Positions 1 to 64,000 of a stretch of DNA of 64,000 bases are shown piece after piece; the stretch's first letter is position 1; each line of letters begins with the position of its first letter. The notes below the pieces were generated by a model. It was not told the origin of the DNA, did not search any database, and saw only the letters and a program-made list of their open reading frames with translations. Position numbers and translations under genes: made by a program. The DNA is taken from assembly GCA_965231005.1 (NCBI GenBank), contig OZ246405.1, positions 167,204 through 231,203 on the forward strand, read 5' to 3'. Source of the stretch: an uncultured Gammaproteobacteria bacterium. GTDB lineage: Bacteria > Patescibacteriota > Patescibacteriia > Magasanikbacterales > UBA922.

Positions 1-12
1 GATCACACCATC

Positions 13-669
13 GTGACAAAAGTGGAGCCAAACATAATTATTAATAATATGAGTAAGGTAGTTGAAATTTTAACTAACGTAGGAGCAGTTCTTCCAAATG
101 ATCACTTTGTCGGAACTTCAGGCCGTCACTTTGATACATATATAAATAAAGATGCACTATTTCCACACACAAAAGAAACATCTGAAATTTGCAAAATGTT
201 CGCTGAAAAATTCAAAGACCTAAATATAGATGTAGTAGCAGCACCAGCAATGGGAGGCGTTATTCTTTCACAGTGGACTGCATTTCACTTATCTGAATTA
301 AAAGGAAAGGAAATATTGGGAATCTACGCAGAAAAAAAAGGAGATGAAATTTTGTTTACTCGTGGATATGATAAATTTTTACAGGGCGCAAACGTACTTG
401 TTGTTGAAGATTTGACTACAACAGGAGGTTCACTTAAGAAAGTCATTGATAGTGCAAAAGCAGCTGGAGCAAATGTTATAGCAAGTTCTGTAATGGTTAA
501 CAAAGATCCAGAAAGAGTAAACGAAGAATTTCTTGGAGCACCATTTTCGCCTCTTGGAATCTTAGAAGTTCAATCATATACAGCGGAAGAATGTGAACTT
601 TGCCAAAAAAATATTCCTGTAAATACAAAAATTGGACATGGTAAAAAATTTCTTGAATCAAAATCTTAA
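13..669 (+). CDS. pyrE: Type I phosphoribosyltransferase, probable orotate phosphoribosyltransferase. The frame is open to the window edge, so the start may be GTG 13, ATG 49, or upstream of the window.
   Basis: PRPP-binding motif VLVVEDLTTTGGS. Sits immediately upstream of pyrF. AT-rich host composition. Confidence 0.6.
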   Translation: MTKVEPNIIINNMSKVVEILTNVGAVLPNDHFVGTSGRHFDTYINKDALFPHTKETSEICKMFAEKFKDLNIDVVAAPAMGGVILSQWTAFHLSELKGKEILGIYAEKKGDEILFTRGYDKFLQGANVLVVEDLTTTGGSLKKVIDSAKAAGANVIASSVMVNKDPERVNEEFLGAPFSPLGILEVQSYTAEECELCQKNIPVNTKIGHGKKFLESKS

Positions 670-678
670 TTTAGGAGT

Positions 679-1446
679 ATGACATACGCAGAGCGCGCAC
701 AACAATGCGCAAATCCGGTTGCAAGACAATTGTTTGAACTCATGGAAGAGAAACAAACAAATCTTTCTATTGCCGCCGATGTTATTACAAAAAAGGAACT
801 ATTGAACCTCGCTGCAACAGTCGGTCCAGAAATTTGTGTATTCAAAACACATATTGATATTATTGAGGATTTTGATACTGAACTCATTACACAACTACAA
901 AGACTTTCTGAAGAACATAATTTTCTTATTTTTGAAGACAGAAAATTTGCAGATATTGGAAACACAGTAAAACACCAATATCAAAACGGAATTTATCATA
1001 TTGCAGACTGGGCACATATTACAAATGCACACACAGTTCCAGGAGCTGGAATTATCGAAGGATTGAAAGAAGTTGGCCTTCCAAAGAAGCGCGGCCTACT
1101 CCTTTTGGCAGAAATGAGTTCAAAAGGAAATCTTGCAACTGGCCAATATACAGAGGCATCATTAAAGATGGCTCAAGAACATAAAGACTTCGTCATTGGA
1201 TTTATCACAATGAAAAAACTTCTTGATGATCCATGCTTTATTAATATGACACCTGGTGTAAAGTTACAAAGCGGAGTAGACAGTCTTGGGCAACAGTACA
1301 AAACTCCAGAGCTTGTAATCACTCAAAATCAAAGTGATATAATCATTGTAGGAAGAGGAATTTATCAGGCTGACAATCCTGCTGAAGCAGCAAGAAAATA
1401 TCGAGAAGCTGGATGGGAAGCGTATCAAAAACGATTAGCATCTTAA
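679..1446 (+). CDS. pyrF: Orotidine-5'-phosphate decarboxylase of the eukaryote-like URA3 type
   Basis: Motifs [41 protein letters not shown] and AGWEAY align along the whole length with fungal URA3. SD is AGGAG. Confidence 0.9.
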
Positions 1447-1451
1447 GAATT

Positions 1452-1486
1452 AAAAAAACAGGGCGAAGGAAAGTCCTGTTTTTTAA
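1452..1486. terminator. Bidirectional rho-independent terminator after pyrF
   Basis: A-tract, hairpin ACAGGGC..GTCCTGT, then T-tract. Confidence 0.7.
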
Positions 1487-1492
1487 TTACTT

Positions 1493-2185
1493 TTACTCGA
1501 GTCCGCCAACAATCTTCTTAAAACTCTTATAATCAGTCTTTGAAATATTCCCTGACTTCCAATGCTTTTTCGCTTGCTTCCCCATTGCCCGTCTATCCTT
1601 ATATGTAAATCCAGATCCTGTTGACTTTCTTTTTGCAGCGTCTCCTATCACACCCTCGAGAATTTTTTTGTCTGAAGCAGACAAGTTTTTGTATGATGAA
1701 CGATTCTTTTTGATAAAACTTTTAAGATTTTTGTGCAACCCACCAAAGCCAGAAGATTTAAATGACTTTCCTTTCATAACTTTGACACCCTTTTCAACAG
1801 CAGCTGCAGCTGCCTCATCTGCTTCTCGCTGTTTCTTTTCTGCCATCATTTCCCGGATATGTGCATATCTTCGTCTGTCTGCTGCTTCTTGATCATATCC
1901 ATCATCGTTTGGATCAATTTGTCGTGCAGCACTGTTAATGGACGTTCTTGCTGCTTGTCGAACACCTCCAGGATGTGCTGCCGAGGTTGAAGGTGCACCT
2001 GATGCTTCTTTTCCAACATGGCCAATAGACGTTTTTGCATTTTCTCTATCCTTGTATTGATTCAATTTTGTTGTATTCAAATTTTGTGCACGACCAATAG
2101 ACGTACTAGGTCTAGTACTACCAGATGAGCCGGTTGGCAGTGTTGGTGGAAGATTTGCAGACATATCTCCACTAATTATTTTCAT
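1493..2185 (-). CDS. Hypothetical Ser/Ala/Lys-rich low-complexity protein
   Basis: 230-aa ORF that overlaps the miaA start by 14 nt on the same strand. No recognisable domain. Confidence 0.45.
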   Translation of the reverse strand: MKIISGDMSANLPPTLPTGSSGSTRPSTSIGRAQNLNTTKLNQYKDRENAKTSIGHVGKEASGAPSTSAAHPGGVRQAARTSINSAARQIDPNDDGYDQEAADRRRYAHIREMMAEKKQREADEAAAAAVEKGVKVMKGKSFKSSGFGGLHKNLKSFIKKNRSSYKNLSASDKKILEGVIGDAAKRKSTGSGFTYKDRRAMGKQAKKHWKSGNISKTDYKSFKKIVGGLE

Positions 2186-3122
2186 TATTTAAAAATTCTC
2201 TGACTAGCTTTTCTGCCTCTTCATATTCACTTATCCATGTAATACGATCATCGCGCTTAAACCAAGTCATTTGCCGACGTGCGAGACGGCGTGTGTCCCT
2301 TTTCAAGTTTTCAATAACTTCTTCAATTGTTTTCTCTCCGTCTAAATATTCTTTAAACTGTCGATATCCAATTCCTTGCATACTCGATCGTTCCCATCCA
2401 TATTTTTGATTCACCAAACCACGTACTTCCTCTTCTAGCCCAAGTTCAATCATTTCGTCAACTCTTTTATTAATTCTATCATATAATTCTTCGCGTGGCA
2501 CATCAACACCAATCATGAGTATATCAAATAAAGGATCACTTTTCTGTCGTTGAGCTGAAAAAGGAATTCCAGTAAATATACAAACCTCGAGCGCTCGAAT
2601 AAGTCGACGCTTATTCTTTTTATCAATCACTTTTAAAATATCAGGATCAAGTTGTCCAAGGAGATACAATAATTCATCATTTGTTTTCCCTTGCAAGCTT
2701 GCGCGTAACTCTTTGTTTGCAGGGACTCTTGGAATAACATAATTATCAACGACTGACTGAATATACAAACCAGTGCCTCCAGAAAGAATGGGGACACGAT
2801 TGTGTGAATGAATAAGTTTTGTAAATTTAATTGCACTATCACGAAATTGAGCAACAGTAAACTTCTTTCCTGGATCTAAAAAATCTATAAGATAATGTGC
2901 AATATCATCGATAAAAAAGGTCTTTCTCAGACGATTCCATTGCCATTTTCCTGCTGGTTTTGCCGTTCCAATATTCATTTTCTTGTAAATTTGTCTAGAA
3001 TCAGCATAAATAATCTCACCATCAAATTTTTTGGCAAGTTTAAGACTCCATGCTGTTTTTCCAGCTGCAGTTGGTCCAACTATGACAATGAGTTTTTGTA
3101 ATTTTGTATGTTCCTTACGCAT
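2172..3122 (-). CDS. miaA: tRNA dimethylallyltransferase
   Basis: P-loop GPTAAGKT at the N-terminus with IPPT-family motifs along the length. About 316 aa. Confidence 0.9.
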   Translation of the reverse strand: MRKEHTKLQKLIVIVGPTAAGKTAWSLKLAKKFDGEIIYADSRQIYKKMNIGTAKPAGKWQWNRLRKTFFIDDIAHYLIDFLDPGKKFTVAQFRDSAIKFTKLIHSHNRVPILSGGTGLYIQSVVDNYVIPRVPANKELRASLQGKTNDELLYLLGQLDPDILKVIDKKNKRRLIRALEVCIFTGIPFSAQRQKSDPLFDILMIGVDVPREELYDRINKRVDEMIELGLEEEVRGLVNQKYGWERSSMQGIGYRQFKEYLDGEKTIEEVIENLKRDTRRLARRQMTWFKRDDRITWISEYEEAEKLVREFLNNENN

Positions 3123-3189
3123 ATAATGAAGAATCGTCGGTAAGGTATACTACCGCAAGATGAAGTGCTGGTCAAGCTTGAAAGAGAAA

Positions 3190-3222
3190 AGAAAAACCTC
3201 GGCAGTGCGCCGAGATTTTTTA
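3190..3222. terminator. Hairpin terminator between miaA and thrS
   Basis: Hairpin CTCGGC-agtgc-GCCGAG flanked by A and T tracts. Confidence 0.7.
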
Positions 3223-5016
3223 TTAAGATGTTCGTTCTTTTACTTCTTTTTGCAATTTTTCTATAAATGCTTGCTTTTCAATAGTCTCTTGCTCTTCTTG
3301 TCCACGAATTCTTACTGTCCATGCTTCTCCACTTGCTTCTTTATCACCTATAACAACAATGTATGGAATTTTCTGTTTTGCAGCGCTTCGAATTTTCTTT
3401 CCAACACTTTCGTCAGAAATATCAACAGCAACACGCAAGCCAAGATCTGAAAATTCTTTTGCAAATGCCTGAGTTGCGTCTACATGTTTTTCTGAAACAG
3501 CAACAAATTGAACTTGCGTTGGTGAAAGCCACACAGGAAACGCTCCAGCATGATGCTCAATAAAGATAGACATAAATCTTTCAATCGAACCCATAATAGC
3601 AGCATGAACCATTACAATTCTTTCTTGTTCACCTTTCTCATTAATACAGCTAAGGTCAAAACGTTCGGGTAGGTTAATATCTAGCTGGATTGTTGCAACC
3701 TGCCACTCTCTGCCAATAGAATCTTTTGCAATAAAATCAACTTTTGGACCATAAAAAGCTGCTTCACCAATTTCCTCAATATAATCAACACCTCTTTCTT
3801 CTGCTAATTCCTTAATTGATGATTCTGCCTCTTTCCAAAGCTCTGGAGTTCCAAGATACGCATCAAAATTATCTGGATCATGAAGAGAAAGTCGGACAGA
3901 AAGTCCTTCAAAACCAACAGCTGGATAAAAAATATCAATTATATCCCAAACTTTCAAAAACTCTTCTTTGACTTGAGACTTTCTACAAAAAACATGCGCA
4001 TCATCTTGGCTAAATGCCCGAGTACGTGAAATTCCATGTAGTTCACCGGTCTGTTCGTCACGATAACATGTTGTGGTTTCTGCGAAACGTATAGGCATTT
4101 CACGATAACTTCTTGGAATCCGTGCAAAAATCTGCGTATGATGCGGACAGTTCATTGGTTTCATTGCAAATTCATGATCTTCGCGAGTAGTTATTTTAAA
4201 CAATTCATCTGAAAATTTCTGCCAATGTCCGCTTGTCTCATATAAGTCCTTTTTTGTAATGTGAGGAATTGTTACTTTCTCATAACCACGCTCGTGTCTT
4301 AGTTCCCATATAAAATCATCTAAAATATTTCTCAACAAAGTTCCCTTCGGTGTCCAAAGAGGAAGTCCTCCTCCTACAAGATCAGAAAAACAAAACAGAT
4401 CTAATTCCTTTCCCAGCTTTCTATGATCCCGCTTTTTTGCTTCCTCAAGCATGGCAAGATACTCATCTAATTCTTTCTTGTTTTCAAAACAAATTCCATA
4501 CACGCGCTGAAGCTGAGGATTGTTTTGGTCCCCGCGCCAATACGCTCCTGCTAACTTTGTTAGTTTAAACGCACCAATTTCTTTTGTACTTTCAACATGA
4601 GGTCCACGACAAAGATCAATAAAATCTCCTGTCTTGTATACAGAAACGTTTTCAACAGAATCACCAAGGTCTTGCAATTCTTCTTCACTCATCTTTGTTG
4701 TTCCACGTTCTTTCAAATCTTTTAACAAAGAAACCTTATAATCTTGATTGTGCTTTTCAAAAAACGTAATTGCATCATCAATAGGCATTTCTTCTCTTAC
4801 AAATTCAACATTGCGAGAAATAATTTTTTTTGCACGCTTTTCAATGCGTTTTAAATCTTCTTCTCCAATAGGTTCTGGTGTGTCAATGTCATAATAAAAT
4901 CCATAGTCAACAACAGGACCAACGCCAAATTTTGCTTCTGGATATAATTCTTGAATTGCTGCGGCTACCACATGTGCGCAAGAATGACGCATGCGTTCAA
5001 TTGCTTCTTTTTCCAT
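3223..5016 (-). CDS. thrS: Threonyl-tRNA synthetase with a shortened N-terminal region
   Basis: Class II core motifs RDHRKLG and HRD..GELHG, plus a C-terminal anticodon-binding region. 597 aa. Confidence 0.9.
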   Translation of the reverse strand: MEKEAIERMRHSCAHVVAAAIQELYPEAKFGVGPVVDYGFYYDIDTPEPIGEEDLKRIEKRAKKIISRNVEFVREEMPIDDAITFFEKHNQDYKVSLLKDLKERGTTKMSEEELQDLGDSVENVSVYKTGDFIDLCRGPHVESTKEIGAFKLTKLAGAYWRGDQNNPQLQRVYGICFENKKELDEYLAMLEEAKKRDHRKLGKELDLFCFSDLVGGGLPLWTPKGTLLRNILDDFIWELRHERGYEKVTIPHITKKDLYETSGHWQKFSDELFKITTREDHEFAMKPMNCPHHTQIFARIPRSYREMPIRFAETTTCYRDEQTGELHGISRTRAFSQDDAHVFCRKSQVKEEFLKVWDIIDIFYPAVGFEGLSVRLSLHDPDNFDAYLGTPELWKEAESSIKELAEERGVDYIEEIGEAAFYGPKVDFIAKDSIGREWQVATIQLDINLPERFDLSCINEKGEQERIVMVHAAIMGSIERFMSIFIEHHAGAFPVWLSPTQVQFVAVSEKHVDATQAFAKEFSDLGLRVAVDISDESVGKKIRSAAKQKIPYIVVIGDKEASGEAWTVRIRGQEEQETIEKQAFIEKLQKEVKERTS

Positions 5017-5021
5017 AAATA

Positions 5022-6743
5022 TTAATTACGTTTAATTCTTTTTGCCTGTTTTCTAGCATCTTTTATAACATCTTTTGCATACGCTAATGGACTTTTATCA
5101 CTCTTTTCAATCATTGTCTGACCATCTACCTTTTCAAACTCTATATTTACCACATGTCCCTTTCCTTCTAACGCTTCCATAAGTCGAAGATCATGAGTGG
5201 ATAGCACAACTGTCCCTGGAAAATCTTGGATCGCTTTTACAACTTCCTGAACAGTTGCCTCATCCATATGATTTGTTGGCTCATCTAGAAAAATGGCATC
5301 AGTTCCTTCGAATAAGCTTGCGGTAAGAAACCAAAGCAATCGCTGTTCACCTCCACTAAAGGAGGCAACAGGTTTTTCAAGAATACCTCTCTCGTCTTTT
5401 GAAAAACCAACACGTTTTAATTCTCTCTTAAACTGATTTATTGTTGCATCACTGTTTGGGCTTGTCTCTTGCTTTACCCAGCTAAAGAAGTCACCAAGAT
5501 TCCCTTCTGCAACATCATCTGGCCAAAACTGAGGCATGTACGCTACTTGAACGCCTTTTTCCTTTCGGATTTGCTTCTCACTTTTGTCAATAATTGCTTC
5601 TAAAAATTTTGTTTTCCCAGTTCCATTCTTTCCTGAAAATACGACGGTGTCACCACGATTGATATCTGGCATTTGTACTTCTTGCAACGGGGAATCTGGA
5701 ATTGTAATTGACTCATCAGCAGTAAACAATGCACCTGACTTTTTTGTAGGATCATAATACTGATCCCATTGAATTCCGCCCTTAATAATCGCACTCGAAC
5801 GTTTCTCCTTCTTCTTATACTTATTATACGAAGAATTAGATGCAACTAATTCACGACTATTTCTTCCCATTTCAATTTCCAATGTTCCATCTTGTCCTGC
5901 TTCTTGTAAAAACCATTCAACATGACTGACATTTACAATTCCCACGCCCGCTCTTTTGTACATTTCAAACAATCCTGTTAATTTTGCAATACTTTCCAAA
6001 TCCAAATGATTTGTTGGCTCATCTAAAAGCATCACATCTGGTTCACTTCCAAGGAGCATCAGTAAAGAAAGCTTTGTACGTTCACCACCAGAAAGTTCAC
6101 TTACCTTTCTATGTTTAAAATCATCAACCTCAAATAATTTTCCAACCTTTCCAACAAGTTCTTCAATACGTTGCTCTGCTTCTTGGTTAACCAAATTTCT
6201 ATCAAAGGCGTCATCGTCTGTTTGTGTCCAATCAACAGGAAAATCTTTTTTAAAGTGTTCAACAACTTGACCAAGTACTTCATCTACTGAAAGATTATCA
6301 ATATCTCCTAGAAGTTCTTCTTGATCTAAACGAGCAATGCGCAATGTTTCTTTTCCATGAACACCCTTTCCATACCCAAATCCACCTCGACCCATATCCC
6401 CAGAACGAAAATTTGCATTTCCTCTTTCCATGAATGCATCAAATACAGTACTTTTCCCTGAACCATTTGGTCCAATAAATGCAACGCTCTTTCCTCCTTC
6501 AATAGAAAGCTTAGGAACATTCACTGGAGGATCGCAACGCTCAACTTTTACGTCTACAGCACCAATAACACTACCACCAACATGACCACGAACATCTCTG
6601 TTCCCATGCCATTGTGGCTTTATATCTACAATATGCTTTTGTAGACATGCAATCAATCCTTCATGAATCTTTTCTTCTTCTTTATTTGGCTGACGAAGAT
6701 CAGGACTAATGCCATATTCTCCTCCCAAATAGCTTTCTCCCAT
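5022..6743 (-). CDS. ABC-F family ATPase with two ABC domains and no transmembrane domain
   Basis: Two copies each of GPNGSGKST/GKNGTGKT, the signature LSGGE/FSGGEQ and LDEPTNHLD. Confidence 0.85.
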   Translation of the reverse strand: MGESYLGGEYGISPDLRQPNKEEEKIHEGLIACLQKHIVDIKPQWHGNRDVRGHVGGSVIGAVDVKVERCDPPVNVPKLSIEGGKSVAFIGPNGSGKSTVFDAFMERGNANFRSGDMGRGGFGYGKGVHGKETLRIARLDQEELLGDIDNLSVDEVLGQVVEHFKKDFPVDWTQTDDDAFDRNLVNQEAEQRIEELVGKVGKLFEVDDFKHRKVSELSGGERTKLSLLMLLGSEPDVMLLDEPTNHLDLESIAKLTGLFEMYKRAGVGIVNVSHVEWFLQEAGQDGTLEIEMGRNSRELVASNSSYNKYKKKEKRSSAIIKGGIQWDQYYDPTKKSGALFTADESITIPDSPLQEVQMPDINRGDTVVFSGKNGTGKTKFLEAIIDKSEKQIRKEKGVQVAYMPQFWPDDVAEGNLGDFFSWVKQETSPNSDATINQFKRELKRVGFSKDERGILEKPVASFSGGEQRLLWFLTASLFEGTDAIFLDEPTNHMDEATVQEVVKAIQDFPGTVVLSTHDLRLMEALEGKGHVVNIEFEKVDGQTMIEKSDKSPLAYAKDVIKDARKQAKRIKRN

Positions 6744-6988
6744 ATAATTGGATTAGTTTATAAAAACAAAACCCCGACACCAAACCTTCTTTTGTAAGAA
6801 GATCTTGTGCCGGGGTCCTTCTCGACAAAATCGAGAGAGACGGTTCCACCCGCTGTTTAACTTTTGGTTGGTTGTCTTACCGCCAAGAGTGGTACCAACA
6901 CGTTTTTGTATAAAAGAGTTCTCAGTCATGACTCTTTTTTCCTGTATACCAAGTTCGTATGGGCTGGCTCTTTATCTATTACAACTCA
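6744..6988 (-). promoter_or_regulatory. Structured 245-nt leader of the ABC-F gene, a candidate attenuator
   Basis: Minus strand carries hairpin CTCGA..TCGAG, then hairpin ACCCCGGCAC..GTGTCGGGGT (6771-6817), then a T-tract. A 58-codon leader ORF (MTENSFIQKRVG...) reads through the hairpins. Confidence 0.4.
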
Positions 6989-7017
6989 ATAATACCTAGT
7001 GAAAGGAAAAATGTCAA
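6989..7017 (-). promoter_or_regulatory. Sigma70-type promoter for the ABC-F gene
   Basis: TTGACA, 17-bp spacer, TATTAT on the minus strand. Confidence 0.55.
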
Positions 7018-7021
7018 TGTC

Positions 7022-7056
7022 TAAAAAAGAAATGCCCCGTGCTTGTAACACGAGGA
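7022..7056 (-). terminator. Terminator of GC-rich cassette A
   Basis: Minus strand CCTCGTG-ttacaag-CACGGGG followed by CATTTCTTTTTT. Confidence 0.6.
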
Positions 7057-7090
7057 CTTGGTTTGAGAAGAATGTCAGAGTGTCTGAGAC

Positions 7091-7759
7091 TTAGCTGTCG
7101 ACGACCGCCAGAAAGAGGTTGTCCTTACCATCAAAGGCTATCTCATCCTTGCTCTCGCAGTTGAACACTGAACTCGTGACATAGCGATCTGCCGCGTACA
7201 GCACACAGGGACTCGTCCCACCAGCACTCACCTTCCAGCCGATCGAGCCTGTCGCACGAACAATCGTGCTTGGCGAGAGGAGTCGGAATACAGGGCTGAG
7301 ATGAACACAGGCGTGCGAGAACTCCCAGATGTTCGCAGGGCGCAGACCTCGTCGGGCCAGAATCTCATGCACTTCTGCGAGGGTGAACTTTCTTTGGAGC
7401 TCACCCCTTCTCCACACCTGACCGATACCCACGATCACCATCGTAGTCCACACAGGCTCACTGCTGGTTGCCACATGTGGAGGAAGAAATGCCTCAAAAC
7501 GCTTCTTGATCTCAGGGTAGGCTCTGACACCGACGTTCCCTTCGAAGAGCCTTGCCTCGCGCATGCGCTCGACTGGGCAGACGTCCATGGGGACTTCGTC
7601 AGGCAACCCCAAGTTGTGGTTCAGACATCCACCAACCAGCATGCGCCACGGCTCATCCAGGAACAGGTTGAACACCGTTGTAGTGCCTGGACCACGCTCG
7701 TGCTCCAGCTGTGCGAGCCGTCCGAATTCTGTATACCGCTTTTTTTTCTTACCACTCAT
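7091..7759 (-). CDS. GC-rich hypothetical protein (cassette A, 222 aa)
   Basis: GC-rich third codon positions against an AT-rich background. SD is GGAGTGAAAG directly before the ATG. No domain recognised. Confidence 0.6.
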   Translation of the reverse strand: MSGKKKKRYTEFGRLAQLEHERGPGTTTVFNLFLDEPWRMLVGGCLNHNLGLPDEVPMDVCPVERMREARLFEGNVGVRAYPEIKKRFEAFLPPHVATSSEPVWTTMVIVGIGQVWRRGELQRKFTLAEVHEILARRGLRPANIWEFSHACVHLSPVFRLLSPSTIVRATGSIGWKVSAGGTSPCVLYAADRYVTSSVFNCESKDEIAFDGKDNLFLAVVDS

Positions 7760-7875
7760 CTTTCACTCCATGCCAACTGACAGACCACACCAACCCTTGC
7801 TCCGTGCAAGGACCAATATAGATTCATCAGCCAACTCATTGACCAAGGGAATCATTCCCCCAACCATGTAGATAC

Positions 7876-7902
7876 ACTATAGAGAAATACTTGTGATGTC
7901 AA
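7876..7902 (-). promoter_or_regulatory. Promoter of cassette A
   Basis: TTGACA, 15-bp spacer, TATAGT, placed immediately after the T-tract of the upstream terminator. Confidence 0.5.
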
Positions 7903-7927
7903 GAAAAAACAAGCCTACACAGCTTGT
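7903..7927 (-). terminator. Terminator of the 7956-9095 gene
   Basis: Hairpin ACAAGC-ctgtgtag-GCTTGT followed by TTTTTTC on the minus strand. Confidence 0.55.
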
Positions 7928-7955
7928 TATTTGTTTCTTGTTATTTGTTAATTGC
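7923..7955. repeat. TTGTTAT/TTGTTAATTG repeat array
   Basis: Sequence GCTTGTTATTTGTTTCTTGTTATTTGTTAATTGC, a member of the dispersed TTGTTAATTG family. Confidence 0.6.
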
Positions 7956-9095
7956 TTACTGCACTGTCTTCACTATCACTTGCACATGATCTGGCACAAA
8001 CGGAACAGTTCGCACCCACACAGGTCTAAACTTCACATCAACACTATAGACATGATCGAGAGTCAACACGTGACGTCGAACTTCTTCTTTTGATTTTCCA
8101 AAGAATAATAATTTCTGTAACTGCTTACTTTCTGAATTCAATCGTTGTACGCCGTTATAAAATACTGCAAGCTCTGCTGTCCCAGCATCCAAATCATATC
8201 GTCGCAAACTGACCGTTGCAGCACCTTCACCTTCTCGCAAAATTGTTACATCGTCGATAACACGTTTCATTAATTTTTGACTTGCCAATTTTTGCACTTG
8301 CTGTGCATCGTATGCCACACCAAGTACTGTTGCGACTCCAGAAATTTCAAATTCAGAAACTTCTTTTCCTATATCACCTATTGTTTTTGTACTTTTTTCA
8401 AAAACCTCGTACACTGCTCGCTTTTCTCCAAATTTCTTTTGCAATTTTTCCTTTGCAAGCTCTTCAATTTCTGCAAGCAATTTTTTCTCAGCAGCATCAA
8501 CATCTGACTGACTAAGCACACCAACCGTTCTTACTCCACCAGTCATAGCATGTTTACTGCTTCCATAAATAAATTTTTGTTTTTCTTTTCGAAGTCCAGG
8601 AATAGTAAACCGATCGACCGCATCAATATTGCCGCTTTCCCCTTTTTTGTCAGCATACACTTCTGCCTCTACAGTACCATTTGCAGGAACCGTAGCTCGT
8701 TTCTTGAGTCGGAACAATGTTCCATCTGCTGTTTGCAATCGTGTTGTTGCAACAAGTGGTTGGGAAATATTTGATTCATTGTGCAAGATTACAATTCCAC
8801 CAGCAACACCTTCAATCTTCTTTTCTCCTGTTGGAGAAAAAGATTTTGTGAGCCGAACAGTTGAACTCGCAATCATTCCATCGACATCACCATCATTTGT
8901 CCCTATCATGACCGTTGACTCAACATCAACTGGATCTTCTTTTGTTGTAATAACAATGGTTGCTCGCTTACTCGACATGAATAAAATAATGCCAAGCAAT
9001 GCGATTGTTAAAAAAAGAAAAGATAAGGCAATCAGCTTGTAAAATCGAACTGGCTGCGCAATTGGTGGAGTTGTTGTTCTTCTACGTGGAGACAT
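7956..9095 (-). CDS. Hypothetical membrane-anchored protein co-transcribed with pilB
   Basis: N-terminal transmembrane helix. Start lies 6 nt after the pilB stop. AT-rich. Confidence 0.55.
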   Translation of the reverse strand: MSPRRRTTTPPIAQPVRFYKLIALSFLFLTIALLGIILFMSSKRATIVITTKEDPVDVESTVMIGTNDGDVDGMIASSTVRLTKSFSPTGEKKIEGVAGGIVILHNESNISQPLVATTRLQTADGTLFRLKKRATVPANGTVEAEVYADKKGESGNIDAVDRFTIPGLRKEKQKFIYGSSKHAMTGGVRTVGVLSQSDVDAAEKKLLAEIEELAKEKLQKKFGEKRAVYEVFEKSTKTIGDIGKEVSEFEISGVATVLGVAYDAQQVQKLASQKLMKRVIDDVTILREGEGAATVSLRRYDLDAGTAELAVFYNGVQRLNSESKQLQKLLFFGKSKEEVRRHVLTLDHVYSVDVKFRPVWVRTVPFVPDHVQVIVKTVQ

Positions 9096-9101
9096 AAAAA
9101 C

Positions 9102-10868
9102 CTATTCACTTACCCTAAATACCTCCTCTAAAGAGGTAATCCCATCTATTGCCTTTAGAATACCATCTTGAACCATAGTTGTCATCCCCTGGGCAATAGC
9201 TGCCTTTTCTATATCATATTCTGACACATGACCTTGAACAATCATCTGCTCAATTTCTTTGTTGATAAGGAGGGTCTCATATATACCAACACGCCCTTTA
9301 TACCCGAGTCCATTACATTCATCACACCCAGGTGCATCATAAAATGTAAGTGTTTTTGCAGCAACTTCTTGTTTTTCCTTTTCTGGCATTGCTTCTACAA
9401 TAGCCTGAATCTTTTGTTGTTCTTGTTCTGTTACTACATGCTCTTTTTTACATTTTTCACATAACTTTCTAACAAGTCGTTGTCCAACAACAGCATTGAG
9501 TGCTGGCGCAAGTAAAAATGGTTTTACTCCCATGGACAAAAATCGAGGAATTGCACCAGAAGCACTGTTTGTATGAAGTGTTGAAAGAATAAGATGACCA
9601 GTAAGTGCTGCTTGAATAGCAATTTCTGCTGTTTCTAAATCTCTAATTTCTCCAACCATGGCAATATCTGGATCTTGTCGGAGAATAGAGCGAAGTCCTT
9701 TTCCAAATGTATAATCTTTTGTTTTATCAATCTGACTTTGGTTGATCCCTTCCATTTTATATTCCACAGGATCTTCCAGTGTGATGATTTTCACGCCTGG
9801 CTTATTTAACATATGCATGACTGCATAGAGTGTTGTTGTTTTACCAGACCCTGTTGGACCAGTGGTAATAATCATACCGTTTGGTCGAGCAATTTCAGTG
9901 GAAATAATGTCGTATGACCATGGTTTAAATCCAAGTTTATCAAGTGTAAGACCTTCACGTGATTGACGGAGCAGACGCATAACAACACTCTCACCATAAA
10001 CTGTTGGCAATGTTGAAACACGAACATCTACATCGCCTTCTGGAATTTTAATTGTAAACCGTCCATCCTGTGGCTTGTCTGTAATATTTAATTTCAAACT
10101 TGAAACAAGTTTTATACGAGAAACCAATTTTCGAAATGTTTCTTTTGGTAGTGTAGCAACATCATGCAAAATACCATCAAGTCTAAACCGAACAGCAATA
10201 CCACTTTCTTCTGCTTCAATATGGACATCAGAGGATTCGAGTTTAAGAGAAGCACCTAAAATAAATGTAATAAGATCTGTTGTAGATGTTTTTTCAATAA
10301 GTGATTGCAATGATTTAAAATCATTCACATCTGCCTGCACTTTTTCCAAACCTTCTGCTTTTATTGAAATGTCTTTTGTAACTGCCTTAACTGTCGGAAG
10401 CTTTTTGTATAATTCAAGAACTCTATCATAACTACTTTGAGAAATAACATACATTCCTACTCTTGCACGTTCTTCTGATTCAAGACGAGTTACAATCTCT
10501 TGAACTGCTGGTGCCTTTGGATCAAGAGCACCAACACGAATTTCACTGTCATCTGCATAAAAACAAATAGCCTTTGCTTCTTTTGCTTCTTCAAGAGGTA
10601 CTTTCCGAAGAGCATGCTGGCTCACTGGAAATTTTCCAAGATCAATATGTGGCACACCAATCTGTGAAGAAAATCTCATTGCTTCTGTTTCTCTTTCCTT
10701 CAATGAAATCTGCCCCATCTTTTTTTCAAACTTTGCCTGAACAGATTCATCAACAACAGAAACAGCCTTCTTTTGTGAAGAAGGCGGTGGTGGTGCAGCA
10801 GCATCGTCTGTTTGTGGTGCTGCTGGTTTTTTCTTTAGTAAATCATCTATTGATGGAAGGTCAGACAT
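9102..10868 (-). CDS. pilB: Type IV pilus / type II secretion assembly ATPase
   Basis: GspE/PilB family with Walker A GPTGSGKTT, Asp box, His box, CxxC tetracysteine and an N-terminal GSPII-like domain. Confidence 0.85.
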   Translation of the reverse strand: MSDLPSIDDLLKKKPAAPQTDDAAAPPPPSSQKKAVSVVDESVQAKFEKKMGQISLKERETEAMRFSSQIGVPHIDLGKFPVSQHALRKVPLEEAKEAKAICFYADDSEIRVGALDPKAPAVQEIVTRLESEERARVGMYVISQSSYDRVLELYKKLPTVKAVTKDISIKAEGLEKVQADVNDFKSLQSLIEKTSTTDLITFILGASLKLESSDVHIEAEESGIAVRFRLDGILHDVATLPKETFRKLVSRIKLVSSLKLNITDKPQDGRFTIKIPEGDVDVRVSTLPTVYGESVVMRLLRQSREGLTLDKLGFKPWSYDIISTEIARPNGMIITTGPTGSGKTTTLYAVMHMLNKPGVKIITLEDPVEYKMEGINQSQIDKTKDYTFGKGLRSILRQDPDIAMVGEIRDLETAEIAIQAALTGHLILSTLHTNSASGAIPRFLSMGVKPFLLAPALNAVVGQRLVRKLCEKCKKEHVVTEQEQQKIQAIVEAMPEKEKQEVAAKTLTFYDAPGCDECNGLGYKGRVGIYETLLINKEIEQMIVQGHVSEYDIEKAAIAQGMTTMVQDGILKAIDGITSLEEVFRVSE

Positions 10869-10910
10869 ATGAAAATTTTATTTCCAAGGTATAGACGACA
10901 GGCGAAACGG

Positions 10911-11894
10911 CTACACTCCTAGCCAATGTGCTGTTCTGCTTTTTACTCCATCTTTGTGCATTTTCATAAACAAGTATGTCCATGTTGAAACACTAAAGAC
11001 TGTAAATAACGAACCAATGAAAATGATAAATAATGTAAATAATAGAAAGGCTACCATTGTGGCTGTTGCAAAGAGTGCACTACTTCCAAGTATTGCTGCT
11101 ACAACCCAGAGTAAGAGACTTGGAATGAAGAACACAAATAGTGAAAGAGCCGCAAAAATACCAAGTAAGAGATTCAACAAGAGAATAATCAAACCAACTT
11201 CAACTGAAACAAACCAATGACTGATGAATAAGTGCCATGCTGATTCCATTGCTTCCCAAAACGGTTTTTCTTCTACAACAACATAACATGCTGCATAAAT
11301 AACGTAGAATGAAACGAACAAACCAACAATTACTGCACTAGCAAATACTGCCAAAAATTGCATAATTTCCATCATTGAATTTCCACCGGCAGCACTAAGT
11401 GCAAGGGATCCAACACCAATTGAAAGTGCAAGGAGAATGAATTTTTTGAAAATATTAATGAAGAATAATCTCCAAAAATGATCAATACCAACATGCCATG
11501 ATTTGTTCGCCTTTGGCAGTTTCTTTTTTCCCACTGACTTTGATGATGCATGAATCAATGCGCCTTGTGATACTGTTGCAACAAAGGCAAAGAAAATAAA
11601 TATGCCAAGAAAGAAAACAAAAATCCAGAGCACGCCAACCCATCCTGTCAATGGCAGACCTGATAAAAATCCAAAGGAAAATCCTTGAAGATCTACGAGG
11701 ATGTCAAAAAAGATTTGTGACGGTGTTGCACTGTCTCGAACAAATCCAATTGTTGTAAGAAGTTCTAACACTCCCATTTGTCCAAGGAACGTTGCAAACA
11801 GTCCAAGTGGCCAAAGCCATTTGTGTTTCCATGCAAGATGCCAACTGTGTGTTAGCGCCTCACGATAAAGTGGTTTTTTCATACTGACAGGCAT
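10911..11894 (-). CDS. Polytopic integral membrane protein, hypothetical
   Basis: Multiple hydrophobic helices. Start chosen at the MPVSMKK methionine. Confidence 0.5.
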   Translation of the reverse strand: MPVSMKKPLYREALTHSWHLAWKHKWLWPLGLFATFLGQMGVLELLTTIGFVRDSATPSQIFFDILVDLQGFSFGFLSGLPLTGWVGVLWIFVFFLGIFIFFAFVATVSQGALIHASSKSVGKKKLPKANKSWHVGIDHFWRLFFINIFKKFILLALSIGVGSLALSAAGGNSMMEIMQFLAVFASAVIVGLFVSFYVIYAACYVVVEEKPFWEAMESAWHLFISHWFVSVEVGLIILLLNLLLGIFAALSLFVFFIPSLLLWVVAAILGSSALFATATMVAFLLFTLFIIFIGSLFTVFSVSTWTYLFMKMHKDGVKSRTAHWLGV

Positions 11895-12008
11895 TTTAAA
11901 ATATCTTAACGCCAGAAGAAAACCTCTTCTGGGCTTTGTGCGTAGTATAGCACAAATAAGTTGATTGGTTAATTTGTCAACTGGTTTATTGGGGATGAAA
12001 CACAAAAG

Positions 12009-12743
12009 TTAATCACGAAGAGACTCCCATACCATGTTCCAAACTGTTTTCATTGTAAGTGCAATTGCTGGGTCTTCAATTACAACGCCAGCATATGGCT
12101 TACGGAAACTAATCATTGAAACTTTGTTTCCATAAATGTGAACCTCAGTATCAAATTTAATATCTTTTGCAAGTTTTGTAACACGCATTTGCTTATGATC
12201 TAGTGATTTCACTTTGCGACCACCTTTTCCATCTCGCGCGATTCCTTTAAACGGAATTCCTCGCTTGACTCGTTCCTCCGGGACAAACCACGTCCAATCA
12301 CCGAACGACTCAAACATTTTTTCATAATCTGTGAAAGCAAATACTGGCTCTCCTGTTTCGAGTAAATCCATGTACACATTTCTGACACCTTCTTTTCCTT
12401 GATAATATCGAACTTTTGGTTTATTTCCCGGACGATTATAGAGTGCCTTTAATTCTGGCATAAACTTGCCAAGTTGCTTGAGTTGTTCCTTCCCTCTTTC
12501 CTCTAAAACAGTTGGGTCTTCTGCAACAATAAGGGTCTTACCATGATGTTGAATCTCTGAAAGAAACCCCATGGACTTCATTTCATCGAGAAAATTATAA
12601 ATACTGGTCCGTTTTACTTTTGATTTTTCTGCAAGTTCTTGGACAGTAGCACTCCCTAATTCTAAACAAGCCAAATATACTTGGGATTGCTTTTCGTTCA
12701 AGCCAAATTGTTTTATAAGGGTGGAAAGTTGTTTTTCTGCCAT
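12009..12743 (-). CDS. TrmB-family transcriptional regulator
   Basis: N-terminal winged HTH (QSQVYLACLELGSATVQELAEKSKVKRTSIYNFLDEMKSMGFL). Start at MAEKQ. Confidence 0.65.
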   Translation of the reverse strand: MAEKQLSTLIKQFGLNEKQSQVYLACLELGSATVQELAEKSKVKRTSIYNFLDEMKSMGFLSEIQHHGKTLIVAEDPTVLEERGKEQLKQLGKFMPELKALYNRPGNKPKVRYYQGKEGVRNVYMDLLETGEPVFAFTDYEKMFESFGDWTWFVPEERVKRGIPFKGIARDGKGGRKVKSLDHKQMRVTKLAKDIKFDTEVHIYGNKVSMISFRKPYAGVVIEDPAIALTMKTVWNMVWESLRD

Positions 12744-12745
12744 AT

Positions 12746-12812
12746 TATTGTCTATTTTATAGACAATATAATTTTTTTGCTGCGTTGTCAAGTTTTTGTA
12801 GACAAAAAATAT
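12746..12812. promoter_or_regulatory. Candidate operators in the divergent TrmB / binding-protein intergenic region
   Basis: Perfect palindrome TTGTCTAT-ttt-ATAGACAA (12748-12766) and a second related element GTTGTCAAGTTTTTGTAGACAA. Confidence 0.4.
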
Positions 12813-12912
12813 AGAGCAGCACATAAAATTTCTGTCTAAAGTGTGGACATATAAAATCCCCTCTGGTATGTTTTCCTCATATTGCAATAGATCGAAAATT
12901 AAATCATATGTT

Positions 12913-14028
12913 ATGAAAAACCAGACAAAATGGATTCTTGGAATTGCTCTTGGCATTATTATTATTGCCATAGGATTTTCAGGACCAAGCAAGAAAGAAG
13001 TTTCAAACACAACAGAGACAATTAAGGTTGGGCTTTCAGCACCAATGACAGGAGAGGCAGCGAGTTATGGTGATGCTTTATTTGGAGGAGTACATCTTGC
13101 TATATCAGAAATAAATGCAGCTGGAGGAATTAACGGACGCATGATGGAACTCATTGTTGCTGATGATAAGTGCTCCAAGGACGGTGCAAGCACATTTAAC
13201 AAACTCGTCCATGCTGACAAAGTAGACGTCATAATTGGACCAGTGTGTTCCGTAGCAGCAAGTCCGGGAATTCCAATCGCTCAGGCAGCTGGTGTTCCAA
13301 CAATCATTCATGCTACTGCAGCAGGGCTTCCTCGTGAAGGAAAGTACATCTTTAGAGACAATCCATCTGATGCATTTCAAGGAAAATTTGCAGCTGAATA
13401 TGTGAAAAATGAACTAAAAAAGAATAAAGTGGCAGTTCTCTACACAAAAAATCTGTGGGGTGAAGGAATTAGAGATGTGTTTATTAATCAATTTAAATCA
13501 CTTGGAGGAGAAATTGTGTATGAAGAAAGTGTATCTCAAGAGAGCACAGATGTTCGATCCCAAATCACAAAGATGAAGGCTACAAAACCAGAACTCGTAT
13601 ACATGCCAATGTATGCAAAAAGTGGCGGTGCAGCACTAAAACAAATGATTGAGCTTGGTCTTGATGTACCAATTCTTGCCGGGGATACATTTGACGGAGA
13701 AGAAATATGGAATCTCTCAGAGTCAGAGGGGGTCCTATACACAACCGCGAATGTAAATAATCCGCAAGAATTCCAGGACAAAGTAAAATTGATTTCTGGG
13801 AAAATACCTAACACGTTTACACCTTATGCGTACGACGCGGTAAATATTTTTGCAGAGGCTATTGAAAAAGTTGGGGACAACGGTGAAGATATCGCAAAAT
13901 ACATTGCAAAAACAACGTTTAATGCAGTATCTGGTCCAACCGTTTCTTTTGACAAAGACGGAGAGCTTACGAGTGCAGTATTCGACGTAAAGAAAATCCA
14001 GAATAAAAAAGGAGTTATTCTTGAATAA
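12913..14028 (+). CDS. ABC transporter substrate-binding protein, branched-chain amino acid (LivJ/LivK-like) family
   Basis: Signal anchor followed by a type-1 periplasmic binding fold (GLSAPMTGEAASYGD). Confidence 0.75.
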   Translation: MKNQTKWILGIALGIIIIAIGFSGPSKKEVSNTTETIKVGLSAPMTGEAASYGDALFGGVHLAISEINAAGGINGRMMELIVADDKCSKDGASTFNKLVHADKVDVIIGPVCSVAASPGIPIAQAAGVPTIIHATAAGLPREGKYIFRDNPSDAFQGKFAAEYVKNELKKNKVAVLYTKNLWGEGIRDVFINQFKSLGGEIVYEESVSQESTDVRSQITKMKATKPELVYMPMYAKSGGAALKQMIELGLDVPILAGDTFDGEEIWNLSESEGVLYTTANVNNPQEFQDKVKLISGKIPNTFTPYAYDAVNIFAEAIEKVGDNGEDIAKYIAKTTFNAVSGPTVSFDKDGELTSAVFDVKKIQNKKGVILE

Positions 14029-14041
14029 AAAATCACGAAAC

Positions 14042-14072
14042 AAAAAACCCCCGCATCAGCGGGGTTTTTTAA
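14042..14072. terminator. Bidirectional terminator
   Basis: AAAAAACCCCCGC-atca-GCGGGGTTTTTT. Confidence 0.8.
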
Positions 14073-14118
14073 TTATAGATGGCTCAATCTTGAACACCAG
14101 TAAAAGAAGTTGAAAAAA

Positions 14119-14340
14119 TTATGCATCAAGAAAATCACTTACAGAAATATCTAATTCTTTGAGAATCTCTTTTATTATTCTTGGATCAATATCTCCCTTG
14201 TGAGGATTGGGGACCCTAGAATACTTTCCAAAATAAAAAACTTTCTGGTGTTTTCTACCAAAATGAGGCCCTGTGCAGCCGAGCTTACGCAATTTTTGCA
14301 ATAGCTTTTTTCTTTTTAATGGCGTGATCCTCCTTTTCAT
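14119..14340 (-). CDS. hicA: HicA-family mRNA interferase toxin
   Basis: LRKLGCTGPHFGRKHQKVFY..RVPNPHKGDIDPRIIKEILKEL fits the HicA consensus. About 74 aa. Confidence 0.55.
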   Translation of the reverse strand: MKRRITPLKRKKLLQKLRKLGCTGPHFGRKHQKVFYFGKYSRVPNPHKGDIDPRIIKEILKELDISVSDFLDA

Positions 14341-14599
14341 GCCCTCCTTTAAATAAGTGAGAAAAAATTTTTCGAAGATGACTATCCAAATCTTTCCAAG
14401 AAACACCTTCATGCTCTGCATATGAGTCAACCAATTCCTCAATAACTTCTCTCATAACTTGTTTTGCCCTTTTCAATGTATATTCTTGGACATTTGCTCC
14501 AGGAAATGAATCACAAAAACCAACCCAACAATCAACAACTTCACCACGCACGTAGGTTGCTTTTTTATGATGGTAATCAATATATTCTTTCTTTGTCAT
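14285..14599 (-). CDS. hicB: HicB-family antitoxin
   Basis: N-terminal HicB-like fold (CWVGFCDSFPGANVQEYTLKRAKQVMREVIEE). Overlaps hicA by about 56 nt in a different frame. Confidence 0.5.
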   Translation of the reverse strand: MTKKEYIDYHHKKATYVRGEVVDCWVGFCDSFPGANVQEYTLKRAKQVMREVIEELVDSYAEHEGVSWKDLDSHLRKIFSHLFKGGHEKEDHAIKKKKAIAKIA

Positions 14600-14727
14600 A
14601 TAACATAAGTATATATTCTGATTCTATTTTGTCAAAAAATTGGGATATTTTATCTCACTTTTAAACAAATTGTTTAATTTAACAAAAAAACAAGACCCTT
14701 TCGAGCCTTGTTCATTATGTATACTTT

Positions 14728-16620
14728 TTACACCTCTGCTGAAAAAGAAGTTTCTGCTCCAGTACTCTCTTCCTTTTTCGCACCATCTCCCATGATATTT
14801 TTAAATTCATCTTGTTCAACAGTTTCTTTTTCAAGAAGTACTTTTACAAGTTCATCAACTTTTGCACGTTGAGTATCAAACACTTCTTGTGCACGACGTT
14901 TTGCAGTTTCAAGTAAGTCATTAATTTCAGCGTCAATGAGCTCTGCTGTTTTTTCTGAATAGTTTTTCTTTTCATGAATTTCTTGTGCCAAAAAAATAAG
15001 TTCGTCATTTTCTCCGTACATTCGTGGACCAAGTTTTTCACTCATTCCATAGCGCAGTACCATTGACTTTGCAGCATTTGTTGCCTGCTTCAAATCATTT
15101 GAAGGACCAGTTGTCTGATGGTCAGCACCATACACTGTTACTTCTGCAACAAGTCCACCCATCGCCATAGCAAGATCATCTTTAAACTGCGCAAGTGTCT
15201 TGTAGTTTGTATCTTTGTCTGGCATAGAAAGCGTGTATCCACCAGCCATACCACGACCAATAATAGATACTTTGCGAACAGGATCACAGTGTTTTAAGAA
15301 ATGAGCTACAACTGCATGACCAGCTTCGTGGTATGCTGTCATTTCACGTTCCTTCTCTGTAAGAATACGAGACTTTTTCTGTGGTCCAAGTAGCACCTTT
15401 TCAATACTTTCTAAGATATGCTCTTGTGTAATTTCTTTCTTTGTTTCACGAACAGCGAAAATAGCTGCTTCGTTCAAAAGATTTTCAAGATCTGCCCCGG
15501 TAAATCCAGGAGTTCTTTCTGCAAGACGTTTAAGATCAACATCTTTTGAAAGTGGTTTATTTTTTGCATGAACCTGTAAAATTTCTTCTCTATCATTGAT
15601 ATGTGGTTTATCAATAACAACTCGTCTGTCAAAACGACCAGGTCGAAGAAGAGCCTTATCAAGCACATCTGGACGGTTTGTTGCCGCAACAACAATCACA
15701 CCAGAGTTTGGTTCAAACCCATCCATTTCAACAAGGATTTGATTCAATGTTTGTTCACGCTCATCATGGCTTCCACCAAGTCCAGCACCACGCTTTCTTC
15801 CTACTGCATCAATCTCATCGATAAAAATAATTGATGGTGCAGACTTCTTTGCTTTGGTAAACAAGTCACGAACACGACTTGCACCAACACCCACAAACAT
15901 CTCTACAAATTCAGAACCAGAAATGTGATGGAATGGAACGTTTGCTTCTCCGGCAACAGCTTTTGCCAAAAGTGTTTTTCCTGTTCCAGGAGCACCCATG
16001 AGGAGTACACCTTTTGGAATTTTCGCTCCCATGTCTGCAAACTTTTTTGGATGTTTTAAGAAGTCAACAATTTCTTCTAATTCTTCCTTTGCTTCTTTTG
16101 CTCCTGCAACATCTTTGAATGTTTTTTTATCTTTTTGTTCTTCTGGTTTTACTTGCTTTGCTCCACTTTTACCAAATCCCATTGCACGGTTATTTACACC
16201 TTGCACTTGTCGACTCATAAAGAAAATAAGTCCACCAATAAATAAGAAAGGAATAATATATGGAGCAAGTGCACTGATCCAAAACTTCCAACCAGTTTCC
16301 TTTTTTACACTTAAGTCAACACCTCTGAGTTGTTCAGCAGTAACACCATAGTTGTTTAGTAATTCTGAAAGTGATTCACCAAATTCTTTTTTAATTTCTT
16401 GCTTTGTCTCACCTTCATCATTGAGTGTGACGTGAATTGTGTCGCCACGAACTTCAATGGTCTTTACTTTTTGTTCTTCAAGAGATTGAACCAAAGAACT
16501 AATACCAACTTCCTGTGGTTTTTCTTGCCCCACATCACCAAAACTGGCAAATCCAGCAATCAAAAACAAGACAATGAAAATGATACCAAAGTTCTTGATT
16601 AGTTGTTTAATGTTATTCAT
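14728..16620 (-). CDS. ftsH: ATP-dependent zinc metalloprotease FtsH
   Basis: AAA motifs GPPGTGKT, second region of homology and HEAGH zinc site. 630 aa. Confidence 0.95.
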
Positions 16621-16657
16621 AACAATGAATTAGCAATTAACAAATAACAATTAACAA
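16621..16657. repeat. TTGTTAATTG-type leader array immediately upstream of ftsH
   Basis: Sense strand reads TTGTTAATTGTTATTTGTTAATTGCTAATTCATTGTT then ATG. No SD. Confidence 0.6.
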
Positions 16658-16704
16658 ACTTTCCCCAACGTGTTATTTGCAATCCACTTATTTATTAAGC
16701 ACAC

Positions 16705-17967
16705 TTAAGCATTTTGTGAAGTTCCTGCAACAACCTCTTCCTTTGATTCTTCCTTCTTTGGAGAATTAACAGCCACATCTTCCGATGAAGTTTCTGAACC
16801 AGAACTTGTCTCTTCTACTGGAGCCTTTACGGCATTTACGGCCTCTTCAGCTTTTTCAACTTTTTGAGCAGACTTTCCCTTCACACCATGAACTTTCAAT
16901 CCAAGACGGTGTTCAGATGGCTCAATATTAATAATTTCAAATTTGTGTGTTGAACCGATTGCAAATTTTTCACGAACTTCTTGATCTGTCATTGGGCGAT
17001 CTGCAAGTTCTGAAATGTGCGCAAGTCCATGAATTGCATCATCAAGCTTTACCATAAGACCAAAATGTTCGATCTTATGAACAATACCGTCAACAGCTTG
17101 TCCAACTTTGTATGTATCTTTCACACTCTTCCAAGGATCATCTACAAGTCGTTTTACAGAAAGATAGATCTTTGATTTATTCAAATCAATAATTTGTGCT
17201 TTGATCTTTTGACCAACTTTAAGAACATCTTTTGGATGATCAATTCGTTGCCATGCAATTTCTGAAATATGAACAAGTCCTTCAAGACCTTGACCAAATC
17301 TCATGAACGCACCAAATGATGTAAGCGCACTTACTTCACCTTCGACCATGTCTCCAATCTTATACGATTCAAGAACAGCTTTTTGGTCGTCTTCCCAAAC
17401 AGCTTTTTCTGAAACAATCAATTTTTCTTCTTGACGATTTGTATCAATAACACGCACTTGGATTGTTTTTCCAATCATGCGTTGCAAGTGTTCTAAAATT
17501 TTATTTTTGTCTCCACCAGGAACACGTGGATAATTTTCAGGACTAAGTTGTGACACAGGCATAAATCCTTTTACTGCATCTACTTGCATCATAAGTCCAC
17601 CTTTGTTTGCAGCAAGAATTTTTGCTTCAATGGTAATACCGTCTTTCATGTATTTTTCCATTGAGTCCCAAACAAGTTGGTGTCCAGCGATACGGAATGA
17701 TAATTCCATTTCACCGTTTTCATTTTCCTGCTCAACAACTGTTGCTTCTACTGTATCTCCAATTTGGACGTTTCCATATTGTGCTGATTCAGCAAACAAT
17801 TCTGGTCCACGAACAACACCAGTGGTCATACCATCGATGTCAATACGAACAGCACCATTATCAATTGAGATAACAGTTCCTTTTACAATCTCTCCTACTT
17901 TTGGAATTTTTGTAAAAAAATCCTTCAGCAAATCTGCGAAGTCTTGTGTTTTTGCGTCTTGCGACAT
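16705..17967 (-). CDS. rpsA: 30S ribosomal protein S1 with four S1 domains
   Basis: Repeated S1 OB-fold motifs. 420 aa. Confidence 0.85.
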   Translation of the reverse strand: MSQDAKTQDFADLLKDFFTKIPKVGEIVKGTVISIDNGAVRIDIDGMTTGVVRGPELFAESAQYGNVQIGDTVEATVVEQENENGEMELSFRIAGHQLVWDSMEKYMKDGITIEAKILAANKGGLMMQVDAVKGFMPVSQLSPENYPRVPGGDKNKILEHLQRMIGKTIQVRVIDTNRQEEKLIVSEKAVWEDDQKAVLESYKIGDMVEGEVSALTSFGAFMRFGQGLEGLVHISEIAWQRIDHPKDVLKVGQKIKAQIIDLNKSKIYLSVKRLVDDPWKSVKDTYKVGQAVDGIVHKIEHFGLMVKLDDAIHGLAHISELADRPMTDQEVREKFAIGSTHKFEIINIEPSEHRLGLKVHGVKGKSAQKVEKAEEAVNAVKAPVEETSSGSETSSEDVAVNSPKKEESKEEVVAGTSQNA

Positions 17968-18101
17968 ATAAATTTGTAGAACCTATCTCAAAAATAATAA
18001 GGTACTTTTGGGATAGATTATGTTAACCTAGCAATTTTTTTGCCAAGTCAGCCCCGTTTAATGAATTAATAATGATTTGGGGCAATGAATAAGGTTGAAA
18101 T

Positions 18102-18130
18102 ACTATACCATTAATATAGAAAAAATGCAA
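18102..18130 (-). promoter_or_regulatory. rpsA promoter
   Basis: TTGCAT, 17-bp spacer, TATAGT. The 9-bp array abuts the -35. Confidence 0.6.
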
Positions 18131-18178
18131 GTAAAAAGCTTCAAAGGCTTTAAATGCCGTAAATGCCATAAAGGTTAA
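18131..18178. repeat. 9-bp tandem array (RGCNTTTAN x5) upstream of the rpsA promoter
   Basis: AAAGCTTCA AAGGCTTTA AATGCCGTA AATGCCATA AAGGTTAAG. Confidence 0.7.
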
Positions 18179-18247
18179 GGACATTTTTGGCTTATCTTAG
18201 CAAAAAAATCCCAAATTTCAGAAATTTTGAAACCCTTAAAGTTTACA

Positions 18248-18292
18248 GAGCCTTTAAGGCTTTTAAAGCTTTTACAGCATTTAAGGCCTTTC
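18248..18292. repeat. 9-bp tandem array x5 upstream of the cassette B promoter
   Basis: GAGCCTTTA AGGCTTTTA AAGCTTTTA CAGCATTTA AGGCCTTTC. Confidence 0.7.
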
Positions 18293-18295
18293 CTC

Positions 18296-18324
18296 TTGAC
18301 AAAACCGATTTTTTTTGCTATAGT
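18296..18324 (+). promoter_or_regulatory. Promoter of cassette B
   Basis: TTGACA, 17-bp spacer, TATAGT. Near-identical to the cassette F3 promoter. Confidence 0.6.
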
Positions 18325-18368
18325 GAGCAGTCCAAAATGTTCTTTAAAAAGGCTCTATTTGTCAAAAG

Positions 18369-18422
18369 CAGTAAGGTCTCACAGGATGTATCTATTCAGA
18401 TGCATCGTGTGAGACCTTACTG
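18369..18422 (+). other. Perfect 15-bp stem with 24-nt loop in the 260-nt leader of cassette B
   Basis: CAGTAAGGTCTCACA and TGTGAGACCTTACTG. No T-tract follows. Confidence 0.7.
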
Positions 18423-18583
18423 TAGTTCTCCCTGGTTGCTCTTGATGAGCTGCTAGGTTGTTTTTTGACCGTACTGAAAGAAGCCAACTGCCCGAGCGGC
18501 ATACAAGATAGATCCCCACAAGAGATCTGACAGGGCGATCCTGCCCAAACCAAAGGGCAGACTGCCCGACAACGGAGTAGACC

Positions 18584-19669
18584 ATGACTACGAACAACAA
18601 CGGAAGAAACCGAAACCGCCTCCTCGTCACCGACTGGGACGAAGTCGGTCGCGACATCGAGGGCAAGTTCACCCACCGCATCAGCCTGTTCGATGACCTC
18701 GGGCCGGCTCAGCTCCCCCAGGTCAGCGAGATCATCATCCGCGCCATCGAGACGGTCGCACCTGACCCCGAGACCGCTCACAAAGCCGTGGTACGCATCC
18801 AGACCCGCGAAATCCACGAGATCTTCGTGCGCGGTGACAGCTCGCGCGATGTGAAGCCGCGCATGGTCGCACGGGGCAAAGACAAGCACAACGAGATGAA
18901 GGCGAAGCTCGACTACAAGGGCAAGCTGCTCAGCGGCAAGCACAACCGCAAGAACCGGCATCTCCGCGAGAAGCTCGACGAGCTGGTCGAGCGTGTGTCC
19001 ACTGGCGACCTCGACCTCTTCATCGACCGCATCATCGGCAACATCGCCTGGCTCATGCGCGGCGATGGCATCTGGGTCGACGGCACCAAGATGTTCGAGG
19101 GCGAAAAGTTCTTCGCGTCCCAGATCGTGCTCCACAAGGACGACCTGGACGACGAGGAGCTGGAAGAACTGGAAGCCGAAGCCGAGGCCGACCGTGACGC
19201 GGCTGCCATCCGCGATGCCGAGAAGGAAAAGGGTGAGCCGCTGACCGACGAGGAGATCGAGCACGTCAAGGCCGAGCGTCGGCGCAAGTGGGCCGAGAAG
19301 GTCGCGGCGCGCGAGGCTCGCAAGGCCGAGCGTGATGGCAAGTCCGAGTCCGACGGCGAGAGCGGCGGTGAGTCCGGCGGCAAGGGTGACCTGGCCGACG
19401 ACGACAAGCTGAAGGCTCTCGACGGCAAGCTGCCGAGCAACCCCGACGAGGCCGAGCTGGCGCGCCTGCAGAAGAAGGACAAGTGGAGCGCCGCGGACTG
19501 GCGTGCGCACGCCGAGTGGAAGCTGGGCAAGCCGTTCAGCAAGGGCACCGAGGCCCAGGCCGCTCTGCGCGAAGCCAACTGGGACAAGGCCGTGGTCCTG
19601 AAGGGTCTGCAGCACAAGCTCGCCAACCTCGCCAACGGCAACGGTGAGGGCAAGTCCGACGCCAAGTAG
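18584..19669 (+). CDS. GC-rich hypothetical protein with a long charged C-terminal tail (cassette B, 361 aa)
   Basis: ATG with SD GGAG. GC-rich third codon positions. No domain recognised. Confidence 0.6.
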   Translation: MTTNNNGRNRNRLLVTDWDEVGRDIEGKFTHRISLFDDLGPAQLPQVSEIIIRAIETVAPDPETAHKAVVRIQTREIHEIFVRGDSSRDVKPRMVARGKDKHNEMKAKLDYKGKLLSGKHNRKNRHLREKLDELVERVSTGDLDLFIDRIIGNIAWLMRGDGIWVDGTKMFEGEKFFASQIVLHKDDLDDEELEELEAEAEADRDAAAIRDAEKEKGEPLTDEEIEHVKAERRRKWAEKVAAREARKAERDGKSESDGESGGESGGKGDLADDDKLKALDGKLPSNPDEAELARLQKKDKWSAADWRAHAEWKLGKPFSKGTEAQAALREANWDKAVVLKGLQHKLANLANGNGEGKSDAK

Positions 19670-19762
19670 ATTCGCCATCTACACCTGCCTGCCCAAAGGG
19701 TCGGGGGCCGCACGTAGTGATACGTTGTGGCCCCTGCCCCTGGCGGCGGGAACATAAGGAGT

Positions 19763-19790
19763 CACCCATTCTCTGGACAAAGAATGGGTG
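19763..19790 (+). other. 10-bp stem hairpin 3' of cassette B
   Basis: CACCCATTCT-ctggacaa-AGAATGGGTG. Confidence 0.5.
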
Positions 19791-19830
19791 AAGAAACAGT
19801 TCGTACAATAACTTGTACACACTGCATCAT

Positions 19831-19857
19831 AAAAAACTTCCTAACGGAAGTTTTTTA
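19831..19857. terminator. Bidirectional terminator after cassette B
   Basis: AAAAAACTTCC-taac-GGAAGTTTTTT. Confidence 0.8.
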
Positions 19858-19906
19858 TTGTCTAATATCTATTATTTAATAGACCTCGATTAAAGAACTA
19901 TTTTTT

Positions 19907-19942
19907 TGCCTTTAGAGCCTTTACAGCATTTATGGCCTTTTT
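19907..19942. repeat. 9-bp tandem array x4 upstream of the cassette C promoter
   Basis: TTGCCTTTA GAGCCTTTA CAGCATTTA TGGCCTTTT. Confidence 0.65.
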
Positions 19943-19974
19943 AGATTGACAATACAGTCAATCTAAGGTAACGT
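19943..19974 (+). promoter_or_regulatory. Promoter of cassette C with an overlapping perfect palindrome
   Basis: AGATTGAC-aataca-GTCAATCT spans the -35 TTGACA. The -10 is TAACGT at a 17-bp spacer. Confidence 0.5.
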
Positions 19975-20017
19975 CGTTTCACACACCCCAGACCGCACAG
20001 CGGTGGAGGAACAAACA

Positions 20018-20944
20018 ATGACTGGACCTTTCAAACTTCTCTTTCTCGACTTTGATGGAACTGCAACTGATGCTGAGCGCGAAGGCACTGAGCCTGGACC
20101 GCAAAGCCCTGGTGATCTGTCGTTTGTAGACGGATATCTCAAGGATATTGGGGTCATCTGTGACATTCCCTTGGCGCAAATGCAAAAGAGAAATGCAGCG
20201 CTTGTAGCCGAGATGCTTGCTGATCCAAGACGGCATTGTCTTGTCATTGATGGACAGAAGGTTGCACCAAGTTGTGTTGACCCCTTCCTCAGGACTGGTA
20301 TGGTTGTGAGACTGATTTTGGAAGAATCTGGTCTCATGTCCGAGACACCCGAAACAAGGGCAGCCCGAGACCGCATGATCACCAGTGTGATCTACCCATG
20401 GAACTACAGAGCAAGATCATCGATCTGCTTCCGTGCTGGAGCAAATGCGCTCTTTGCAGCGCTGCGCAACTCCAACATTCACATCATCAGCAACTCACAT
20501 ACAGACGGTGTGAATGGCAAGCTCGACCGTTTGAAGGATGGTCGATGGATCCTCAACGGAGATCAGGGCATTCCTCGTGTCCATGGTGATGCCAAGAAGT
20601 TCATCAACGACCCAAACTGGGAAGGCTCTGACCACATCGGCTGGCATCCGCCAACTGGACTGGAACTCCCAGGTCTTGATCGTGAAGTGCTGCTCCGACG
20701 ACGACTCTACTTCGCCAAGATGGATGCCATTCGCCGTCACTACGGACTCGAATGGGGACAGATCATGGTCGCAGGCGATATCTTCGAACTGGACCTGGCA
20801 GTGCCGTTGACACTGGGCTGCACTGTGGTGCTCATGGCCAACGAATTCACTCCGGGATACGAAATCGACTTCCTCCAGAGCCACCCCAATGGGCATGTGA
20901 TCGACAAGGTCATGGACATCGCAGATCTGTTCCTTGTCCCATAG
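20018..20944 (+). CDS. GC-rich HAD-superfamily hydrolase (cassette C)
   Basis: Motif I FLDFDGT, motif II ISNSHTD, motif IV VAGDIFELD. SD is GGAGGA. Confidence 0.7.
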   Translation: MTGPFKLLFLDFDGTATDAEREGTEPGPQSPGDLSFVDGYLKDIGVICDIPLAQMQKRNAALVAEMLADPRRHCLVIDGQKVAPSCVDPFLRTGMVVRLILEESGLMSETPETRAARDRMITSVIYPWNYRARSSICFRAGANALFAALRNSNIHIISNSHTDGVNGKLDRLKDGRWILNGDQGIPRVHGDAKKFINDPNWEGSDHIGWHPPTGLELPGLDREVLLRRRLYFAKMDAIRRHYGLEWGQIMVAGDIFELDLAVPLTLGCTVVLMANEFTPGYEIDFLQSHPNGHVIDKVMDIADLFLVP

Positions 20945-20966
20945 GAGCGGACATTCAACCCAAATT

Positions 20967-21013
20967 CCGAACTTACTCTTGTATACTGCTGAACGAGCAT
21001 GGAGTAAGTTCGG
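20967..21013 (+). other. Perfect 12-bp stem with 23-nt loop 3' of cassette C
   Basis: CCGAACTTACTC and GAGTAAGTTCGG. Confidence 0.65.
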
Positions 21014-21025
21014 CAGTATCAAAAG

Positions 21026-21050
21026 AATATCTCAAAAGAGATATTTTTTT
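21026..21050 (+). terminator. Terminator after cassette C
   Basis: ATATCTC-aaaa-GAGATAT followed by TTTTTTT. Confidence 0.75.
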
Positions 21051-21057
21051 GTTTTTT

Positions 21058-21100
21058 CCTTTAAAGCCTTTATAGCATTTAAGGCATTTATAGCCTTTTT
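21058..21100. repeat. 9-bp tandem array x5 upstream of the promoter of the MBL-fold gene
   Basis: TTTCCTTTA AAGCCTTTA TAGCATTTA AGGCATTTA TAGCCTTTT. Confidence 0.65.
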
Positions 21101-21107
21101 AAAAGCC

Positions 21108-21136
21108 TTGCAAATACTACAGAAATACGATATACT
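21108..21136 (+). promoter_or_regulatory. Promoter of the MBL-fold gene
   Basis: TTGCAA, 17-bp spacer, TATACT. Confidence 0.55.
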
Positions 21137-21171
21137 TGTTCTGTATTTTTATCATATATATAGTCTAAATT

Positions 21172-21786
21172 ATGCACATCTCTTGGCTTGGAAATACTGG
21201 TGTTAAACTGCAAGTAAAACCGTTTGACAAAGACATTACTGTTGTTATTGACCCATATAAACAGAAAAAAGGCTCATCTCCACGAAGTCTCTCTCCTGAC
21301 ATTGCACTATTCACACGTGGAAAAAAAGAAAGCATTACTCTTTCAGGAAATCCATTCACTCTTTCTTCCCCTGGAGAATGTGAAACAAAAGGTGTGCTTG
21401 TGACAGCTGTCCAAGGAAAGGAAAAGGACAATGTCCTCCTTCGTGTAGATGCAGAACATATGAGCCTGGGTCACTTAGGTTGCACAAATAAACAACCAAC
21501 TGACAAACAATTAGAAGTATTGTCTGGAGTTGATATCCTTTGTATCCCAGTTGGAAATGGTGTTTGTTACGATGCAGAGCAGGCAACAAAAGCAATCAAT
21601 ACAATTGAGCCACGGATTGTCATTCCTATTGCATTTAAAAGTGACAATGACCCACAAGCAAAACCTGTTGACTCATTTTTGAAAGAAATTGGAATAAAAG
21701 CAGACAAACCAGAAAAGAAAATAATTATTAAAAAGAAAGATTTACCTCAGGAAGACATGCAAGTAGTGGTATTAGCAAAAGACTAA
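21172..21786 (+). CDS. MBL-fold metal-dependent hydrolase (UPF0173-like)
   Basis: HLGHLG motif. AT-rich host composition. Confidence 0.6.
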   Translation: MHISWLGNTGVKLQVKPFDKDITVVIDPYKQKKGSSPRSLSPDIALFTRGKKESITLSGNPFTLSSPGECETKGVLVTAVQGKEKDNVLLRVDAEHMSLGHLGCTNKQPTDKQLEVLSGVDILCIPVGNGVCYDAEQATKAINTIEPRIVIPIAFKSDNDPQAKPVDSFLKEIGIKADKPEKKIIIKKKDLPQEDMQVVVLAKD

Positions 21787-21795
21787 CAAAATTAT

Positions 21796-22362
21796 ATGCC
21801 TGCAAAAAAATCAAAATCAAAAAAAGACACTGAACCAAAAAAGAAGAAAAAGAAAGTAACGAAAAAAGCAAAAAAACCTGCTGCTAAAAAGACACGAAAA
21901 AAGCATGCAAAGAAAGAGGTAAAGAAACATATTGAAAAGGCAGCAGAGCAAATTCCATCAATTATTTCAGAAGAGTTAAATAAAACACAACAGAAACGGT
22001 CTGTTAAGAAGGAAAAACAAATTGATCAGGAACATTTTATGTACGATCATGGAAGAGAAAGAAAAAAGAAACAGCTTGTACTGTTTGGTGTTCTCTGCCT
22101 TACTGCAGTTGTCCTTGCAATGTGGCTCTGGAACGCACGAATATTTATTTATCAAGTACAAGAACAGTCTGGTCAATCTTCAGCAGATAGTATTTGGAAA
22201 AATGTAAAAGATGATTTTCAAGAAGTACTCGATACGGTAAGAAAAGATGAAGAAGAGCGAGCTGCCACAATTGAAAAAGTAAAAGAACAAATAGAAACAG
22301 TAGAATCTGAACAAAAATTGCGAGATTCTCTGGAAAATATTGTAAAAGAAAAGAGCAATTAA
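21796..22362 (+). CDS. Lys-rich (histone H1-like N-terminus) single-pass membrane protein
   Basis: KKxKK-rich first 45 aa, one transmembrane helix, then a coiled C-terminus. Confidence 0.5.
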   Translation: MPAKKSKSKKDTEPKKKKKKVTKKAKKPAAKKTRKKHAKKEVKKHIEKAAEQIPSIISEELNKTQQKRSVKKEKQIDQEHFMYDHGRERKKKQLVLFGVLCLTAVVLAMWLWNARIFIYQVQEQSGQSSADSIWKNVKDDFQEVLDTVRKDEEERAATIEKVKEQIETVESEQKLRDSLENIVKEKSN

Positions 22363-22562
22363 CAAACTTGTATAGGGATATTCTTTAAGAGAAGAGTGGA
22401 ATCAATAGTTATTAGCTATTAGTTACTAGTTATTAGCAAACTAGGCTTAGATCTTTCTTAAATATTGTCTATTAACTATTAGCTAGTAACTAATTCCTTT
22501 CTTGCAAAGCCATCCTATACTAAGTTGTTAATTGCTAATTGTTAGTTGTTAATTGTTATTAA
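22355..22562. repeat. MITE-like structured intergenic element, copy A
   Basis: Bounded by GCAATTAACAAAC and the inverted TTGTTAATTG array. Carries the internal 12-bp inverted repeat ATTAGTTACTAG/CTAGTAACTAAT. Homologous to copy B at 40612-40836. Confidence 0.6.
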
Positions 22563-22565
22563 CGT

Positions 22566-25073
22566 ATGCCACGTAAGAAAAAAGCAGAACCAAAAAAAGA
22601 AAAAAAACTCCAAGAAGAAGCTCCTGCAGCTGGTAATATTGGAAAAGTAGAACCAATAGCACTTATAGACGAAATGCAAACGTCTTATTTGGATTATGCC
22701 ATGAGTGTTATTGTGTCACGTGCATTGCCAGATGTACGAGATGGACTCAAACCAGTTCATCGACGTATTTTATATGCAATGTGGAGAATTGGATTGAAGC
22801 ATAATACAAAATTCAGAAAATCAGCTCATGTTGTTGGTGAAGTGATGGCAAAATATCACCCTCACGGTGACGCTGCGATTTATGATTCTCTTGTACGTAT
22901 GGCACAAGATTTTAGCATGCGAGAAATGCTTGTTCATGGTCAAGGAAACTTTGGTTCTATGGACGGAGACCGTGCTGCTGCCATGCGTTATACAGAAACA
23001 AAACTTCGTGCAATTGCAGAACAGATGCTTCACGACATTGAAAAAAAGACTGTTGATTTTGCACCAACCTATGACTCAGCAACCGTTGAACCACGTGTGC
23101 TTCCAAGTAAACTTCCAAACCTCTTATTAAACGGAAGCATGGGTATTGCTGTGGGAATGGCAACCAATATTCCACCACACAATTTGAGCGAACTTTGTGA
23201 TGGTGTAACTCATTTGATTGAAAAACCAAAAGCAACTGTTGAAGATCTTACAGAATTCATAAAAGGACCAGACTTCCCTACTGGTGGAATTATTTATAAT
23301 AAAAAAGATATTTTGGCAGCCTATGCAACAGGCCGCGGCGGTATTGTTACAAGAGCAAAAACAGATATTCAAGAAACAAAAAATGGACGATTCCATATCG
23401 TTGTAACAGAAATTCCATACCAAGTGAATAAAGCAAACTTACTTGAAAAAATCGCTGGATTGGTTCAAGAAAAAAAGATTGAAGGAATTAAAGATTTGCG
23501 TGATGAATCTAATAAAGATGGAGTGCGCGTTGTTATTGAGTTGAAAAAAGATGCATATCCAAAAAAGATCTTGAACCGACTATTTAAATTGACACAACTA
23601 CAAACAACATTCCACGTAAACATGATTGCACTTGTCGATGGTATTCAGCCGCGTGTGTTAAACATGAAAAATGTATTGCAAGAATACATTAAACACAGAC
23701 AGGTGGTGATTCGTCGTCGAACTGAATTTGATTTGAAAAAAGCAAAAGACAGAGCTCATATTTTAGAAGGTTTGAAAAAGGCGCTTGATAAAATTGATGC
23801 AATTATTACAACCATTCGAAAATCAAAAGACAAAGAAGAGGCAAAGGTAAACTTGATGAAGAAATTCAAATTTACTGACTTGCAAGCAAGCGCAATTTTG
23901 GAAATGCGTTTGTCACAACTTGCAAACTTGGAACGAAAAAAGATTTTAGACGAATTAAAAGAAAAGAAAGAGTTAATCAAAGAACTTGAAGCAATCTTGG
24001 CAAGTGAGAAAAAAATTCTTTCTATCTTGAAAAAGGAAATTAAAGAAATCAAAGAAAAATTTGGAAACGAACGAAGAACAAGTATTATTGCGCATGGGGT
24101 AAAAGAATTTAGTATTGAAGACCTTGTTCCAAATGAACCAACACTTATCATGGCAACAGAAGATGGATATATCAAGAGAATGCCAACCACAACCTTTAAA
24201 ACACAAGGACGTGGAGGAAAAGGTGTTATTGGACTTACAACAAAAGAAACAGATGTTATCGAACATCTTATCTCAACAAATACACATGACAATATTCTTT
24301 TCTTCACAACACGAGGTCGTGTATTCCAATTGAGAGCCTATGACATTCCACAAGCATCACGAACTGCAAAAGGACAAGCACTTGTAAACTTCTTACAACT
24401 TGCACCAAACGAAAAAGTCGCAGCTATTCTTTCTATGGATGACATGGGCAAGTACAAATTCTTGGTCATGGTAACGAGCAAAGGTACAATTAAGAAAACA
24501 AAACTAGAAGACTTTAAAAATGTCCGTAAATCAGGAATTATTGCCTTGAAGTTAAAACAAGATGATATGCTTGAATGGGTCCGCCCAAGTAGTGGAAAAG
24601 AAGATATTATGATTGTGACTGCTGCTGGTCAAGCAATTCGATTTAAAGAAACTGGTATACGTGCAATGGGAAGAACGGCAAGTGGTGTACGAGGAATAAA
24701 ACTAAAAGGTGATGACGAAGTAGTTGGTATGGATGTTGTTCACCCTGACTTGGCAAAGAAAAAAGTTATTGAATTGCTTGTTGTTTCAGAAAATGGACTT
24801 GGGAAACGAACAGCCTTGAAAGAATATAAAGTCCAAGGACGCGGTGGAAGCGGAATTAAGACAATGTCTGTTACAGCAAAGACTGGAAAAATTGTTAGTG
24901 CACGTGTAATAAATAATACAGAAGAAAAAGATATCATGTTAATTTCTACAGAAGGACAGGTTGTGCGTACACCACTCAAGAGTATTTCAACACTCGGACG
25001 TGCAACACAAGGAGTTCGAATCATGCGATTCAAGAAAGATGGTGATTCTGTGGTAAGTATTGCACTCCTCTAA
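22566..25073 (+). CDS. gyrA: DNA gyrase subunit A
   Basis: AMSVIVSRALPDVRDGLKPVHRR with the active-site Tyr region, plus a C-terminal beta-pinwheel. 835 aa. Confidence 0.95.
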   Translation: MPRKKKAEPKKEKKLQEEAPAAGNIGKVEPIALIDEMQTSYLDYAMSVIVSRALPDVRDGLKPVHRRILYAMWRIGLKHNTKFRKSAHVVGEVMAKYHPHGDAAIYDSLVRMAQDFSMREMLVHGQGNFGSMDGDRAAAMRYTETKLRAIAEQMLHDIEKKTVDFAPTYDSATVEPRVLPSKLPNLLLNGSMGIAVGMATNIPPHNLSELCDGVTHLIEKPKATVEDLTEFIKGPDFPTGGIIYNKKDILAAYATGRGGIVTRAKTDIQETKNGRFHIVVTEIPYQVNKANLLEKIAGLVQEKKIEGIKDLRDESNKDGVRVVIELKKDAYPKKILNRLFKLTQLQTTFHVNMIALVDGIQPRVLNMKNVLQEYIKHRQVVIRRRTEFDLKKAKDRAHILEGLKKALDKIDAIITTIRKSKDKEEAKVNLMKKFKFTDLQASAILEMRLSQLANLERKKILDELKEKKELIKELEAILASEKKILSILKKEIKEIKEKFGNERRTSIIAHGVKEFSIEDLVPNEPTLIMATEDGYIKRMPTTTFKTQGRGGKGVIGLTTKETDVIEHLISTNTHDNILFFTTRGRVFQLRAYDIPQASRTAKGQALVNFLQLAPNEKVAAILSMDDMGKYKFLVMVTSKGTIKKTKLEDFKNVRKSGIIALKLKQDDMLEWVRPSSGKEDIMIVTAAGQAIRFKETGIRAMGRTASGVRGIKLKGDDEVVGMDVVHPDLAKKKVIELLVVSENGLGKRTALKEYKVQGRGGSGIKTMSVTAKTGKIVSARVINNTEEKDIMLISTEGQVVRTPLKSISTLGRATQGVRIMRFKKDGDSVVSIALL

Positions 25074-25092
25074 AAATATCAAATAAAACATA

Positions 25093-25124
25093 CAAGCCCG
25101 GCCTTTGGCCGGGTTGTTTTTATT
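25093..25124 (+). terminator. gyrA terminator
   Basis: CCCGGCC-ttt-GGCCGGG followed by TTGTTTTTATTT. Confidence 0.8.
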
Positions 25125-25204
25125 TACATAATAAGTTGTAGACTCCCCCCGACCTTGATCTTGCCAAGGCCGGGAGGGTCTGAGTGTTCTCCTTGTTGTT
25201 TTTG

Positions 25205-26464
25205 TCAGGCTACCTTGAAAACTGGTCTTGCTCTTACATCGTTTCGGTCAACTTTCAAGCAACCGAGGGCTTTACGTGCCTCTGCTGGGCTGATGAACTC
25301 GCGTAGCATGAGTCTGTAGATGTAGTTTACGCAAAGGATGTGCATGATGAAGTTGTACCCAACACGCTCCCCTGTGTAATACCGGTACTGATCGTGCCTT
25401 GAGATTTGTTCGTACAGCTGATCTCGAATGTACTGGATGTCATGTCCTTCTGCACGCAACTGTGCTTCTTGTCCTCTGTGGAACGTAAGCACATACAACA
25501 GCATGGGAGTCAGTTCGGGATGGAGTTGTGTTCCAATCCACCACGGACCTGCACTGAGCACCTCTACCATGTACTGATGTATTTCGTGCTTTCGCTTTGT
25601 TCTACCCACCCGGGCAAACCGACGATGACTCACAGCAAGTACTGAAGACCTCAGACTGGGATGATCTGGATCAAGATACATCGAATGCACTTCAAGCGCA
25701 AACGTATTATGTGTCATCCGAAGAACTGGGTGGCTCCGCTTCGTTCGAACGACTTGCAGTCGTTGTCTCCCGTAAATCATAAGGCGCTCGCCAGGAGAAA
25801 CTGGAAAAAAACGCCTGCTGGTCGCACCGGTTGATTCGACAAGTAAAGAAGCTTGTTCTGGAGCAATCAAATATTCTGGCATTACGCCGAAAAGCGCGTG
25901 TGCCATCATTTGGCATCCAAAACAAATGTTGAATCCTGGAATGCCAATCTCGTGACAAAACTGCATCAGTCTGATGGAATCTTGAATGACCGACGTGTCT
26001 TTGACCTGATCAAGCATCTTTGGTGAGCCACTGAAAATAATCCCAGCAGGTCGTGAATGCTCAACCATGATCTGGTGGCACAGGTCTGAAATGTGTGACT
26101 CGGCATGGACAATAAGCAGTTCGAGTGGTTTGGCACCACGTGCACTGAACGCACCAGAGTTGTTTGCCCAGCTCAGCCAACGACCGATCTTGTCAGTGTC
26201 TTTAAACCAACCATCATCAACACCACGCAGCAGCATCTTTCTGAGATCTTGACGGCCAACGCCTGTGTTGATGAAGAGATCAGTCCACTTATTCCCGTTC
26301 GCACTGTCCAACGTTTCTTGGATCATCTTGTGGTAGATGTGTTCCTGACCTGGACGCATGTCCACGTACACGACAGTGTTGCCCTTGATTCTGTCGCCTT
26401 TGCGGTAGATATAGGTTGGGCAAGGACGAGGCGTCCTGCCCGCAAATCTGCGGCTCATAGTCAC
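25205..26464 (-). CDS. GC-rich class I glutamine amidotransferase-like protein with extra N- and C-terminal regions (cassette D)
   Basis: GATase1 nucleophile elbow NICFGCQMMAHAL and HPE in IGTQLHPELT. SD is GGAGGTGA. Confidence 0.55.
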   Translation of the reverse strand: MTMSRRFAGRTPRPCPTYIYRKGDRIKGNTVVYVDMRPGQEHIYHKMIQETLDSANGNKWTDLFINTGVGRQDLRKMLLRGVDDGWFKDTDKIGRWLSWANNSGAFSARGAKPLELLIVHAESHISDLCHQIMVEHSRPAGIIFSGSPKMLDQVKDTSVIQDSIRLMQFCHEIGIPGFNICFGCQMMAHALFGVMPEYLIAPEQASLLVESTGATSRRFFPVSPGERLMIYGRQRLQVVRTKRSHPVLRMTHNTFALEVHSMYLDPDHPSLRSSVLAVSHRRFARVGRTKRKHEIHQYMVEVLSAGPWWIGTQLHPELTPMLLYVLTFHRGQEAQLRAEGHDIQYIRDQLYEQISRHDQYRYYTGERVGYNFIMHILCVNYIYRLMLREFISPAEARKALGCLKVDRNDVRARPVFKVA

Positions 26465-26523
26465 CTCCCCCGGTGGGTGTCACCGTATACCCATCTAGCC
26501 ATAGGTAGTTTATTTTGTCAATC

Positions 26524-26555
26524 AAAAAACCGACAGCATGTCAATTGTCGATTTT
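26524..26555 (-). terminator. ruvA terminator, overlapping the upstream region of cassette D
   Basis: Minus strand AAAATCGACA..TGTCGG followed by TTTTTT. Two TTGACA boxes follow. Confidence 0.5.
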
Positions 26556-26564
26556 CATCACTTT

Positions 26565-27149
26565 TTATTTGGACATTTGCTTTAGCGCCTCTCGCAATAA
26601 TTCTTCTGTTGTCTTTTCTCCTGCATCAAGCAACTGAACAACTTGCTTTGCCTCTTCTTTTCCATATCCCATAGCAACAAGTCCGTCTATTACTTCCCCT
26701 AAAATAACACCATCACCCTGCATCACCCCTTTGCTTCCTGAAGCACCTGCTTGAACTTTATTTTTTAATTCAACCACAATCCGTTCTGCTGTTTTCTTTC
26801 CCATTCCTTGTACAGCTGTAAGATATGCCACATCACCACGTGCAATTGCAGATTGAATTTCATGTATCGATCCGATTGATAAAATATGCATGGCACTTTT
26901 TGGCCCAACACTTTTTACAGACAAGAGCAAAGAGAAAAATTCTCTGTGCTGCTGAGATGCAAATCCAAATAATTCCATTCCAGAGTCACTCACTTTAAAA
27001 TATGTATTGATTTGGACGTCTTGTCCAATCTGATATTCTGCTGCCTGAAGTCGGGAAACTGTAATTTTGTATCCAACACCACCAGAAGTCTCAACAATCA
27101 CAAAATCAGCTCCTTTTTCACTAATTGTTCCTTTGATAAAAGAAATCAT
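26565..27149 (-). CDS. ruvA: Holliday junction DNA helicase RuvA
   Basis: OB fold, HhH pair (GVGPKSAM) and a C-terminal RuvB-interaction domain. Confidence 0.9.
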   Translation of the reverse strand: MISFIKGTISEKGADFVIVETSGGVGYKITVSRLQAAEYQIGQDVQINTYFKVSDSGMELFGFASQQHREFFSLLLSVKSVGPKSAMHILSIGSIHEIQSAIARGDVAYLTAVQGMGKKTAERIVVELKNKVQAGASGSKGVMQGDGVILGEVIDGLVAMGYGKEEAKQVVQLLDAGEKTTEELLREALKQMSK

Positions 27150-27236
27150 GCATCCGAATTACTAATGATACAAATGTACAAATAACATACCGATACTCAA
27201 ATTCGTATATTTGTACTATTTGTAATTTGTATGTAT

Positions 27237-28751
27237 TTAATTCCGAAGATATTCAACCATTGTTTGCACTCCAAATCCATTTGCACCAGAGCGAATATAC
27301 GACTTTCCTTTTCCACCATAGTAAGAGCAAGAAAGATCAATATGTGCCCATGGATATGCAGATTTTCCTTCTTTATCTTTTGTGAAAAATTCTAAAAATG
27401 CAGCAGCAGTGCTTGCACCACCGTACCCACGACCACCAACATTTCCTGTATTTTTAATATCTGCTATCTCACATTTCATTGCCTCACTAAATTCAGGACC
27501 AAGAGGAAGATGCCAGAGTTGTTCACCAACCTCTTTTGAACTTTTTTGTAATTTGCTAATCATTTTTTCTTCCTTGCTAAACAACCCTGAACGTTCATTC
27601 CCAACAGCAACAACACACGCACCAGTGAGTGTTGCAAAATCAATAACTTCCTTTGGTTTATACTTTTTTGCATAACTGAGTGCATCAGATAAAATCAACC
27701 GACCTTCTGCATCAGTATTATCAATCAATACACTTTTACCTTCCATATTAATAAGGATGTCATCTGGACGATATGAGCTTCCACTTGGCATGTTTTCACA
27801 ACTTGGCAAAAGACCAATAATATTTTTCTTCAGTCCAAGTGCTGCTGCAGCTTTTATTGAACCCAAGACTGTTGCTGCACCAAGCATATCAAATTTCATA
27901 TCAGGCATGTATGCACCCGGCTTAAGAGACAGACCACCAGAATCAAATGTAATTCCCTTTCCAACAAGAACTGTTGGTTTTTGTTTTTTTGCAGTACCAT
28001 TGTACTCAACAATAATAAATTTAGGCTCTTCTACTGATCCTTGAGAAACACCCAAGAAACACCCCATGCCAAGTTTTTTTATCTCTGGACGAGACAACAC
28101 TTTTGTCTTTACTTTTGTATATTCTTTTGACAATTCAGTTGCATACTTTGCAAGCAATGTCGGTGTCATGATAGATGGAGGAACATTCCCTAAATGACGC
28201 GTCAGTGTTACTGCAGAGGCAATACCCTTTCCTTCATTTTTTCCTTTTAGAATCGCACTTTTTGTTTTTGAATCAAAATCTCCAACAAATTGAACAGAAG
28301 AAACTGGCTTTACTTGTGATTTTTTGTCTTTGTTATCATCAAAAGAATAGTTGGCTGTTTCTACAGCAATAACAGTTTCTGATCCAATTTTTTTAGATCC
28401 TAATTTTTTGATTGCATCTTTTGGCAAAGCAAGAGCCAATTTTTTCCATTTTTTTGACTGCATAGCAAGCACAGCTGACCCTATCGTGTGTTTCCATGTT
28501 CGAATATTGAATTCTTTTTTCTTACCAAGACCAATTAAAAATAGTCGAGGAAGTTTTTTATCACTTGTATATAACAAACTTGTTTGCATTGCTTTTCCTT
28601 CAAAATCTTTTGCTTTTTTCACATGACTAAGCAAGCCATCATGTGCTGCATCAAGTGCTTTGGTATATGAATCAAAATTTTTGTCTTCCCAAACTGGGAC
28701 AATAAGGCAATCCACCTTTTCAGCCTGTTCTGGGCATGTATATGTAATCAT
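27237..28751 (-). CDS. pepA: Leucyl aminopeptidase, M17 family
   Basis: NTDAEGRL signature with Zn-binding residues. Confidence 0.85.
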   Translation of the reverse strand: MITYTCPEQAEKVDCLIVPVWEDKNFDSYTKALDAAHDGLLSHVKKAKDFEGKAMQTSLLYTSDKKLPRLFLIGLGKKKEFNIRTWKHTIGSAVLAMQSKKWKKLALALPKDAIKKLGSKKIGSETVIAVETANYSFDDNKDKKSQVKPVSSVQFVGDFDSKTKSAILKGKNEGKGIASAVTLTRHLGNVPPSIMTPTLLAKYATELSKEYTKVKTKVLSRPEIKKLGMGCFLGVSQGSVEEPKFIIVEYNGTAKKQKPTVLVGKGITFDSGGLSLKPGAYMPDMKFDMLGAATVLGSIKAAAALGLKKNIIGLLPSCENMPSGSSYRPDDILINMEGKSVLIDNTDAEGRLILSDALSYAKKYKPKEVIDFATLTGACVVAVGNERSGLFSKEEKMISKLQKSSKEVGEQLWHLPLGPEFSEAMKCEIADIKNTGNVGGRGYGGASTAAAFLEFFTKDKEGKSAYPWAHIDLSCSYYGGKGKSYIRSGANGFGVQTMVEYLRN

Positions 28752-28920
28752 ACGATCGTAATTAAGTAAGTATTATATCTTGACTAATCATACGACAAAT
28801 GTCAAGACTTTTCAAGCATAAGGTATGTTATGTATATGAAAAGCCCTGTCCTCATGTCTCGCACCGTGCGAAACTGAAGACAAGGCTGTGAATGTTCTTG
28901 GGTCAAACAAGGACCCGAGG

Positions 28921-29469
28921 CTATCGCCGGAAGCCTTTGGCAGGGAAACCGTACGTAATTCCAGACGAGGGTGGATGCAACAGAGAATTGAGTGCATCTT
29001 GGTACACTGAATACCAAGGAAGTCTCCCTGGAGCCCCCTCGAAGAGGGTGTGAGTCACAAGATGGACATGACTCTTTTTCACCGACCGAACATGTACTCG
29101 AATCCTGATCCGAAGATCTGGCATTTGAACCAATGAAACGACTTTCCGATTCGACGTCTTGATGCAAATAGGCTTGTCCTTGACCATGATGACAGGAAGT
29201 GGACTGCCGTTGTGGGCGCAAAACACATACCCACGTTTTTCATTGCACCGAAAGTAGGTCCGCACGCGATGTCGAGCAATGTGAAGCGGTGGAAACACCA
29301 TATCTCTTGGGCTAGAAAACAAATCCTCACCAGTCGCGTCGCACCGAAAGCGGAAAACAACACGACCACCACCCACACGAACAGGGTCAAAGCCTTCTCG
29401 TGCGATTTTTCTGAATACTTGCTGCGGCATCCGATTTACAACTCCCATGACTGCGATAAGCTGACTCAT
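28921..29469 (-). CDS. GC-rich hypothetical protein (cassette G, 182 aa)
   Basis: SD is GGGGGTGAAAG directly before the ATG, the same spacer as cassettes A and F3. Confidence 0.5.
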   Translation of the reverse strand: MSQLIAVMGVVNRMPQQVFRKIAREGFDPVRVGGGRVVFRFRCDATGEDLFSSPRDMVFPPLHIARHRVRTYFRCNEKRGYVFCAHNGSPLPVIMVKDKPICIKTSNRKVVSLVQMPDLRIRIRVHVRSVKKSHVHLVTHTLFEGAPGRLPWYSVYQDALNSLLHPPSSGITYGFPAKGFRR

Positions 29470-29538
29470 CTTTCACCCCCTGTGGAAGAATTTTCGTTTG
29501 CGTCATATATTTATAGTTACATTATTAAAATAATCTGT

Positions 29539-29570
29539 CAAAAAAACCAAGCAAATAGCTCGGTTTTTTA
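29539..29570 (-). terminator. ileS terminator, abutting the cassette G promoter TTGACAG
   Basis: Minus strand AACCGAGC-tattt-GCTTGGTT followed by TTTTTTT. Confidence 0.6.
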
Positions 29571-29589
29571 TTAACTTTTGTTTGAAACA

Positions 29590-32481
29590 CTATTCCTTAC
29601 TAACTTTCAATGAAAGGCTTGAGTCATGAATCGTAATATCTTCTCCAACACTCTTACCTGATTCTTCAACGCGCTGACTTCTTGTCGACTTTGCAATATC
29701 ATCTCTATATTCTGCAAAAACATCTTTCACCAACTTGTCAGAGGAGTTCCATGTCAGTACACCACCGTCGTTGAGTGTTAATTTTTCTTCTTTTCTCATT
29801 TGATTTACAGCACGAATAATCTCTCGAGCCATGCCTTCTTTTTTCAATTCAGGAGATAGTGTAACATTCAGACCAATTTCTAAATCGTTCTCTTTTCTCG
29901 TTTTCCATTCTCCTTCTTTTGACATTTTTTTCTGCAACGTTTTTACGTTTAACTCATCTAAAATAAGGGATGCAAGACTGCTTGAAATTTTTTCATTTAC
30001 TGACAACGTTGCCAGTGGCTGACGAACACGAATACCAACTTCTTTTCTAACAGACATTCCTAGTTCAACAACTTTTCTGACCTGTTCCATTTCACGAATA
30101 GACTTGGCATTTTTCCAAGATTTTTCTGCTTCTGGCCACATATCAAGATGAACTGATTGTTCTTGTCCACCAACTTTTCTGTAAACATATTCAGCAATAA
30201 AAGGAGTAAATGGTGCCATGACCTTTGAGAGTGTCAACAATACTTCTTCGAGTGTTCCGAGTGCAGCTGCTTTATCTTTTTGATCATCAGATTTGAGTCT
30301 ATTTCTTGATCGACGAACATACCATTGCGAAAGATCTAAAATAAAATCTTGAATTGGACGCGCTGCTTCTGCAAGTCTGTACGCCTTCATTTCCTTTGTA
30401 ACAATATCAACAAGTTCATAGAGGCGTGCACGAATCCATACATCAAGATCATGTTTTGATTTACTTTCCTTGTCACCATCTTTAAACATTTCATAAAATG
30501 TTACAACATTGGAAAGTGTATTCATGTTTTTGTTAAACACCTCTCTCACACCTGTCTCAGAAAAATTCATACTTTCCATTGCCATGACTGGAGAACTAAG
30601 CAAGTAATATCGGAGTGCATCTGCTCCATATGTTTCAATCATTTTCATTGGATCTGGATAGTTCTGTAACTTCTTACTCATTTTCTTTCCATCCTCTGCA
30701 AGAACAATCCCGTTCACAATAACATTTTTAAATGCATTTGATTTCTTTATTCCTGTTCCAATAATGTGCAGATAATAAAACCACGCACGTGTTTGGTCTT
30801 GCGCTTCTGCAATAAATTCTGCAGGAAAACCAGCATCAAATTTTTCTTTATCTTTAAATGGATAATGAACCTGCGCATATGGCATTGACCCAGAATCAAA
30901 CCATGTATCAAGCACATCTGGAATTCGTGACATTGTTTCATTACACGAAGGACATGAAAATGTAACCTTATCCATTGTATGTTTGTGTAAATCATCTATC
31001 TTCAAACCTGATAATGATTCTAGTTCTTTAACCGAACCTACAACAACATAGTCACATTCTTTTTCTTTCTTATTTGAACATTCCCAAACTGGCATGACAG
31101 ATGCCCAAAAACGCTGCCGAGAAATAGACCAATCTCGGGCGCCTTCTAACCAGTTTCCAAATCTGCCTTCTTTTACATGTGCTGGTGACCAGTTAATATT
31201 CTTTGCTTGTTTTAATGCTTCTTTTTTAATTTCTGTCACATGTACAAACCAAGAAGATGTTGCATAATTTAATAATGGTGTGTCACAACGCCAACAATGA
31301 GGATAGCTATGTTCATATTTTTTCTTTGCAAACAATTTTCCATTATGCGCAAGCCATTTAATAATTTTAACATCGGTCGCCATATGATCATCTGACGGTT
31401 TTACGTGGTCGCCAGCAAAATCTGTAACATCATCTGTAAATGTTCCATTCATTTTTACATGTTGGATAAATGGTACACCTTCTTGTTTAAAAATTTCATA
31501 ATCATCACTCCCAAAAGCAGGAGCAAGATGTACAACACCTGTTCCCTCTTCTGTTGTTACAAAGTCTGCATGCAGAATACGAAATGATTTTTCACTCTCT
31601 GCAAAATATGGAAATAATGGTTCGTATTCTAAATCGATGAGTTCTTTTCCTTTTTTGTTATCAATTACTTCAAATTCTTTACCCTCAAAATTTGCCATAA
31701 GCAAATCTTTTGCAAGAATATAATGTGCATTTTCAAATTTTACAATGACATAGTCTATATCTTTTCCAACAGCAAGAAGTACATTGCCAGGAAGTGTCCA
31801 CGGTGTTGTTGTCCATGCAAGAACATACACATCTCCTTCAACATCAAGTCCTTCTGGATTTGTGATTTTAAACTGAGCAGTAACTGAAATATCTTTTACA
31901 TCTTTATATCCTTCACTTACCTCTTGCTGAGAAAGTGTTGTCTCACAACGAGGACAAATATGCATTGGTTTGTATCCTTGATAAATCAAATCCTTTTCCC
32001 AAAGTTCTTTAAACACCCACCAAACTGATTCCATATAATCCTTGTCCATTGTCCAGTATGCATTTTCCATATCTACCCAACGACCATATCGCTTAATCAC
32101 CTTTGCCCATTCTGTTGCATATGCATCAACTTTTGAGCGACAAAGATTGTTGAACTTTTCAACACCCATTTTTTCAATATCTTGTTTACTTTTTGTTCCA
32201 AGTTCTTTTTCAACAATATTTTCAATTGGCAATCCATGACAATCCCAACCCCAAACACGTTCAACACGTTTTCCATTCATTGTCCAAAATCTTGGGACTG
32301 TATCTTTCATCACACTTGGAACAAGATGCCCATAATGAGGAAGACCTGTAGCAAATGGTGGACCATCATAAAAAACATACGGCTCATCTTCTGGACGTTG
32401 TTCAACTGATTTTTCAAATGCATGAATGTCTTCCCAATATTTGAGAATTTCTTTTTCATGCTTATCTGCTAAATACGGCAT
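29590..32481 (-). CDS. ileS: Isoleucyl-tRNA synthetase
   Basis: HYGH and KMSKK class I motifs, editing domain, and C-terminal zinc-binding cysteines. About 963 aa from the MPYLADK start. Confidence 0.95.
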   Translation of the reverse strand: MPYLADKHEKEILKYWEDIHAFEKSVEQRPEDEPYVFYDGPPFATGLPHYGHLVPSVMKDTVPRFWTMNGKRVERVWGWDCHGLPIENIVEKELGTKSKQDIEKMGVEKFNNLCRSKVDAYATEWAKVIKRYGRWVDMENAYWTMDKDYMESVWWVFKELWEKDLIYQGYKPMHICPRCETTLSQQEVSEGYKDVKDISVTAQFKITNPEGLDVEGDVYVLAWTTTPWTLPGNVLLAVGKDIDYVIVKFENAHYILAKDLLMANFEGKEFEVIDNKKGKELIDLEYEPLFPYFAESEKSFRILHADFVTTEEGTGVVHLAPAFGSDDYEIFKQEGVPFIQHVKMNGTFTDDVTDFAGDHVKPSDDHMATDVKIIKWLAHNGKLFAKKKYEHSYPHCWRCDTPLLNYATSSWFVHVTEIKKEALKQAKNINWSPAHVKEGRFGNWLEGARDWSISRQRFWASVMPVWECSNKKEKECDYVVVGSVKELESLSGLKIDDLHKHTMDKVTFSCPSCNETMSRIPDVLDTWFDSGSMPYAQVHYPFKDKEKFDAGFPAEFIAEAQDQTRAWFYYLHIIGTGIKKSNAFKNVIVNGIVLAEDGKKMSKKLQNYPDPMKMIETYGADALRYYLLSSPVMAMESMNFSETGVREVFNKNMNTLSNVVTFYEMFKDGDKESKSKHDLDVWIRARLYELVDIVTKEMKAYRLAEAARPIQDFILDLSQWYVRRSRNRLKSDDQKDKAAALGTLEEVLLTLSKVMAPFTPFIAEYVYRKVGGQEQSVHLDMWPEAEKSWKNAKSIREMEQVRKVVELGMSVRKEVGIRVRQPLATLSVNEKISSSLASLILDELNVKTLQKKMSKEGEWKTRKENDLEIGLNVTLSPELKKEGMAREIIRAVNQMRKEEKLTLNDGGVLTWNSSDKLVKDVFAEYRDDIAKSTRSQRVEESGKSVGEDITIHDSSLSLKVSKE

Positions 32482-32488
32482 AAATAAA

Positions 32489-32644
32489 AAACAATTAACA
32501 ATTAACAATTAACAATCCACCTAGGACTTGATAATCGTTAATTGCTGTTTGGTAATCGTTACCTATCGTATGTTTTTTTTGCTTAGTTGTCAAGTTTTTT
32601 TGATTCAAAAAATTTGTTAATTGTTTTTTGTTAATTGCTAATTG
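32489..32644. repeat. MITE-like element copy C, with inverted TTGTTAATTG arrays bounding about 100 bp
   Basis: Left arm is (AACAATT)x4 and right arm is TTTGTTAATTGTTTTTTGTTAATTGCTAATTG. It has an internal 9-bp direct repeat TAATCGTTA. The right arm abuts the island E terminator module. Confidence 0.55.
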
Positions 32645-32645
32645 T

Positions 32646-32689
32646 AAAAAGAAAAAGCCCCGTACGTAAACGCCGTGACTCTTCCTCCC
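32646..32689 (-). terminator. Repeated 44-bp terminator module, copy 1, 3' of the UPRT-like gene
   Basis: AAAAAGAAAAAGCCCCGTACGTAAACGCCGTGACTCTTCCTCC, near-identical to 34839-34882. Confidence 0.5.
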
Positions 32690-32721
32690 TTTTGTTTGTT
32701 ATAGACAGGTGGACACACAGC

Positions 32722-33570
32722 CTACTTCTTGGTTCCGTGCAGGCGCTCACCCACACCACCAGCACCAGGCACGATGTAGTGGATGTCGTTGAGTCCAGAC
32801 TCTTCGTCCCAGCGTTCACCGGGCACACAGTTGAGCACGTCTGTTGGGCTCATGCCACGGTCGATTCGACCGGCAAAGATGTGAACGTCTGGATGATCGG
32901 TCGACATCTTGCGGATGAACTCAGGCGTGACGATGAGACACATGACAACGAACGTGGCACCGAATCCACTATACTTCTGCTTGTACAGCGTGACCGCATC
33001 ACTCATGGACCCACCAGTTGCGCCCATGGGGTCTGGAATGAGAACGAGCTTGCCAGCCACATCACCGTCGATCTTGTCAGCCGGGCACTCAACATGCGTC
33101 ACAGCACCAGTTGTCTTGTGGGCCATGCGCTGCATCATGAGAACATCCATGCGCACGCACGCATCACCGAAAGTGGTCGTGAGGATCTCCTGCAGCCTGT
33201 AGCTTGGAATTCCACCAGCGCGCATCACATTTGCAATGACGATTCCACCGGCAGGCGGCTGGATGATCGGACAGGTGAACACTGCCTTGTCTCCAACCAA
33301 CTCATGCATCGGCGTAGTCACAGAAACCGACTTCTGATGAAAAATGGTACGGTCTTCAACCACTGCCTTCATGAGCTGAGAATAGGCTCCTCTCACCAAG
33401 TCGCCAAGCCGCGGCATGACCGCATCCTCACTGGACATTTCCGCGAGCATTCGGAACAGGTAGGGAGATGCAGGAACCCGCAACGAACCCCCACCTTCCC
33501 AATGGTACTGATGAGGGATGTCATCCAGATTGATGTCAAAATACAAATCCCAATGTGGATCTCTGTGCAT
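32722..33570 (-). CDS. GC-rich uracil phosphoribosyltransferase-like protein with a roughly 75-aa N-terminal extension (island E, gene 5)
   Basis: VLIPDPMGATGGSM aligns with Upp ALIVDPMLATGGS. YIVPGAGGVGERLHGTKK aligns with YIIPGLGDAGDKIFGTK. Confidence 0.7.
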   Translation of the reverse strand: MHRDPHWDLYFDINLDDIPHQYHWEGGGSLRVPASPYLFRMLAEMSSEDAVMPRLGDLVRGAYSQLMKAVVEDRTIFHQKSVSVTTPMHELVGDKAVFTCPIIQPPAGGIVIANVMRAGGIPSYRLQEILTTTFGDACVRMDVLMMQRMAHKTTGAVTHVECPADKIDGDVAGKLVLIPDPMGATGGSMSDAVTLYKQKYSGFGATFVVMCLIVTPEFIRKMSTDHPDVHIFAGRIDRGMSPTDVLNCVPGERWDEESGLNDIHYIVPGAGGVGERLHGTKK

Positions 33571-33614
33571 GTCTATCTCCCTACCACTGTTGAATGTGGT
33601 TTCGTTCTGGAAAG

Positions 33615-33643
33615 AGACTATCAAAAAAAATACATCACGTCAA
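33615..33643 (-). promoter_or_regulatory. Internal promoter for the UPRT-like gene
   Basis: TTGACG, 17-bp spacer, TAGTCT. Confidence 0.4.
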
Positions 33644-33653
33644 CGTATTCCTT

Positions 33654-33691
33654 AAAACAGAAAACCTCCACCCGACACTGTCGAATGGAGG
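33654..33691 (-). terminator. Attenuator-like hairpin between the MTAP-like and UPRT-like genes
   Basis: Minus strand CCTCCATTCGACA-gtg-TCGGGTGGAGG followed by TTTTCTGTTTT. Confidence 0.45.
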
Positions 33692-33721
33692 CTTCCTCCT
33701 TGTTGAGTTCTTGTGTTATGC

Positions 33722-34720
33722 CTACTTCCCCCCGAGCAGATGAAACAGCCAGGGCAGGAACCGTTGCAAATACACACGCTTGACCTTGCCGATCTTGGTG
33801 TGAAGACCGATCTGTGGTGCGTCTGCGCAGTAGCACGAAGCTTCGCTCTGAGCAGCCAGGTATGCAGCAGCTGCAGGACCTTGGAAGAACGCATCGAGAA
33901 GCAGGAACAAGGTCTTCTTGCACGTGCCCACGTTCTTGATGATCACAGTCAGATCGACTTCTTCATCAGACCATGCATCCTCATCGACAGGAAGCGCGAT
34001 CGGAACGTAGTGCAGCCCTGCATCACGTGAGAGCTTTGCCTCTGGAGCTGTGGTCATGCCGATGATGCCGATGTAACCGACAAGCTCGAGCAGCTTCTGA
34101 TGAAGGAGCGACTCCAACCTGGTCGAGAACTGCGGACCTTCCATGCAGACATAGCCAACAGGCAGGTCACCAGTGTAGAACAGGTCCTCGTACCCATCGA
34201 GTTGCTTGGCAGTCTCGAGAAGTGCAGCAGAGAGTGCATTGCAGAATGGATCTGCAAACTTCACATGAACAGCACACTCGCCCTCGTCGTAAAAGGTCGT
34301 CTTGCGTTTCGTGGTTTTGTCCCACAGTTGATGCGGCAAAACCGGCTTGCCCGGCTCGATGTCTCCGCTCAGTGAGCCCACGGTTGTTGGCGCGAGCACA
34401 TTCATCGTCAGCATGCGAAGTGCAAAGATGTTCGCCCGATTCGGGATCACAGTCGGAATCGTCTTGTGATAGTTGTCATGGCGCTCGATCACTGCGACAA
34501 TGATTTTTGAGCCTCGCCACGTACCAACGGAGATGTCAGAAGATGGCTTGCCAAACGGAGTGTCCGGATCGTTTAGAACAGTGACGTCCTCGAGCACCTC
34601 TGTGACATCGATGCCCGTTGGACAAAAAAGCGCAAAGTCTGCAGGCAGCAGTTCTTGCAGCTTGGGCCAGGGGAAAAACGTACCTTCGATCGTTGCTCCA
34701 CCGATAGATCTGAAAATCAT
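33722..34720 (-). CDS. GC-rich 5'-methylthioadenosine / purine nucleoside phosphorylase family protein (MTAP-like; island E, gene 4)
   Basis: DTPFGKPS, ANIFAL, PFC, LLETAKQL, CMEGPQFSTRLES, GMTTAPE and VDEDAW align with MTAP. Confidence 0.8.
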   Translation of the reverse strand: MIFRSIGGATIEGTFFPWPKLQELLPADFALFCPTGIDVTEVLEDVTVLNDPDTPFGKPSSDISVGTWRGSKIIVAVIERHDNYHKTIPTVIPNRANIFALRMLTMNVLAPTTVGSLSGDIEPGKPVLPHQLWDKTTKRKTTFYDEGECAVHVKFADPFCNALSAALLETAKQLDGYEDLFYTGDLPVGYVCMEGPQFSTRLESLLHQKLLELVGYIGIIGMTTAPEAKLSRDAGLHYVPIALPVDEDAWSDEEVDLTVIIKNVGTCKKTLFLLLDAFFQGPAAAAYLAAQSEASCYCADAPQIGLHTKIGKVKRVYLQRFLPWLFHLLGGK

Positions 34721-34802
34721 GTTGCCCTCCCAGCAGCATTTGCTGCAAATGAGCGTTCAAGTTCTTTAGACACAAAAAAAGCGTCCTAAACGACTGTAGC
34801 CG

Positions 34803-34831
34803 AGATTTAGATAAATGTCAACATTATTGAA
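34803..34831 (-). promoter_or_regulatory. Promoter for the MTAP-like gene
   Basis: TTGACA, 17-bp spacer, TACAGT. SD is GGGAGGG. Confidence 0.5.
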
Positions 34832-34838
34832 AAAGAAA

Positions 34839-34882
34839 AAGCCCCGTGCATAAACGCCGTGGCTCTTCCTCCTTGATTCTGT
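34839..34882 (-). terminator. Repeated 44-bp terminator module, copy 2
   Basis: GAAAAAGAAAAAGCCCCGTGCATAAACGCCGTGGCTCTTCCTCC. Confidence 0.5.
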
Positions 34883-34887
34883 AATTG

Positions 34888-36666
34888 TTATGCTGCAATG
34901 AGATCTGCTACTGTGACTGGCTTTGGCTCGCCAGGAGCAAGCAGCTTATGCCACTTACGCTCTATAGCTTCAGTCCAAGAAAAAATAAGCGGACACCCTT
35001 CTTCACTCGAGGCTCTAACTCCGATGACTAGACCGTCCTGCCTCATCCGAGAAAGAAACAGATCCAGTGCCAGTCTGGTCGGGAATTCTTTGGTCGGTCC
35101 GACAAACTCCTCTTCGAAATCACTTGCGAGAAAGTCTTTTCCTTCTGACCAGATGAAAATGAGCATCCTGCGGAACTCAACAAGTTCCTTGGGGTTCAGC
35201 TTGATGCAATGACTTATAACGTGTCGGACTTGGTGCTGCGGAAAATGCGGAAGACCTGGCAGCTTTTCTGCGAGCTTTGCTGTCCATGAGTAGGACTTAA
35301 CTTTTCTTTCGTTTTGTCTCACGTCTACTGACGTAAGGAATCCATACTCACAAGCCATATCAATGGATCTCTCCAGACTGACCACGGTTTTGAATTCCTT
35401 ATCCTCTCCAACCAAGTAGTCTTTGACATCACCTAGTGTGAACGGAAGTCCACACGAGCAGATGTACATAAGCCGGAGACGGGTAAGCCATGAATCGTAA
35501 TAGACTGTGTACTCAGGCAAAAGCCAGTTCGCAAGTTTTTGAACAAGTCTAGACTTTGTTTCGCCTTGCGAGCGAAAACTATCAAGCACATGTCCGTACA
35601 TCTTACGAGCTTTCTTCGTCCAATAGTAACGAAATGTACTGGAGTAGTTTTGTGCTTTCTTCGTTGTGACCATCCCACGTCTCTTCAGGAGATTGGTGAA
35701 ATTCTTGAGCTGGCTAAAGGTTCGGAACATCTTGTCCGGACCGACAACACAGTTAGCAATACCACGACGGAGAAATGGATTCCCGTACGAAGCCAAAAAG
35801 AGAAAGAGTCCTCGTCGGTACACCTGAGCTTCTGGCCCACCATGTACCAAATCTGAGTAAACATCGTCTCTGAGGCTTGCAGTGAGAATATCCCACGTCT
35901 CTCTTGAACTGAGCAGTGCTGCAAATGTTTCTAAGAGCTTGTTCTTTCCTGCTTCGGTCCAATCATATGTGGCCCTGGTCGAACTTTGAACAACTTCAAG
36001 CGAGCCATCGTAGACCATAAAATCAAGAAGCTCTCGGACAGGATGAGGGCCAATGAATTCGTCCCTGGTGCCAAAGAAAAATGTCTTGATTTCGTGACCG
36101 AAAAACCGGAGACCGAGCGTTCGAAGGAACACCACTGCTTGCTTCTGCTCAAGAGAAAGAGCGTTGAATGCATCTTCTCGAGCAGCTCTGTTTGCAAGTT
36201 CTGTTCTTCTTTGATTTCGCTCCCGCCTCTCACGAAGCCTTTCTCGGGCGAGAAATCGCTGACGAGCCCTTTCTTGTTCCTTCAGTTCAGCACGTGTAAG
36301 TCGACGCCTTTCTGGACGGCTTGATCTTGTCCGAACCTGACGTATACGCTTGCGCACCACCTTTGCTGGCTCAGGCTTTGACTGAGCGACAAAGTCAGCA
36401 TATCGCTGGAATTCACCTTCTTCCCAACTAGGAACCACGCGAGTGAAAGAGAAGAAGAACTCACGTCCTTTGTTCCGCGTCCCAATCCTACTCGCAAGCA
36501 TCTTCCCAGTTCCAGAATTTCTCAGTAAATGGGTTACAACATCGTCTTCGCACTCAAACGGACATCCGTCATCTTTGACGTGCGCGACCACAAACGACAG
36601 AGGAAATTCTTTCATCCCTCTGGTCAGCAGCCACACCCAGTGCAAATATGTAATTTGCCTTTGCAT
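34888..36666 (-). CDS. GC-rich hypothetical 592-aa protein with an Arg-rich coiled segment (island E, gene 3)
   Basis: Start at MQRQITYLH with SD GGAGGTG. No domain recognised. Confidence 0.55.
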   Translation of the reverse strand: MQRQITYLHWVWLLTRGMKEFPLSFVVAHVKDDGCPFECEDDVVTHLLRNSGTGKMLASRIGTRNKGREFFFSFTRVVPSWEEGEFQRYADFVAQSKPEPAKVVRKRIRQVRTRSSRPERRRLTRAELKEQERARQRFLARERLRERRERNQRRTELANRAAREDAFNALSLEQKQAVVFLRTLGLRFFGHEIKTFFFGTRDEFIGPHPVRELLDFMVYDGSLEVVQSSTRATYDWTEAGKNKLLETFAALLSSRETWDILTASLRDDVYSDLVHGGPEAQVYRRGLFLFLASYGNPFLRRGIANCVVGPDKMFRTFSQLKNFTNLLKRRGMVTTKKAQNYSSTFRYYWTKKARKMYGHVLDSFRSQGETKSRLVQKLANWLLPEYTVYYDSWLTRLRLMYICSCGLPFTLGDVKDYLVGEDKEFKTVVSLERSIDMACEYGFLTSVDVRQNERKVKSYSWTAKLAEKLPGLPHFPQHQVRHVISHCIKLNPKELVEFRRMLIFIWSEGKDFLASDFEEEFVGPTKEFPTRLALDLFLSRMRQDGLVIGVRASSEEGCPLIFSWTEAIERKWHKLLAPGEPKPVTVADLIAA

Positions 36667-36712
36667 GATCCACCTCCAATAGGATGGTTGGTTAATGTAG
36701 AGAGCAAGATAA

Positions 36713-36741
36713 AAATTACCAGAAAAATTGATAGTGGTCAA
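36713..36741 (-). promoter_or_regulatory. Candidate internal promoter for gene 3
   Basis: TTGACC, 17-bp spacer, TAATTT. Preceded by the hairpin CTCCCCCGAC/GTCGGAGGAG at 36769-36790. Confidence 0.35.
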
Positions 36742-36841
36742 CCTTTGATACTCTCACAAAGTTGAAACTCCCCCGACGATGTCGGAGGAGTGTCTTGTTG
36801 ACCAACCGCCGTCAAATGACAGAGATTGATACTTGAATTTT

Positions 36842-37300
36842 TCAGCTTGAATTAATTGGCTGATTTACCAACCAATCATAATGACCGCGACTGATGCGAA
36901 CGAACATCGGATTGTTTGAACGAGTTCGCCAACTGGCGTAAGCGATAGCACTTCTTCTTGTCTTGAATGGACAGTCTGGACTATCAATCAGGTGTTGAAG
37001 ACATGTATCTTTTATGGAAAATGGGCGGCCGCATGTCACATTCCAAAACCATTGGTCAGCTTCAGTCATTCCATCTGGCTCGGATCTGTTGAGCCAGTGA
37101 TAGAAGTTACCACCACGGATTTCGAGCAGTCTCATCCATTTGAGATCATCAATGACCTCCAGGACGATCCGCACTGACGGAAACTGCGTTCCTTTTCCAA
37201 CCTTCTCAACAACGTGCGCCGAGTGGAATCGAATTGGAAACGTTTCGCGTAGCCATTTCTGAATTTCAAGCTTTCTTGGAGTAATTGTTCTGTGTTCCAT
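36842..37300 (-). CDS. GC-rich hypothetical 152-aa protein with a possible Cys/His metal site (island E, gene 2)
   Basis: Start at MEHRTITPRK with SD AAGGGGGTG. The C/H spacing (CGRPF..CLQHLIDSPDC) hints at a metal site. Confidence 0.5.
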   Translation of the reverse strand: MEHRTITPRKLEIQKWLRETFPIRFHSAHVVEKVGKGTQFPSVRIVLEVIDDLKWMRLLEIRGGNFYHWLNRSEPDGMTEADQWFWNVTCGRPFSIKDTCLQHLIDSPDCPFKTRRSAIAYASWRTRSNNPMFVRISRGHYDWLVNQPINSS

Positions 37301-37488
37301 ACCAACACCCCCTTGTTTTGTTGGTGGTTGCAACAGACGTAGAGTCAAAGAGCGATAACTGACCCTATCATGATGCATCTTTCCTGTCAATGCAAATGAA
37401 AAAGCGCCTAGCGGTCTGTCGACCAGCTAAACGCTTTTTTTCCTTGCCCGGCTTGGAAACCGAACCCCTGTGTCTTGTGTTGTACTGA

Positions 37489-39297
37489 CTACGCTGCTTC
37501 ACTTGCATTCTGCGATTCCCGCTGCATCATGAGCTTGTCCACCCAACTACGAGGAACAACCCCAGGCACATAGCTGCCATAACGACTGTTGCGAGGTGTG
37601 TAGATGAAAACTCCTTGAACGATGAGTTCGCCCTGGACCTTTGCGTTTCTCCAGTCTTGTGAGGACATGTTAGAGCTGGTCTTTGCACGGAGAGCCTTGC
37701 AGTCTTCACTTCTGAACAGTTGTCCATCACTTGCAAGGAATATCTCCAAACCTCGATTGTAGCCCATTGGAGGGAGCCGGATGTACTCACGCGTCCAAAA
37801 GCCTTTGTACCAGACTGCGCCGTCTTCGCGGACTGTACCATCCGTTAGCTCAGTTGATGTAGCAGCTCGCTGTTCATAAAGTTCGTCGACCCACGAACGC
37901 AAAACCACTCCCGGTGTGTAGATTCCTCCACGTTTCCCTTCTTTCGAAGCGTATGAGTATGCTGCATCGAGCACACCACCCTGCTGTACAGCACTACGCC
38001 ACTGAGGGTAACTCATGGGAGGACTGATGACCTTGAGAAATTCCTTGATTGCCGATGACGGAAATGGTTGTCCGTCACTTTTGAGGAACATCTTCCTGAC
38101 TCGATCTTGAGCAAATGGACGAAGACCTGGAATCTCATCCATCACCCAAAAACCCCTGTACAGAACTGCACCATCTTCGCGGGCTGTACCGTCCTTCAGT
38201 TCAGTTGATGCTTTCTCGTCAGGCTTGTCTTCGGCCTGTTCTGGTTCTGCACCTTCTTCTTCGCTCGATTCATCATCAGCTTCGCTAGTTGCTGGCTCAG
38301 AATCTTCTGCTGCTGGTTCGTCCTCGACCTCTTCAGTCTCATCTGGATCTGCAGCTTCAGGTTCGATGGGTTCATCCGCATCTTGGATTTCAGGCTGAGA
38401 ATCTTCAGCTTGCGCCTGCTCAGTTTGATCTGCGGAATCAGCATCCGAATGAACCGGACCCTCACCCCAACCTGGTGGCGGACTTCCTTCCTGCCCGATC
38501 GGTGCAGCAAAAACCTTTGCAGCTCGTGCTGCAGCGGCAGCTTCTCGTGCTCTGACTTCTGCCTGAGCTTTCTCAGCAAGCGCAGCCCAGTTTCTGGAAC
38601 GGACAGACCAATCAACAGATCCAACCACCTCTACCATCCCATCTTCTCGGAACGTTGGCCTTGACCGGGGAAGAGTTGAAAGAGGCCATGAAGGAGCTGC
38701 TGGCTTTGCAGCTTGCTCACCCTCAACAGGCGTTTCGTCGTCAGCGTTTTGCTCTGGATGCAGCAGTGCAATGTTCAACTTCCAGCGACCTCTGCCAGCA
38801 TCGAGCAGCAGTTGGCATGCCACCAAATCAGAGAAAACAACATCACTTCCCTTCAGCCACTCAATGAGCCTGAAACGAGCAAAAACAGCACTGTTTGGAT
38901 CCTTGCCACCCTCGATCAGCTTGATTTCAATGAGCCGAGCTGCCTCAAAGTCAGCTTCCTCAGGATCTCGAAAAACGATTTTCTTCTTGATCGGTGGCGC
39001 TTTTTTACGACGCTTTGAAGATTTCGACTCCCCACCAGAAGGACGTTGAGAAAGGCAAGCACGCCCAGAATCTGTAAAGTACAGATGACCACTAGTGAGA
39101 CGCTTCAGGAACCCATGCCTGGTAGCATCTGAGATGAATGCAGCGAGATCGTCTTTTGCAATCCGCCCACTTACACGGAGAGCTTCTGGGAGAAGTCGCG
39201 CTCCATGCAATGTTTTGCTCATCCGTCCTAGTACTGTTGCCACCTCAGCAGCAACTGTTTTTTGACTCTTGACCATAGCCTTCTTTTTGCGAGCCAT
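37489..39297 (-). CDS. GC-rich 602-aa protein with a basic N-terminal region, a roughly 90-aa acidic low-complexity linker and two tandem roughly 110-aa C-terminal repeats (island E, gene 1)
   Basis: SD is GAGGAGGTCATC then ATG. The two repeat units begin ELKDGTAREDGAVLYRGFW and ELTDGTVREDGAVWYKGFW. Confidence 0.6.
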   Translation of the reverse strand: MARKKKAMVKSQKTVAAEVATVLGRMSKTLHGARLLPEALRVSGRIAKDDLAAFISDATRHGFLKRLTSGHLYFTDSGRACLSQRPSGGESKSSKRRKKAPPIKKKIVFRDPEEADFEAARLIEIKLIEGGKDPNSAVFARFRLIEWLKGSDVVFSDLVACQLLLDAGRGRWKLNIALLHPEQNADDETPVEGEQAAKPAAPSWPLSTLPRSRPTFREDGMVEVVGSVDWSVRSRNWAALAEKAQAEVRAREAAAAARAAKVFAAPIGQEGSPPPGWGEGPVHSDADSADQTEQAQAEDSQPEIQDADEPIEPEAADPDETEEVEDEPAAEDSEPATSEADDESSEEEGAEPEQAEDKPDEKASTELKDGTAREDGAVLYRGFWVMDEIPGLRPFAQDRVRKMFLKSDGQPFPSSAIKEFLKVISPPMSYPQWRSAVQQGGVLDAAYSYASKEGKRGGIYTPGVVLRSWVDELYEQRAATSTELTDGTVREDGAVWYKGFWTREYIRLPPMGYNRGLEIFLASDGQLFRSEDCKALRAKTSSNMSSQDWRNAKVQGELIVQGVFIYTPRNSRYGSYVPGVVPRSWVDKLMMQRESQNASEAA

Positions 39298-39515
39298 GAT
39301 GACCTCCTCTGATCCCTAGTCTGTCCCAAAATGGACAAAAACTGGTTTCAAAAATATTTTCTGCGTCTATTACAGATGGTATATAGTCCAAAATTCATTT
39401 TTGAGACCAGTTCTATATAAAACGTAACAAGAAATAGCATGCTCGTCAATTATTGCCGACAAAAATTCACCATGCTATAATCTGCTTGTATATTTAAGTC
39501 CTGACACACTATTAT

Positions 39516-39965
39516 ATGTACGAAGGAAACCTCTATATTGCCTCAGATCATGGTGGATACAAACTTAAAAAACGCCTTGTTCGGTATGTTGAAAATGAAC
39601 TAAAGCGAGAAATTACAGACTTAGGTCCACATGAGTATGACGAGGCTGATGATTATCCTGATTATGTAATCCCACTTGCGCAAAAAGTTGCAAAAGAAGA
39701 TGCACGTGGTATTGTAATATGTAGAAATGGCATTGGTGTGAATATTGCAGTAAATAAAGTTAAAAATATTCGTGCTGGAATTGGATACAATCTAAAAGTT
39801 GCTGAAAGTATGATGAAAGATGATAATACAAATATTCTTTCACTTGCAGGAGACTCACTTTCAGAAGATCATGCCATGGCAATTGTAAAACGATGGCTTG
39901 AAACAGAATTTAGTAGTGCAGAGCGTCATACCCGTCGATTAAAAAAAGTTGCTGAATTGGAATAA
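39516..39965 (+). CDS. rpiB: Ribose-5-phosphate isomerase B
   Basis: LacAB/RpiB family, 149 aa. Its promoter is TTGCCG, 17-bp spacer, TATAAT. Confidence 0.85.
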   Translation: MYEGNLYIASDHGGYKLKKRLVRYVENELKREITDLGPHEYDEADDYPDYVIPLAQKVAKEDARGIVICRNGIGVNIAVNKVKNIRAGIGYNLKVAESMMKDDNTNILSLAGDSLSEDHAMAIVKRWLETEFSSAERHTRRLKKVAELE

Positions 39966-39969
39966 TGTT

Positions 39970-40611
39970 ATGATAAAAATAATCCCATCAACTCTTGTTC
40001 AATCTGAACAAGAATTTCTTTCACAAATCAAAGGACTTGGTAAGAGTCTAGATATGATTCAATTAGATATTGCTGATGGAAAATTTGTAAATAATACGAC
40101 TTGGGCAGATCCTGATGTTGTGAGAACAATAGATCTTGCAGTTGAACTACATTTAATGGTTGAGAATCCACTGGAAGAGTTAGAGCGGTGGAAAGATGTA
40201 AAACAAGTGAATAGAGTTCTTGCACACTATGAATCAATAAAAGATAGAGCACACGAAGCAATTCACAAAATTCAAGATTCATATGAATGGGCAATTGGAA
40301 TTGCAGTAAATCCTGAAACAGATATTTCTGTTCTTGAACCACTACTGCCAGATATTCAACTTGTTATGTTTATGGGAGTGCATCCTGGAAAACAAGGACA
40401 AGGATTTTTACCGGAAACACTCGAAAGAATACGTCAATTTAAAAAACTAAATACTGAACATCTTGTTTCTGTAGATGGTGCAGTAAACGAACAAACAATA
40501 AAAGATATTCAAGAGGCAGGAGCAGACATTGTTTGCCCAGGAAGTGCGGTCTTTCACAGCGATAAAACTCCTGCTGAAAGTGTAGAATATTTACAATCAC
40601 TTGTATCATAG
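39970..40611 (+). CDS. rpe: Ribulose-phosphate 3-epimerase
   Basis: HLMVENP, GVHPG and DGAVN motifs. Confidence 0.75.
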   Translation: MIKIIPSTLVQSEQEFLSQIKGLGKSLDMIQLDIADGKFVNNTTWADPDVVRTIDLAVELHLMVENPLEELERWKDVKQVNRVLAHYESIKDRAHEAIHKIQDSYEWAIGIAVNPETDISVLEPLLPDIQLVMFMGVHPGKQGQGFLPETLERIRQFKKLNTEHLVSVDGAVNEQTIKDIQEAGADIVCPGSAVFHSDKTPAESVEYLQSLVS

Positions 40612-40836
40612 GCAATTAACAACTAACAATTAGCAATTAACAAGAATTTAGTATAGAATAACTTTCTTAGAAAAAAAGATTATTTATCAGCTAATAGTTA
40701 ATAGTTATTAGACAACTTGGCTTCTGCCTTTCTTATGTGGTCTATTAACTAGTAACTAATAGCTATTAATTCCGTACTCGTTATAAAGAATTTTTTCTAC
40801 TAAGCTTGTTAATTGTTTTTTGTTAATTGTTAATTG
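40612..40836. repeat. MITE-like structured intergenic element, copy B
   Basis: 33-bp terminal inverted repeats GCAATTAACAACTAACAATTAGCAATTAACAAG and CTTGTTAATTGTTTTTTGTTAATTGTTAATTG. The core is homologous to copy A. Confidence 0.65.
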
Positions 40837-40841
40837 ATTTT

Positions 40842-41810
40842 ATGAAAGAAGAACTACTTGATCTCGTTATTATAGGAGCTGCTGCTGCAGGAAGTGCTGC
40901 TGCAATTTATGCTGCGCGGCGACATCTAAATTTTATTGTTGTTGCAAAAGACACTGGTGGTGAAGTCGCACTCTCTGGTGAAGTGGAAAACTGGCCAGGA
41001 GTTATTCACACAACAGGATTTGAACTTGCAAAAAATTTCAATGACCATGTAAAAAGTTATGGTGTACAAATTGACGAAGGATTTGCTGCAACAAAAATTG
41101 AACAAGTAAAAAATTATCATATTGTTCATGCAGAAACTTCTACAGGAGAAAAAAGAACATACCAAACAAAATCTGTAATCATTGCAAGTGGTATTCATCC
41201 ACGACTCTTAGAAATTCCAGGAGAAACTGAATTAAAAGGAAGAGGAGTAACCTACTGTACAGTGTGTGATGGACCATTGTTTAAAGACAAAACAACTGCA
41301 ACAATTGGAGCTGGAAATTCAGCGGTTGAATCAGCACTTATGATGGCTGAAATTGCAAAAAAAGTTTATTTGATTACAAAATACCCTGACACACCAGAAC
41401 ACAAAGGTGGATTTCCAAAAGCAGAAGATATTCTTGTAAAAAAATTAAAGCAATTAAAAAATGTTGAAATTGTGTACAATGCTTTGACAAAGGAGATTCT
41501 TGGTGATGGCATGGTAAGTGGACTCAAGTATGATGATACAGAATCAAAAGAAGAAAAAGAATTAAAAGTTGATGGGGTTATGGTTCACATTGGTATGATT
41601 CCAAATTCTGACTTTGTAACATGTGGAAAGAAAACAAAAGAAGGAGAACTTATGGTAAATACACGCTGTGAAACTGATTGTCCTGGTATTTTTGCTGCTG
41701 GTGATGTTACCGATGTTCCATTTAAACAAATCAGTATTGCGGTTGGGCAAGGAGCGACCGCGGCTTTGAGTGCCATTGATTATCTGAACCATTGGGAGCC
41801 AGCAGAATAG
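40842..41810 (+). CDS. trxB: Thioredoxin-disulfide reductase
   Basis: FAD GxGxxG, redox-active CTVCDG, NADPH GAGNSA. Confidence 0.85.
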   Translation: MKEELLDLVIIGAAAAGSAAAIYAARRHLNFIVVAKDTGGEVALSGEVENWPGVIHTTGFELAKNFNDHVKSYGVQIDEGFAATKIEQVKNYHIVHAETSTGEKRTYQTKSVIIASGIHPRLLEIPGETELKGRGVTYCTVCDGPLFKDKTTATIGAGNSAVESALMMAEIAKKVYLITKYPDTPEHKGGFPKAEDILVKKLKQLKNVEIVYNALTKEILGDGMVSGLKYDDTESKEEKELKVDGVMVHIGMIPNSDFVTCGKKTKEGELMVNTRCETDCPGIFAAGDVTDVPFKQISIAVGQGATAALSAIDYLNHWEPAE

Positions 41811-41828
41811 GAATAAATGCAAAAACCG

Positions 41829-41858
41829 CCCTAGTACGGCGGTTTTATGATATTATTG
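41829..41858 (+). terminator. trxB terminator
   Basis: ACCGCC-ctagta-CGGCGGT followed by TTTAT. Confidence 0.7.
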
Positions 41859-41862
41859 AAAT

Positions 41863-43467
41863 ATGAAATTATTTAATAAACACAAATATCCCATCATTCT
41901 CATAGCATTATTCCTTTTTCAATTCCTCTTTATCTCACCAATAGGAGAATTTGCACTAAATGATGACTGGGTGCATACCGATACTATTCAACACTGGGCT
42001 GAAACTGGAGAATTTCGCATGCTTCCATTTGCAGGCCCAACCTTTTATGTTCCAATTTTATATGGAGCAGGATTAGTAAAAACATTTGGGTTTTCTTTTT
42101 CATTACTCCGAATATCTACTCTTGTTTTCATGCTTGCAACAATAGTGTTGTTCTTCTTGTTATTGAAAAAAATTACAAAAAATAATGTAATGAGTTTTAT
42201 TGGAACGCTTATCTTGTGGCTTAATCCAATGGTATATAATTTGTCATTCACATTTATGACAGACATTCCAGCACTGTTTTTATTAATGAGTGCAATGTAT
42301 TTATATTTGAAAGGATTTGAAGAACAAAAACCAATACATTTATTTTGGGCGTCACTTCTTTGTATTGCAGGAATGTTTACACGGCAAACAAATATCTTAC
42401 TCCTTGCCGCAGCAGGACTGTATAGTTTAACTCAATTGAAACATATTTCATTCAAAAATCTGCTCTGGAGTTTTGGAATTCCAATAATCTTTGGAGGTCT
42501 CATCTATGTATGGCTTGGCTTCAATGGATTGCTGCCACAAAATTTAAACAGTCATGGCATTGAAGGAATTGGAAGATTGCTTGGTCATATAAAATGGTGG
42601 CTATTTTATATTCCAATGTATTTAGGTCTCTTTCTTTTTCCAATTACTGCTGGATGGATTATAAAAAATAAAAAACAATGGAAATCAAAGCAACTTTGGA
42701 TATTGATTGGAGGTTTTGTACTGCTTGCGCTGTTTATACGTCAGACATATCATTTGCAATTGCCGTATGTCATTAATATGATCTCTCTGTTTGGTCTTGG
42801 CCCTATGCATGATGTGCTTGAAGGAGTGCTTACGCCAATATGGTCGAGTAAGATATGGGGATTGATAACTATTCTTGCTGCTGCCAGTGCTGGAGTACTT
42901 ATATATCTTTTAACCAAGAAAAAAATAAATGTCAATGACACTTCTTTTATAACAATATTTGGATTGTTGTATGCAATTCCACTCCTTGTTGTTGAAGGAT
43001 TTGACCGTTATCTTATTCCTTTGATTGTTGTAATGATTATTCTTCTATTTGAAAAAATACAGACAACTGAATTGTCAAAAATAATGACAATGCTAAGCAT
43101 TGGAGTATTTGCAATCTTTAGTATTAGTCAAACACAATTTTATATGAACTGGAATCAGGCCCGCTGGGAGCTGGCAAATGATCTGTTCAATAACCAAGGA
43201 ATTAAAGCAGCACAAATTGATGCTGGATATGAGTGGTTAGGATGGCATGACTATTGGAATGCGTACGAATCTGGAGAAAAACAACTTTCAAAATCACTCT
43301 CACCATGGATTCGAGCAGTATTTGGAAATAATACAAGGGAGTACATGGTAAGTTTTTCTGATATTGAGGGATATGACGTGATAACATCTAAAAATCTTAC
43401 TGGTTGGAATCCAAATAACACCCTTTTCGTACTTAAAAAACAAGAAAACCCAACTGCTGACAGATAA
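41863..43467 (+). CDS. GT-C superfamily glycosyltransferase (ArnT/PMT-like, GT39/GT83)
   Basis: About 12 transmembrane helices with an acidic motif in the first loop. 534 aa. Confidence 0.6.
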   Translation: MKLFNKHKYPIILIALFLFQFLFISPIGEFALNDDWVHTDTIQHWAETGEFRMLPFAGPTFYVPILYGAGLVKTFGFSFSLLRISTLVFMLATIVLFFLLLKKITKNNVMSFIGTLILWLNPMVYNLSFTFMTDIPALFLLMSAMYLYLKGFEEQKPIHLFWASLLCIAGMFTRQTNILLLAAAGLYSLTQLKHISFKNLLWSFGIPIIFGGLIYVWLGFNGLLPQNLNSHGIEGIGRLLGHIKWWLFYIPMYLGLFLFPITAGWIIKNKKQWKSKQLWILIGGFVLLALFIRQTYHLQLPYVINMISLFGLGPMHDVLEGVLTPIWSSKIWGLITILAAASAGVLIYLLTKKKINVNDTSFITIFGLLYAIPLLVVEGFDRYLIPLIVVMIILLFEKIQTTELSKIMTMLSIGVFAIFSISQTQFYMNWNQARWELANDLFNNQGIKAAQIDAGYEWLGWHDYWNAYESGEKQLSKSLSPWIRAVFGNNTREYMVSFSDIEGYDVITSKNLTGWNPNNTLFVLKKQENPTADR

Positions 43468-43499
43468 ACACAGTTTTGATATACTGTATACATATATAA

Positions 43500-43814
43500 T
43501 TGAAGAATATGGAGAACATCTGTTCAACATACATACCAAATTGTACAGAAACTGCTGTTATTATCGTAGCTATACTAGGAACTGTGCTTTTGATTTATTC
43601 ACAATTTGTCGAAGCTGAAAATAGAAGAGACCTGATTAGAATGGTCGGTGCTGCTATGCTATTTGTATATGCATTATATGTTGCAGACGGTATATTCATG
43701 ACAGTCACAGCTGGAATTTTCTTTGCCTCACTTATTGAATTTCTTGAAATATATTTAGGTATGCACAAGCATAACAAAGTTGATATCGATCGGTATAAAA
43801 AGATGAAATACTAA
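43500..43814 (+). CDS. Small three-helix membrane protein
   Basis: 104-aa hydrophobic ORF upstream of the sugar kinase gene. Confidence 0.4.
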   Translation: MKNMENICSTYIPNCTETAVIIVAILGTVLLIYSQFVEAENRRDLIRMVGAAMLFVYALYVADGIFMTVTAGIFFASLIEFLEIYLGMHKHNKVDIDRYKKMKY

Positions 43815-43831
43815 CTTACTAGATATTATTT

Positions 43832-44803
43832 ATGCTGGATGTAATCACAATTGGAGATTCTCTTATCGACATTTTTCTCATCCTTAGTGAAGAAGACGCT
43901 AACTGTATTATAAATAAACACACCAAAAAGTTGTGTTTTAATTATGCAGATAAAATTTGTATTCAGCACTCGACACACGACGTCGGAGGCAATGCACCAA
44001 ATGTTGCAATAGGTGCAAAACGTATAGGACTGAAAACAGGAATCATCACAGAACTCGGTGACGATATCAATGGACAAGCAATTGCACAGGAATTTGAAAA
44101 AAGAGGCATTGACACAAGTCTTGTTAAAATTCACAAAAATAAAGAAACTCGGTATTCTGTTGTTTTGAATTATCAAGCAGAACGAACAATTTTGAGTTAC
44201 CACGTTCCGCGAACATACCGTTTGCCAACTCTTCCAAAAACAAAATGGATTTACTACACATCGCTCGGAAGTTCATTTGAAAAATTGCAAGATAAATTAG
44301 TCTCATATCTTAAAAAACATCCAGATGTAAAACTCGCCATGAATCCTGGATCATACCAATTCCGAAACGGACTTAAAAAAATAAAACAAATCATCCCAAG
44401 AGTTGATCTTCTTCTTTTGAACAAAGAAGAAGCAGGAAAAATGGTTGGAAAAAAGAAGACAATAAAGGGATATATTCGATCACTACACAAACTTGGAGCC
44501 AGACATGTAGTCATTACAGATGGAATGAAAGGATCATACGCATCAAATGGAAATACAACCTTTTTCATGAAGCCATATCCTATTAAAGCTATTGCAAAAA
44601 CAGGTGCAGGCGATGCCTATACAAGTGGTTTTCTTTCTGCTATGATTGTTGGGCGAACACTCCCAGAAGCAATCCAATGGGGCACAGCAAACGCAGCTGG
44701 AGTGGTTCAGGAATTTGGAGCACAAAAAGGATTATCTACAAAAAAACAAATACAAAATATCATAAAAAAACATCCAAAAGTGCTTCCAAAAACATATAAA
44801 TAA
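43832..44803 (+). CDS. PfkB-family carbohydrate kinase (ribokinase-like)
   Basis: GG dipeptide region and GAGDAYTSGF anion hole. Confidence 0.8.
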   Translation: MLDVITIGDSLIDIFLILSEEDANCIINKHTKKLCFNYADKICIQHSTHDVGGNAPNVAIGAKRIGLKTGIITELGDDINGQAIAQEFEKRGIDTSLVKIHKNKETRYSVVLNYQAERTILSYHVPRTYRLPTLPKTKWIYYTSLGSSFEKLQDKLVSYLKKHPDVKLAMNPGSYQFRNGLKKIKQIIPRVDLLLLNKEEAGKMVGKKKTIKGYIRSLHKLGARHVVITDGMKGSYASNGNTTFFMKPYPIKAIAKTGAGDAYTSGFLSAMIVGRTLPEAIQWGTANAAGVVQEFGAQKGLSTKKQIQNIIKKHPKVLPKTYK

Positions 44804-44821
44804 ATACTATATAACCTAATT

Positions 44822-46234
44822 ATGTCTTCTTCAAAGGTAACAAAAAAAGTAACCCAAGGAGTAAAAAGAGGCGTCAAAGGAGTTACAAGTGTTGTACCAA
44901 TAAATCTCGTTGGGAAACTATACGACCAAGTTGTAAAAACAATAAGTAGCAGCGGTTCAAAACAGCACCGCGATATTATCTTATATGTTGGAGCCGTCTA
45001 TAATCATATGATAGACGCCATCAAACAGTACGAAAAATTGAAAAAAAGAAAATTTCGTATTGCCCTGTTGCATGATTCAAGACAGAAGTTAGATCAATAC
45101 ACACAAGCTGCACTAAATCGTGTGGATATTGTACTCTCTTGTGATACAAACCAAGTTACGGCTATTCAAAAAACACTTCTACCATATCAGCATGAATTGC
45201 TTACCGTAACATGTAGAAGTGAAAAACATATTCCAATGCTTTCACGTGTGATTCCAAATGTCCCTTATGTAAATACACCAACAACTGCTTCCCTTACATG
45301 GGCTTCAGACAAAATAACTATGCGAGAACGTATTGCTGCGTACAACAAAAAAATCTCTCCAGCATTTACACTCGTAAAAGACACAACAAAAGCATCTATT
45401 AAAAAAATTGAAGAAGAAATTGGTTATCCATTAATCGTCAAACCATCTGGGTTAGCAGCAAGTGTATTAGTGAGTATTTGTTATCACAGAGAAGAACTGG
45501 AGGAAGTATTAAAACGAGTGTTCAAAAAAATCGAATCGCTTTACAAAAAACACAATTTTCAACACGAGCCTCGTGTTCTTGTTGAAGAATTCATGGAAGG
45601 AGAAATGTATTCTGTTGATGCATACGTAAGTGCACACGGAAAAGTATTTTTCTGTCCAATGGTTTACATTCGAACTGGAAAACGAATAGGGTTTGATGAC
45701 TTTTTTGGCTACTTCCAAGTAACACCAACATTATTGAATAAAGAAAGTATTGCCAATGCACAACGCGCAGCAACAGAAGCAATTCTTGCTATTGGACTTC
45801 GCAGCACAACTGCACATGTTGAAATGATGAAGACAGAACAAGGATGGAAAATTATTGAACTTGGTGCACGCGTCGGTGGATTCCGACATATGCTCTATGA
45901 ATTTGCATATGGCATAAATCATACAGCAAATGACATAGCAATCCGACTTCCAGAAAAACCAATTATTACAAAAACTGTAAAAGGATATACGGCTGCAATG
46001 AAATTCTATGCAAAAAAAGAAGGAAAACTTACAAAACTGGTTGGGATAAAAAAGGCCCAGGAATTGAAATCATTCAAACGACTCTACGTAAACAAAAAAA
46101 TTGGAGATCAATGCAAATTTGCTAAACACGGTGGAGCAAGTGTATTTAATATCATTCTTCATCACAAAAATAGATCAGACCTTTTGGCCGATGTTCGACG
46201 ACTAGAGCAAATGATAAGTATAGATACTGCGTAA
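44822..46234 (+). CDS. ATP-grasp domain protein
   Basis: The C-terminal half carries an ATP-grasp fold (EEFMEGEMYSVDAYV). Confidence 0.55.
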   Translation: MSSSKVTKKVTQGVKRGVKGVTSVVPINLVGKLYDQVVKTISSSGSKQHRDIILYVGAVYNHMIDAIKQYEKLKKRKFRIALLHDSRQKLDQYTQAALNRVDIVLSCDTNQVTAIQKTLLPYQHELLTVTCRSEKHIPMLSRVIPNVPYVNTPTTASLTWASDKITMRERIAAYNKKISPAFTLVKDTTKASIKKIEEEIGYPLIVKPSGLAASVLVSICYHREELEEVLKRVFKKIESLYKKHNFQHEPRVLVEEFMEGEMYSVDAYVSAHGKVFFCPMVYIRTGKRIGFDDFFGYFQVTPTLLNKESIANAQRAATEAILAIGLRSTTAHVEMMKTEQGWKIIELGARVGGFRHMLYEFAYGINHTANDIAIRLPEKPIITKTVKGYTAAMKFYAKKEGKLTKLVGIKKAQELKSFKRLYVNKKIGDQCKFAKHGGASVFNIILHHKNRSDLLADVRRLEQMISIDTA

Positions 46235-46244
46235 TCACAAAAAC

Positions 46245-46276
46245 AAAAAAATGTAGGGAATACCTACATTTTTTTA
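46245..46276. terminator. Bidirectional terminator
   Basis: ATGTAGG-gaata-CCTACAT followed by TTTTTTT. Confidence 0.75.
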
Positions 46277-46284
46277 TATTCATA

Positions 46285-46995
46285 TTATTTGTGTATAGGC
46301 CGTTTCTTTTTCAAATGGACCTTTCTTCCCTCAAAATGCTCTGGAGCGCTACACAGAGCCTCATAGCTTATCTCTGGGCCAAGAGCACACATACCAAGCT
46401 CAAATCCACGAACTTGATCTCGAATCTCCCCTGCAAGCTGTGGATGTTCTTGTTCTGCATCAGCCATAATACGAAGGCTATCTAGCCGATGTTCTAAATC
46501 TTCTAAAATATCTGAAAATTCAAGAACTCTATCCATAAATTCTTTTTTTCTTGTACTATGAACGTCATGAACCACTTGTGCGCGAATTGCTTGAGCTAAT
46601 TCAACCAATGCCTCACAAAGATGTGACCGTTCTTCTGATGTAAAAAAATTAACAGATCGACCTGCATGCAACTCACGAAGTGATCCACCATCTTTTATAA
46701 AATCATCAAATCTTTTTTTCATTTTTGAAGATAAATGACTTCGTAGTAACTTTTCACCAACCTTTCCTTCTTGAAGTAATGCAAATTCAACAAACGCCTT
46801 TCTATATGGCCAAACTTTTTTTCCAAAAACAATCATGGTGTCTTCTAATTCTTCAAGCGTAAGAGAATAATTATTTTCAAGTTGATCAAGTGCTTCTTGC
46901 ATTTCTTCTTGAACATCTTTTGGTACGACAAGACAGACTAAATCGTATAGTCGACGGAAAATTAACAATGTATGTTCCACGGCTGCATCATGCAT
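46285..46995 (-). CDS. Hypothetical protein
   Basis: AT-rich 236-aa ORF. A TTGTTAATTG leader overlaps its 5' end. Confidence 0.45.
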   Translation of the reverse strand: MHDAAVEHTLLIFRRLYDLVCLVVPKDVQEEMQEALDQLENNYSLTLEELEDTMIVFGKKVWPYRKAFVEFALLQEGKVGEKLLRSHLSSKMKKRFDDFIKDGGSLRELHAGRSVNFFTSEERSHLCEALVELAQAIRAQVVHDVHSTRKKEFMDRVLEFSDILEDLEHRLDSLRIMADAEQEHPQLAGEIRDQVRGFELGMCALGPEISYEALCSAPEHFEGRKVHLKKKRPIHK

Positions 46996-47028
46996 AGCAA
47001 TTAACAAATATCAATATAAATCAAGACC

Positions 47029-47337
47029 TTACCACTCAAACAAAGGAGGGAGCCCTGCCTTAGATCTTTTATACGAATTCCATGGTGTTTTTTTATCAAG
47101 ACCTTGTTCACCAGCATCAAACAACTCCTTTTCAAGGAATAATTTTACATCTTCATCATCAAATTTATCCGCATCATTTATGCAAAAGCGCCTCGCACCT
47201 GCATCACCATTTGCTCTCCAAAAACGCAAAAGACGCTTGTAAAAAATGTCGTCTACTCGGTCACCTAAAAAACGTTCAAATGCATCTGCAGATGCTGAAC
47301 CAACTTTCATATCTGGATTTGATCTTGTTTCACCCAT
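47029..47337 (-). CDS. Hypothetical protein (102 aa)
   Basis: ORF with host composition. Confidence 0.4.
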   Translation of the reverse strand: MGETRSNPDMKVGSASADAFERFLGDRVDDIFYKRLLRFWRANGDAGARRFCINDADKFDDEDVKLFLEKELFDAGEQGLDKKTPWNSYKRSKAGLPPLFEW

Positions 47338-47380
47338 AGTTTGTAATTAATGATAGTATATCAAAGCTTCTAACTAATAT

Positions 47381-47854
47381 CTATTCTTGGTCAATTTTCT
47401 TCTTGATTTCATACATGGCAATTCCAGCTGCAATACTTACATTAAGACTTCTTTTTGTGCCATACATTGGAATATGAATAATACTGTCACAATGAGGTAA
47501 AATGTCTGGATCAATGCCTTTCACCTCATTTCCTACAATAAGTGCCAAAGGCGTGGAAAATGTTGTCTCAGCAATGTCAGTACTTGTCTCTGTTTTTTCT
47601 AATCCAACAATAGAAAAACCCTCTGACTTTAATTTTTGAATTAACTCAAGCAAATCTTCATGTTTTTCCCACTTCATCCAAAGTTCAGCACCAAGAGATA
47701 CTTTGTCGATCTGTGGTTTTGGTGGCGTCGCTGTATAACCAACTAAATGGAGTTTTGAAAATCCACACGCATCAGCAGTACGAAACATCGCACCAACATT
47801 ATGGCACGATCTCATACTCGGAAGGATTATATGTAGTTCATTTTTCATACACAC
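47381..47854 (-). CDS. SpoU/TrmH-family RNA 2'-O-methyltransferase (TrmL-like)
   Basis: SPOUT motifs LIVGNEVKGI and IPMYG..SLNVS. Confidence 0.8.
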   Translation of the reverse strand: MCMKNELHIILPSMRSCHNVGAMFRTADACGFSKLHLVGYTATPPKPQIDKVSLGAELWMKWEKHEDLLELIQKLKSEGFSIVGLEKTETSTDIAETTFSTPLALIVGNEVKGIDPDILPHCDSIIHIPMYGTKRSLNVSIAAGIAMYEIKKKIDQE

Positions 47855-47871
47855 ACTCTAACATAAAAAAA

Positions 47872-47905
47872 TAAAAAAACAACCCCGGGAAACAGGGTTG
47901 TTTTA
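47872..47905 (-). terminator. Terminator
   Basis: CAACCC-cgggaaaca-GGGTTG followed by TTTT. Confidence 0.65.
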
Positions 47906-47913
47906 AATAATTC

Positions 47914-49362
47914 CTAGCTATCTGCCTTTTTCATTTCAATTTTTTTCTTCAATACTGGTTTTTTAGCAGGTACCTTTGTAGCCTCATTTACCTTCTTCAA
48001 AATGGGCTTTTTCGCTGGTGCAACATCTTTTTTAATCTTCTTTTCTTTAAGATCCTTTAAAATTTGGTCTGCCTTTTTTGTAGGTTGAATCTTTTTCATT
48101 TCTCTTTTTGCTTCATCTCGTGTTACATCTTTATGAACAGCATCTTTCACAGCTTCTTTTTTCTTGTTCAACTGGATTGCTTTTTTAATAACTGGCTTTG
48201 GCTTTCTATTTGAGTCCAACGCTTTCTTTTCATCTCCAGCATTTTCTTTTCTTTTTTCAATTCGATCTTCTCGCTTCTTCTCTACACGAGCTTTTAATGT
48301 ACCTTTTCTCTTTTCTAATTTTTCTTTTGAATTGTCAATAAGACTTTTTACCCTTTCTTGTCCTGCATTTATTCTTTTCAATTTCTTTGCAGCTTCTTCG
48401 TCACCGTCACTTGCTGCAGCACGAAGTTCTTTTTTCTTTTCAATCAATTCTTTGTGAACCTCTTTTACTCGTTCACGCTTATCAGCAGCTTTTTCTTTAC
48501 GATTTTCACGCAATTCTTTAATTTTTGCTGCAGCTTCTTCTGATCCTTCTCGTGCGTCTTTAAACAATGTAGCTTTTGCCTTCTTAAATTCCTTTAAATC
48601 CTTTGTGTGATTTTCAATTCTCTTTTTTACATGTCTAAGATGCTTAACAACATTTTCTGGAATGTTATCGTTCTTAATTGCGTTCAGCAAACGACCATTT
48701 TTCTCTAGCATTTGCTCACGACGTTCTTGAAATTTTTCCAAAGCATCTTCTGGAAGTCTTTCCTCTATTCTATCAAGTACTTTTTCTCTACGAACTTGAT
48801 GATTTGCAATATTCTTTAACAATTTTTGTACTTTCTCATCTTTCTTTTCAATCCATTTTGCCTTTTTCTCCTCCATGTTTTCCAACATTGTATTTGCTCG
48901 TTCAATAACTTTCTGAGCTTTTTCTTGTGCTTTTGGATTGTCACTGTTTGCTGCAATTTTTTCTGCAATTCGCATGCGTTCTTCTGCAAATTTTACTTGC
49001 TTTTCAGCTTTCTTAACAGGATCAAATGTAACAATCAATGAAAGTCGCTCACGAAGTCCACGAAACCACAAACCTGTACCACTTGGCTCTTCTTCTGGGA
49101 CATCAATATCAACATCTTCGAGAGATGTATCTACAACTTCACCAGTTTCCTCGTCAACGTCTACATCTAATTCTGTAATTTCTTCATCTTCATTAGCATC
49201 TTCTGCGTCATCCTCTACAACTTCTGTTGTTTCTGCTTCATCTGCAGAAGTATCGTCTGACTGAGCATGTGCTGCAACTATTCCAATATAAAAAAACAGC
49301 AAAATAGCTGCAAAAAACACGACCATGTAGCGTGTAAGTGATTGAAAAAAGGCCTTATTCAT
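47914..49362 (-). CDS. Membrane-anchored acidic and Lys/Glu-rich coiled-coil protein
   Basis: N-terminal transmembrane/signal segment, a DE-rich region, then a roughly 350-aa KE-rich coiled coil. Confidence 0.5.
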   Translation of the reverse strand: MNKAFFQSLTRYMVVFFAAILLFFYIGIVAAHAQSDDTSADEAETTEVVEDDAEDANEDEEITELDVDVDEETGEVVDTSLEDVDIDVPEEEPSGTGLWFRGLRERLSLIVTFDPVKKAEKQVKFAEERMRIAEKIAANSDNPKAQEKAQKVIERANTMLENMEEKKAKWIEKKDEKVQKLLKNIANHQVRREKVLDRIEERLPEDALEKFQERREQMLEKNGRLLNAIKNDNIPENVVKHLRHVKKRIENHTKDLKEFKKAKATLFKDAREGSEEAAAKIKELRENRKEKAADKRERVKEVHKELIEKKKELRAAASDGDEEAAKKLKRINAGQERVKSLIDNSKEKLEKRKGTLKARVEKKREDRIEKRKENAGDEKKALDSNRKPKPVIKKAIQLNKKKEAVKDAVHKDVTRDEAKREMKKIQPTKKADQILKDLKEKKIKKDVAPAKKPILKKVNEATKVPAKKPVLKKKIEMKKADS

Positions 49363-49428
49363 ATAAATATGTTAGAAATAAGCCTTTTGATTATAACACA
49401 CCACTACATATTTGGGGAAATAATAAAT

Positions 49429-50022
49429 TTATGGTTTTTTTACTTTATCAAACATGTCCATATGAACCATATGTTCAAACATACCACGAAGGATAATCTC
49501 TTCATTTTTCATTTGTTCTATTTCTTCTTCGTCTAACGTGGATTGACCTGCTTCTATATCTTGCTGAAGTTCGCTCCTTCTTAGAGCGACCCAATCATAT
49601 GGACTTCTAGTAGTTCTTTTAACCCGTACAACATGTGTAATCTGAATAAGAGCAGAACCCTCTTCTCTAAATTTTCCTTCTTTATACAGCCGAGAAACCT
49701 CTTTTAGAATACCCTCCTGTACTCGTAGACTTTTTATATCAAACTCATAATTATGATCTCCTGTACTCCGAAAACGAGCTTCTGCTTCTGCAAGCATTTC
49801 ATCATTCATTTCTTTAAGACGAGAAAAATACAAAATACCATCCTTATATTTTCTTTCTGAATCCCTTCCAGTCAAATCCCTTCTGTCAGGATCTTCATGA
49901 TCTTTTTTCAAGTCTTGCTCAAGCCACTTGCCAGAATCACTCGTAATGGCATCCTTTTTCCTAGGGAGAGCTGCTAATAGCTCTGGAGGAACAGGTGTTT
50001 TCCTTATTCTGCTTCGAGACAT
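49429..50022 (-). CDS. Hypothetical charged protein
   Basis: 197-aa ORF with host composition. Confidence 0.4.
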   Translation of the reverse strand: MSRSRIRKTPVPPELLAALPRKKDAITSDSGKWLEQDLKKDHEDPDRRDLTGRDSERKYKDGILYFSRLKEMNDEMLAEAEARFRSTGDHNYEFDIKSLRVQEGILKEVSRLYKEGKFREEGSALIQITHVVRVKRTTRSPYDWVALRRSELQQDIEAGQSTLDEEEIEQMKNEEIILRGMFEHMVHMDMFDKVKKP

Positions 50023-50435
50023 AGGAATACTATTACCCTATTGAAACGCGTGGCAAAAATAAAAAAACAGCTACCAACAAACTGATACCTGCAAGCAAAT
50101 AATAGTAAACAAGGTGAAATTCTTCTCTTTCTTGGGTATTAAAAAGACCCTTATGTTTATGTTGCATAGATTTTGTGTTTGTTTTGATGTTTATGTTTGT
50201 TTGGGGCGCATTGTCCCCTGTCTTTGTGTCCCAACTGGCGTGTGAGATCACACGTTATGATACAAAAGCACTACACACCTACATTATTCTCCGATAAAAC
50301 AACAACCGGATGAAAAATATAAATATCTGCTACTTTTATATAACTATTATAGCAGAAAAAAGGGCGTTTGTCAATAGCAATTTTTTGCAAAAAACCTTTA
50401 CTTTGCGATTCAAGTGTCGTAAAATAGTTACATAT

Positions 50436-51413
50436 ATGAAAAAAAATCTTGCAAAACTTCTCAGAGAATTTCTTGAACATTTAGAAATTGAAAAAAATCG
50501 AAGCAGCAAAACTGTTCAAAACTATACCTTCTATCTTTTTAGATTTTTAGAGTGGCATGGAGAAGATAAAGGGGCAAAAAGTATTGATGGTGAGGCTGTA
50601 CGCCAATATCGTCTTTGGTTAAATAGGCTTGTTGATGTTCACGGGGAACCCTTGAAAAAAAATACACAAAATTATCATCTTATTGCATTGCGTTCTTTTC
50701 TAAAATACCTAGCAAAACGTGATATCACGAGTTTGGCAGCAGAAAAAATTGAATTAATGAAAATGCCAGACCGCCAAGTAACATTTTTAGAAGGCACAGA
50801 TCTTAGTCGCCTACTCGAAGCACCAGTAGAAGAATTAAAAAATACAAAAGACCAAAAAAACGCATCAACAAATAGACTGATCGGTCTTAGAGACAAATGT
50901 ATTTTAGAAATGTTGTTTTCAACCGGTCTACGTGTTTCAGAATTGGCAAAATTAAAAATTGAAGATGTAAATGTTGAAAAGGATGAATTTACTATTCAAG
51001 GGAAGGGAAAGAAAACAAGAATTGTATTTTTATCTGAGCAGGCAAAATACTGGTTAAAAGAATACACAAAAGCAAGAAAAGACATGAATCCTCATTTATT
51101 TGTATCTCATGACAAGAACAAAAAGGCAAGAGACAAAAAAGCAGAAACTCTCGAGTCAATTAGTCCAAGGACGATTCAACGAATTGTTCAAAAATATGCA
51201 AAAATAGCTGGAATTACAAAACCAGTAACTCCTCATACCTTGCGACATTCATTTGCAACAGATCTTTTGCAAAATGGAGCAGATATTAGGAGTGTTCAGA
51301 GCATGCTAGGTCATTCTTCTATAACAACAACACAAATTTACACCCATATTACAGATAAGGAGCTTCGAAAGATACACAAAAAATTCCATGGGAAAAAGCG
51401 AAGTGGCGATTGA
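50436..51413 (+). CDS. Tyrosine site-specific recombinase, XerC/XerD-like
   Basis: Catalytic R..K..HxxR..Y (LRHSFATDLL, GHSSITTTQIYTH). AT-rich. Confidence 0.8.
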   Translation: MKKNLAKLLREFLEHLEIEKNRSSKTVQNYTFYLFRFLEWHGEDKGAKSIDGEAVRQYRLWLNRLVDVHGEPLKKNTQNYHLIALRSFLKYLAKRDITSLAAEKIELMKMPDRQVTFLEGTDLSRLLEAPVEELKNTKDQKNASTNRLIGLRDKCILEMLFSTGLRVSELAKLKIEDVNVEKDEFTIQGKGKKTRIVFLSEQAKYWLKEYTKARKDMNPHLFVSHDKNKKARDKKAETLESISPRTIQRIVQKYAKIAGITKPVTPHTLRHSFATDLLQNGADIRSVQSMLGHSSITTTQIYTHITDKELRKIHKKFHGKKRSGD

Positions 51414-51438
51414 CAAATCGTTGTTTTAGCGTTACTAT
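51410..51438 (+). promoter_or_regulatory. Promoter of tRNA-Arg
   Basis: TTGACA, 17-bp spacer, TACTAT, 12 nt before the tRNA. Confidence 0.55.
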
Positions 51439-51450
51439 AGCCCTCATTAC

Positions 51451-51522
51451 GCCCTGATAGTTCAATGGATAGAACACCGGCCTTCTAAGCCGGGAATGTA
51501 GGTTCGATCCCTACTCGGGGCA
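51451..51522 (+). tRNA. tRNA-Arg (anticodon TCT)
   Basis: Hand-folded cloverleaf with a 7-bp acceptor stem containing one G-U pair, D-arm GTTC/GAAC, anticodon loop CTTCTAA and T-arm GTAGG-TTCGATC-CCTAC. Confidence 0.8.
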
Positions 51523-51562
51523 CAATACAAACACCAACCTTTAACTATTAATATAAAAAGGT

Positions 51563-52306
51563 ATGGAAATCACATCACTTTTTACATTCATCATAATCGT
51601 GCTGCTTATCAGCATTCGCCAGGTGAATGAATATCAACGGGGGGTTAAATTTCAGCTCGGAAAATTTACACGAGTAGTAAATCCAGGTTGGAGATTGGTC
51701 ATTCCAATTTTCCAAAGCATGGTAAAAGTAGACATCCGTGTTAAGGCAGTCGATGTTCCTTTTCAAGAAGCAATTACAAAGGACAATATTTCTGCAAAAA
51801 TCAATGCGGTTATTTACTACCGAGTAGCAGATGCAAAAAGAGCAATTATTGAAGTGGAACGATTTAGACATGCAGTCAGTCAGCTTGCACAAACAACAAT
51901 GAGAAATGTTGTAGGTGAAATGGAATTGGATCAATTACTTTCTAATCGTTTAGCTGCTGCACAAAAAATAAAAGAAATTGTTGACGCTGCAAGTGATCCA
52001 TGGGGAATTGAAGTTGAAAGTGTTGAACTGAAAGACGTTATTCTTCCAGACGATATGCAACGTGTTATTGCAAAACAAGCAGAAGCAGAACGTGAAAGAC
52101 GTGCAGTTGTTATTAAATCTGGTGGTGAAGTTGAAGCAGCAGAAAACTTGCGAAGAGCTGCAGAAATGTTGCACAGTCAGACTGGTGCGCTTCACTTGCG
52201 TACATTGAATACACTGAATGATTTGAGTTCAGATCAAAGTAATACTGTGATTTTTGCTCTTCCACTCGAGGTCTTGAGAGCGTTTGAGAAAATGGGAAGC
52301 AGATAA
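51563..52306 (+). CDS. SPFH/band-7 (stomatin/HflK-like) protein
   Basis: N-terminal transmembrane helix then an SPFH domain (RVVNPGWRLVIP...). Confidence 0.8.
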   Translation: MEITSLFTFIIIVLLISIRQVNEYQRGVKFQLGKFTRVVNPGWRLVIPIFQSMVKVDIRVKAVDVPFQEAITKDNISAKINAVIYYRVADAKRAIIEVERFRHAVSQLAQTTMRNVVGEMELDQLLSNRLAAAQKIKEIVDAASDPWGIEVESVELKDVILPDDMQRVIAKQAEAERERRAVVIKSGGEVEAAENLRRAAEMLHSQTGALHLRTLNTLNDLSSDQSNTVIFALPLEVLRAFEKMGSR

Positions 52307-52319
52307 AAAAATTACAAAA

Positions 52320-52351
52320 TAAAAAACCTGGCCTAAGGCCAGGTTTTTTGC
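52320..52351. terminator. Bidirectional terminator
   Basis: AACCTGGCC-taa-GGCCAGGTT flanked by A and T tracts. Confidence 0.8.
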
Positions 52352-52367
52352 TATTCGCAAAACTAAT

Positions 52368-52898
52368 TTATTTTATGATCCAAGGACTTACATCACTTTC
52401 AGATAAGTACTCCCCACTTTCTCCACAAAAAGATCCAGAAAACTCACAATAAGAACCGCTGAGTTTATTATCTTCTGTCCATTCAAAATTGATTGGATTA
52501 ATATCCTTACCAACAACATCATATGTCTTTCTGTCTGCAACAGAATATATTTTTACATACACACTTTCCCACCCATCAGCAAGCATTGCAACAAACTTTT
52601 TATCTGGTGAAAATTCAGCTTTTGAATATCTGTACTGAGAAAAATGAGAACTTACATCTCCATCAACCTCCTTTTTCTGCTCGGCTACTAGCGTAGATTG
52701 ACCTTCCTCGTCTGCAATATAAACATCACCGTTCTTTATATGAACCTGACTTATCTTTTTTTGAGACTGATCTTTTTGCTCAACTATGTTGCTGCCGTCA
52801 TTATAATCACCTTCAGGCGTAACATGTAACTTCACAGACGCGCAACCGGCACCAAATAAAATTGTTATAAAGCAAAGAAAAATTATTCTTTTATACAT
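52368..52898 (-). CDS. Lipoprotein
   Basis: Lipobox LFGAGC after a hydrophobic signal. About 176 aa. Confidence 0.6.
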   Translation of the reverse strand: MYKRIIFLCFITILFGAGCASVKLHVTPEGDYNDGSNIVEQKDQSQKKISQVHIKNGDVYIADEEGQSTLVAEQKKEVDGDVSSHFSQYRYSKAEFSPDKKFVAMLADGWESVYVKIYSVADRKTYDVVGKDINPINFEWTEDNKLSGSYCEFSGSFCGESGEYLSESDVSPWIIK

Positions 52899-52970
52899 AA
52901 TATATTTATTAGCAATACTCAAAAACCTTAACAAGAAGCCATTGACCTGTCAAATCAAAAAACAGAGATC

Positions 52971-52999
52971 TTGACACAGGTGGCAGATTGAAGTATAAT
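52971..52999 (+). promoter_or_regulatory. Promoter of tRNA-His
   Basis: TTGACA, 17-bp spacer, TATAAT. Confidence 0.6.
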
Positions 53000-53023
53000 T
53001 GTCTTCGACAAAGCCCCTAGCGG

Positions 53024-53097
53024 GGTGGCTATGGTGTAGTGGTAACACAGAGGCTTGTGGTGCCTTTATCACGGGTTCGATCCCCGTTAGCCACCCC
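53024..53097 (+). tRNA. tRNA-His (anticodon GTG) with an encoded G-1
   Basis: Hand-folded. G-1 pairs with discriminator C. Acceptor GTGGCTA/TAGCCAC. Anticodon loop TTGTGGT. T-arm ACGGG-TTCGATC-CCCGT. Confidence 0.8.
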
Positions 53098-53116
53098 TTT
53101 GGGGGTTTTTTATTTG
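53089..53116 (+). repeat. tRNA-His 3' end plus terminator, repeat copy i
   Basis: AGCCACCCCTTTGGGGGTTTTTTATTTG. An identical 28-mer recurs at 54081-54108 and a diverged copy at 53569-53606. Confidence 0.8.
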
Positions 53117-53120
53117 GATC

Positions 53121-53149
53121 AAAAAAACACCAGAGTTGGTGTTCTTTTG
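53121..53149. repeat. Cassette-boundary hairpin module 1
   Basis: AAAAAAACACCA-gagt-TGGTGTTCTTTTG. Confidence 0.75.
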
Positions 53150-53182
53150 TTATAGGAAAAGCCGTATAGGTCTAGTCATGAT

Positions 53183-53500
53183 CTACCCCCCTGCCTCAAA
53201 TATCGTTGCCAGATCTTCAATTTCCTCTCTTGTCCATCCATCATAATATTCGCTCCAAAAAGGATGTTCTTTATCCTCAAGCATCGCTCTATAGTCGTAG
53301 GACAGACTCTTAAACGAGACTGGGGATGGGTTTTCAGACTCCAGCACACTACGCTCTTTCTCAAATTCACGCTGGAATATTTTCATCACCCTGTCTGTAG
53401 GTGCCAACTGCTTGGCTTTTTCACTGACCCTGTTTAGTATCTCCTCACCCATCTCCTTTACATACGCAATTTCCCTATATGGGCTCAATTCACTATCCAT
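53183..53500 (-). CDS. Hypothetical 105-aa acidic protein (cassette F6)
   Basis: ORF between boundary modules. Its promoter TTGTTC, 16-bp spacer, TATAAT lies at 53528-53555. Confidence 0.5.
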   Translation of the reverse strand: MDSELSPYREIAYVKEMGEEILNRVSEKAKQLAPTDRVMKIFQREFEKERSVLESENPSPVSFKSLSYDYRAMLEDKEHPFWSEYYDGWTREEIEDLATIFEAGG

Positions 53501-53568
53501 ATGAAAATATTAATAATAATCTCCCTCATTATAGCACCAATCAGAGAATGAACAAAGTTCTAATACCG

Positions 53569-53606
53569 CCCACTAACCCACCCCAGTGGGGGTTTCTTTT
53601 TTTACG
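53569..53606 (+). repeat. Diverged copy ii of the tRNA-His 3' end plus terminator module
   Basis: CCCACTAACCCACCCCAGTGGGGGTTTCTTTTTTTACG compared with CCCACTGAGCCACCCCTTTGGGGGTTTTTTATTTGCAC. Confidence 0.6.
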
Positions 53607-53653
53607 CTAATTTTCTTGTTTTTGTTGAGGGAAATATCTTGGCTCTAACCAAA

Positions 53654-53683
53654 CAAAAAAACACCATGGTTGGTGTTCTTTTG
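53654..53683. repeat. Cassette-boundary hairpin module 2
   Basis: AAAAAAACACCA-tggt-TGGTGTTCTTTTG, followed by a second hairpin GCGGTTT..AAACCGC. Confidence 0.75.
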
Positions 53684-53740
53684 TGCTCGCGGTTTTTTGG
53701 GAAACCGCGAAAACCTTTGGCCTTTCCTCTCACGTAAGGA

Positions 53741-53974
53741 TTACCGACGAGAGCAGGAATCGCGAGGCAAGGAAAGCACTGTTCCCCGGCCACCGCACCG
53801 AGAACAGCGGGATCTTGCAGCGCGCCTGCTGCACCCTCCTCCGCCACATGCGGGACATGTCGGGCAGGTCATCGTGAACCCGTGCCCTCCACATCTTGTG
53901 CACGTTGAAGAGAACGTAACTTCGCCACTTCCATCACACCTGGGGCAAGTGACTCTAATTTCCTTCTCATTCAT
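53741..53974 (-). CDS. GC-rich 77-aa DnaJ-type zinc-finger miniprotein with four CxxCxGxG repeats (cassette F5)
   Basis: CPRCDGSG, CTRCGGHG, CPTCPACGGGG, CSRCGGRG. SD is AAGGAGG. The promoter TTGACA, 17-bp spacer, TATATA lies at 54008-54036. Confidence 0.6.
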   Translation of the reverse strand: MNEKEIRVTCPRCDGSGEVTFSSTCTRCGGHGFTMTCPTCPACGGGGCSRRAARSRCSRCGGRGTVLSLPRDSCSRR

Positions 53975-54071
53975 ACAACCCTCCTTGGTTGTTGAAACAC
54001 ACATTCATATATAGCATGGCAGTTCTTTCTTGTCAACTGTACAACACTCTTTATATCGAGGATACTAATAT

Positions 54072-54108
54072 CCCCCACTGAGCCACCCCTTTGGGGGTTT
54101 TTTATTTG
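54072..54108 (+). repeat. tRNA-His 3' end plus terminator, repeat copy iii (identical 28-mer)
   Basis: CCCCCACTGAGCCACCCCTTTGGGGGTTTTTTATTTG. Confidence 0.8.
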
Positions 54109-54163
54109 CACTGTGTCTCGCCGAAGCCCTGTCTGCCGACAGGCAGGTTTAGTGAAGGCGGAT

Positions 54164-54192
54164 CAAAAAAACACCATTACTGGTGTTCTTTT
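54164..54192. repeat. Cassette-boundary hairpin module 3
   Basis: AAAAAAACACCA-ttac-TGGTGTTCTTTTG. Confidence 0.75.
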
Positions 54193-54303
54193 GTTATCGG
54201 GCGATTCGTATTGAATCACCCATCTCCTTCAGCCCGATATAGCTCGGGCCAGGCCTCTGCAAAAAGCAGGAGTGAAAGGTGGCTTTCTCAGCCACTACGT
54301 TTT

Positions 54304-55476
54304 TCATCGGCTTTTCCGACGGCGTCTATTCCTTGGGCTAGGTTTTCTTCGCGGTCTTCTCAGTCGGATAAAGGACAAACCCTCGAGTGCACGAATGGCA
54401 GACTGCTCTTTGGATTTTTCCGCACTGGATCCAACACCAATCCCAATTCGCTGCTCTCCGACGAACACTTGTCCGACGAACCAAGTCTGCGAACCTGACC
54501 TTTGCTCAACCTCATAGGTTGGCAACACGCCGAGCTGCTCTAGTAACCTGCGCTGCAATTTCTCGACTGCGCTGTTTGGGGTCCCTTCAGCATACTTCTG
54601 GACCTCGAGCTCGACTTGTGGAGTAGAGGCCGGAGGTGGTTCAGGTTCAACGTTACTTGGAGCCCGAGACGTTGTTGCTGGAGAAGTTCGTTTGTTTGTG
54701 GAAGATAGGGTTCGTGAAGGTTCGCTGCGAGGAGCTGTTGGCTCAACTCGAGTGAACAACTGTGGATGCATTCTGGCGAGCTTTATCAGTGCGCGCCTTG
54801 CAGCTTCTTCCATGGACGCAGGCTTAGTACTGCCCATGCCAGATGCGAAATCCTGTCCATCGATGAGAGCAACAGACCGGACTCTGCCGGTTGGAATCTT
54901 CCCGTTCTGCTTCACAGTCCTCATGCCAGGCTTTTTGCCAAGCCGAGTAACCAGAAGCCGAAACCTCACAAAAGGAGTGTTGAGATGTCTCTGTCTGACT
55001 TCTGGGAGCCGAGAACAAACAAGTCTGTGAACAAACGACCTTGCTTCTCCATACCCGACATCAAGGTTAATCGCCTGAATGATTGCTTCCATTGCACAAG
55101 CAACCTTCATGTAGCTGCGACCAATACGGAGGCTCTTCTTTTGGTACACAGTCCCGCGGATGTCGAGATGCAAGCCAAGACTGATTCCAATATCAGCAAG
55201 ACATCGGTTGCTAACCAGCTCTCGGCAGTATCGAGTCAGTTCGACTAACGTCTCCCCTGGTGCTCGATGGCTGACAAGATATCCTCTGACAATACCTTCG
55301 AGAAGTCCGTCACCGATCCACTCGAATTCTCTGTTGTCGCCGAGCTCGCTTGCTTCGGGATTCTCCCAGACAAATTCCTTGGTAGTCAGTGCAACGAGAA
55401 GAACTCGCTTGTCTTCGAACGTCACACCGATCTTTTTCTCAACTCGCGAAACAAGTTCGCGGTCAGATTGGTGCAT
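54304..55476 (-). CDS. GC-rich RNase III-like protein with two C-terminal dsRBDs, a Pro/Ser/Thr-rich linker and an Arg-rich tail (cassette F4)
   Basis: The signature NREFEWIGDGLLEGIV parallels ERLEFLGDSILS. Two dsRBD C-terminal halves are present (GSTKPASMEEAARRALIKL and GSSAEKSKEQSAIRALEGL). The second catalytic Asp appears replaced by Cys in hand alignment (ACAMEAI versus ADTVEAL). The promoter lies at 55565-55593. Confidence 0.7.
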   Translation of the reverse strand: MHQSDRELVSRVEKKIGVTFEDKRVLLVALTTKEFVWENPEASELGDNREFEWIGDGLLEGIVRGYLVSHRAPGETLVELTRYCRELVSNRCLADIGISLGLHLDIRGTVYQKKSLRIGRSYMKVACAMEAIIQAINLDVGYGEARSFVHRLVCSRLPEVRQRHLNTPFVRFRLLVTRLGKKPGMRTVKQNGKIPTGRVRSVALIDGQDFASGMGSTKPASMEEAARRALIKLARMHPQLFTRVEPTAPRSEPSRTLSSTNKRTSPATTSRAPSNVEPEPPPASTPQVELEVQKYAEGTPNSAVEKLQRRLLEQLGVLPTYEVEQRSGSQTWFVGQVFVGEQRIGIGVGSSAEKSKEQSAIRALEGLSFIRLRRPRRKPSPRNRRRRKSR

Positions 55477-55617
55477 GTGCACCTCCCAATATGCTATGAA
55501 GCTCTACCCTTCTTGTGCGAAGAGGAGCTTAGTTTTTATATGCCCATGTTTTGTGGGACGTATAAACATATCATAACACAGTTTTTTTGTCAATAAAGCG
55601 AACTTTTTAATGAAATA

Positions 55618-55649
55618 TCAAAAAAACACCATTTTCTGGTGTTCTTTTG
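55618..55649. repeat. Cassette-boundary hairpin module 4
   Basis: ATCAAAAAAACACCA-tttt-CTGGTGTTCTTTTG. Confidence 0.75.
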
Positions 55650-55800
55650 ATTGGCCCCAACAATGATGTTCGTCATGTCAGAGCGGTGTTTGGTCAACTG
55701 CAAGCAGCTGCCTAAGTAGGGAGCATTCGTCAACGAGTGACAAATGATTCCAAGGGCCAAAGGCCAGAATCTGGAGGACTATGATTTTTTTTGCTGGCGA

Positions 55801-56214
55801 CTAGCTCAGCAGTTCGCGGATGCTCGTGCTAAGCGACTCGCTCAGGTGTTGATCGACAACGAGCTTGCCATCGACCTTGTTCATGATGACGACATGGGTC
55901 ATGCCATTCGAGGACATTTCTGCCTCGAGCAACAGCTGATACATGTCGATGAGTTTGACAGGAATCTTCTTGAGCATCTCTGGGTTTCTCGCAAACGATT
56001 GAATCGACACGATGTTGCCAGTGAGATCAGGAAAAAGCGCGTCTCCATTCTCGTCCCACAGAGGGGAATCTTCAGGTTCGCTCACAGTGACCACTGCGAC
56101 GCGTCCATCGGACCAAATCCTTCTCAGCTTCTCCTCCTCTCGTCGAGTGAAGGAGCATCCGAAATGATCTGCAAGAACCCAACAGGCCCTATCATACTTA
56201 TCATACCTATCCAT
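55801..56214 (-). CDS. GC-rich hypothetical 137-aa protein (cassette F3)
   Basis: The promoter TTGACA, 16-bp spacer, TATATT is at 56248-56275. The leader carries the inverted repeat GTCCA-caaaa-TGGAC. SD is AAGGAGGTGAAAG. Confidence 0.55.
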   Translation of the reverse strand: MDRYDKYDRACWVLADHFGCSFTRREEEKLRRIWSDGRVAVVTVSEPEDSPLWDENGDALFPDLTGNIVSIQSFARNPEMLKKIPVKLIDMYQLLLEAEMSSNGMTHVVIMNKVDGKLVVDQHLSESLSTSIRELLS

Positions 56215-56328
56215 CTTTCACCTCCTTGTCCATTTTGTGGACGCTTTAATATAGCATAAAAAAAGCTTTTTGTCAAGGGGGAATCCTGAATATTTATTTA
56301 AAATAAAGCATTTTTTTGCAAATTTAAT

Positions 56329-56347
56329 ATCAAAAAAACACCATTTT
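56329..56347. repeat. Cassette-boundary module 5 (truncated, 5' arm only)
   Basis: ATCAAAAAAACACCATTTT then AACAATGATG. The 3' arm present in module 4 is deleted. Confidence 0.6.
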
Positions 56348-56398
56348 AACAATGATGCCTTTTTGGTTTAGGGCAATGCTCCAAGATTGCCCCTCCCC

Positions 56399-56761
56399 CT
56401 ATGAATGTTCTTGTTCGAGTCGACGGAGAATCCGCAGCGCAGACTCTGCGAATTCGTGATCCTGGTCAAACCGATCTGGTATGTTTCGCTGTGTGTTACC
56501 GATAGACGTACGAGAAAACTGTGGGAACGCCACATGAGTCGCTGGAACATCCATGTGGCTGAACCAGTAAAGAAAGTAGATGCACAGCTTTTGCGCTCGA
56601 CTCAGTGGCTCACCACTCTTGTGAAAACCGATCTTGTCAAGATCGACTCCGCATACGTCAGCACAAACTGCAATCACACGCTCTGTTTTGTATCGCCGCC
56701 GCTCCATTGCAGCACTTCGCAGCACCTGTCCGGGTGGATCTGTACTATAGATGCACCTCAT
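56399..56761 (-). CDS. GC-rich 120-aa protein with a possible DnaA-C-terminal-like HTH (cassette F2)
   Basis: Translationally coupled to F1 through an ATGA overlap. LSRAQKLCIYFLYWFS..HVAFPQFSRTSIGNTQ loosely parallels the DnaA domain IV pattern. Confidence 0.45.
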   Translation of the reverse strand: MRCIYSTDPPGQVLRSAAMERRRYKTERVIAVCADVCGVDLDKIGFHKSGEPLSRAQKLCIYFLYWFSHMDVPATHVAFPQFSRTSIGNTQRNIPDRFDQDHEFAESALRILRRLEQEHS

Positions 56762-57222
56762 GCCAGGTGTGGACGCGTCTTGCGCGCACAGGCCAGGAAG
56801 CAGCGCGCAATCGGACCGTGCCAGTACGAGTAGAGGATGAACTGCAGTGGCTGGCTCGTGTCAGGAAACATCCGAGTGATCATCCTTCCTCCAGGCCGAT
56901 CAAACCGATCACGCTCTGGCTCGACACGAACAGGAATCCGCGGGTGATCCACGCGGATCCATGCCGGACCAGCTTGTGTGTGGATCGAAGCGCAGAAAGG
57001 CCCGTCGGTCGAACCTTCCTTGACCATGCAGCCAGTGACGTACTCTCCGGTCTCGAGAAGATGTCGAGCCTGCTCATCGGTGATGGTGTGCTGCACCACT
57101 CGCCGTCCTTCTTCGTCGCGCGGCACCGTACGTGCGGCCGGCGTGCGATCCCACAGACCGTCGTGCCACTTGCGATCACGACGCCTGCCAAAACCAATAT
57201 CTCTGCCGAGTCCCATAGTCAT
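56758..57222 (-). CDS. GC-rich hypothetical 154-aa protein (cassette F1)
   Basis: Start at MTMGLGRD with SD GGAGGTCATC then ATG, identical to the island E gene 1 SD. The promoter TTGACA, 17-bp spacer, TATAAC lies at 57257-57285. Confidence 0.5.
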   Translation of the reverse strand: MTMGLGRDIGFGRRRDRKWHDGLWDRTPAARTVPRDEEGRRVVQHTITDEQARHLLETGEYVTGCMVKEGSTDGPFCASIHTQAGPAWIRVDHPRIPVRVEPERDRFDRPGGRMITRMFPDTSQPLQFILYSYWHGPIARCFLACARKTRPHLA

Positions 57223-57346
57223 GATGACCTCCGTGTTGTAGGAACGTTGCCATAGGGTTATACATGAAAAAGATGAAGATGTCAATTAGGAAAACAAAAA
57301 AACCTTTTTTAAGGTTTACAATATATTTAAATATGAATTTTTGAAT

Positions 57347-57392
57347 GCGCCTTTTAAGCCTTTAAGGCCTCTACGGCTTTTAAAGCCTTTTT
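57347..57392. repeat. 9-bp tandem array x5 at the outer edge of island F
   Basis: GCGCCTTTT AAGCCTTTA AGGCCTCTA CGGCTTTTA AAGCCTTTT. Confidence 0.65.
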
Positions 57393-57517
57393 ATCGTCTC
57401 CTCAACCACATCCCCGGAAACCCGGGGCTGTGATATTTGGAAGGATAGACATACGTCCATCTATTCCCCCTTAATAGAGCAAAAAGACTATATGAGTGGC
57501 TTGCTTCTACAGCAAAA

Positions 57518-57568
57518 CCATGATCCATTCAAGAATCATGATTTGTATAGAATCATGACATATCATAA
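57518..57568 (+). promoter_or_regulatory. Direct repeats of ATCATGA upstream of the response regulator gene
   Basis: CCATGATC, AATCATGAT, AATCATGAC and ATATCATA at spacings of about 17-18 bp within a 420-bp non-coding gap. Confidence 0.3.
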
Positions 57569-57818
57569 ATCCTGAGGTGTGGGGTCAGGTATTCATCTAT
57601 GTATAGAGAAATATAACCCTCTACCCTAGACAGAATCCACACAATCTCACAAATATCGTATTTTTACTCTAAGTACGTGTAAAAAGAACAATTGCCCACA
57701 AGAAAATACTACAATAAGGCAATTAATGAAAAAATAAAGAGTTCTTAAAATTAAATATGACGCTCCTTGCACACCAAAACAGTATAGGCTATACTTTTAG
57801 AATATACCTAAACCGAGT

Positions 57819-58490
57819 ATGCGAATTTTACTTGTTGAAGATGAGAAAGATATTGTCCAATTTTTAAAGCCAAGCCTTGAATCTGAGTGTTTTGTAGTTG
57901 ATGTTGCAACAGATGGAGAGCAAGGATCTTTTCTTGGACCTACAAACAACTACGATCTCATTATTCTGGACAACATGCTTCCAAAGAAAAATGGAAGAGA
58001 AGTGTGCACAGAAATTAGAGAAGCTGGAAAGACAACACCTATCCTTGTTTTGTCTGTAGTAGAAGAAACAGATCAGAAAGTTGGCCTTCTCAATGCAGGA
58101 GCAGATGACTACATGACAAAGCCATTTTCCCTAGGGGAATTGCTTGCCAGAATGCATGCACTCCTTCGACGACCAAAGAAAATAGAAAGCCAAATTCTGC
58201 AAATCGCTGATCTTACTTTGGATACACGAAAACACCTTGTAAAAAGAGGTGGAAAGGAAATTTACCTAACACGAAAAGAATTTATTTTCCTTGAATACCT
58301 TATGAAAAATCCTGGTGTTGTCTTGTCCAGAGGAATGATAATGGAACATGTCTGGGATATGAATGCTGACCCTTTTTCAAATACAATTGAATCACATGTA
58401 TTAACATTGAGAAAGAAAATTGATACAAAGGGAAAGAAAAAATTGATACGGACTGTTCCAGGAAGGGGTTACAAAATTGAAGCAAGCTAA
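57819..58490 (+). CDS. OmpR-family response regulator
   Basis: Receiver domain (D..D..K) followed by a winged-helix trans_reg_C domain. Confidence 0.85.
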   Translation: MRILLVEDEKDIVQFLKPSLESECFVVDVATDGEQGSFLGPTNNYDLIILDNMLPKKNGREVCTEIREAGKTTPILVLSVVEETDQKVGLLNAGADDYMTKPFSLGELLARMHALLRRPKKIESQILQIADLTLDTRKHLVKRGGKEIYLTRKEFIFLEYLMKNPGVVLSRGMIMEHVWDMNADPFSNTIESHVLTLRKKIDTKGKKKLIRTVPGRGYKIEAS

Positions 58491-58684
58491 AAAATTCAAG
58501 AAAAAAATAATAAAAGTCTGTTCAAGGCTTTTTTTGTTTGTTAAAAGTGAAAATGTTGTGACTTTATATGGAATTTATATTTAATAAATAAAAAATCGAA
58601 ACCGAATTTATCTTTACAAAGATTTAAAGACATATAATTAATACAAAAGACAACTTTCTATCAAAAAAAATAAATACAGACAAC

Positions 58685-59386
58685 ATGAATATCCCAAGAA
58701 CTGAGGGGAAACGTGTTTGGAGGGATTTTCGCGAGACAACATTTAACGAGAGGCTGAAAATCGGATATAGCCAAGTGAAACAACGTTGGGCCAACGCTCC
58801 TGCTCATTTTACTAATAAGTCATTACAAATTTGTGGACATCCAGTTATGAATAGTTGGGAAAAAAACTACATGAAATTACTTGCAAACATTGCCACAAGT
58901 AATGGTGGCGATATTGTGGAAGTCGGATATGGGATGGGAATCTCTGCAAAATTCATCCAGACAAACATAAATATTCAATCTCACATAATAATAGAGGCAA
59001 ACAAAGATGTTTTTGAGAAAGCAGTTGAGTTTGCACAGCAAGATTCAAAAAAAATAAAACCCGTATTTGGATTTTGGGAAGAAATTATACCAGAAATGGA
59101 AGATAACTCTATTTCTGGTATTTTGTTTGACACATATCCACTTTCAGAAGATGAAATCCACAGAAATCACTTTCCATTTTTCAAGCATGCATACCGAATA
59201 TTAAAACCAGGAGGTGTCCTTACATATTATTCTGATGAAGCAACAGATTTTTCAGACGACCACGTTCAAGAGCTGGTCGATGCAGGATTTAGCAGAATTA
59301 ATAGTTTTCTTTGTGAAGTTAACCCACCTCCAGACTGCAAATATTGGAAGAGCAATACGATCCTTGCGCCCATCATTGTTAAATAA
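58685..59386 (+). CDS. Guanidinoacetate N-methyltransferase (GAMT/RMT2) family SAM-dependent methyltransferase
   Basis: Matches vertebrate GAMT along its length: ICGHPVMNSWEKNYM, VEVGYGMG, ILFDTYPLSEDE, LKPGGVLTYYS and NPPPDCKYW. Confidence 0.7.
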   Translation: MNIPRTEGKRVWRDFRETTFNERLKIGYSQVKQRWANAPAHFTNKSLQICGHPVMNSWEKNYMKLLANIATSNGGDIVEVGYGMGISAKFIQTNINIQSHIIIEANKDVFEKAVEFAQQDSKKIKPVFGFWEEIIPEMEDNSISGILFDTYPLSEDEIHRNHFPFFKHAYRILKPGGVLTYYSDEATDFSDDHVQELVDAGFSRINSFLCEVNPPPDCKYWKSNTILAPIIVK

Positions 59387-59486
59387 TAAGACACAAGACA
59401 CAAACCAACATATCAAATCGCAAAGTTTGTATCTTGCATCTTAAGATTTAATCCGAGGCTCTTTCACAACCCTAAGGAGGGAAAAT

Positions 59487-59894
59487 ATGAGCACACAAAC
59501 ACAAACATTTGGAACGCACCTCATACTGGATTGCTATGGTGCAGATCCCAAAAAACTTCAAGACGTTGGTCTCATCTTTCGCTTTCTGGATGAATTGCCT
59601 GCACTCATTGGAATGCAGAAAATTGGCCCTCCCCAGATGGCAAATTTCGATGACGAAGCAATTGCTGGTGTGACTGGCGTCATCCAGATTGTTACGTCAC
59701 ACATAAGCATCCACACATATGCGCTCAAGCATTGTTTTTTTATGGATGTCTTCTCGTGTAGCGAATTTGACCCACAAACGGTCATTGACCACGTCAAAAA
59801 GGCATTTTCCGTCGATACAATCGAACATACCGTAGTCTCACGTGGAAAACACTTTCCAGTCAACAACCTCAGCCAACCGGAGCAGAAGCAATGA
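59487..59894 (+). CDS. S-adenosylmethionine decarboxylase-like pyruvoyl enzyme of the small SpeH/class 1a type
   Basis: GTHLILDCYG and the TSHISIHTY Ser-cleavage motif. SD is AAGGAGGG. GC above the host level. Confidence 0.65.
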   Translation: MSTQTQTFGTHLILDCYGADPKKLQDVGLIFRFLDELPALIGMQKIGPPQMANFDDEAIAGVTGVIQIVTSHISIHTYALKHCFFMDVFSCSEFDPQTVIDHVKKAFSVDTIEHTVVSRGKHFPVNNLSQPEQKQ

Positions 59895-60613
59895 ATCCGT
59901 TCAAAGCAAGAGCTGGAACACGAAATGACATCGACGCAATCATTGCGATTGAAAAACAGGCTTTCAAAGACTCGGGAGCACCAACATTCGGCCGCAAAGA
60001 GATTGAATCTTGGTTCGATGTTCACCCCGAAGGTGTCCTTTTGGCAGAGAAAGACGGAAGAGTCGTCGCATTTACGTACATGCAACTGATTCACCTAGAT
60101 CCAGAAAACCTGCCCCCATTCAAAACGCATGATGAGCTGTCTGACAATAGCTCGAGTCGAGCAACGCATACGCCTGATGGCAACTGTTTTCACGGATTCA
60201 CTCTTGATTCGATTAGTCCTGGTGCTGGACTTTTTTTGCTTGAAAAGGCAAAAGAGTTTGTTAAACAAAAAGGAAAACCCTATTTGTTTGGCACATCCCG
60301 AATCGTTGGGTTCAACAATGTCATGCGTGCTGTAGCACTCATGAACCCAGAAATCACGCTGACAAAAGAGCTTGAACAGAGCATTGCCGTATGGTATGCT
60401 AGAAAAACTGCAGCGATGGTAAATGGATGGATCGGGAAACTCATACCAGACACGCCCAACACAGCAGACCTCGTCCTCCCTGAACTCGACTCTCCAGATC
60501 CAATCCTTGGGTTCTACCTCATGAATGAGTGTGAAATGCACTCGTTTCTACCAGACTTCATTCATGATCCGCCCAGCCGTGGCCATGCCTTCCTCTGCCT
60601 TTGGCATATTTAG
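59891..60613 (+). CDS. GNAT-family N-acetyltransferase-like protein
   Basis: ATGA overlap with the preceding gene. GNAT-like core. GC above the host level. Confidence 0.5.
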   Translation: MNPFKARAGTRNDIDAIIAIEKQAFKDSGAPTFGRKEIESWFDVHPEGVLLAEKDGRVVAFTYMQLIHLDPENLPPFKTHDELSDNSSSRATHTPDGNCFHGFTLDSISPGAGLFLLEKAKEFVKQKGKPYLFGTSRIVGFNNVMRAVALMNPEITLTKELEQSIAVWYARKTAAMVNGWIGKLIPDTPNTADLVLPELDSPDPILGFYLMNECEMHSFLPDFIHDPPSRGHAFLCLWHI

Positions 60614-60625
60614 GCAAAAACATCT

Positions 60626-62773
60626 TTGTGTCCCTATATGTTCATCTTTACCTACACGGCCGCAACCTTAGCACTCATTTGCACTGGGTTCGCGGCTGTT
60701 GTCTTTTATAAAAAGAAACAGGATAAGTTAGCTCAATTTCTTGTCCTTATTATGATATTCACTGCTTGTTGGCTTTCTAGCAATAGTTTGGCAGATATAG
60801 CAAAGACAGAATCTTCGCTTATATTATTTAGCGGATTAGCAGTGATTTCTGGATTTTTTCTACATAGCTTTTATCTGTGCTTTGTAGAATTCTTCATTGA
60901 TAAATCACTCTCTTTACGAAAGAAAATTTTTTATGTTGCACCAAGTATTCTTGCTGTGCCATTCGCGTTTTCCAAATATAGTACAGCGGCTATATATTTT
61001 CCAGAAGGACAACCTGCGCAAATTGAACCTGGAATACTTTACTACTTCTTTATTCTTTTTAGTTGGTTTGTATTTATATATAGTATAAATCGACTCAGAA
61101 TTGAACATAAAAAATCAAATTACCAACGAAAAGCACAAATTGCCTATATCCAACTTGGCTTCCTTATCATGGCACTTTTTGGTCAATTGTTTTCTGTCAT
61201 ACTCCCACTATTTGGAACAATCCATCTTTTTAACCTTGGACCACAATTTTCACTTTTCTTAATAGTACTCATCGCATACGCAATCTTTAAACACAAACTG
61301 TTTGATATTAAAATTGTTATCCAGTTGGGTATTATTTATTCAATACTTTTGGCTGGAATTGTCTCGGTCTATCTTGCAGTACTCTATGTGTTACTCTTCC
61401 TTCTAAAAGAAACCGATAGTCATATTATTTTCTTAATCAGCTCGCTTATCACGACTATCATTGGTATTTTTGGTGTCCCTCCAATTCAATTGTATTTCCA
61501 AAAAATTACAGATAAAATTTTCTTTAAAAACAAATACAATTATTCAAAATCTTTACGCAGATTAAGTGAAATTGTTTCTAGAAATATTAATCTAAAAGAC
61601 ATCCTTGCAAAGGCAGAAGATGCTTTGAAAGATATATTCAAGGTTGAAAACGTTTGTTATCTTCTTATCAGTGAAAATGCAAAATTGATTAAACATGAAA
61701 AATTCAAAAAGATAGACAAAAAACATGCAAAATATCTTGCAAAGGCATTGAGTGGAAAAAAGAAATATATCATTACATCTGAAATCCCGTATATCCTAAA
61801 AAACAATAAAAGATTAGGAGAAGAACAGACCGAAGCTTTGGACAAAATTGAAAAACTCTGCAAATCAAGAAAGCTTGAAATTGTTATTCCGCTTTTTGCA
61901 AATGACAAGTTGATCGGTGCATTTTCTTTATCGAAAAAATTATCTGGAGATGCATATACTGACAGAGATATTCACCTTTTGCAAACATTTTCTCACCAAG
62001 CTGCGCTTGCACTTGAAAAATCCAAATTGTATGAACAAGTTATTGACCATACAAAGAATCTTGAAAGACGTGTTTTAGAAAGGACCTCAGAGATTAAAGA
62101 ATTGCAGGAAAATCAGGCACAAGTTATGATGGATATTTCACATGGATTGCAAACACCACTGACAATTGTCAAAGGAGAACTAGATCTTCTTCAAAATAGA
62201 ATCCAAGATACACATGTTTTTGGGCGCTTAGAAAAATCTATTGATCGCATTTCAAAATTTATTGCTGCAATGCTTAATTTGTCTCGTCTTGAAACAGAAG
62301 CAAACACCGACAAAAAAGAAAAAATAAATATAAGTCTTCTTTTGGAAGAATTGCTCGAATACTTTACAACATTGGCAGAACAAAAAAGTATTTCAATAAC
62401 CTCTGAAGTCGCAAAAAATATCTTTGTGCTTGGCTCACGCAACAGACTAGAAGAACTTATTACAAATCTAGTCAGCAATGCTGTAAAATATATTGCGAAT
62501 GAAAGGAAAATTACAGTAACACTTGAAAAAGAAGAAAAAAATGCTGTCTTGCGTATTTCTGACACGGGAATTGGTATTCATAAAGAAGAATTGCCAAACC
62601 TATTTAAACGTTACTACCGATCAGAAGAAGAGCATAATACTATCCAAGGAACAGGATTAGGGCTTGCAATTTGTAATAAGATAGTCCAAAATCATCATGG
62701 TCGTATTTCTATTACAAGTACTCTTGGAGAGGGCACAACCGTAGAAGTCATGCTTCCTCTTATAAAGCGATAA
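60626..62773 (+). CDS. Sensor histidine kinase with a polytopic N-terminal membrane domain
   Basis: About 8 transmembrane helices, a GAF-like segment, HisKA H-box MMDISHGLQTPLT and HATPase_c boxes (ISDTGIGI, GTGLGLAI). Confidence 0.8.
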   Translation: MCPYMFIFTYTAATLALICTGFAAVVFYKKKQDKLAQFLVLIMIFTACWLSSNSLADIAKTESSLILFSGLAVISGFFLHSFYLCFVEFFIDKSLSLRKKIFYVAPSILAVPFAFSKYSTAAIYFPEGQPAQIEPGILYYFFILFSWFVFIYSINRLRIEHKKSNYQRKAQIAYIQLGFLIMALFGQLFSVILPLFGTIHLFNLGPQFSLFLIVLIAYAIFKHKLFDIKIVIQLGIIYSILLAGIVSVYLAVLYVLLFLLKETDSHIIFLISSLITTIIGIFGVPPIQLYFQKITDKIFFKNKYNYSKSLRRLSEIVSRNINLKDILAKAEDALKDIFKVENVCYLLISENAKLIKHEKFKKIDKKHAKYLAKALSGKKKYIITSEIPYILKNNKRLGEEQTEALDKIEKLCKSRKLEIVIPLFANDKLIGAFSLSKKLSGDAYTDRDIHLLQTFSHQAALALEKSKLYEQVIDHTKNLERRVLERTSEIKELQENQAQVMMDISHGLQTPLTIVKGELDLLQNRIQDTHVFGRLEKSIDRISKFIAAMLNLSRLETEANTDKKEKINISLLLEELLEYFTTLAEQKSISITSEVAKNIFVLGSRNRLEELITNLVSNAVKYIANERKITVTLEKEEKNAVLRISDTGIGIHKEELPNLFKRYYRSEEEHNTIQGTGLGLAICNKIVQNHHGRISITSTLGEGTTVEVMLPLIKR

Positions 62774-62780
62774 TCATACT

Positions 62781-63863
62781 GTGAAAAACATACTAATAAT
62801 CTCAGCGTCTGCAGGTGCAGGTCATGTACGAGCTGCAGAAGCTATCAAAAAGACTGCTGGAACAACATATCCAAACCTGAATGTACGCCATATTGATCTC
62901 ATGGATTATATTAGCTTACCTGTAAAAAAAATGGTTGGGACATACAATATTCTTGTTAAGCAAGCCCCTGAGCTCTGGGGATTTATGTATGAAAAGACAA
63001 ATGCTCCTGGCATTACAAAGCAGCTGAAAAAAATGAGCAAAAAAATGAGAAAACTTAATGCTCAAAAGTTAAATGAATATATTAAAAAACAAACACCTGA
63101 TTATATTTTATTCACTCACTTCCTTCCCCCAGATTTAATTGACCAAGAATTGTTTGGACACATTCCAACAGGAACACTCATTACTGATTATGATTTACAT
63201 GAACTTTGGATAAATAACAAAGAAAGTCATTACTTTGTGGGATCTAAAAAAATTTCTTGGAAACTAGAAAAAAGAGGGATTAATAAAAATAAAATCACTG
63301 TTAGTGGACTTCCTGTTGATCTAATTTTTTATCAAGAAAAAAATAAAAAAGCACTATTAGAAAAATACAATATTAGTAACAGCAAACCAATTATTCTTGT
63401 GCTGTCTGGTGGGCATGGACTTGGACATAGTGATAAAATAGTAAAAGCACTTTTTAAGAAAAAAGAAGAAGTGACAATAATAGCAATTGCAGGTCAAAAT
63501 GAAGATCTTTATAAAAAATTGCAACATCTGACTCCTCCAAAATATATAGACTACACTGTATTGAATTGGACAGATTCAATTGATGAGTATATGCGCATTG
63601 CTGACATCATCGTAAGCAAGCCAGGTGGAATGACAACAACTGAATGTTCAATCCTAGAAAAATATATGATTGCTGTTGACCCAATTCCAGGACAAGAAGA
63701 GCAGAATTCAAGATACATTATGGAAAAAGGATTTGGTGCAATTGCAAATAATGCTGAAGATTTACTATTTCTTATTGAAGAGGAGTTAGAAAAACCTCAT
63801 ATTATAAAAAAGAAAGAACAAGTATCGGCTGCAGAAATTATCTTGGAACAAATCCAAAAATAA
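62781..63863 (+). CDS. GT28-family glycosyltransferase (MGDG synthase / MurG-like)
   Basis: N-terminal ISASAGAGHVRAAEAI and a C-terminal GT-B half. Confidence 0.65.
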   Translation: MKNILIISASAGAGHVRAAEAIKKTAGTTYPNLNVRHIDLMDYISLPVKKMVGTYNILVKQAPELWGFMYEKTNAPGITKQLKKMSKKMRKLNAQKLNEYIKKQTPDYILFTHFLPPDLIDQELFGHIPTGTLITDYDLHELWINNKESHYFVGSKKISWKLEKRGINKNKITVSGLPVDLIFYQEKNKKALLEKYNISNSKPIILVLSGGHGLGHSDKIVKALFKKKEEVTIIAIAGQNEDLYKKLQHLTPPKYIDYTVLNWTDSIDEYMRIADIIVSKPGGMTTTECSILEKYMIAVDPIPGQEEQNSRYIMEKGFGAIANNAEDLLFLIEEELEKPHIIKKKEQVSAAEIILEQIQK

Positions 63864-63904
63864 AAAAAGGCACAATTGCCTTTTTTCTATACTGTCATTG
63901 CGAG

Positions 63905-63945
63905 GATAGCCTTTATGGCTTTTAAGGCATTTTAAGCTTTTACTC
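63905..63945. repeat. 9-bp tandem array x4 at the window end
   Basis: ATAGCCTTTA TGGCTTTTA AGGCATTTT AAGCTTTTA. Confidence 0.6.
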
Positions 63946-64000
63946 AGTAATACAATCCTGATACACAGTTGATCCATCATTATATCCACCTTGAGGATCA

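Follow-up and report, generated by a model that had tools for sequence, protein, structure and literature searches.

Layout and composition of the GC-rich patches

The window, by which we mean the whole 64-kb stretch of DNA analyzed here, belongs to an uncultivated, ultra-small Paceibacteria-type CPR bacterium with a non-SD-using, AT-rich chromosome. Nine GC-rich segments totaling 16.3 kb, or 25% of the window, carry 18 ORFs (Table 1). A sequence-only reading had counted about seventeen; all of its ORF coordinates exist as given, but four of its supposed TTG starts are −35 boxes, the true ATG starts lying on the minus strand at 33570, 36666, 37300, and 57222.

Table 1. Patches, regulatory modules, and neighboring features, in window coordinates
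Feature	Position	Strand	Description
Patch 1	7034–7814	−	GC 0.56; one orphan ORF, 7091–7759 (222 aa)
Patch 1 promoter	7902–7874		TTGACA-17-TAGTGT, outside segment; SD GGAGTGAAAG
Patch 1 terminator	7055–7035		Hairpin
Patch 2	18402–19778	+	Most GC-rich segment (0.63); ORF 18584–19669 (361 aa, GC3 0.88)
Patch 2 promoter	18296–18324		In AT-rich DNA right after 9-bp array; leader ~260 nt
Patch 3	19972–20961	+	ORF 20018–20944 (308 aa), N-terminal DxDGT motif
Patch 3 promoter	19946–19974		Right after second 9-bp array copy
Patch 4	25141–26500	−	ORF 25205–26458 (417 aa), divergent class-I glutamine-amidotransferase-like; strong SD GGGAGGTGA
Patch 4 terminator	25095–25115		Bidirectional, common with convergent gyrA
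Patch 5	28843–29485	−	Orphan ORF 28921–29469 (182 aa); SD GGGGGTGAAAG; ileS-pepA slot
Patch 6	32657–39327	−	Five genes, rpiB-ileS slot
Patch 6 UPRT-like	32722–33570	−	
Patch 6 MTAP-like	33722–34720	−	
Patch 6 orphan	34888–36666	−	592 aa
Patch 6 ORF	36842–37300	−	152 aa
Patch 6 orphan	37489–39297	−	602 aa
45-nt terminator module, copy 1	32641–32688		Direct repeat, 93% identical to copy 2
45-nt terminator module, copy 2	34826–34872		
Xer-type recombinase gene	50310–51413		1.6 kb from tRNA-His
tRNA-His	53025–53097	+	3′ end abuts patch 7 cassette array
Patch 7	53183–57257	−	Six ORFs
Patch 7 ORF	53183–53500	−	105 aa
Patch 7 ORF	53741–53974	−	DnaJ-type CxxCxGxG zinc finger
Patch 7 ORF	54304–55476	−	Divergent RNase III, two dsRBDs, Arg-rich tail
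Patch 7 ORF	55801–56214	−	137 aa
Patch 7 overlapping pair	56399–56761 / 56758–57222	−	
Boundary module copy 1	53082–53149		tRNA-His last 16 nt; hairpin CCACCCC-TTT-GGGGG + T-run; palindromic terminator AAAAAAACACCA-N4-TGGTGTTCTTTTG
Boundary module copy 2	53569–53683		tRNA-3′-like stretch, hairpin, 45-nt spacer, palindromic terminator
Boundary module copy 3	54074–54193		91% identical to copy 1 across 35 nt
Terminator-promoter-5′-hairpin module	55540–55651	−	Predicted to drive RNase III-like gene; paralogue of second copy
Terminator-promoter-5′-hairpin module, second copy	56225–56335	−	Predicted to drive ORF 55801–56214
Patch 8	59487–60698	+	Weakest (GC 0.45–0.47); AdoMet decarboxylase 59487–59894, overlapping ORF 59891–60613 (240 aa) by ATGA; ends 12 nt upstream of host histidine-kinase gene
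9-bp array (GCNTTTANR)n	18250–18292	+	Abuts −35 box of patch 2 promoter
9-bp array copy	18133–18175	−	rpsA side
9-bp array copy	19908–19941		
9-bp array copy	21057–21099		Upstream of host gene 21172
9-bp array copies	57349–57391; 63909–63942		
Junction contigs			Patch 1, L022/L023; patch 2, L025; patch 3, L025/L026; patch 7, L021

Composition separates patch ORFs from host genes, bearing out the proposed richness in GC-ending codons: GC3 was 42–88% in patch ORFs vs. 17–31% in 36 host genes, with disjoint ranges (P = 3e-9), and GC was 0.45–0.66 in patches against 0.36 in the host. Patch proteins contained 8.4% Arg and 4.9% Lys (host, 4.6% and 9.8%), and TTA-Leu codons were nearly lacking. Codon usage differed from patch to patch, which argues for several sources. 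Segment edges placed by an HMM lay 16–180 bp outside the ORF ends; the rapid return to AT-rich sequence described earlier holds at outer borders but not inside the multi-gene patches, whose internal spacers stay off host composition. Third-position GC mostly equaled the value expected from first-position GC under codon-position regressions that reportedly come from Lawrence and Ochman, pointing to little amelioration.

For the most part, the predicted products are either orphans or enzymes that have diverged strongly (MTAP, UPRT, RNase III, and AdoMetDC). The UPRT-, MTAP-, and GATase1-like proteins, the RNase III with two dsRBDs, and the DnaJ-type zinc finger recognized in the sequence-only reading are divergent members of their families, and all NCBIfam matches of patch proteins fell under curated cut-offs. 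Best local identity reached about 40–49% for the MTAP-like protein; the RNase III-like protein had a single match (30%), and the 592-aa ORF had two weak ones among 1.84 billion representatives. A word-prefiltered search of 5.8 billion proteins returned zero homologues of the patch 2 ORF. The patch 3 product, earlier called a HAD hydrolase, is possibly HAD-like: its DxDGT motif is present, but otherwise there is just one PDB match (E = 0.08). The 240-aa product of patch 8 may be GNAT-like.

Expression signals and duplicated modules

A GGAGG-class SD precedes 16 of the 18 GC-rich ORFs, as had been claimed for nearly all of them, but only 2 of 32 host genes (P = 3e-8), and SDs are absent in relatives as well. 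Loss of the anti-SD has been described for about half of Parcubacteria (PMC9297842). The motif had been taken for host-type; because the host lineage does not use SDs, it is itself a mark of foreignness in the patches. Its presence there and rarity in host genes place the leader and ribosome-binding site within the foreign DNA, which typically starts in the 5′ leader, 0–75 nt downstream of the −10 box, and ends at the terminator stem or just beyond. The foreign portion thus goes beyond the reading frames, to which it was first thought to be confined: It takes in some of the 5′ leader, the SD, and in many cases the stem of the terminator.

In their transcription signals, by contrast, the patches follow the host pattern, with TTGACA-N17-TAnnnT promoters and A-tract/T-tract terminators. 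As previously suggested, these promoters lie in AT-rich DNA; they share the TTGACA-N16–18-TANNNT type, a sigma-70 consensus, with host genes, including housekeeping genes and both tRNAs. Exact copies number 15 in the window vs. 3.0 expected, an enrichment that falls short of the promoter at almost every ORF once proposed: 7 of 18 GC-rich ORFs have an exact one, the rest having one-mismatch −35 or weak −10 boxes. Likewise, the hairpin plus T-tract ascribed to each ORF occurs in strict form 3′ of 10 of 18, and patch 8 has no terminator of its own. The reported shared strings were recovered (GTGAAAGATG three times and GGAGGTCATCATG twice; ~0 expected). In patch 6, every gene has a separate −35/−10 box, SD, and hairpin terminator.

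At three sites, cassettes lie between copies of a regulatory module; four of the eight patches are free of repeats at their flanks. The 9-bp-array promoters occur in three copies around patches 2 and 3, the 45-nt repeat flanks the MTAP-like/UPRT-like pair on both sides, and the boundary module recurs along the array at tRNA-His.

Synteny and reproducibility of the junctions

The gene order rpiB-ileS-x-pepA-ruvA-x-gyrA is kept in two relatives (L002 and L003), whose slots hold unrelated ORFs, part of them GC-rich too; no counterpart of the window's patch ORFs was found in either. This conserved synteny identifies the places taken by the patches as variable slots. No empty site was seen, the nearest relatives found sharing only 62–63% PepA identity. 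A search for a close donor among 15 billion proteins, same metagenomes included, gave nothing above about 40% identity. Despite the little amelioration, this lack of a close homologue means that recent co-resident transfer is not directly supported.

Every patch junction was reproduced at 99.98–100% identity in MEGAHIT assemblies of ERR2281800 and ERR2281801, and patch 3 also in a Logan assembly, which speaks against the assembly artefact considered earlier. Chimerism or contamination, with foreign reads spliced into a CPR contig, is hardly credible: The sequence does come from metagenome assemblies, and one MEGAHIT contig stops inside the most GC-rich ORF (position 19484), but both junctions of every patch recur in contigs from the two samples, the expected syntenic host gene resumes past each patch, and borders follow gene and regulatory architecture. 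Engineering, also raised, does not fit orphan genes found in the metagenome of an uncultivated CPR bacterium.

Origin of the patches

We consider the patches, at a probability of about two-thirds, to be horizontally acquired genes that reside, as moron-like units, in variable gaps between the genes of an otherwise syntenic CPR chromosome. An SD-led ORF, together with its promoter and terminator, would make up each unit. Several independent acquisitions would have drawn on GC-richer, SD-using, so far unsampled pools, and the source genes probably belonged to mobile elements or to an accessory gene set. DNA uptake or small integrative elements would be the most plausible way in, and only those insertions would have been kept that lay behind a working promoter, or supplied one, and left neighboring genes undisturbed. 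At three sites, insertion may have duplicated a local module—the tRNA-His 3′ end with its terminators, the 45-nt terminator, and the 9-bp-array promoter—as would be expected if a circular intermediate integrated by a Campbell-type or site-specific route.

Part of this evidence could also be read as the remains of larger elements. The multi-gene patches (32.7–39.3 and 53.1–57.3 kb) might be what decay has left of integrated mobile elements, such as a prophage, an integrative element, or islets in tandem at tRNA-His, after loss of the integrase and structural genes; the single-gene patches would be unrelated events. Such an origin would suit a tRNA-His 3′ end present three times, like tandem att sites; the co-orientation of all genes in each island; weak PHROG matches of the RNase III-like, UPRT-like, and AdoMetDC proteins; and an orphan richness typical of mobile-element cargo. 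It is nevertheless unlikely: Pfam, NCBIfam, and PHROGs revealed no integrase, terminase, capsid, replication, or conjugation gene, no mobility gene was found inside any patch, an IMG/VR search gave no relatives, and the repeat-bounded units at the tRNA (~0.5 kb) are too small for autonomy. Slightly less probable again is a recombinase-driven, integron-like platform, in which a tyrosine recombinase (possibly the Xer-type enzyme) would insert circular single-ORF cassettes at palindromes doubling as terminators or promoter modules, so that foreign ORFs are stacked behind copies of host signals. The three repeat systems described above, five related palindromes (12–13-bp inverted arms, variable 4–6-nt center) between single-ORF cassettes, terminator-promoter modules doubled at 55.6 and 56.3 kb, and a recombinase gene close to tRNA-His are all consistent with it. 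That enzyme, however, is most simply a housekeeping dimer-resolution protein: It scores as XerC/XerD/XerA, reaches 141 bits against a cut-off of 265 with the integron-integrase model, and is encoded by a gene of host composition, convergent with the array and four genes away from it. Moreover, the palindromes share the A-tract-stem-T-tract design of ordinary host terminators, four patches lack repeats, and viral contigs yielded no copies of the modules.

It is very improbable that the genes are native and vertically inherited, their GC-rich codons having been preserved through selection or through GC-biased gene conversion at hotspots of recombination. GC-rich ORFs do occupy the rpiB-ileS slot of two distantly related CPR genomes, their weak mutual homology (E = 2e-7) hinting at persistent GC-richness, and donors were not found. 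Against this, the shift extends beyond synonymous sites to codon positions 1 and 2 and amino-acid usage, the translation-initiation signal is unlike that of host genes, and the slots vary among relatives, which also weakens the strong selection on host-derived genes suggested earlier. A GC3 of 0.88 vs. 0.24 far exceeds known gene-conversion effects.

Among known systems, the concept of phage morons (Juhala/Hendrix; reviewed by Cumby et al. 2012, PMC3594210) fits the patch anatomy: own promoter, ORF, and terminator, a GC content unlike that of neighbors, a position between genes of conserved order, and cargo of often unknown function. Unlike morons, the units described here belong to the chromosome of a cellular CPR organism, lie among housekeeping genes rather than in a prophage, comprise 18 ORFs in 64 kb, and are SD-led in a non-SD genome. 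The array at the tRNA-His 3′ end, with tRNA-3′ direct repeats at one boundary after another and a gene for a tyrosine recombinase in the vicinity, resembles tRNA-associated islands and islets of tyrosine integrases, but it holds small, repeat-bounded, single-ORF units and no integrase, the Xer-like gene lying beyond the tRNA's other side. CALINs are attC clusters without an integrase. Tandem single-ORF cassettes, related hairpin-forming repeats between them, and mostly orphan content are shared with CALINs and integron arrays; here, by contrast, IntI and any attI or Pc arrangement are missing, every cassette comes with a promoter of its own, and the repeats, which have neither attC R/L boxes nor extrahelical bases, are simple intrinsic terminators that work in both directions. 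Horizontal transfer in Patescibacteria has been described as islands and single-gene transfers, at most 13% of a genome and mostly within the phylum (PMC12455944). Those cases match ours in phylum and in combining islands with individually transferred genes in streamlined genomes; they differ from a window that is 25% foreign by composition, GC-rich, and without identifiable donors, and the SD contrast and duplicated regulatory modules seen here do not appear in the passages of that account consulted.

The window is a very dense yet recognizable case of horizontal gene acquisition. No new gene-capture machine is demonstrated, including the dedicated capture-and-express mechanism first envisaged: Searches of the 64 kb turned up neither an integron integrase nor an attC site, and no gene of phage or defence type. 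PADLOC likewise found nothing to match the proposed defence repertoire, and a salvage toolkit for an auxotroph is made less plausible by de novo pyrimidine genes at the window's left edge and just outside. Judging from the predicted products, the cargo likely serves accessory purposes: salvage of MTA and uracil, polyamine synthesis, and the functions of an RNase III variant and of uncharacterized orphans. Translation of these structured, SD-led patch mRNAs would be hard to explain if the host has no anti-SD.

Composition and integrity of the patches

The window's AT-rich background (GC 0.36) includes thrS, an ABC-F ATPase, a PilB-type ATPase, ftsH, rpsA, gyrA, ruvA, pepA, ileS, rpiB, rpe, and a two-component system. 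By PepA, the nearest genomes are a Candidatus Paceibacter MAG (63% identity) and a Magasanikbacteria MAG (53%), and no relative closer than 62–63% was found among GTDB representatives or JGI metagenomes (best JGI match 62%); matches this distant indicate a poorly sampled Paceibacteria-type CPR bacterium. Exact-sequence look-up placed the same window proteins on several ENA contigs, and no plasmid similarity was found for the host DNA. Rfam returned two tRNAs only in the window, with no riboswitch or ncRNA in its long leaders.

A two-state HMM on base composition called nine GC-rich segments totaling 16,290 bp (25.5% of the window), within which lie 18 ORFs. GC3 spans 42–88% in these ORFs vs. 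17–31% in 36 host genes, with disjoint ranges (p = 3e-9), and codon positions 1 and 2 are also shifted. The encoded proteins contain more Arg (8.4 vs. 4.6%), less Lys (4.9 vs. 9.8%), and less F+Y+I+N+K (19.5 vs. 27.9%) than host proteins, and TTA—19% of host Leu codons—accounts for 5 of ~470 Leu codons in the patches. These measures bear out the compositional contrast described in the sequence-only reading, which had also placed the switch back to AT tightly around each frame: The boundaries are tight, but the segment edges lie 16–180 bp beyond the ORF ends and do not coincide with the reading frames. Of the ORF starts proposed there, four (TTG) are −35 boxes (TTGACA, TTGACC), the real ATG lying downstream after a Shine-Dalgarno (SD) motif. 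Codon-usage correlation with the host is uneven among patches (−0.62 to 0.58), which argues for several sources.

The 602-aa orphan at 37489–39297 (−) has a GC3 of 42%, far under the value expected from its GC1 of 72%, and may therefore be the oldest insertion; it has a long acidic low-complexity center and a C-terminal ~110-aa tandem duplication (TELKDGTAREDGAVLYRGFW... / TELTDGTVREDGAVWYKGFW...). Public annotation of these patches is unreliable. ENA calls take long antisense ORFs at 32635–33783 (+) and 55744–56259 (+), displacing the Pfam-supported UPRT-like gene at 32722–33570 (−) and an SD- and promoter-supported ORF at 55801–56214 (−).

Positions of segments, repeats, and genes in the window
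Feature	Positions	Strand	Description
GC-rich segment	7034–7814		two-state HMM
GC-rich segment	18402–19778		two-state HMM
GC-rich segment	19972–20961		two-state HMM
GC-rich segment	25141–26500		two-state HMM
GC-rich segment	28843–29485		two-state HMM
GC-rich segment	32657–39327		two-state HMM
GC-rich segment	53683–56189		two-state HMM
GC-rich segment	56371–57257		two-state HMM
GC-rich segment	59625–60698		two-state HMM
9-bp array	18133–18175	−	(GCNTTTANR)n
9-bp array	18250–18292		(GCNTTTANR)n
9-bp array	19908–19941		(GCNTTTANR)n
9-bp array	21057–21099		(GCNTTTANR)n
9-bp array	57349–57391		(GCNTTTANR)n
9-bp array	63909–63942		(GCNTTTANR)n
7-bp array	7924–7961		(TTGTTAA/TTAATTG)n
7-bp array	16627–16657	−	(TTGTTAA/TTAATTG)n
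7-bp array	22525–22562		(TTGTTAA/TTAATTG)n
7-bp array	32485–32515	−	(TTGTTAA/TTAATTG)n
7-bp array	32528–32644		(TTGTTAA/TTAATTG)n
7-bp array	40613–40643	−	(TTGTTAA/TTAATTG)n
7-bp array	40806–40836		(TTGTTAA/TTAATTG)n
7-bp array	46998–47014	−	(TTGTTAA/TTAATTG)n
Boundary module, copy 1	53082		
Boundary module, copy 2	53569		
Boundary module, copy 3	54074		
Tyrosine recombinase gene	50310–51413	+	367 aa

An assembly artifact, one of the explanations previously offered, is excluded by the recurrence of all junctions in other assemblies. Each patch with both flanks is reproduced at 99.98–100% identity in MEGAHIT contigs of two separate samples within one project (ERR2281800 and ERR2281801): patch 1 in L022 and L023, patches 2–3 in L025, patches 4–6 in L001, L014, and L015, and patches 7–8 in L021, with patch 3 additionally present in the Logan assembly L026. 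Beyond each patch the expected syntenic host gene resumes, and the probability of a chimeric assembly is negligible. These assemblies differ by 0–2 nt only and gave no population-variation signal for dN/dS.

Recognizable patch products are all divergent and fall under curated NCBIfam cut-offs; they include UPRT-like, class-I GATase-like, MTAP-like (181 bits vs. a cut-off of 275), DnaJ/anti-TRAP-type zinc-finger, and AdoMet decarboxylase proteins. The best homologs of the MTAP-like protein reach ~34–49% local identity, many of the named ones being methanogen or other archaeal enzymes. An RNase III-like protein with two dsRBDs and an Arg-rich tail returned one 30% match in 5.8 billion proteins. 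Earlier names for the UPRT-, MTAP-, GATase1-, and RNase III-like products and the zinc finger stand as designations of divergent family members; the HAD assignment is tentative (a DxDGT motif and a PDB match at E = 0.08). The remaining ORFs are orphans: The 18584 ORF had no homolog in a word-indexed search of 5.8 billion proteins, and a 592-aa ORF had two weak matches by full HMMER against 1.84 billion representatives. Across the word-indexed and HMMER searches, the best patch-ORF matches were at most about 40–49% identical locally, or absent, and no donor could be named. Structure prediction without alignments gave unusable models for 20018–20944 and 7091–7759 (pLDDT 33 and 35).

Several functional and evolutionary assignments were set aside. 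A defense repertoire, proposed from the sequence, drew no PADLOC match among the 10 ORFs tested. For a phage origin, PHROGs gave weak enzyme-family matches only and no phage hallmark genes; protein and DNA-motif scans of IMG/VR found no relatives. A visual, wHTH-like impression of paralogy among the 602-, 152-, and 592-aa proteins was not significant (phmmer E 0.05–0.2).

Dependence on other cells and very small, streamlined genomes are characteristic of CPR/Patescibacteria, among which genes for de novo pyrimidine biosynthesis are unusual. In this genome, pyrE and pyrF occupy 13–1446, and pyrD, pyrK, and a carbamoyl-phosphate-synthase-like gene lie left of the window (15596–20669 of L022, a contig that also carries patch 1). 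Their presence argues against simple pyrimidine auxotrophy, so the patches are not compellingly read as an auxotroph's toolkit. A host-composition ORF with a guanidinoacetate-N-methyltransferase-like Pfam match (58685–59386) precedes the AdoMet decarboxylase and a possible GNAT gene. Combined with the MTAP-like gene (33722–34720), the genes at 58685–60613 suggest an acquired polyamine/MTA-recycling module, a link through AdoMet decarboxylase and MTAP that is plausible.

Translation and transcription signals

Translation signals differed markedly between the two gene sets. With SD strength defined as pairing to the canonical anti-SD and an SD counted at −6 kcal/mol or stronger, 16 of 18 GC-rich ORFs carry one (median −11.2) vs. 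2 of 32 host genes (median −0.6; Mann-Whitney p = 3e-8). Host genes (for example, those starting at 16620−, 17967−, 22566+, 28751−, and 39516+) begin after A/T-rich leaders, such as ATTAT running directly into ATG, and leaders of this kind, likewise without an SD, occur in the relatives' loci L002, L003, and L016. SD-less host genes fit the published loss of the anti-SD in many Parcubacteria, a survey having found the motif in only 48% (PMC9297842). Because the GC-rich ORFs are SD-led and host genes almost never are, the SD is a second, independent mark of foreignness, and the claim that these SDs are of host type fails. Not just the ORF but also its SD, part of the leader, and often the stem of the terminator belong to the foreign DNA; that these are native genes with maintained GC is very improbable.

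The shared spacer strings reported previously are real: GTGAAAGATG occurs in three copies in three different patches and GGAGGTCATCATG in two copies in two patches, with ~0 expected of each. Such sharing suggests related source pools or convergence on optimal ribosome-binding sites.

Tandem 7-bp arrays give 25 matches in the window vs. 0.9 expected, most lying directly 5′ of housekeeping start codons (ftsH, gyrA, ileS, and a trxB-like gene), where gene callers at times mistake them for TTG start codons; they are possibly a translation or leader element that works without an SD. Copies at 7.9 and 32.6 kb lie at patch edges in the "wrong" orientation. An array-bearing intergenic element of ~90 nt occurs upstream of gyrA (22469–22555) and, inverted and 81.5% identical, downstream of rpe (40613–40704).

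Promoters, in contrast to SDs, are of a type common to both gene sets. The exact motif TTGACA-N16–18-TANNNT occurs 15 times in the window vs. 3.0 expected, seven times ahead of GC-rich ORFs and eight ahead of host genes, the two tRNAs among them; the promoter of tRNA-His agrees with the consensus at 12/12 positions. These promoter boxes lie in AT-rich DNA, usually 5–25 nt past the T-tract of the preceding terminator. The host-type promoter previously ascribed to almost every GC-rich ORF is thus exact for 7 of 18, the others having one-mismatch −35 boxes or weak −10 boxes only; a general consensus promoter scan barely exceeds shuffled controls. Under a strict hairpin plus T-tract rule, terminators follow 10 of 18 GC-rich ORFs, not every one as had been described, and comprise host-style A-tract/stem/T-tract hairpins as well as GC-rich stems. 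Predicted transcripts from two paralogous promoters open with a conserved 5′ stem-loop (GTCCA-caaaa-TGGAC and CCCA-caaaaca-TGGG, at 55565–55545 and 56248–56228 on the minus strand) whose stem differences look compensatory; it may be an mRNA-stabilizing hairpin.

Variable slots and boundary modules

Gene order around the patches is conserved in distant relatives. L003 has the window's order, rpe-rpiB-[slot]-ileS-[slot]-pepA-ruvA-...-gyrA, and L002 covers ileS to gyrA with a thymidine kinase upstream of ileS. Slot contents differ, in a comparison that rests on relatives at 53–63% PepA identity. Between rpiB and ileS, the window has five GC-rich ORFs and L003 one GC-rich coiled-coil ORF; upstream of ileS, L002 has a GC-rich ORF, an AT-rich coiled-coil ORF, and the thymidine kinase. 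Between ileS and pepA lie a 182-aa orphan in the window, a GC-rich PP2C phosphatase in L003, and AT-rich ORFs in L002. Contents also differ in the ruvA–gyrA slot and in that between a metallo-β-lactamase-fold gene (21172–21786) and rpsA. No window ORF was homologous to slot ORFs of L002 or L003, GC-rich ones included. Judged from gene order, the slots are probable insertion hotspots kept over deep CPR divergence.

The GC-rich coiled-coil ORFs of the two relatives—L003 4385–5161 (GC 0.60), in the rpiB–ileS slot, and L002 1931–2641 (GC 0.65), upstream of ileS past the thymidine kinase—show weak mutual homology (36% identity over 67 aa, E = 2e-7), implying either long-lasting GC-richness or reacquisition of the same element at a hotspot.

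Patch 7 begins directly after tRNA-His. A boundary module—the final 16 nt of tRNA-His (3–4 mismatches in the copies), a hairpin, and the palindromic bidirectional terminator AAAAAAACACCA-N4-TGGTGTTCTTTTG—is present in three copies, which bound two ~0.5-kb cassettes of one ORF apiece; over 35 nt, copy 3 matches copy 1 at 91% identity. Two more copies of the palindrome sit in a 110-nt terminator-promoter-5′-hairpin module ahead of the next two cassettes, and a 45-nt terminator module (copies 93% identical) flanks the MTAP-like and UPRT-like pair. With the 9-bp arrays described below, these repeats are candidate traces of how the DNA entered: A module duplicated on insertion would be the expected residue of Campbell-type or site-specific integration of a circle. 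At patches 1, 4, 5, and 8, flanking direct repeats did not exceed shuffled controls.

The 9-bp arrays (17 matches vs. 0.01 expected) abut a −35 box three times running, before the 18584 ORF, the 20018 ORF, and the host gene at 21172. Further arrays of this type, on the rpsA side, at 57.3 kb, and at 63.9 kb, mark them as a host promoter-upstream element, resembling a lineage-specific UP-like or curved-DNA element or a protein-binding array.

The tyrosine recombinase gene, of host composition and with a ~50-aa N-terminal extension, is found 37 nt upstream of tRNA-Arg, with tRNA-His and the cassette array 1.6 kb away. Its product scores best as XerD/XerC/XerA and reaches 141 bits on the integron-integrase model TIGR02249 (cut-off 265); by these matches it is most simply a housekeeping Xer enzyme.

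Relation to known systems and interpretation

We assign a probability of about two in three to repeated horizontal acquisition of small, mostly one-gene units from GC-richer, SD-using, unsampled pools into variable slots of a streamlined CPR chromosome; the survivors would be the units that ended up as self-contained transcription units. Horizontal transfer into Patescibacteria is already documented (PMC12455944). Of the marks of recent transfer in its compositional definition, atypical composition, codon usage, and amino-acid usage are present, but no close homolog in the proteins searched points to a donor clade. What this reading chiefly fails to account for is a foreign composition near equilibrium combined with intact ORFs and the lack of any detected donor.

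Among known systems, the closest anatomy is that of morons (PMC3594210). The patches share with them GC contrast to flanking genes and their standing as extra DNA relative to L002 and L003 at conserved gene order. An own promoter and terminator would make each ORF an independent transcription unit, as in morons; by sequence motif, 7/18 ORFs have an exact promoter and others near matches, and 10/18 have a strict terminator. They differ in lying outside any prophage, among thrS, ftsH, rpsA, gyrA, ruvA, and ileS. By this analogy, the patches are anatomically moron-like units in a cellular chromosome.

Readings that invoke integration machinery draw on the tRNA-His array. It shares with tRNA-targeted islands a tRNA 3′-end insertion site with direct repeats (the three module copies), but no recombinase lies within 53.1–57.3 kb, the Xer-like gene being outside, upstream of tRNA-Arg; that the two large patches are decayed integrative elements, a reading that overlaps with repeated acquisition, is unlikely. 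A recombinase-driven cassette platform is quite unlikely: Unlike in integrons and CALINs, no IntI lies beside the array, the sole tyrosine recombinase being Xer-like and below the TIGR02249 cut-off. Integron attC sites are imperfect palindromes (R''-L''...L'-R', 57–141 bp), whereas the patch repeats, inspected by eye in alignments, are 28–35-nt A-tract/stem/T-tract terminators; and integron cassettes are mostly promoterless behind a common Pc, whereas individual −35/−10 boxes lie upstream of the patch cassettes.

More specifically, and rather improbably, chromosomes of this CPR lineage could host a gene-capture platform of integron-like logic but different build, in which circular single-ORF cassettes are inserted by a recombinase of the Xer family or by RecA working through short homologies. 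Foreign SD-led cassettes would enter at palindromic terminator/promoter modules, each insertion would copy the module and so give the captured ORF a host promoter and terminator, and arrays would arise beside tRNA-His and at hotspots such as rpiB–ileS. The feature itself is real, and the sequence-only reading described it largely correctly, its SD claim apart. By nature it represents a dense form of something already known, and the dedicated capture mechanism raised there as one possibility is not demonstrated.

On the reading of repeated acquisition, a quarter of this 64-kb stretch is foreign, orphan-rich DNA arranged as predicted one-gene expression units at conserved hotspots, its most noteworthy parts being the contrast in SD use and the duplication of boundary modules. 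If the modules do reflect a recombinase process, they would amount to a novel type of cassette system within a large, uncultivated radiation; otherwise, the patches represent dense but ordinary gene acquisition. The pairing of GC-richness with an SD leader would offer a simple, sequence-only marker of recent acquisitions in non-SD lineages, and it raises the question of whether the ribosomes reported without an anti-SD in many Parcubacteria can translate SD-led genes.

Follow-up and report, generated by a model that had tools for sequence, protein, structure and literature searches.

Introduction

The UP element of strong sigma-70 promoters lies at about -40 to -60, directly 5' of the -35, has an A+T-rich A-tract/T-tract consensus and is bound by the alpha C-terminal domain, for example at rrnB P1. 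It stimulates transcription and is typical of the strongest promoters, those of stable RNA and ribosomal protein genes. The operators of ribbon-helix-helix proteins (MetJ metboxes, omega heptads, ParR iterons) are head-to-tail repeats of 7-11 bp that occur in 2-10 copies near promoters. One protein module binds each unit, binding is cooperative, degenerate units are tolerated, and such arrays regulate one operon or a few, mostly their own. REP/BIME sequences are abundant, strictly extragenic and transcribed, and they often form inverted pairs within an operon or at 3' ends. The boxA sequence (GCUCUUUAA), the NusB/NusE site, resembles the 9-bp unit described below, the latter being one pyrimidine shorter.

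The closest published analogue of the arrays analyzed here is a set of TAACTGA heptamer direct repeats from marine Beggiatoaceae, Cyanobacteria and Bacteroidetes (MacGregor 2015, PMC4679880). These repeats are oriented and intergenic, come in sets of 2-6 copies and have a patchy phyletic distribution, and their function is untested (PMC4679880). Most of them end a few nucleotides upstream of start codons that lack a ribosome-binding site, including those of ribosomal protein genes, and a minority are directed at stop codons (PMC4679880).

Here we describe arrays of 9-bp units found in a stretch of 64,000 nucleotides (the window, meaning the whole stretch of DNA that was analyzed) from a Candidatus Magasanikbacteria genome. 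They belong to a family, apparently not described before, of directional repeats with five units that lie at the edges of genes in this group; a literature search found no description of them.

Results

Six arrays of 9-bp units in the window

The initial annotation had reported six arrays of four to five head-to-tail 9-mers in the window, and this was confirmed. The program TRF called a period of 9 at each of them, the core of the units was GCNTTT, and five arrays lay on the plus strand and one on the minus strand. A three-unit pattern with at most one mismatch matched 18 times in the window, against 0.06 matches expected from dinucleotide shuffles, and none of 100 such shuffles of the window reached 18.

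The minus-strand array (18131..18175) has five units, ACCTTTATG GCATTTACG GCATTTAAA GCCTTTGAA GCTTTTTAC, the last of which touches the -35 of the rpsA promoter. Its divergent partner, five units on the plus strand at 18250..18294, is separated from it by a gap of 74 bp; these two, with their divergent promoters, form the only pair in the window. The other four arrays are unpaired and on the plus strand. The four-unit array at 19908..19943 lies downstream of the terminator of the preceding ORF, a hairpin with a T-run (19832-19856), and the last 21 bases at its 3' end are identical to those of the 18250 array at 20 of 21 positions. The array at 21057..21101 has five units, of which the first carries TCCTTT, and a terminator (21020-21051) stands directly 5' of it. 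The five-unit array at 57349..57393 has no downstream promoter or ORF. At the edge of the GC-rich island, a minus-strand terminator/promoter module stands 31 nt away from this array, and no promoter was found within 55 nt of the array. The four-unit array at 63909..63944 has a bidirectional terminator (63862-63887) on one side and, on the other, what looks like the stop codon of a convergent gene extending past the window end. We also noticed an array-like stretch of three perfect and two imperfect units (16823..16864, plus strand), antisense in rpsA and pointing into the gene, at the site of its variable Lys/Glu-rich C-terminal tail. It could be an array that the gene has absorbed, or the likeness could be a coincidence of the coding sequence.

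Promoters adjacent to the window arrays

Four of the six window arrays stop 0-9 bp short of a sigma-70-type -35 and occupy the -38 to -85 region of the respective promoters. The rpsA promoter (18102..18130, minus strand) is of the extended -10 type, TTGCAT (18130-18125)-17-TGgTATAGT (18107-18102), and is conserved in array-free relatives. One nucleotide after the 18250 array begins a promoter, TTGACA-17-TATAGT (18296..18324, plus strand, 11/12), for a GC-rich ORF (18584-19669). Two nucleotides after the 19908 array, a promoter-like sequence, TTGACA-17-TAACGT (19946..19974, plus strand), stands ahead of a second GC-rich ORF (20018-20944); its -35 is perfect, and its -10 is weak and falls under the threshold of the promoter tool. 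The promoter TTGCAA-17-TATACT (21108..21136, plus strand, 9/12), for an MBL-fold gene (21172-21786), lies 6 nt after the 21057 array. A word-index search with the GC-rich cassette B returned no homologue except itself.

The earlier statement that each array ends just before a -35 therefore holds for four arrays (those of rpsA, the two GC-rich ORFs and the MBL gene) and fails for the arrays at 57349 and 63909. The arrays do not mark the strongest promoters either: most strong promoters in the window have none, including those of tRNA-Arg and tRNA-His and two with a perfect consensus, and some ribosomal protein promoters have one.

We compared the rpsA locus with that of five syntenic relatives (about 95 kb), in which the rpsA promoter and the gene order are kept and the arrays are absent. 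The array is thus dispensable for the rpsA promoter and is not shared as a general native signal. The window rpsA -35 (TTGCAT) is the weakest when compared with the five orthologous promoters that lack arrays. At another locus, L243, three repeats of a T-tract plus AGC, with a period of 10-11 bp, stand in the same place at the promoter of the homologous GC-rich gene.

A family of five-unit arrays in other Patescibacteria

Scans of public sequences revealed 67 further arrays in 37 AT-rich Patescibacteria loci. The arrays of the window are copies of one lineage-specific family, which Candidatus Magasanikbacteria share with other Patescibacteria. The consensus of the 67 arrays is GCHTTTYAR, and the window genome carries the variant GCHTTTANR. 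Positions 7-9 of the unit are conserved as Y-A-R in the related arrays; neither search pattern constrained positions 7 and 8, and R at position 9 was set only in the metagenome scan. Exactly five units are present in 56 of the 67 arrays and six units in only one; the element consists of five 9-bp modules and measures 42-45 bp. Units inside one array differ from each other, and only 48% of variable positions are common to arrays of different loci. Orthologues of Era, HtpX and a ClpB-like protein (two copies each, assigned by N-terminal sequence, with one Era copy confirmed by Pfam) retain arrays whose variable positions differ between the copies. The degenerate consensus is maintained by each array independently.

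The family has a patchy phyletic distribution and is absent from the orthologous sites examined. Arrays can fill whole intergenic gaps, and other repeats (7-mers, an 11-mer and a 14-mer) occupy the same niches. These features would suit neutral or selfish repeats, generated by slippage or in a REP/MITE-like manner, that a streamlined genome tolerates nowhere but in its very short intergenic spaces. However, slippage would give arrays of variable length, whereas the unit number is fixed at five, and the units of one array are unlike each other. Further, the copies are not near-identical, no target-site duplications were seen, the polarity toward genes is strict, and the consensus is kept at orthologous genes despite sequence turnover. 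Finally, no array of the family was found in the 2.9 million viral contigs of IMG/VR. We therefore regard neutral or selfish repeats as decidedly improbable. The IMG/VR result and the lack of noticeable target-site duplications also led us to reject a phage or mobile origin. REP/BIME or MITE-like palindromes were rejected because the arms of paired arrays are not specifically complementary and the copies not near-identical. CRISPR and TIGR arrays have variable spacers between their repeats, the TIGR units being 36 nt long with box C/D; the window and related arrays consist of contiguous 9-bp units without spacers and span at most 45 bp, and guide arrays were therefore rejected as well. A search of the window and ten related loci against Rfam, at gathering thresholds, returned only tRNAs and a 5S rRNA.

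Polarity and position of the arrays relative to genes

We asked what adjoins the T-rich strand at its 3' end. Of the 67 related arrays, 30 had a start codon there, 18 the stop codon of a convergent gene and 5 a -35. Of 73 arrays, 48 had a coding-sequence boundary directly at the 3' end of this strand and only 7 had one at its 5' end. The 30 start codons lie 2-13 nt from the array end (2-8 nt in 28 of them), and the proteins that begin there have true N-termini, among them L20, L11, L9, EF-G, IF-2, RF-1, TrmD, AspRS, Era and UvrA. Canonical promoters finish 3-24 nt 5' of the start-codon arrays, as does a perfect TTGACA-17-TATAAT at locus L216, so these arrays are part of transcribed leaders. 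None of the six 9-mer arrays of the window has this placement; in the window genome it is 7-mer arrays that sit in the start-codon niche. Shine-Dalgarno sequences were not enriched in the 179 ORFs of the array loci, nor in the native genes of the window. We rejected the array as a sigma-70 promoter for leaderless mRNAs, since no -10-like hexamer occurs at a fixed distance from the ATG and canonical promoters were found upstream of the arrays instead. Arrays as coding sequence were also rejected, since none of the frames stays consistently open or keeps phase with the ATG that follows.

The initial annotation had assigned the arrays to the position of an UP element or class I activator. This position is found at the four window promoters and in one relative (L236), where rpsL and rpmB have TTGACA promoters with an array 9 nt upstream, and it is not found at 57349, at 63909 or in most of the related arrays. 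Placement directly upstream of a -35 is seen in 4 of 6 window arrays and in 5 of 67 related arrays. Because the arrays of the relatives mostly touch start or stop codons, the arrays are not simply promoter UP elements, and the UP-element interpretation is only partly supported. In its strict form this interpretation would be a classical UP element or intrinsically bent DNA, in which the alpha C-terminal domain would touch phased T-tracts with no dedicated factor. The promoter-upstream arrays of the window and of L236, the weak rpsA -35 and the T-tract repeats at L243 are consistent with it. Nevertheless, the invariant GC dinucleotide that recurs every 9 bp and the T3 tracts do not match the UP consensus, and a 9-bp period does not keep step with the turns of the DNA helix. 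In addition, tRNA and perfect-consensus promoters have no arrays, and most arrays of the family lie downstream of promoters or behind stop codons. These results make the classical element or bent DNA quite unlikely.

The start-codon arrays suggest another explanation, that the array works only as RNA. It would be a leader element for translation initiation or its control, on which S1 or a cold-shock-domain protein, for instance, might land, and the promoter-upstream copies in the window would be relics, displaced or duplicated, that play no part in transcription. The 30 arrays close to confirmed start codons with promoters just 5' of them, the disuse of Shine-Dalgarno sequences in the array lineages, the published TAACTGA repeats upstream of start codons without ribosome-binding sites (PMC4679880), the 7-mer arrays in the start-codon niche, and the 18250 and 19908 arrays, which resemble duplicates of each other, all point in this direction. 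On the other hand, a last unit 0-9 bp from a -35 in 4 of 6 window arrays is unexpected for relics, and about a third of the family (the promoter-upstream and stop-codon arrays) lies outside the leader of the adjacent gene. When the RNA fold of the arrays was compared with dinucleotide shuffles, no excess stability was observed (z -0.7 to +0.5). Structure was not below that of the shuffles either, which argues against a designed unstructured leader; an apparent signal of this kind proved to be an effect of mononucleotide shuffling. Taken together, an element that acts only as RNA seems unlikely.

Paired arrays and symmetry of the unit

Among the array pairs, 19 are divergent and none is convergent; about half of the arrays are unpaired. 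Short-gap pairs between tandem genes have a stop codon 0-5 nt before one arm and an ATG 2-9 nt after the other, and no promoters above background were detected within or upstream of them. These pairs raise the possibility that an A-rich and a T-rich arm form an intercistronic or terminal stem, as RNA or DNA, for RNA processing, termination or stop-start translational coupling. Generic stems of -24 to -59 kcal/mol can be formed, but real partners pair no better than chimeric combinations of arms (mean z +0.24), and we rejected a specific hairpin between arms. The high proportion of single arrays and the window itself, where the arms of the sole pair are 74 bp apart with divergent promoters, also argue against such stems, which we consider highly unlikely. 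Inverted-repeat similarity between arrays flanking one gene gave no signal, with only three cases available.

Palindromic units (AAGGCCTT, AAAGCTTT) had been noted initially, and they do occur in the window. In the 67 related arrays, however, the base before GC does not covary with the base after it (chi-square p = 0.19), so the palindromic units are a by-product of the consensus rather than of selection. Arranged as direct repeats and without dyad covariation, the units give no indication of a symmetric dimer, such as the dimeric DNA-binding protein that had been proposed from the 9-bp period and the palindromes.

Discussion

The explanation that we prefer, tentatively and as something short of probable, is that the array provides a docking platform: a lineage-specific factor that binds nucleic acid would attach to it, and the window genome would use it as an upstream promoter element. 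The factor would be sequence-specific, would dock with one module per 9-nt unit, would read the T-rich strand and would act on whatever stands immediately 3' of the array. In the window genome the target would be the -35 of the four sigma-70-type promoters, the array acting as DNA in an activator-like or architectural manner. In most array-bearing relatives the target would be the start codon of housekeeping genes that have no Shine-Dalgarno sequence, with the array inside the transcribed leader. The lack of a selected RNA fold and of dyad covariation fits a linear, module-by-module recognition. The data establish the arrays themselves, their non-random occurrence, fixed copy number, polarity, positions and phyletic distribution, and the lack of Shine-Dalgarno sequences, of a selected fold and of dyad symmetry; that a protein binds them, unit by unit, and thereby raises or controls expression is what we infer.

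Several observations stand against the docking platform. The candidate factor remains hypothetical, and that a single factor works on DNA as well as on RNA has to be assumed in addition. The 18 of 67 arrays at the stop codon of a convergent gene have nothing obvious to load there, and the short-gap pairs between tandem genes without a promoter are not predicted. The rpsA promoter is kept without arrays in the five syntenic relatives, and most strong window promoters do without one. The 7-mer arrays in the start-codon niche imply that a generic property of repeats could matter rather than a specific factor.

In a bolder form, which we think unlikely, the arrays would be the cis half of an unrecognized, lineage-specific gene-expression code in Patescibacteria without Shine-Dalgarno sequences. 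A factor with five modules, or else a protein associated with the ribosome or the polymerase, would read (GCHUUUYAR)5, replacing both Shine-Dalgarno pairing and UP elements, and the reverse complement would be a gene-end or intercistronic signal.

Transcription and translation start are essentially unstudied in Candidate Phyla Radiation bacteria, and a strictly polar, fixed-copy element of 45 bp beside translation-machinery genes is a concrete candidate, open to testing, for the missing signal or for what regulates it. The element offers a sequence handle, since (GCCTTTCAA)5 or the window variant could serve as oligonucleotide bait for the factor. The array pattern could also annotate gene starts and operon junctions in metagenome-assembled genomes, and arrays are a possible part for Patescibacteria expression tools. 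If the arrays are inert, they would still be useful markers of lineages and gene boundaries.

Compared with known systems, the 9-mer arrays of the relatives and the 7-mer arrays of the window behave like the TAACTGA repeats. The 9-mer arrays differ in having a degenerate unit of 9 bp (GCHTTTYAR/GCHTTTANR) rather than an exact heptamer, in being fixed at five copies, often in divergent pairs and with a quarter at stop codons, and in that some, including all promoter-linked ones of the window, lie upstream of the -35 and thus outside the leader. They resemble UP elements in their richness in T-tracts, in standing directly 5' of the -35 (of four promoters in the window, and of those of rpsL and rpmB in a relative) and in their association with translation-machinery genes. 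Unlike UP elements, they extend over about 45 bp rather than about 20 bp, have an invariant GC every 9 bp, are absent from tRNA and most strong promoters and are, in most family members, not upstream of a promoter. Ribbon-helix-helix operators are comparable to the 9-mer arrays as short head-to-tail repeats with degenerate units beside promoters. They differ from the 9-mer arrays in that the latter amount to hundreds of predicted sites at unrelated housekeeping genes, many of them in leaders or behind stop codons, with no cognate gene linked. With REP/BIME sequences the 9-mer arrays share that they are common, extragenic, transcribed and often in inverted pairs; unlike these, they have an internal 9-bp periodicity, their arms are not specifically complementary, their copies are not near-identical, and single arrays adjoin start codons.

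Six 9-mer arrays, four of them at promoters

The window holds six arrays of four to five head-to-tail 9-bp units with the core GCNTTT, at 18250-18294, 19908-19943, 21057-21101, 57349-57393 and 63909-63944 on the plus strand and at 18131-18175 on the minus strand. Sequence reading, a phase scan and TRF (period 9) agreed on each of them, as the initial annotation had it. A three-unit pattern with at most one mismatch matched 18 times in the window versus 0.06 times in dinucleotide shuffles, and the same scan revealed an extra array-like stretch (16823-16864), antisense in the variable Lys/Glu-rich C-terminal tail of rpsA.

Each array had also been claimed to adjoin the -35 of a strong promoter, which holds for four of the six. 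TTGACA-17-TATAGT (11/12) comes 1 nt after the 18250 array and TTGCAA-17-TATACT 6 nt after the 21057 array. Two nucleotides separate the 19908 array from TTGACA-17-TAACGT, whose weak -10 is under the threshold of the promoter tool. The minus-strand array directly adjoins TTGCAT-17-TGgTATAGT, the extended -10 promoter of rpsA, which is kept upstream of rpsA in relatives. The claim fails at the remaining two: neither promoter nor ORF was found downstream of the 57349 array, and the 63909 array has a bidirectional terminator on one side and a convergent gene's stop codon on the other. Because many canonical promoters of the window carry no array, including those of tRNA-Arg and tRNA-His and two perfect TTGACA-17-TATAAT sites, arrays do not mark strong promoters in general. 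A 54-nt imperfect palindrome (18369-18422) was seen in the long 5' leader of the GC-rich cassette B, 3' of its promoter.

Related arrays in other genomes

A four-unit pattern was run against 185,579 species genomes and a five-unit pattern against the JGI metagenomes. Most matches listed in both scans were homogeneous coding or microsatellite repeats. Heterogeneous arrays on AT-rich contigs formed a separate class among the matches listed, and the named genomes carrying them were Candidatus Magasanikbacteria or 'Patescibacteria group', with one bin labelled Gammaproteobacteria. Filtering left at least 67 arrays in 37 loci, the window's six not counted. Among the matches listed, the unit number was exactly five in 56 of these 67 and six in one, and no sixth unit was visible in the flanking columns of related arrays. 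Their consensus was G-C-H-T-T-T-Y-A-R, in which positions 7 and 8 were unconstrained in both search patterns, R at position 9 was imposed in the metagenome scan only, and H at position 3 is not an independent finding since that scan and the array filter both imposed it. Outer units favour GCC, the fourth spacer ends with A, and position 7 is A in the window variant.

Position and polarity

Among the matches listed, 30 of 67 arrays had a long ORF whose ATG followed the last unit at a distance of 2-13 nt (2-8 nt for 28 of them). Pfam showed the ATGs behind arrays to be true N-termini (L20, L11, L9, EF-G, IF-2, RF-1, TrmD, AspRS, Era and UvrA). Single start-codon arrays have a canonical promoter just 5', its -10 ending 3-24 nt ahead of the array, as with the perfect TTGACA-17-TATAAT in one related locus (L216); these arrays are therefore transcribed leaders. 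Across 179 ORFs of the 37 array-bearing loci no Shine-Dalgarno enrichment was detected, nor upstream of native window genes, and the base before ATG was T in 132 of the 179.

Again among the matches listed, 18 of 67 arrays had their 3' end at a convergent ORF's stop codon, mostly at -2 to +5 nt, and five of the 67 preceded a -35. Two of these five are at L236, another related locus, where they lie 9 nt 5' of the rpsL and rpmB promoters. Of 73 arrays (window and related, among the matches listed), only 7 had a gene adjoining the 5' end. The listed array pairs comprised 19 divergent and no convergent ones. Most short-gap pairs (4-28 nt) separate tandem genes, running from stop codon through A-rich arm, gap and T-rich arm to ATG, and no sigma-70 promoter was found inside such pairs or within 120 nt upstream. 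The sole listed pair with both arrays at start codons has a 69-nt gap containing divergent promoters.

At L236 a degenerate array (GCCTAGTTG GCCTAGTAA GCCTCGTAA GCATTTTGA; 3110-3170, minus strand) adjoins the rpsL start codon, about 230 nt from a canonical array 5' of the rpsL promoter. A palindromic motif, TTTGGAAAnTCCAAA, common to L236 and the related contig L235, stands immediately 5' of two arrays and could be an operator.

Several other identities were rejected. Arrays had no Rfam matches and folded the same as dinucleotide shuffles, which speaks against a structured RNA, and true partner arms folded no better than chimeric pairings, which speaks against a selected hairpin. A covariation test likewise gave no support to the proposal that palindromic units bind a dimeric protein: the arrays are not dyad-symmetric operators. 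They are not coding, their architecture does not fit CRISPR or TIGR arrays, and no arrays of this type occurred in the viral contigs scanned for a phage-borne origin.

The rpsA locus, GC-rich islands and heptamer arrays

Five window-syntenic loci retain the order GyrA, ~190-aa protein, MBL, rpsA, FtsH, and their ~95 kb contain no arrays. The 9-mer arrays are thus not universal in the lineage. In one of the five, L243, a GC-rich gene 27% identical to cassette B has a homologous promoter with three T-tract+AGC repeats of 10-11-bp period, which suggests that promoter-upstream arrays may be derived from phased T-tract elements or have converged on them. No other cassette B homologue was detected by word-index search. 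Other tandem repeats stand at this locus in array-less relatives: an 11-bp x3 repeat (AGCTAAAAAA; 9840-9870) between the divergent promoters of L243, and a perfect 14-bp x3.1 repeat (TTTACAAAGCATTA; 9865-9908) in the rpsA leader of L244. The MBL-rpsA slot is variable (window 18176-21170; L243 8400-10000; L244 7970-10000; L301 8925-10000; L300 9624-10000). Two GC-rich genes fill it in the window, and a single, different GC-rich gene in each of L243 and L244; L301 and the P0002 contig have one ORF apiece there, and L300 has none.

The window, from a genome of 36% GC with GC-rich islands and a source contig of 1.23 Mb, carries rpsA, ftsH, gyrA and an MBL-fold gene, and its S1 protein shares 71-75% identity with those labelled Candidatus Magasanikbacteria. 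The GC-rich ORFs (18584-19669, 20018-20944, 7091-7759, 25205-26464, 33722-39297 and 53100-57300) are mostly 46-56% GC, one 65%. Several have GGAGG Shine-Dalgarno sites, whereas native genes have AT-rich sequence without GGAGG before their start codons. Those examined have an AT-rich consensus promoter in front, several a terminator nearby, and most lack a Pfam match. The island next to tRNA-His (53025-57320) consists of repeated modules, which suggests serial cassette insertion: a tRNA-3'-end-like repeat (53082, 53569, 54074), a terminator module AAAAAAACACCA..TGGTGTT (about five copies) and a promoter module (three copies). One of its cassettes encodes an RNase III-like protein (54304-55482).

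A second repeat family, (TTGTTAA)4-5, gave 27 matches against 1.3 expected. Its arrays, at 7924-7961, 22525-22562, 32614-32644 and 40806-40836 (plus) and 16627-16657, 32485-32515, 40613-40643 and 46998-47014 (minus), form divergent pairs; they adjoin six start codons, those of ftsH and gyrA among them, and the stop codons of two genes. They hold in the window the niches of the relatives' 9-mer arrays. Other heptamers (TAGTTAT/TTAACTA, TAATAGT/CTATTAA) form inverted repeats at 22406-22492 and 40692-40769, enclosed by the outer TTGTTAA-type arrays; the two together make nested palindromes 5' of gyrA and of a gene located at 40827.

Interpretation and comparison with known systems

A copy number fixed at five, a degenerate consensus kept independently by each unit and strict polarity point to a trans-acting factor that recognises the array linearly, module by module, and argue against a fold, slippage debris or a generic AT-rich effect. 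In the window, a DNA-level upstream promoter role is favoured both by the last unit lying 0-9 bp from the -35 at four promoters and by the better -35 hexamers of array-less orthologous rpsA promoters. In the relatives, tight spacing to start codons without Shine-Dalgarno sites, 3' of promoters, favours a leader function. Both roles would follow, on a reading that we put forward tentatively and at less than even confidence, if the array were a docking site acting on the adjacent 3' element. Window arrays would dock the factor 5' of the -35 to act on RNA polymerase, and the relatives' start-codon arrays would act on the small ribosomal subunit at the ATG. A cold-shock-domain or S1-like protein reading T/U-rich single strands would be a candidate for the factor and would fit both uses. 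None of the models tried explains the stop-codon arrays and the promoter-less operon pairs together.

Our literature search found no published description of the 9-mer arrays. Among published elements the TAACTGA heptamer repeats, for which a matching leader function has been proposed (PMC4679880), resemble them most, and in function they come nearest to UP elements and tandem operator arrays; the resemblance is incomplete in all three cases, none sharing every defining feature. We place the 9-mer arrays with a known but uncharacterised kind of element, oriented tandem repeats of short units that sit at gene boundaries in bacteria relying little on Shine-Dalgarno sequences.

Follow-up and report, generated by a model that had tools for sequence, protein, structure and literature searches.

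The look-alike promoters and ribosome-binding sites found ahead of the GC-rich genes of this window (the whole 64-kb stretch of DNA analysed, examined together with ca. 13 kb of flanking sequence out of a 1.23-Mb genome) are mostly standard bacterial expression signals, such as stand before any strongly expressed gene, and not a special shared module. The best explanation, and one that probably holds, is a CPR host carrying moron-like GC-rich units in which the resemblances are consensus signals, with local duplications and an RNA hairpin in addition. The host chromosome would be AT-rich (~36% GC) and of Patescibacteria/CPR type, with almost all of its own genes lacking a Shine-Dalgarno (SD) sequence, and the GC-rich genes would occupy conserved intergenic slots as autonomous, moron-like transcription units, each running from a sigma-70 promoter that is AT-rich (TTGACA, 17 nt, TGnTAtAnT) through a leader that is GC-rich and has a long SD to an ORF and an intrinsic terminator. 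The M17 peptidase shares 63% and 53% of its residues with those of Ca. Paceibacter and Magasanikbacteria MAGs, respectively, and gene order is conserved with both. All strings quoted in the original prediction are present in the window at the places it gave for them (Table 1); the likeness it saw in them would correspond to a consensus core (the -35 hexamer and the A's after it, a T-run and an extended -10) that a resident gene uses too.

Table 1. Positions of promoters, leader elements, SD/start regions, terminators and repeats (coordinates of the window).
Feature	Sequence	Position	Strand	Remarks
Cassette A SD tail and start	(GGA)GTGAAAGATG	7757-7766	-	Reads GAGTGAAAG where others have the full GGTGAAAG
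Cassette A promoter	TTGACA-15-TATAGT	7876-7902	-	
9-nt tandem array	GCNTTTANR	18236-18295	+	Abuts B1 -35
B1 promoter	TTGACAAAACCGATTTTTTTTGCTATAGT	18296-18324	+	TTGACA, 17 nt, TATAGT, TG extended -10
B1 half-site	GTCCAAAATG	18330-18339	+	Starts 5 nt after -10; no inverted partner
B1 leader hairpin, 25 bp		18369-18422	+	dG -44.9, z -8.8; at AT/GC composition boundary
Homologous 9-nt array, B2		19898-19945		Abuts -35
Homologous 9-nt array, resident gene 21172		21047-21107		Abuts -35
182-aa cassette SD tail and start	GGTGAAAGATG	29467-29477	-	
182-aa cassette promoter region		29509-29541	-	
Island-E terminator module		32646-32688	-	Second copy 34830-34872, 93% identical over 43 nt
E1 SD and start	GGAGGTCATCATG	39295-39307	-	Match 6-7 nt
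E1 leader repeat	GTCCCAAAATGGAC; sense strand GTCCATTTTGGGAC	39323-39336	-	Reversed relative to F3 and F4
Host-type promoter	TTGACAAACGCCCTTTTTTCTGCTATAAT	50346-50374	-	Faces gene 49429-50022
tRNA-His gene		53025-53097	+	
Island-F terminator family	CAAAAGAACACCA-N4-5-TGGTGTTTTTTTG	55619-55649	-	
Island-F terminator, other copies		53120-53149, 53654-53683, 54164-54193, 56331-56364		
F4 leader repeat	GTCCCACAAAACATGGGC	55542-55559	-	5 nt after -10; stem CCCA/UGGG, 7-nt loop
F4 (RNase III-like) promoter	TTGACAAAAAAACTGTGTTATGATATGTT	55565-55593	-	22/29 identical to F3 promoter
F3 SD and start	GGAGGTGAAAGATG	56212-56225	-	
F3 inverted repeat	GTCCACAAAATGGAC	56228-56242	-	GTCCA-N5-TGGAC, 5 nt after -10, at predicted +1
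F3 promoter	TTGACAAAAAGCTTTTTTTATGCTATATT	56248-56276	-	TTGACA, 17 nt, TATATT, TG extended -10
F1 SD and start	GGAGGTCATCATG	57220-57232	-	Match 6-7 nt
F1 promoter	TTGACA-17-TATAAC	57257-57285	-	

Against the sigma-70 consensus the B1, F3 and F4 promoters score 11/12, 11/12 and 10/12, respectively, all three with a 17-nt spacer and a TG that a single base separates from the -10. The B1 and F3 promoters had been described as a near-identical shared module, which is an overstatement: they agree at 23 of 29 positions, ca. 15 of which are consensus (-35, TGn, -10) and the remainder mostly A/T runs, and the promoter at 50346-50374, which faces a gene of host composition, is equally 23/29 identical to each of them. 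Common to these three promoters are TTGACA(A), the T-run and the extended -10 TGcTATAnT. F4, the zinc-finger unit and F1 have the same arrangement (TTGACA, 17 nt, TGnTAtAnT) as B1 and F3, and so do two resident promoters, those of rpiB and 50374; a perfect TTGACA is found in ten cassette units. This promoter type is not confined to the cassettes: it also stands before a gene of host composition. Compared with extended -10 (TGn) sigma-70 promoters that have a consensus -35, the cassette promoters are alike and in no way unusual; the A-rich start of the spacer and the T-run look like a local genome preference. The promoter-leader unit in question can be written as TTGACAAAA/T-run/TGCTATA followed by GTCC(A)CAAAATGG.

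Of the 136 promoter pairs none is as similar as B1-F3, yet its z is only 3.3; in a test with the hexamers fixed and segments shuffled, B1-F3 and F4-F3 reach z values of about 6.4-6.5, and the pair of B1 and the host-type 50374 promoter reaches 5.3 where B1-F3 gets 6.4. It is unlikely that, beyond generic sigma-70 and SD signals, the GTCC motif, the AAG/TCATC spacers and the B1-F3 likeness are pure coincidence, reflecting neither descent nor function. Coincidence would fit the failure of an all-against-all blastn-short search of 7.7 kb of intergenic DNA to pick up B1-F3 at E<=0.05, as well as the finding that the initial transcribed regions taken alone are not significantly similar (P about 0.25-0.29): three of 19 promoters have a common 4-mer at one offset in 29% of shuffles, and the best local alignment of these regions is equalled in 25%. 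Scans of metagenomes and viruses for the promoter plus GTCC..AAAA..ATG also gave a handful of unrelated loci only. The z values of 6.4-6.5 count against coincidence, however, as does the 22-nt exact terminator segment (E=1e-7) that F3 and F4 also have upstream. B1 and F3 are in addition identical at 5 of 7 positions upstream of the -35 and have GTCCA at an equal offset, and common ancestry of their front ends could be real.

In ten cassette units the composition switches from AT-rich to GC-rich at the -10 or predicted transcription start. Upstream and promoter DNA has a GC content mostly of 0.15-0.35 (two upstream flanks, 0.45-0.48), compared with 0.42-0.65 for the leaders; the 3' UTRs are GC-rich as far as the terminator, and the cassette ORFs have 45-65% GC versus 33-41% for resident genes. 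Only the SD, not the promoter, lies within the GC-rich part of these units. Given this switch, the promoters are host-like in composition and not imported-looking, which runs counter to the proposal that they arrived together with the GC-rich DNA.

Cassette and host genes also contrast in SD use, with a match of at least 5 nt to AAGGAGGTGATC in 11 of 18 cassette genes versus 2 of 38 host genes; genes of the relatives are equally SD-poor. In the cassettes GGAGG is extended to GGAGGTG(A) or GGAGGTCATC, 5-6 nt before the ATG, and four cassettes (C, E3, F3 and F4) each have GGAGGTG(A) independently. The recurring SD spacers appear to be GGAGGTGA(TC), which complements the conserved 3' tail of the 16S rRNA, with ATG after it, so that GGTGAAAG-ATG and GGAGGTCATC-ATG would each represent the 16S-tail complement (GAUCACCUCC giving GGAGGUGAUC) and a start codon at near-optimal spacing. 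Counting the two A's before it, the F3 SD (AAGGAGGTGA) matches the tail's complement over 10 nt. Neither the window nor its examined flanks contain an rRNA gene; the anti-SD is assumed for this host because the 16S 3' tail is near-universally conserved, the sequence GAUCACCUCCUU(A/UCU) being strikingly so across prokaryotes (PMC6107228). As in ordinary pairing with the tail GAUCACCUCCUU, the cassette leaders carry predicted SDs, but here nearly all resident genes are without one and the SD marks foreign genes, as it does in Bacteroidetes and other lineages poor in SDs (PMC7797042).

The string GGAGGTCATCATG occurs exactly twice, at the E1 and F1 starts, as originally reported. The GTGAAAGATG spacer is found at the cassette A, 182-aa cassette and F3 starts, with the full GGTGAAAG at the 29467 and F3 starts only; the AdoMetDC cassette carries AAGGAGGGAAAATATG instead. 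In the window GTGAAAGATG occurs 5 times against 0.26 expected, and three of these occurrences are gene starts. The AAG spacer lies beyond the anti-SD explanation, and both the two copies of GGAGGTCATCATG and the three starts with GTGAAAGATG exceed shuffle expectation, which again argues against pure coincidence.

The short inverted repeat is most likely a 5'-terminal RNA stem-loop, which by its predicted fold and position would protect the 5' end of the mRNA and leave the SD open. Transcription usually starts 6-8 nt downstream of the -10, and it is on this distance that the placement of the hairpins at a predicted +1 is based. The F3 repeat folds into a 5-bp stem with a 5-nt loop (dG -6.1, 65% of the ensemble) and the SD stays free; from F3 to F4 both arms change together (GTCCA/TGGAC to TCCCA/TGGG) and the loop grows from 5 to 7 nt. 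At E1 the stem has 4 bp and the loop 6 nt, the latter being U-rich. Compared with shuffled sequences the folding energies are not outliers (z of -1.4 for F3 and -0.5 for E1). The B1 leader is 259 nt long. That stem-loops at the 5' terminus stabilise mRNAs is well established (Emory et al., 1992, cited in PMC3997798). Like those of E. coli ompA and papA and of B. subtilis, the F3 and F4 hairpins sit at the predicted first nucleotides and are followed by a strong SD, but they have merely 4-5 bp and their start position is a predicted one. The F4 unit (TTGACAAAAAAACTGTGTTATGATATGTT, 5 nt, GTCCCACAAAACATGGGC; 55542-55593, minus strand), the third of this related set, was overlooked in the original prediction.

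That prediction placed one inverted repeat between the -10 and the SD of both F3 and E1 and took it for a candidate operator of a shared repressor. Both repeats exist, but the repeat is perfect at F3 alone, and at E1 it is reversed and differently placed; the position between -10 and SD is borne out for F3, whereas upstream of the E1 repeat, on the same strand, there was no detectable sigma-70-like promoter or -10. The B1 half-site does lie at the offset of the F3 repeat, 5 nt after the -10, which is also that of F4. A common operator is unlikely, and it is improbable that GTCCA-N5-TGGAC is the DNA site of a repressor from an island (e.g. F2 or the winged-helix-like E1-E3) or of the host TrmB family that co-regulates F3, F4, E1 and perhaps B1. 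The perfect palindrome overlaps the predicted F3 +1, a classical repressor position, F4 and B1 have related sequences at the same offset, and GTCC-N4-7-GGAC occurs 5 times in the window against 1.27 expected, each time in a GC-rich island and twice in leaders. However, with 2-3 sites per 64 kb, the arms themselves and their spacing (5, 6 and 7 nt) differ among sites, a variability incompatible with a rigid dimer; no palindrome recurs at several promoters with its half-sites a constant distance apart, B1 has a half-site only, and no further leader sites appear when up to two mismatches are allowed. As for the candidate regulators, none could be confirmed as a DNA-binding protein: a TrmB-family gene is present (12009-12887), but nothing ties it to the repeat, and F2 is without a Pfam or PDB match and its structural model (pLDDT 43) is unusable. 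The varying loop length and orientation favour a short 5' RNA hairpin over a single operator.

Similarity that extends beyond consensus appears, from the alignments, to be local. In the tRNA-His island each of the five transcription units ends 3' in the same terminator, and the neighbours F3 and F4 share this terminator, the promoter and the +1 hairpin; their intergenic regions are regarded as homologous because of the common 22-nt exact segment. The 9-nt array with the -35 is common to B1, B2 and a resident lactamase-B-fold gene (72% column identity). We infer that the F3/F4 spacer (terminator, promoter and hairpin) is a duplicated module, and the array with its -35 probably arose by duplication as well. 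The proposed common front end thus survives locally, in F3/F4, the terminators of the tRNA-His island and the B1/B2 array, but across islands it seems to reduce to a sigma-70 -35, an extended -10 and the anti-SD complement.

Morons carry their own promoter and terminator and differ in GC content from their neighbours (PMC3594210), and the GC-rich genes or gene pairs of the window likewise have a sigma-70 promoter, an intrinsic terminator and a deviant GC content of their own. Unlike the morons of temperate phages, they are situated in a CPR-type chromosome between housekeeping genes, which are syntenic with other CPR genomes, and not in a recognisable prophage; none of ten proteins tested matched a PHROG family. 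Integron arrays are likewise series of small cassettes of unrelated genes, with boundary repeats beside a fixed site (here the tRNA-His end and the 9-nt arrays), but the cassettes of the window have their own promoters and lack both attC and an adjacent IntI. The recombinase (50310-51413) is Xer-like, scoring as XerC/D/A; its 141 bits with the model for integron integrases fall short of the cut-off (265), and it is separated from the array by ~1.6 kb and three genes. What is repeated at the 3' ends is the hairpin of an intrinsic terminator, with A and T tracts, and not an attC. Integron identity was rejected, there being neither an adjacent IntI-type integrase nor attC on promoterless cassettes.

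The composition switch at the predicted transcription start, together with 3' UTRs that are GC-rich up to the terminator, would also suit a capture platform, in which the AT-rich front ends and the terminator or tRNA-end units are recombination or docking sites for foreign, GC-rich, transcript-shaped segments. The probability of this is low, and insertion behind ready-made resident promoters, integron-like but with cassette-proximal promoters, is just as doubtful. Capture would agree with the triplication of the array and promoter around B1 and B2, with that of the tRNA-His 3' end (its last ~17 nt) and terminator, repeated at 53569-53603 and 54074-54108 so as to bracket two ~0.5-kb cassettes, and with the different genes that relatives hold in the same intergenic slots, one of which is empty in L006. 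However, the only recombinase of the window is of Xer type and host composition and not beside the array, no attC-like structure is common to all cassettes, of about 13 units just 3-4 have the repeat, neither a reverse transcriptase nor a transposase was seen, and tandem integration of the ordinary kind at a tRNA, with subsequent decay, accounts for island F.

For most proteins of the GC-rich units, a search of a large protein collection gave no close relative. There is very little likelihood that a lineage-specific mechanism docks transcript-shaped foreign units (5' UTR with SD, ORF and 3' UTR) behind resident promoter or array modules and before reusable terminators, and a similarly slim chance that the docking would take place at a small number of conserved slots between the genes of a CPR genome poor in SDs. 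Were such docking true, it would constitute a platform, different from integrons, for capturing and expressing genes, with the front ends and the +1 repeat as its junction sequences.

The similarity between the front ends of the GC-rich cassettes is real and mostly generic. Every string quoted in the original prediction was located where it had been placed, in a genome that is, judged from its resident genes, of Patescibacteria/CPR type: the gene order of the window is kept in MAGs of both Ca. Paceibacter and Magasanikbacteria, with peptidase M17 63% and 53% identical to the respective MAG proteins. The contig from which the window is taken measures 1.23 Mb. Against an overall GC content of about 36%, the cassettes stand out as sharply bounded stretches of 45-65% GC. 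These islands are not assembly chimeras, since their junctions are spanned at 100% identity in independent assemblies of two samples. Some 13 kb of extra flank, from contigs 100% identical to the window and reached through exact-protein look-ups, contained no further cassettes or perfect promoters. At four intergenic slots (rpiB/ileS, ileS/pepM17, ruvA/gyrA and lactB/rpsA) the genes differ among three CPR genomes and are often GC-rich, and two regions of about 60% GC beside rpiB in contigs of related CPR genomes (L005, a Paceibacter contig, 1931-2641; L006, 4385-5161) encode distant homologues (36% identity over 67 aa).

Cassettes, repeat arrays and composition switches (window coordinates unless a contig is named).
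Feature	Position	Strand
Cassette A	7091-7759	-
Cassette B1	18584-19669	+
Cassette B2	20018-20944	+
Cassette C	25205-26458	-
182-aa unit	28921-29469	-
E1-E5	32722-39297	-
Island F, adjoining tRNA-His	53183-57285	-
Cassette G	59487-60613	+
Tandem 9-nt repeats, GCCTTTAAG-like	18133-18295, 19898-19945, 21047-21107, 57348-57403, 63899-63954	
9-nt arrays within 5' leaders, L005	1655-1700, 18195-18245	
Tandem 7-nt repeats, TTAATTG/TTAGTTG	7924-7957, 16615-16661, 22525-22558, 32477-32515, 32614-32644, 40612-40643, 40806-40839	
AT-to-GC switch at the -10/transcription start, ten cassette promoters (examples)	7876-7902, 18296-18324, 26493-26521, 34793-34821, 54008-54036	

Ten cassette units carry a perfect TTGACA; the spacer is mostly 17 nt long, a TGn element is frequent, and the same features are found in resident promoters (tRNA-Arg, tRNA-His, ileS, rpiB, and those at 7017 and 50346-50374). 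The promoters of B1 and of F3, a unit of island F, had been taken for a single module, and they are indeed alike, with 23 of 29 positions identical and the first rank among 136 promoter pairs, yet with a z of only 3.3; the pair is absent from a blastn-short comparison of all intergenic DNA at E<=0.05, and the promoter at 50346-50374, which faces a gene of host composition, matches B1 and F3 equally well (23/29 each). When segments were shuffled with the hexamers fixed, z reached 6.4 for B1-F3, 6.5 for F3 and its RNase III-like neighbour F4, and 5.3 for B1 and the resident promoter. The likeness to the resident promoter and these values together indicate that what recurs is a promoter grammar (TTGACAA, T-run, TGCTATA) rather than a cassette-specific module. 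Scans of IMG/VR with TTGACAAAA-N11-TGNTATNNT-N5-GTCC and of JGI metagenomes with a looser pattern (a 6-nt TTGACA -35, plus N0-3-AAAA-N0-1-ATG after GTCC) returned 7 and 6 loci, numbers that do not exceed expectation, all of them unrelated promoters outside any GC-rich cassette context. A 16-nt motif upstream of GC-rich genes in L005 and L006, considered as a cassette junction, proved to be the reverse complement of the extended -10 of the neighbouring rpiB, TGCTATAATG.

Two of the resident promoters head long leaders. The promoter at 50346-50374 (-), a perfect consensus, is separated by a leader of about 320 nt (region 50023-50374, -) from the gene at 49429-50022. It falls within the 5' end annotated for a Xer-type recombinase ORF of the opposite strand (50310-51413, +), the true start of which is probably further downstream. 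The promoter at 7017, also of consensus type, heads a leader of about 270 nt (6744-7045, -) with a terminator-like hairpin, which may be an attenuator, before a two-domain ABC ATPase (5022-6743); this leader has no match in Rfam.

Base composition bears on the origin of the promoters. GC content is mostly 15-35% in the promoters and the flanks upstream of them (45-48% in two of these flanks), the leaders rise to 42-65% immediately after the -10, and the 3' UTRs remain GC-rich as far as the terminator, such that the GC-rich segments are transcript-shaped. With this pattern the promoters look resident and the Shine-Dalgarno (SD) signals form part of the GC-rich segment, and the composition argues against an import of promoters together with genes.

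The recurrent SD spacers of the original prediction are present as strings, with the exception that cassette A reads GAGTGAAAG and not GGTGAAAG, but they are probably explained by complementarity to the 16S tail. The tail GAUCACCUCCUU is strikingly conserved among prokaryotes (PMC6107228), GGAGGTG(A) is present independently in C, E3, F3 and F4, and GGAGGTCATC is one base off the perfect complement GGAGGTGATC. From the recurrence and the conservation of the tail, 'GGTGAAAG' would combine the SD tail GGTGA with AAG, and 'GGAGGTCATC' would be nearly all SD, an anti-SD match that we infer for this organism; such pairing would account for GGAGGTGA and GGAGGTCATC. A match of at least 5 nt to the 16S-tail complement AAGGAGGTGATC precedes 11 of 18 cassette genes versus only 2 of 38 resident genes, and two related CPR genomes are as SD-poor as the latter. 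A 420-aa S1 protein is encoded. Tandem 7-nt repeats lie immediately 5' of the start codons of resident gyrA, ftsH, trxB and ileS, as well as upstream of the cassette A and ileS promoters, and the upstream regions of gyrA and trxB have TAG-rich repeats in common (22409-22494 and 40679-40769); such repeats are possible leader elements of a translation system that does without SD.

An inverted repeat between the -10 and the SD was said to be common to F3 and E1, the first unit of island E. Both repeats are present, but they differ in arrangement. That of F3 (GTCCA-CAAAA-TGGAC) lies at the predicted +1 and folds with a dG of -6.1, in 65% of the ensemble, leaving the SD unpaired, whereas that of E1 has 4 bp and a U-rich 6-nt loop and, as its sense strand reads GTCCATTTTGGGAC, is reversed relative to F3; furthermore, no sigma-70-like promoter was detected upstream of E1 on the same strand, and the B1 leader has a half-site only. 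A third related front end belongs to the neighbouring F4 (55542-55593), where CCCA/UGGG, at the offset seen in F3, encloses a loop of 7 nt. Searches allowing mismatches found no other leader sites, and in the initial transcribed regions neither offset-matched 4-mers nor local alignments were significant alone. The proposed role of the repeat as operator of a shared repressor is not borne out: its spacing varies while the pairing is kept, and no candidate regulator was substantiated by Pfam, PDB or a model of F2, an island-F protein considered as the repressor, whose AlphaFold prediction (pLDDT 43) was unusable. A putative 5' stem-loop in the RNA fits variable spacing and preserved pairing better than a single dimeric operator does, and stem-loops at the 5' terminus are known to stabilise mRNAs as a class (Emory et al., 1992, as cited in PMC3997798).

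The notion of a common regulatory front end holds only to the extent that duplicated regulatory spacers are shared by some neighbouring units. All five island-F units end in one terminator, CAAAAGAACACCA-N4-5-TGGTGTTTTTTTG, of which F3 and F4 have 22 exact nt in common, followed by similar promoters and hairpins, and the two terminators of island E are 93% identical. The last 17 nt or so of tRNA-His, together with its own terminator, occur in three copies (53082-53116, 53569-53603 and 54074-54108) around two units of about 0.5 kb. One of these units has an ORF of 105 aa, the other a CxxC zinc-finger ORF of 77 aa (53741-53974), and the arrangement resembles the mark left by tandem integrations at the tRNA that have since decayed. 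In three cases, those of B1, B2 and the lactamase-B-fold gene among the residents (gene 21172), a 9-nt array abuts the -35 box directly, with a column identity of 72%; for the 9-nt repeats, transcription-factor array and recombination target are both possibilities. In L006 the orthologous slot consists of an empty spacer of 265 nt. About 400 nt of AT-rich non-coding DNA with repeated ATCATGATTC-like motifs separate island F from the response-regulator gene (57400-57800).

The cassette proteins are mutually unrelated and are singletons at 90% identity. Homologues were sought to learn whether leader and gene travel together: B1 (361 aa, GC3 0.88) had no relative in a search of 5.8 billion proteins, the best match of F4 (54304-55476) is 30% identical, and the MTAP-like E4 (33722-34720) is at most 49% identical to the matches listed (best by score 39-43%), the named ones being mostly archaeal MTAPs. 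The high GC3 suggests a recent arrival, with no donor lineage visible. No phage, defence or regulator match for these proteins emerged from PHROGs, PADLOC, PDB or Pfam (at E<=10), and an integron reading was rejected, the sole recombinase in the window being Xer-type. The architecture agrees with that of morons as defined in PMC3594210, although the setting here is chromosomal. The 259-nt B1 leader contains a near-perfect 25-bp hairpin at the AT/GC boundary (18369-18422; dG -45 kcal/mol, z -8.8), possibly a site of RNase III-type processing or else a junction at the DNA level; it has no Rfam family, and comparison of this leader and two long host leaders with known RNA families yielded nothing meaningful.

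As originally put, the finding carries little weight, in that horizontally acquired genes bear textbook promoters and ribosome-binding sites. Its useful by-product is the contrast between essentially SD-free resident genes and SD-led GC-rich orphans, which have perfect -35 boxes and a composition switch exactly at the predicted transcription start. Should the lineage's ribosome read SD signals, translation of the GC-rich units would be privileged; otherwise, the cassette SDs would be relics of the donor. Either answer would be informative on the expression of newly acquired genes in reduced CPR symbionts.
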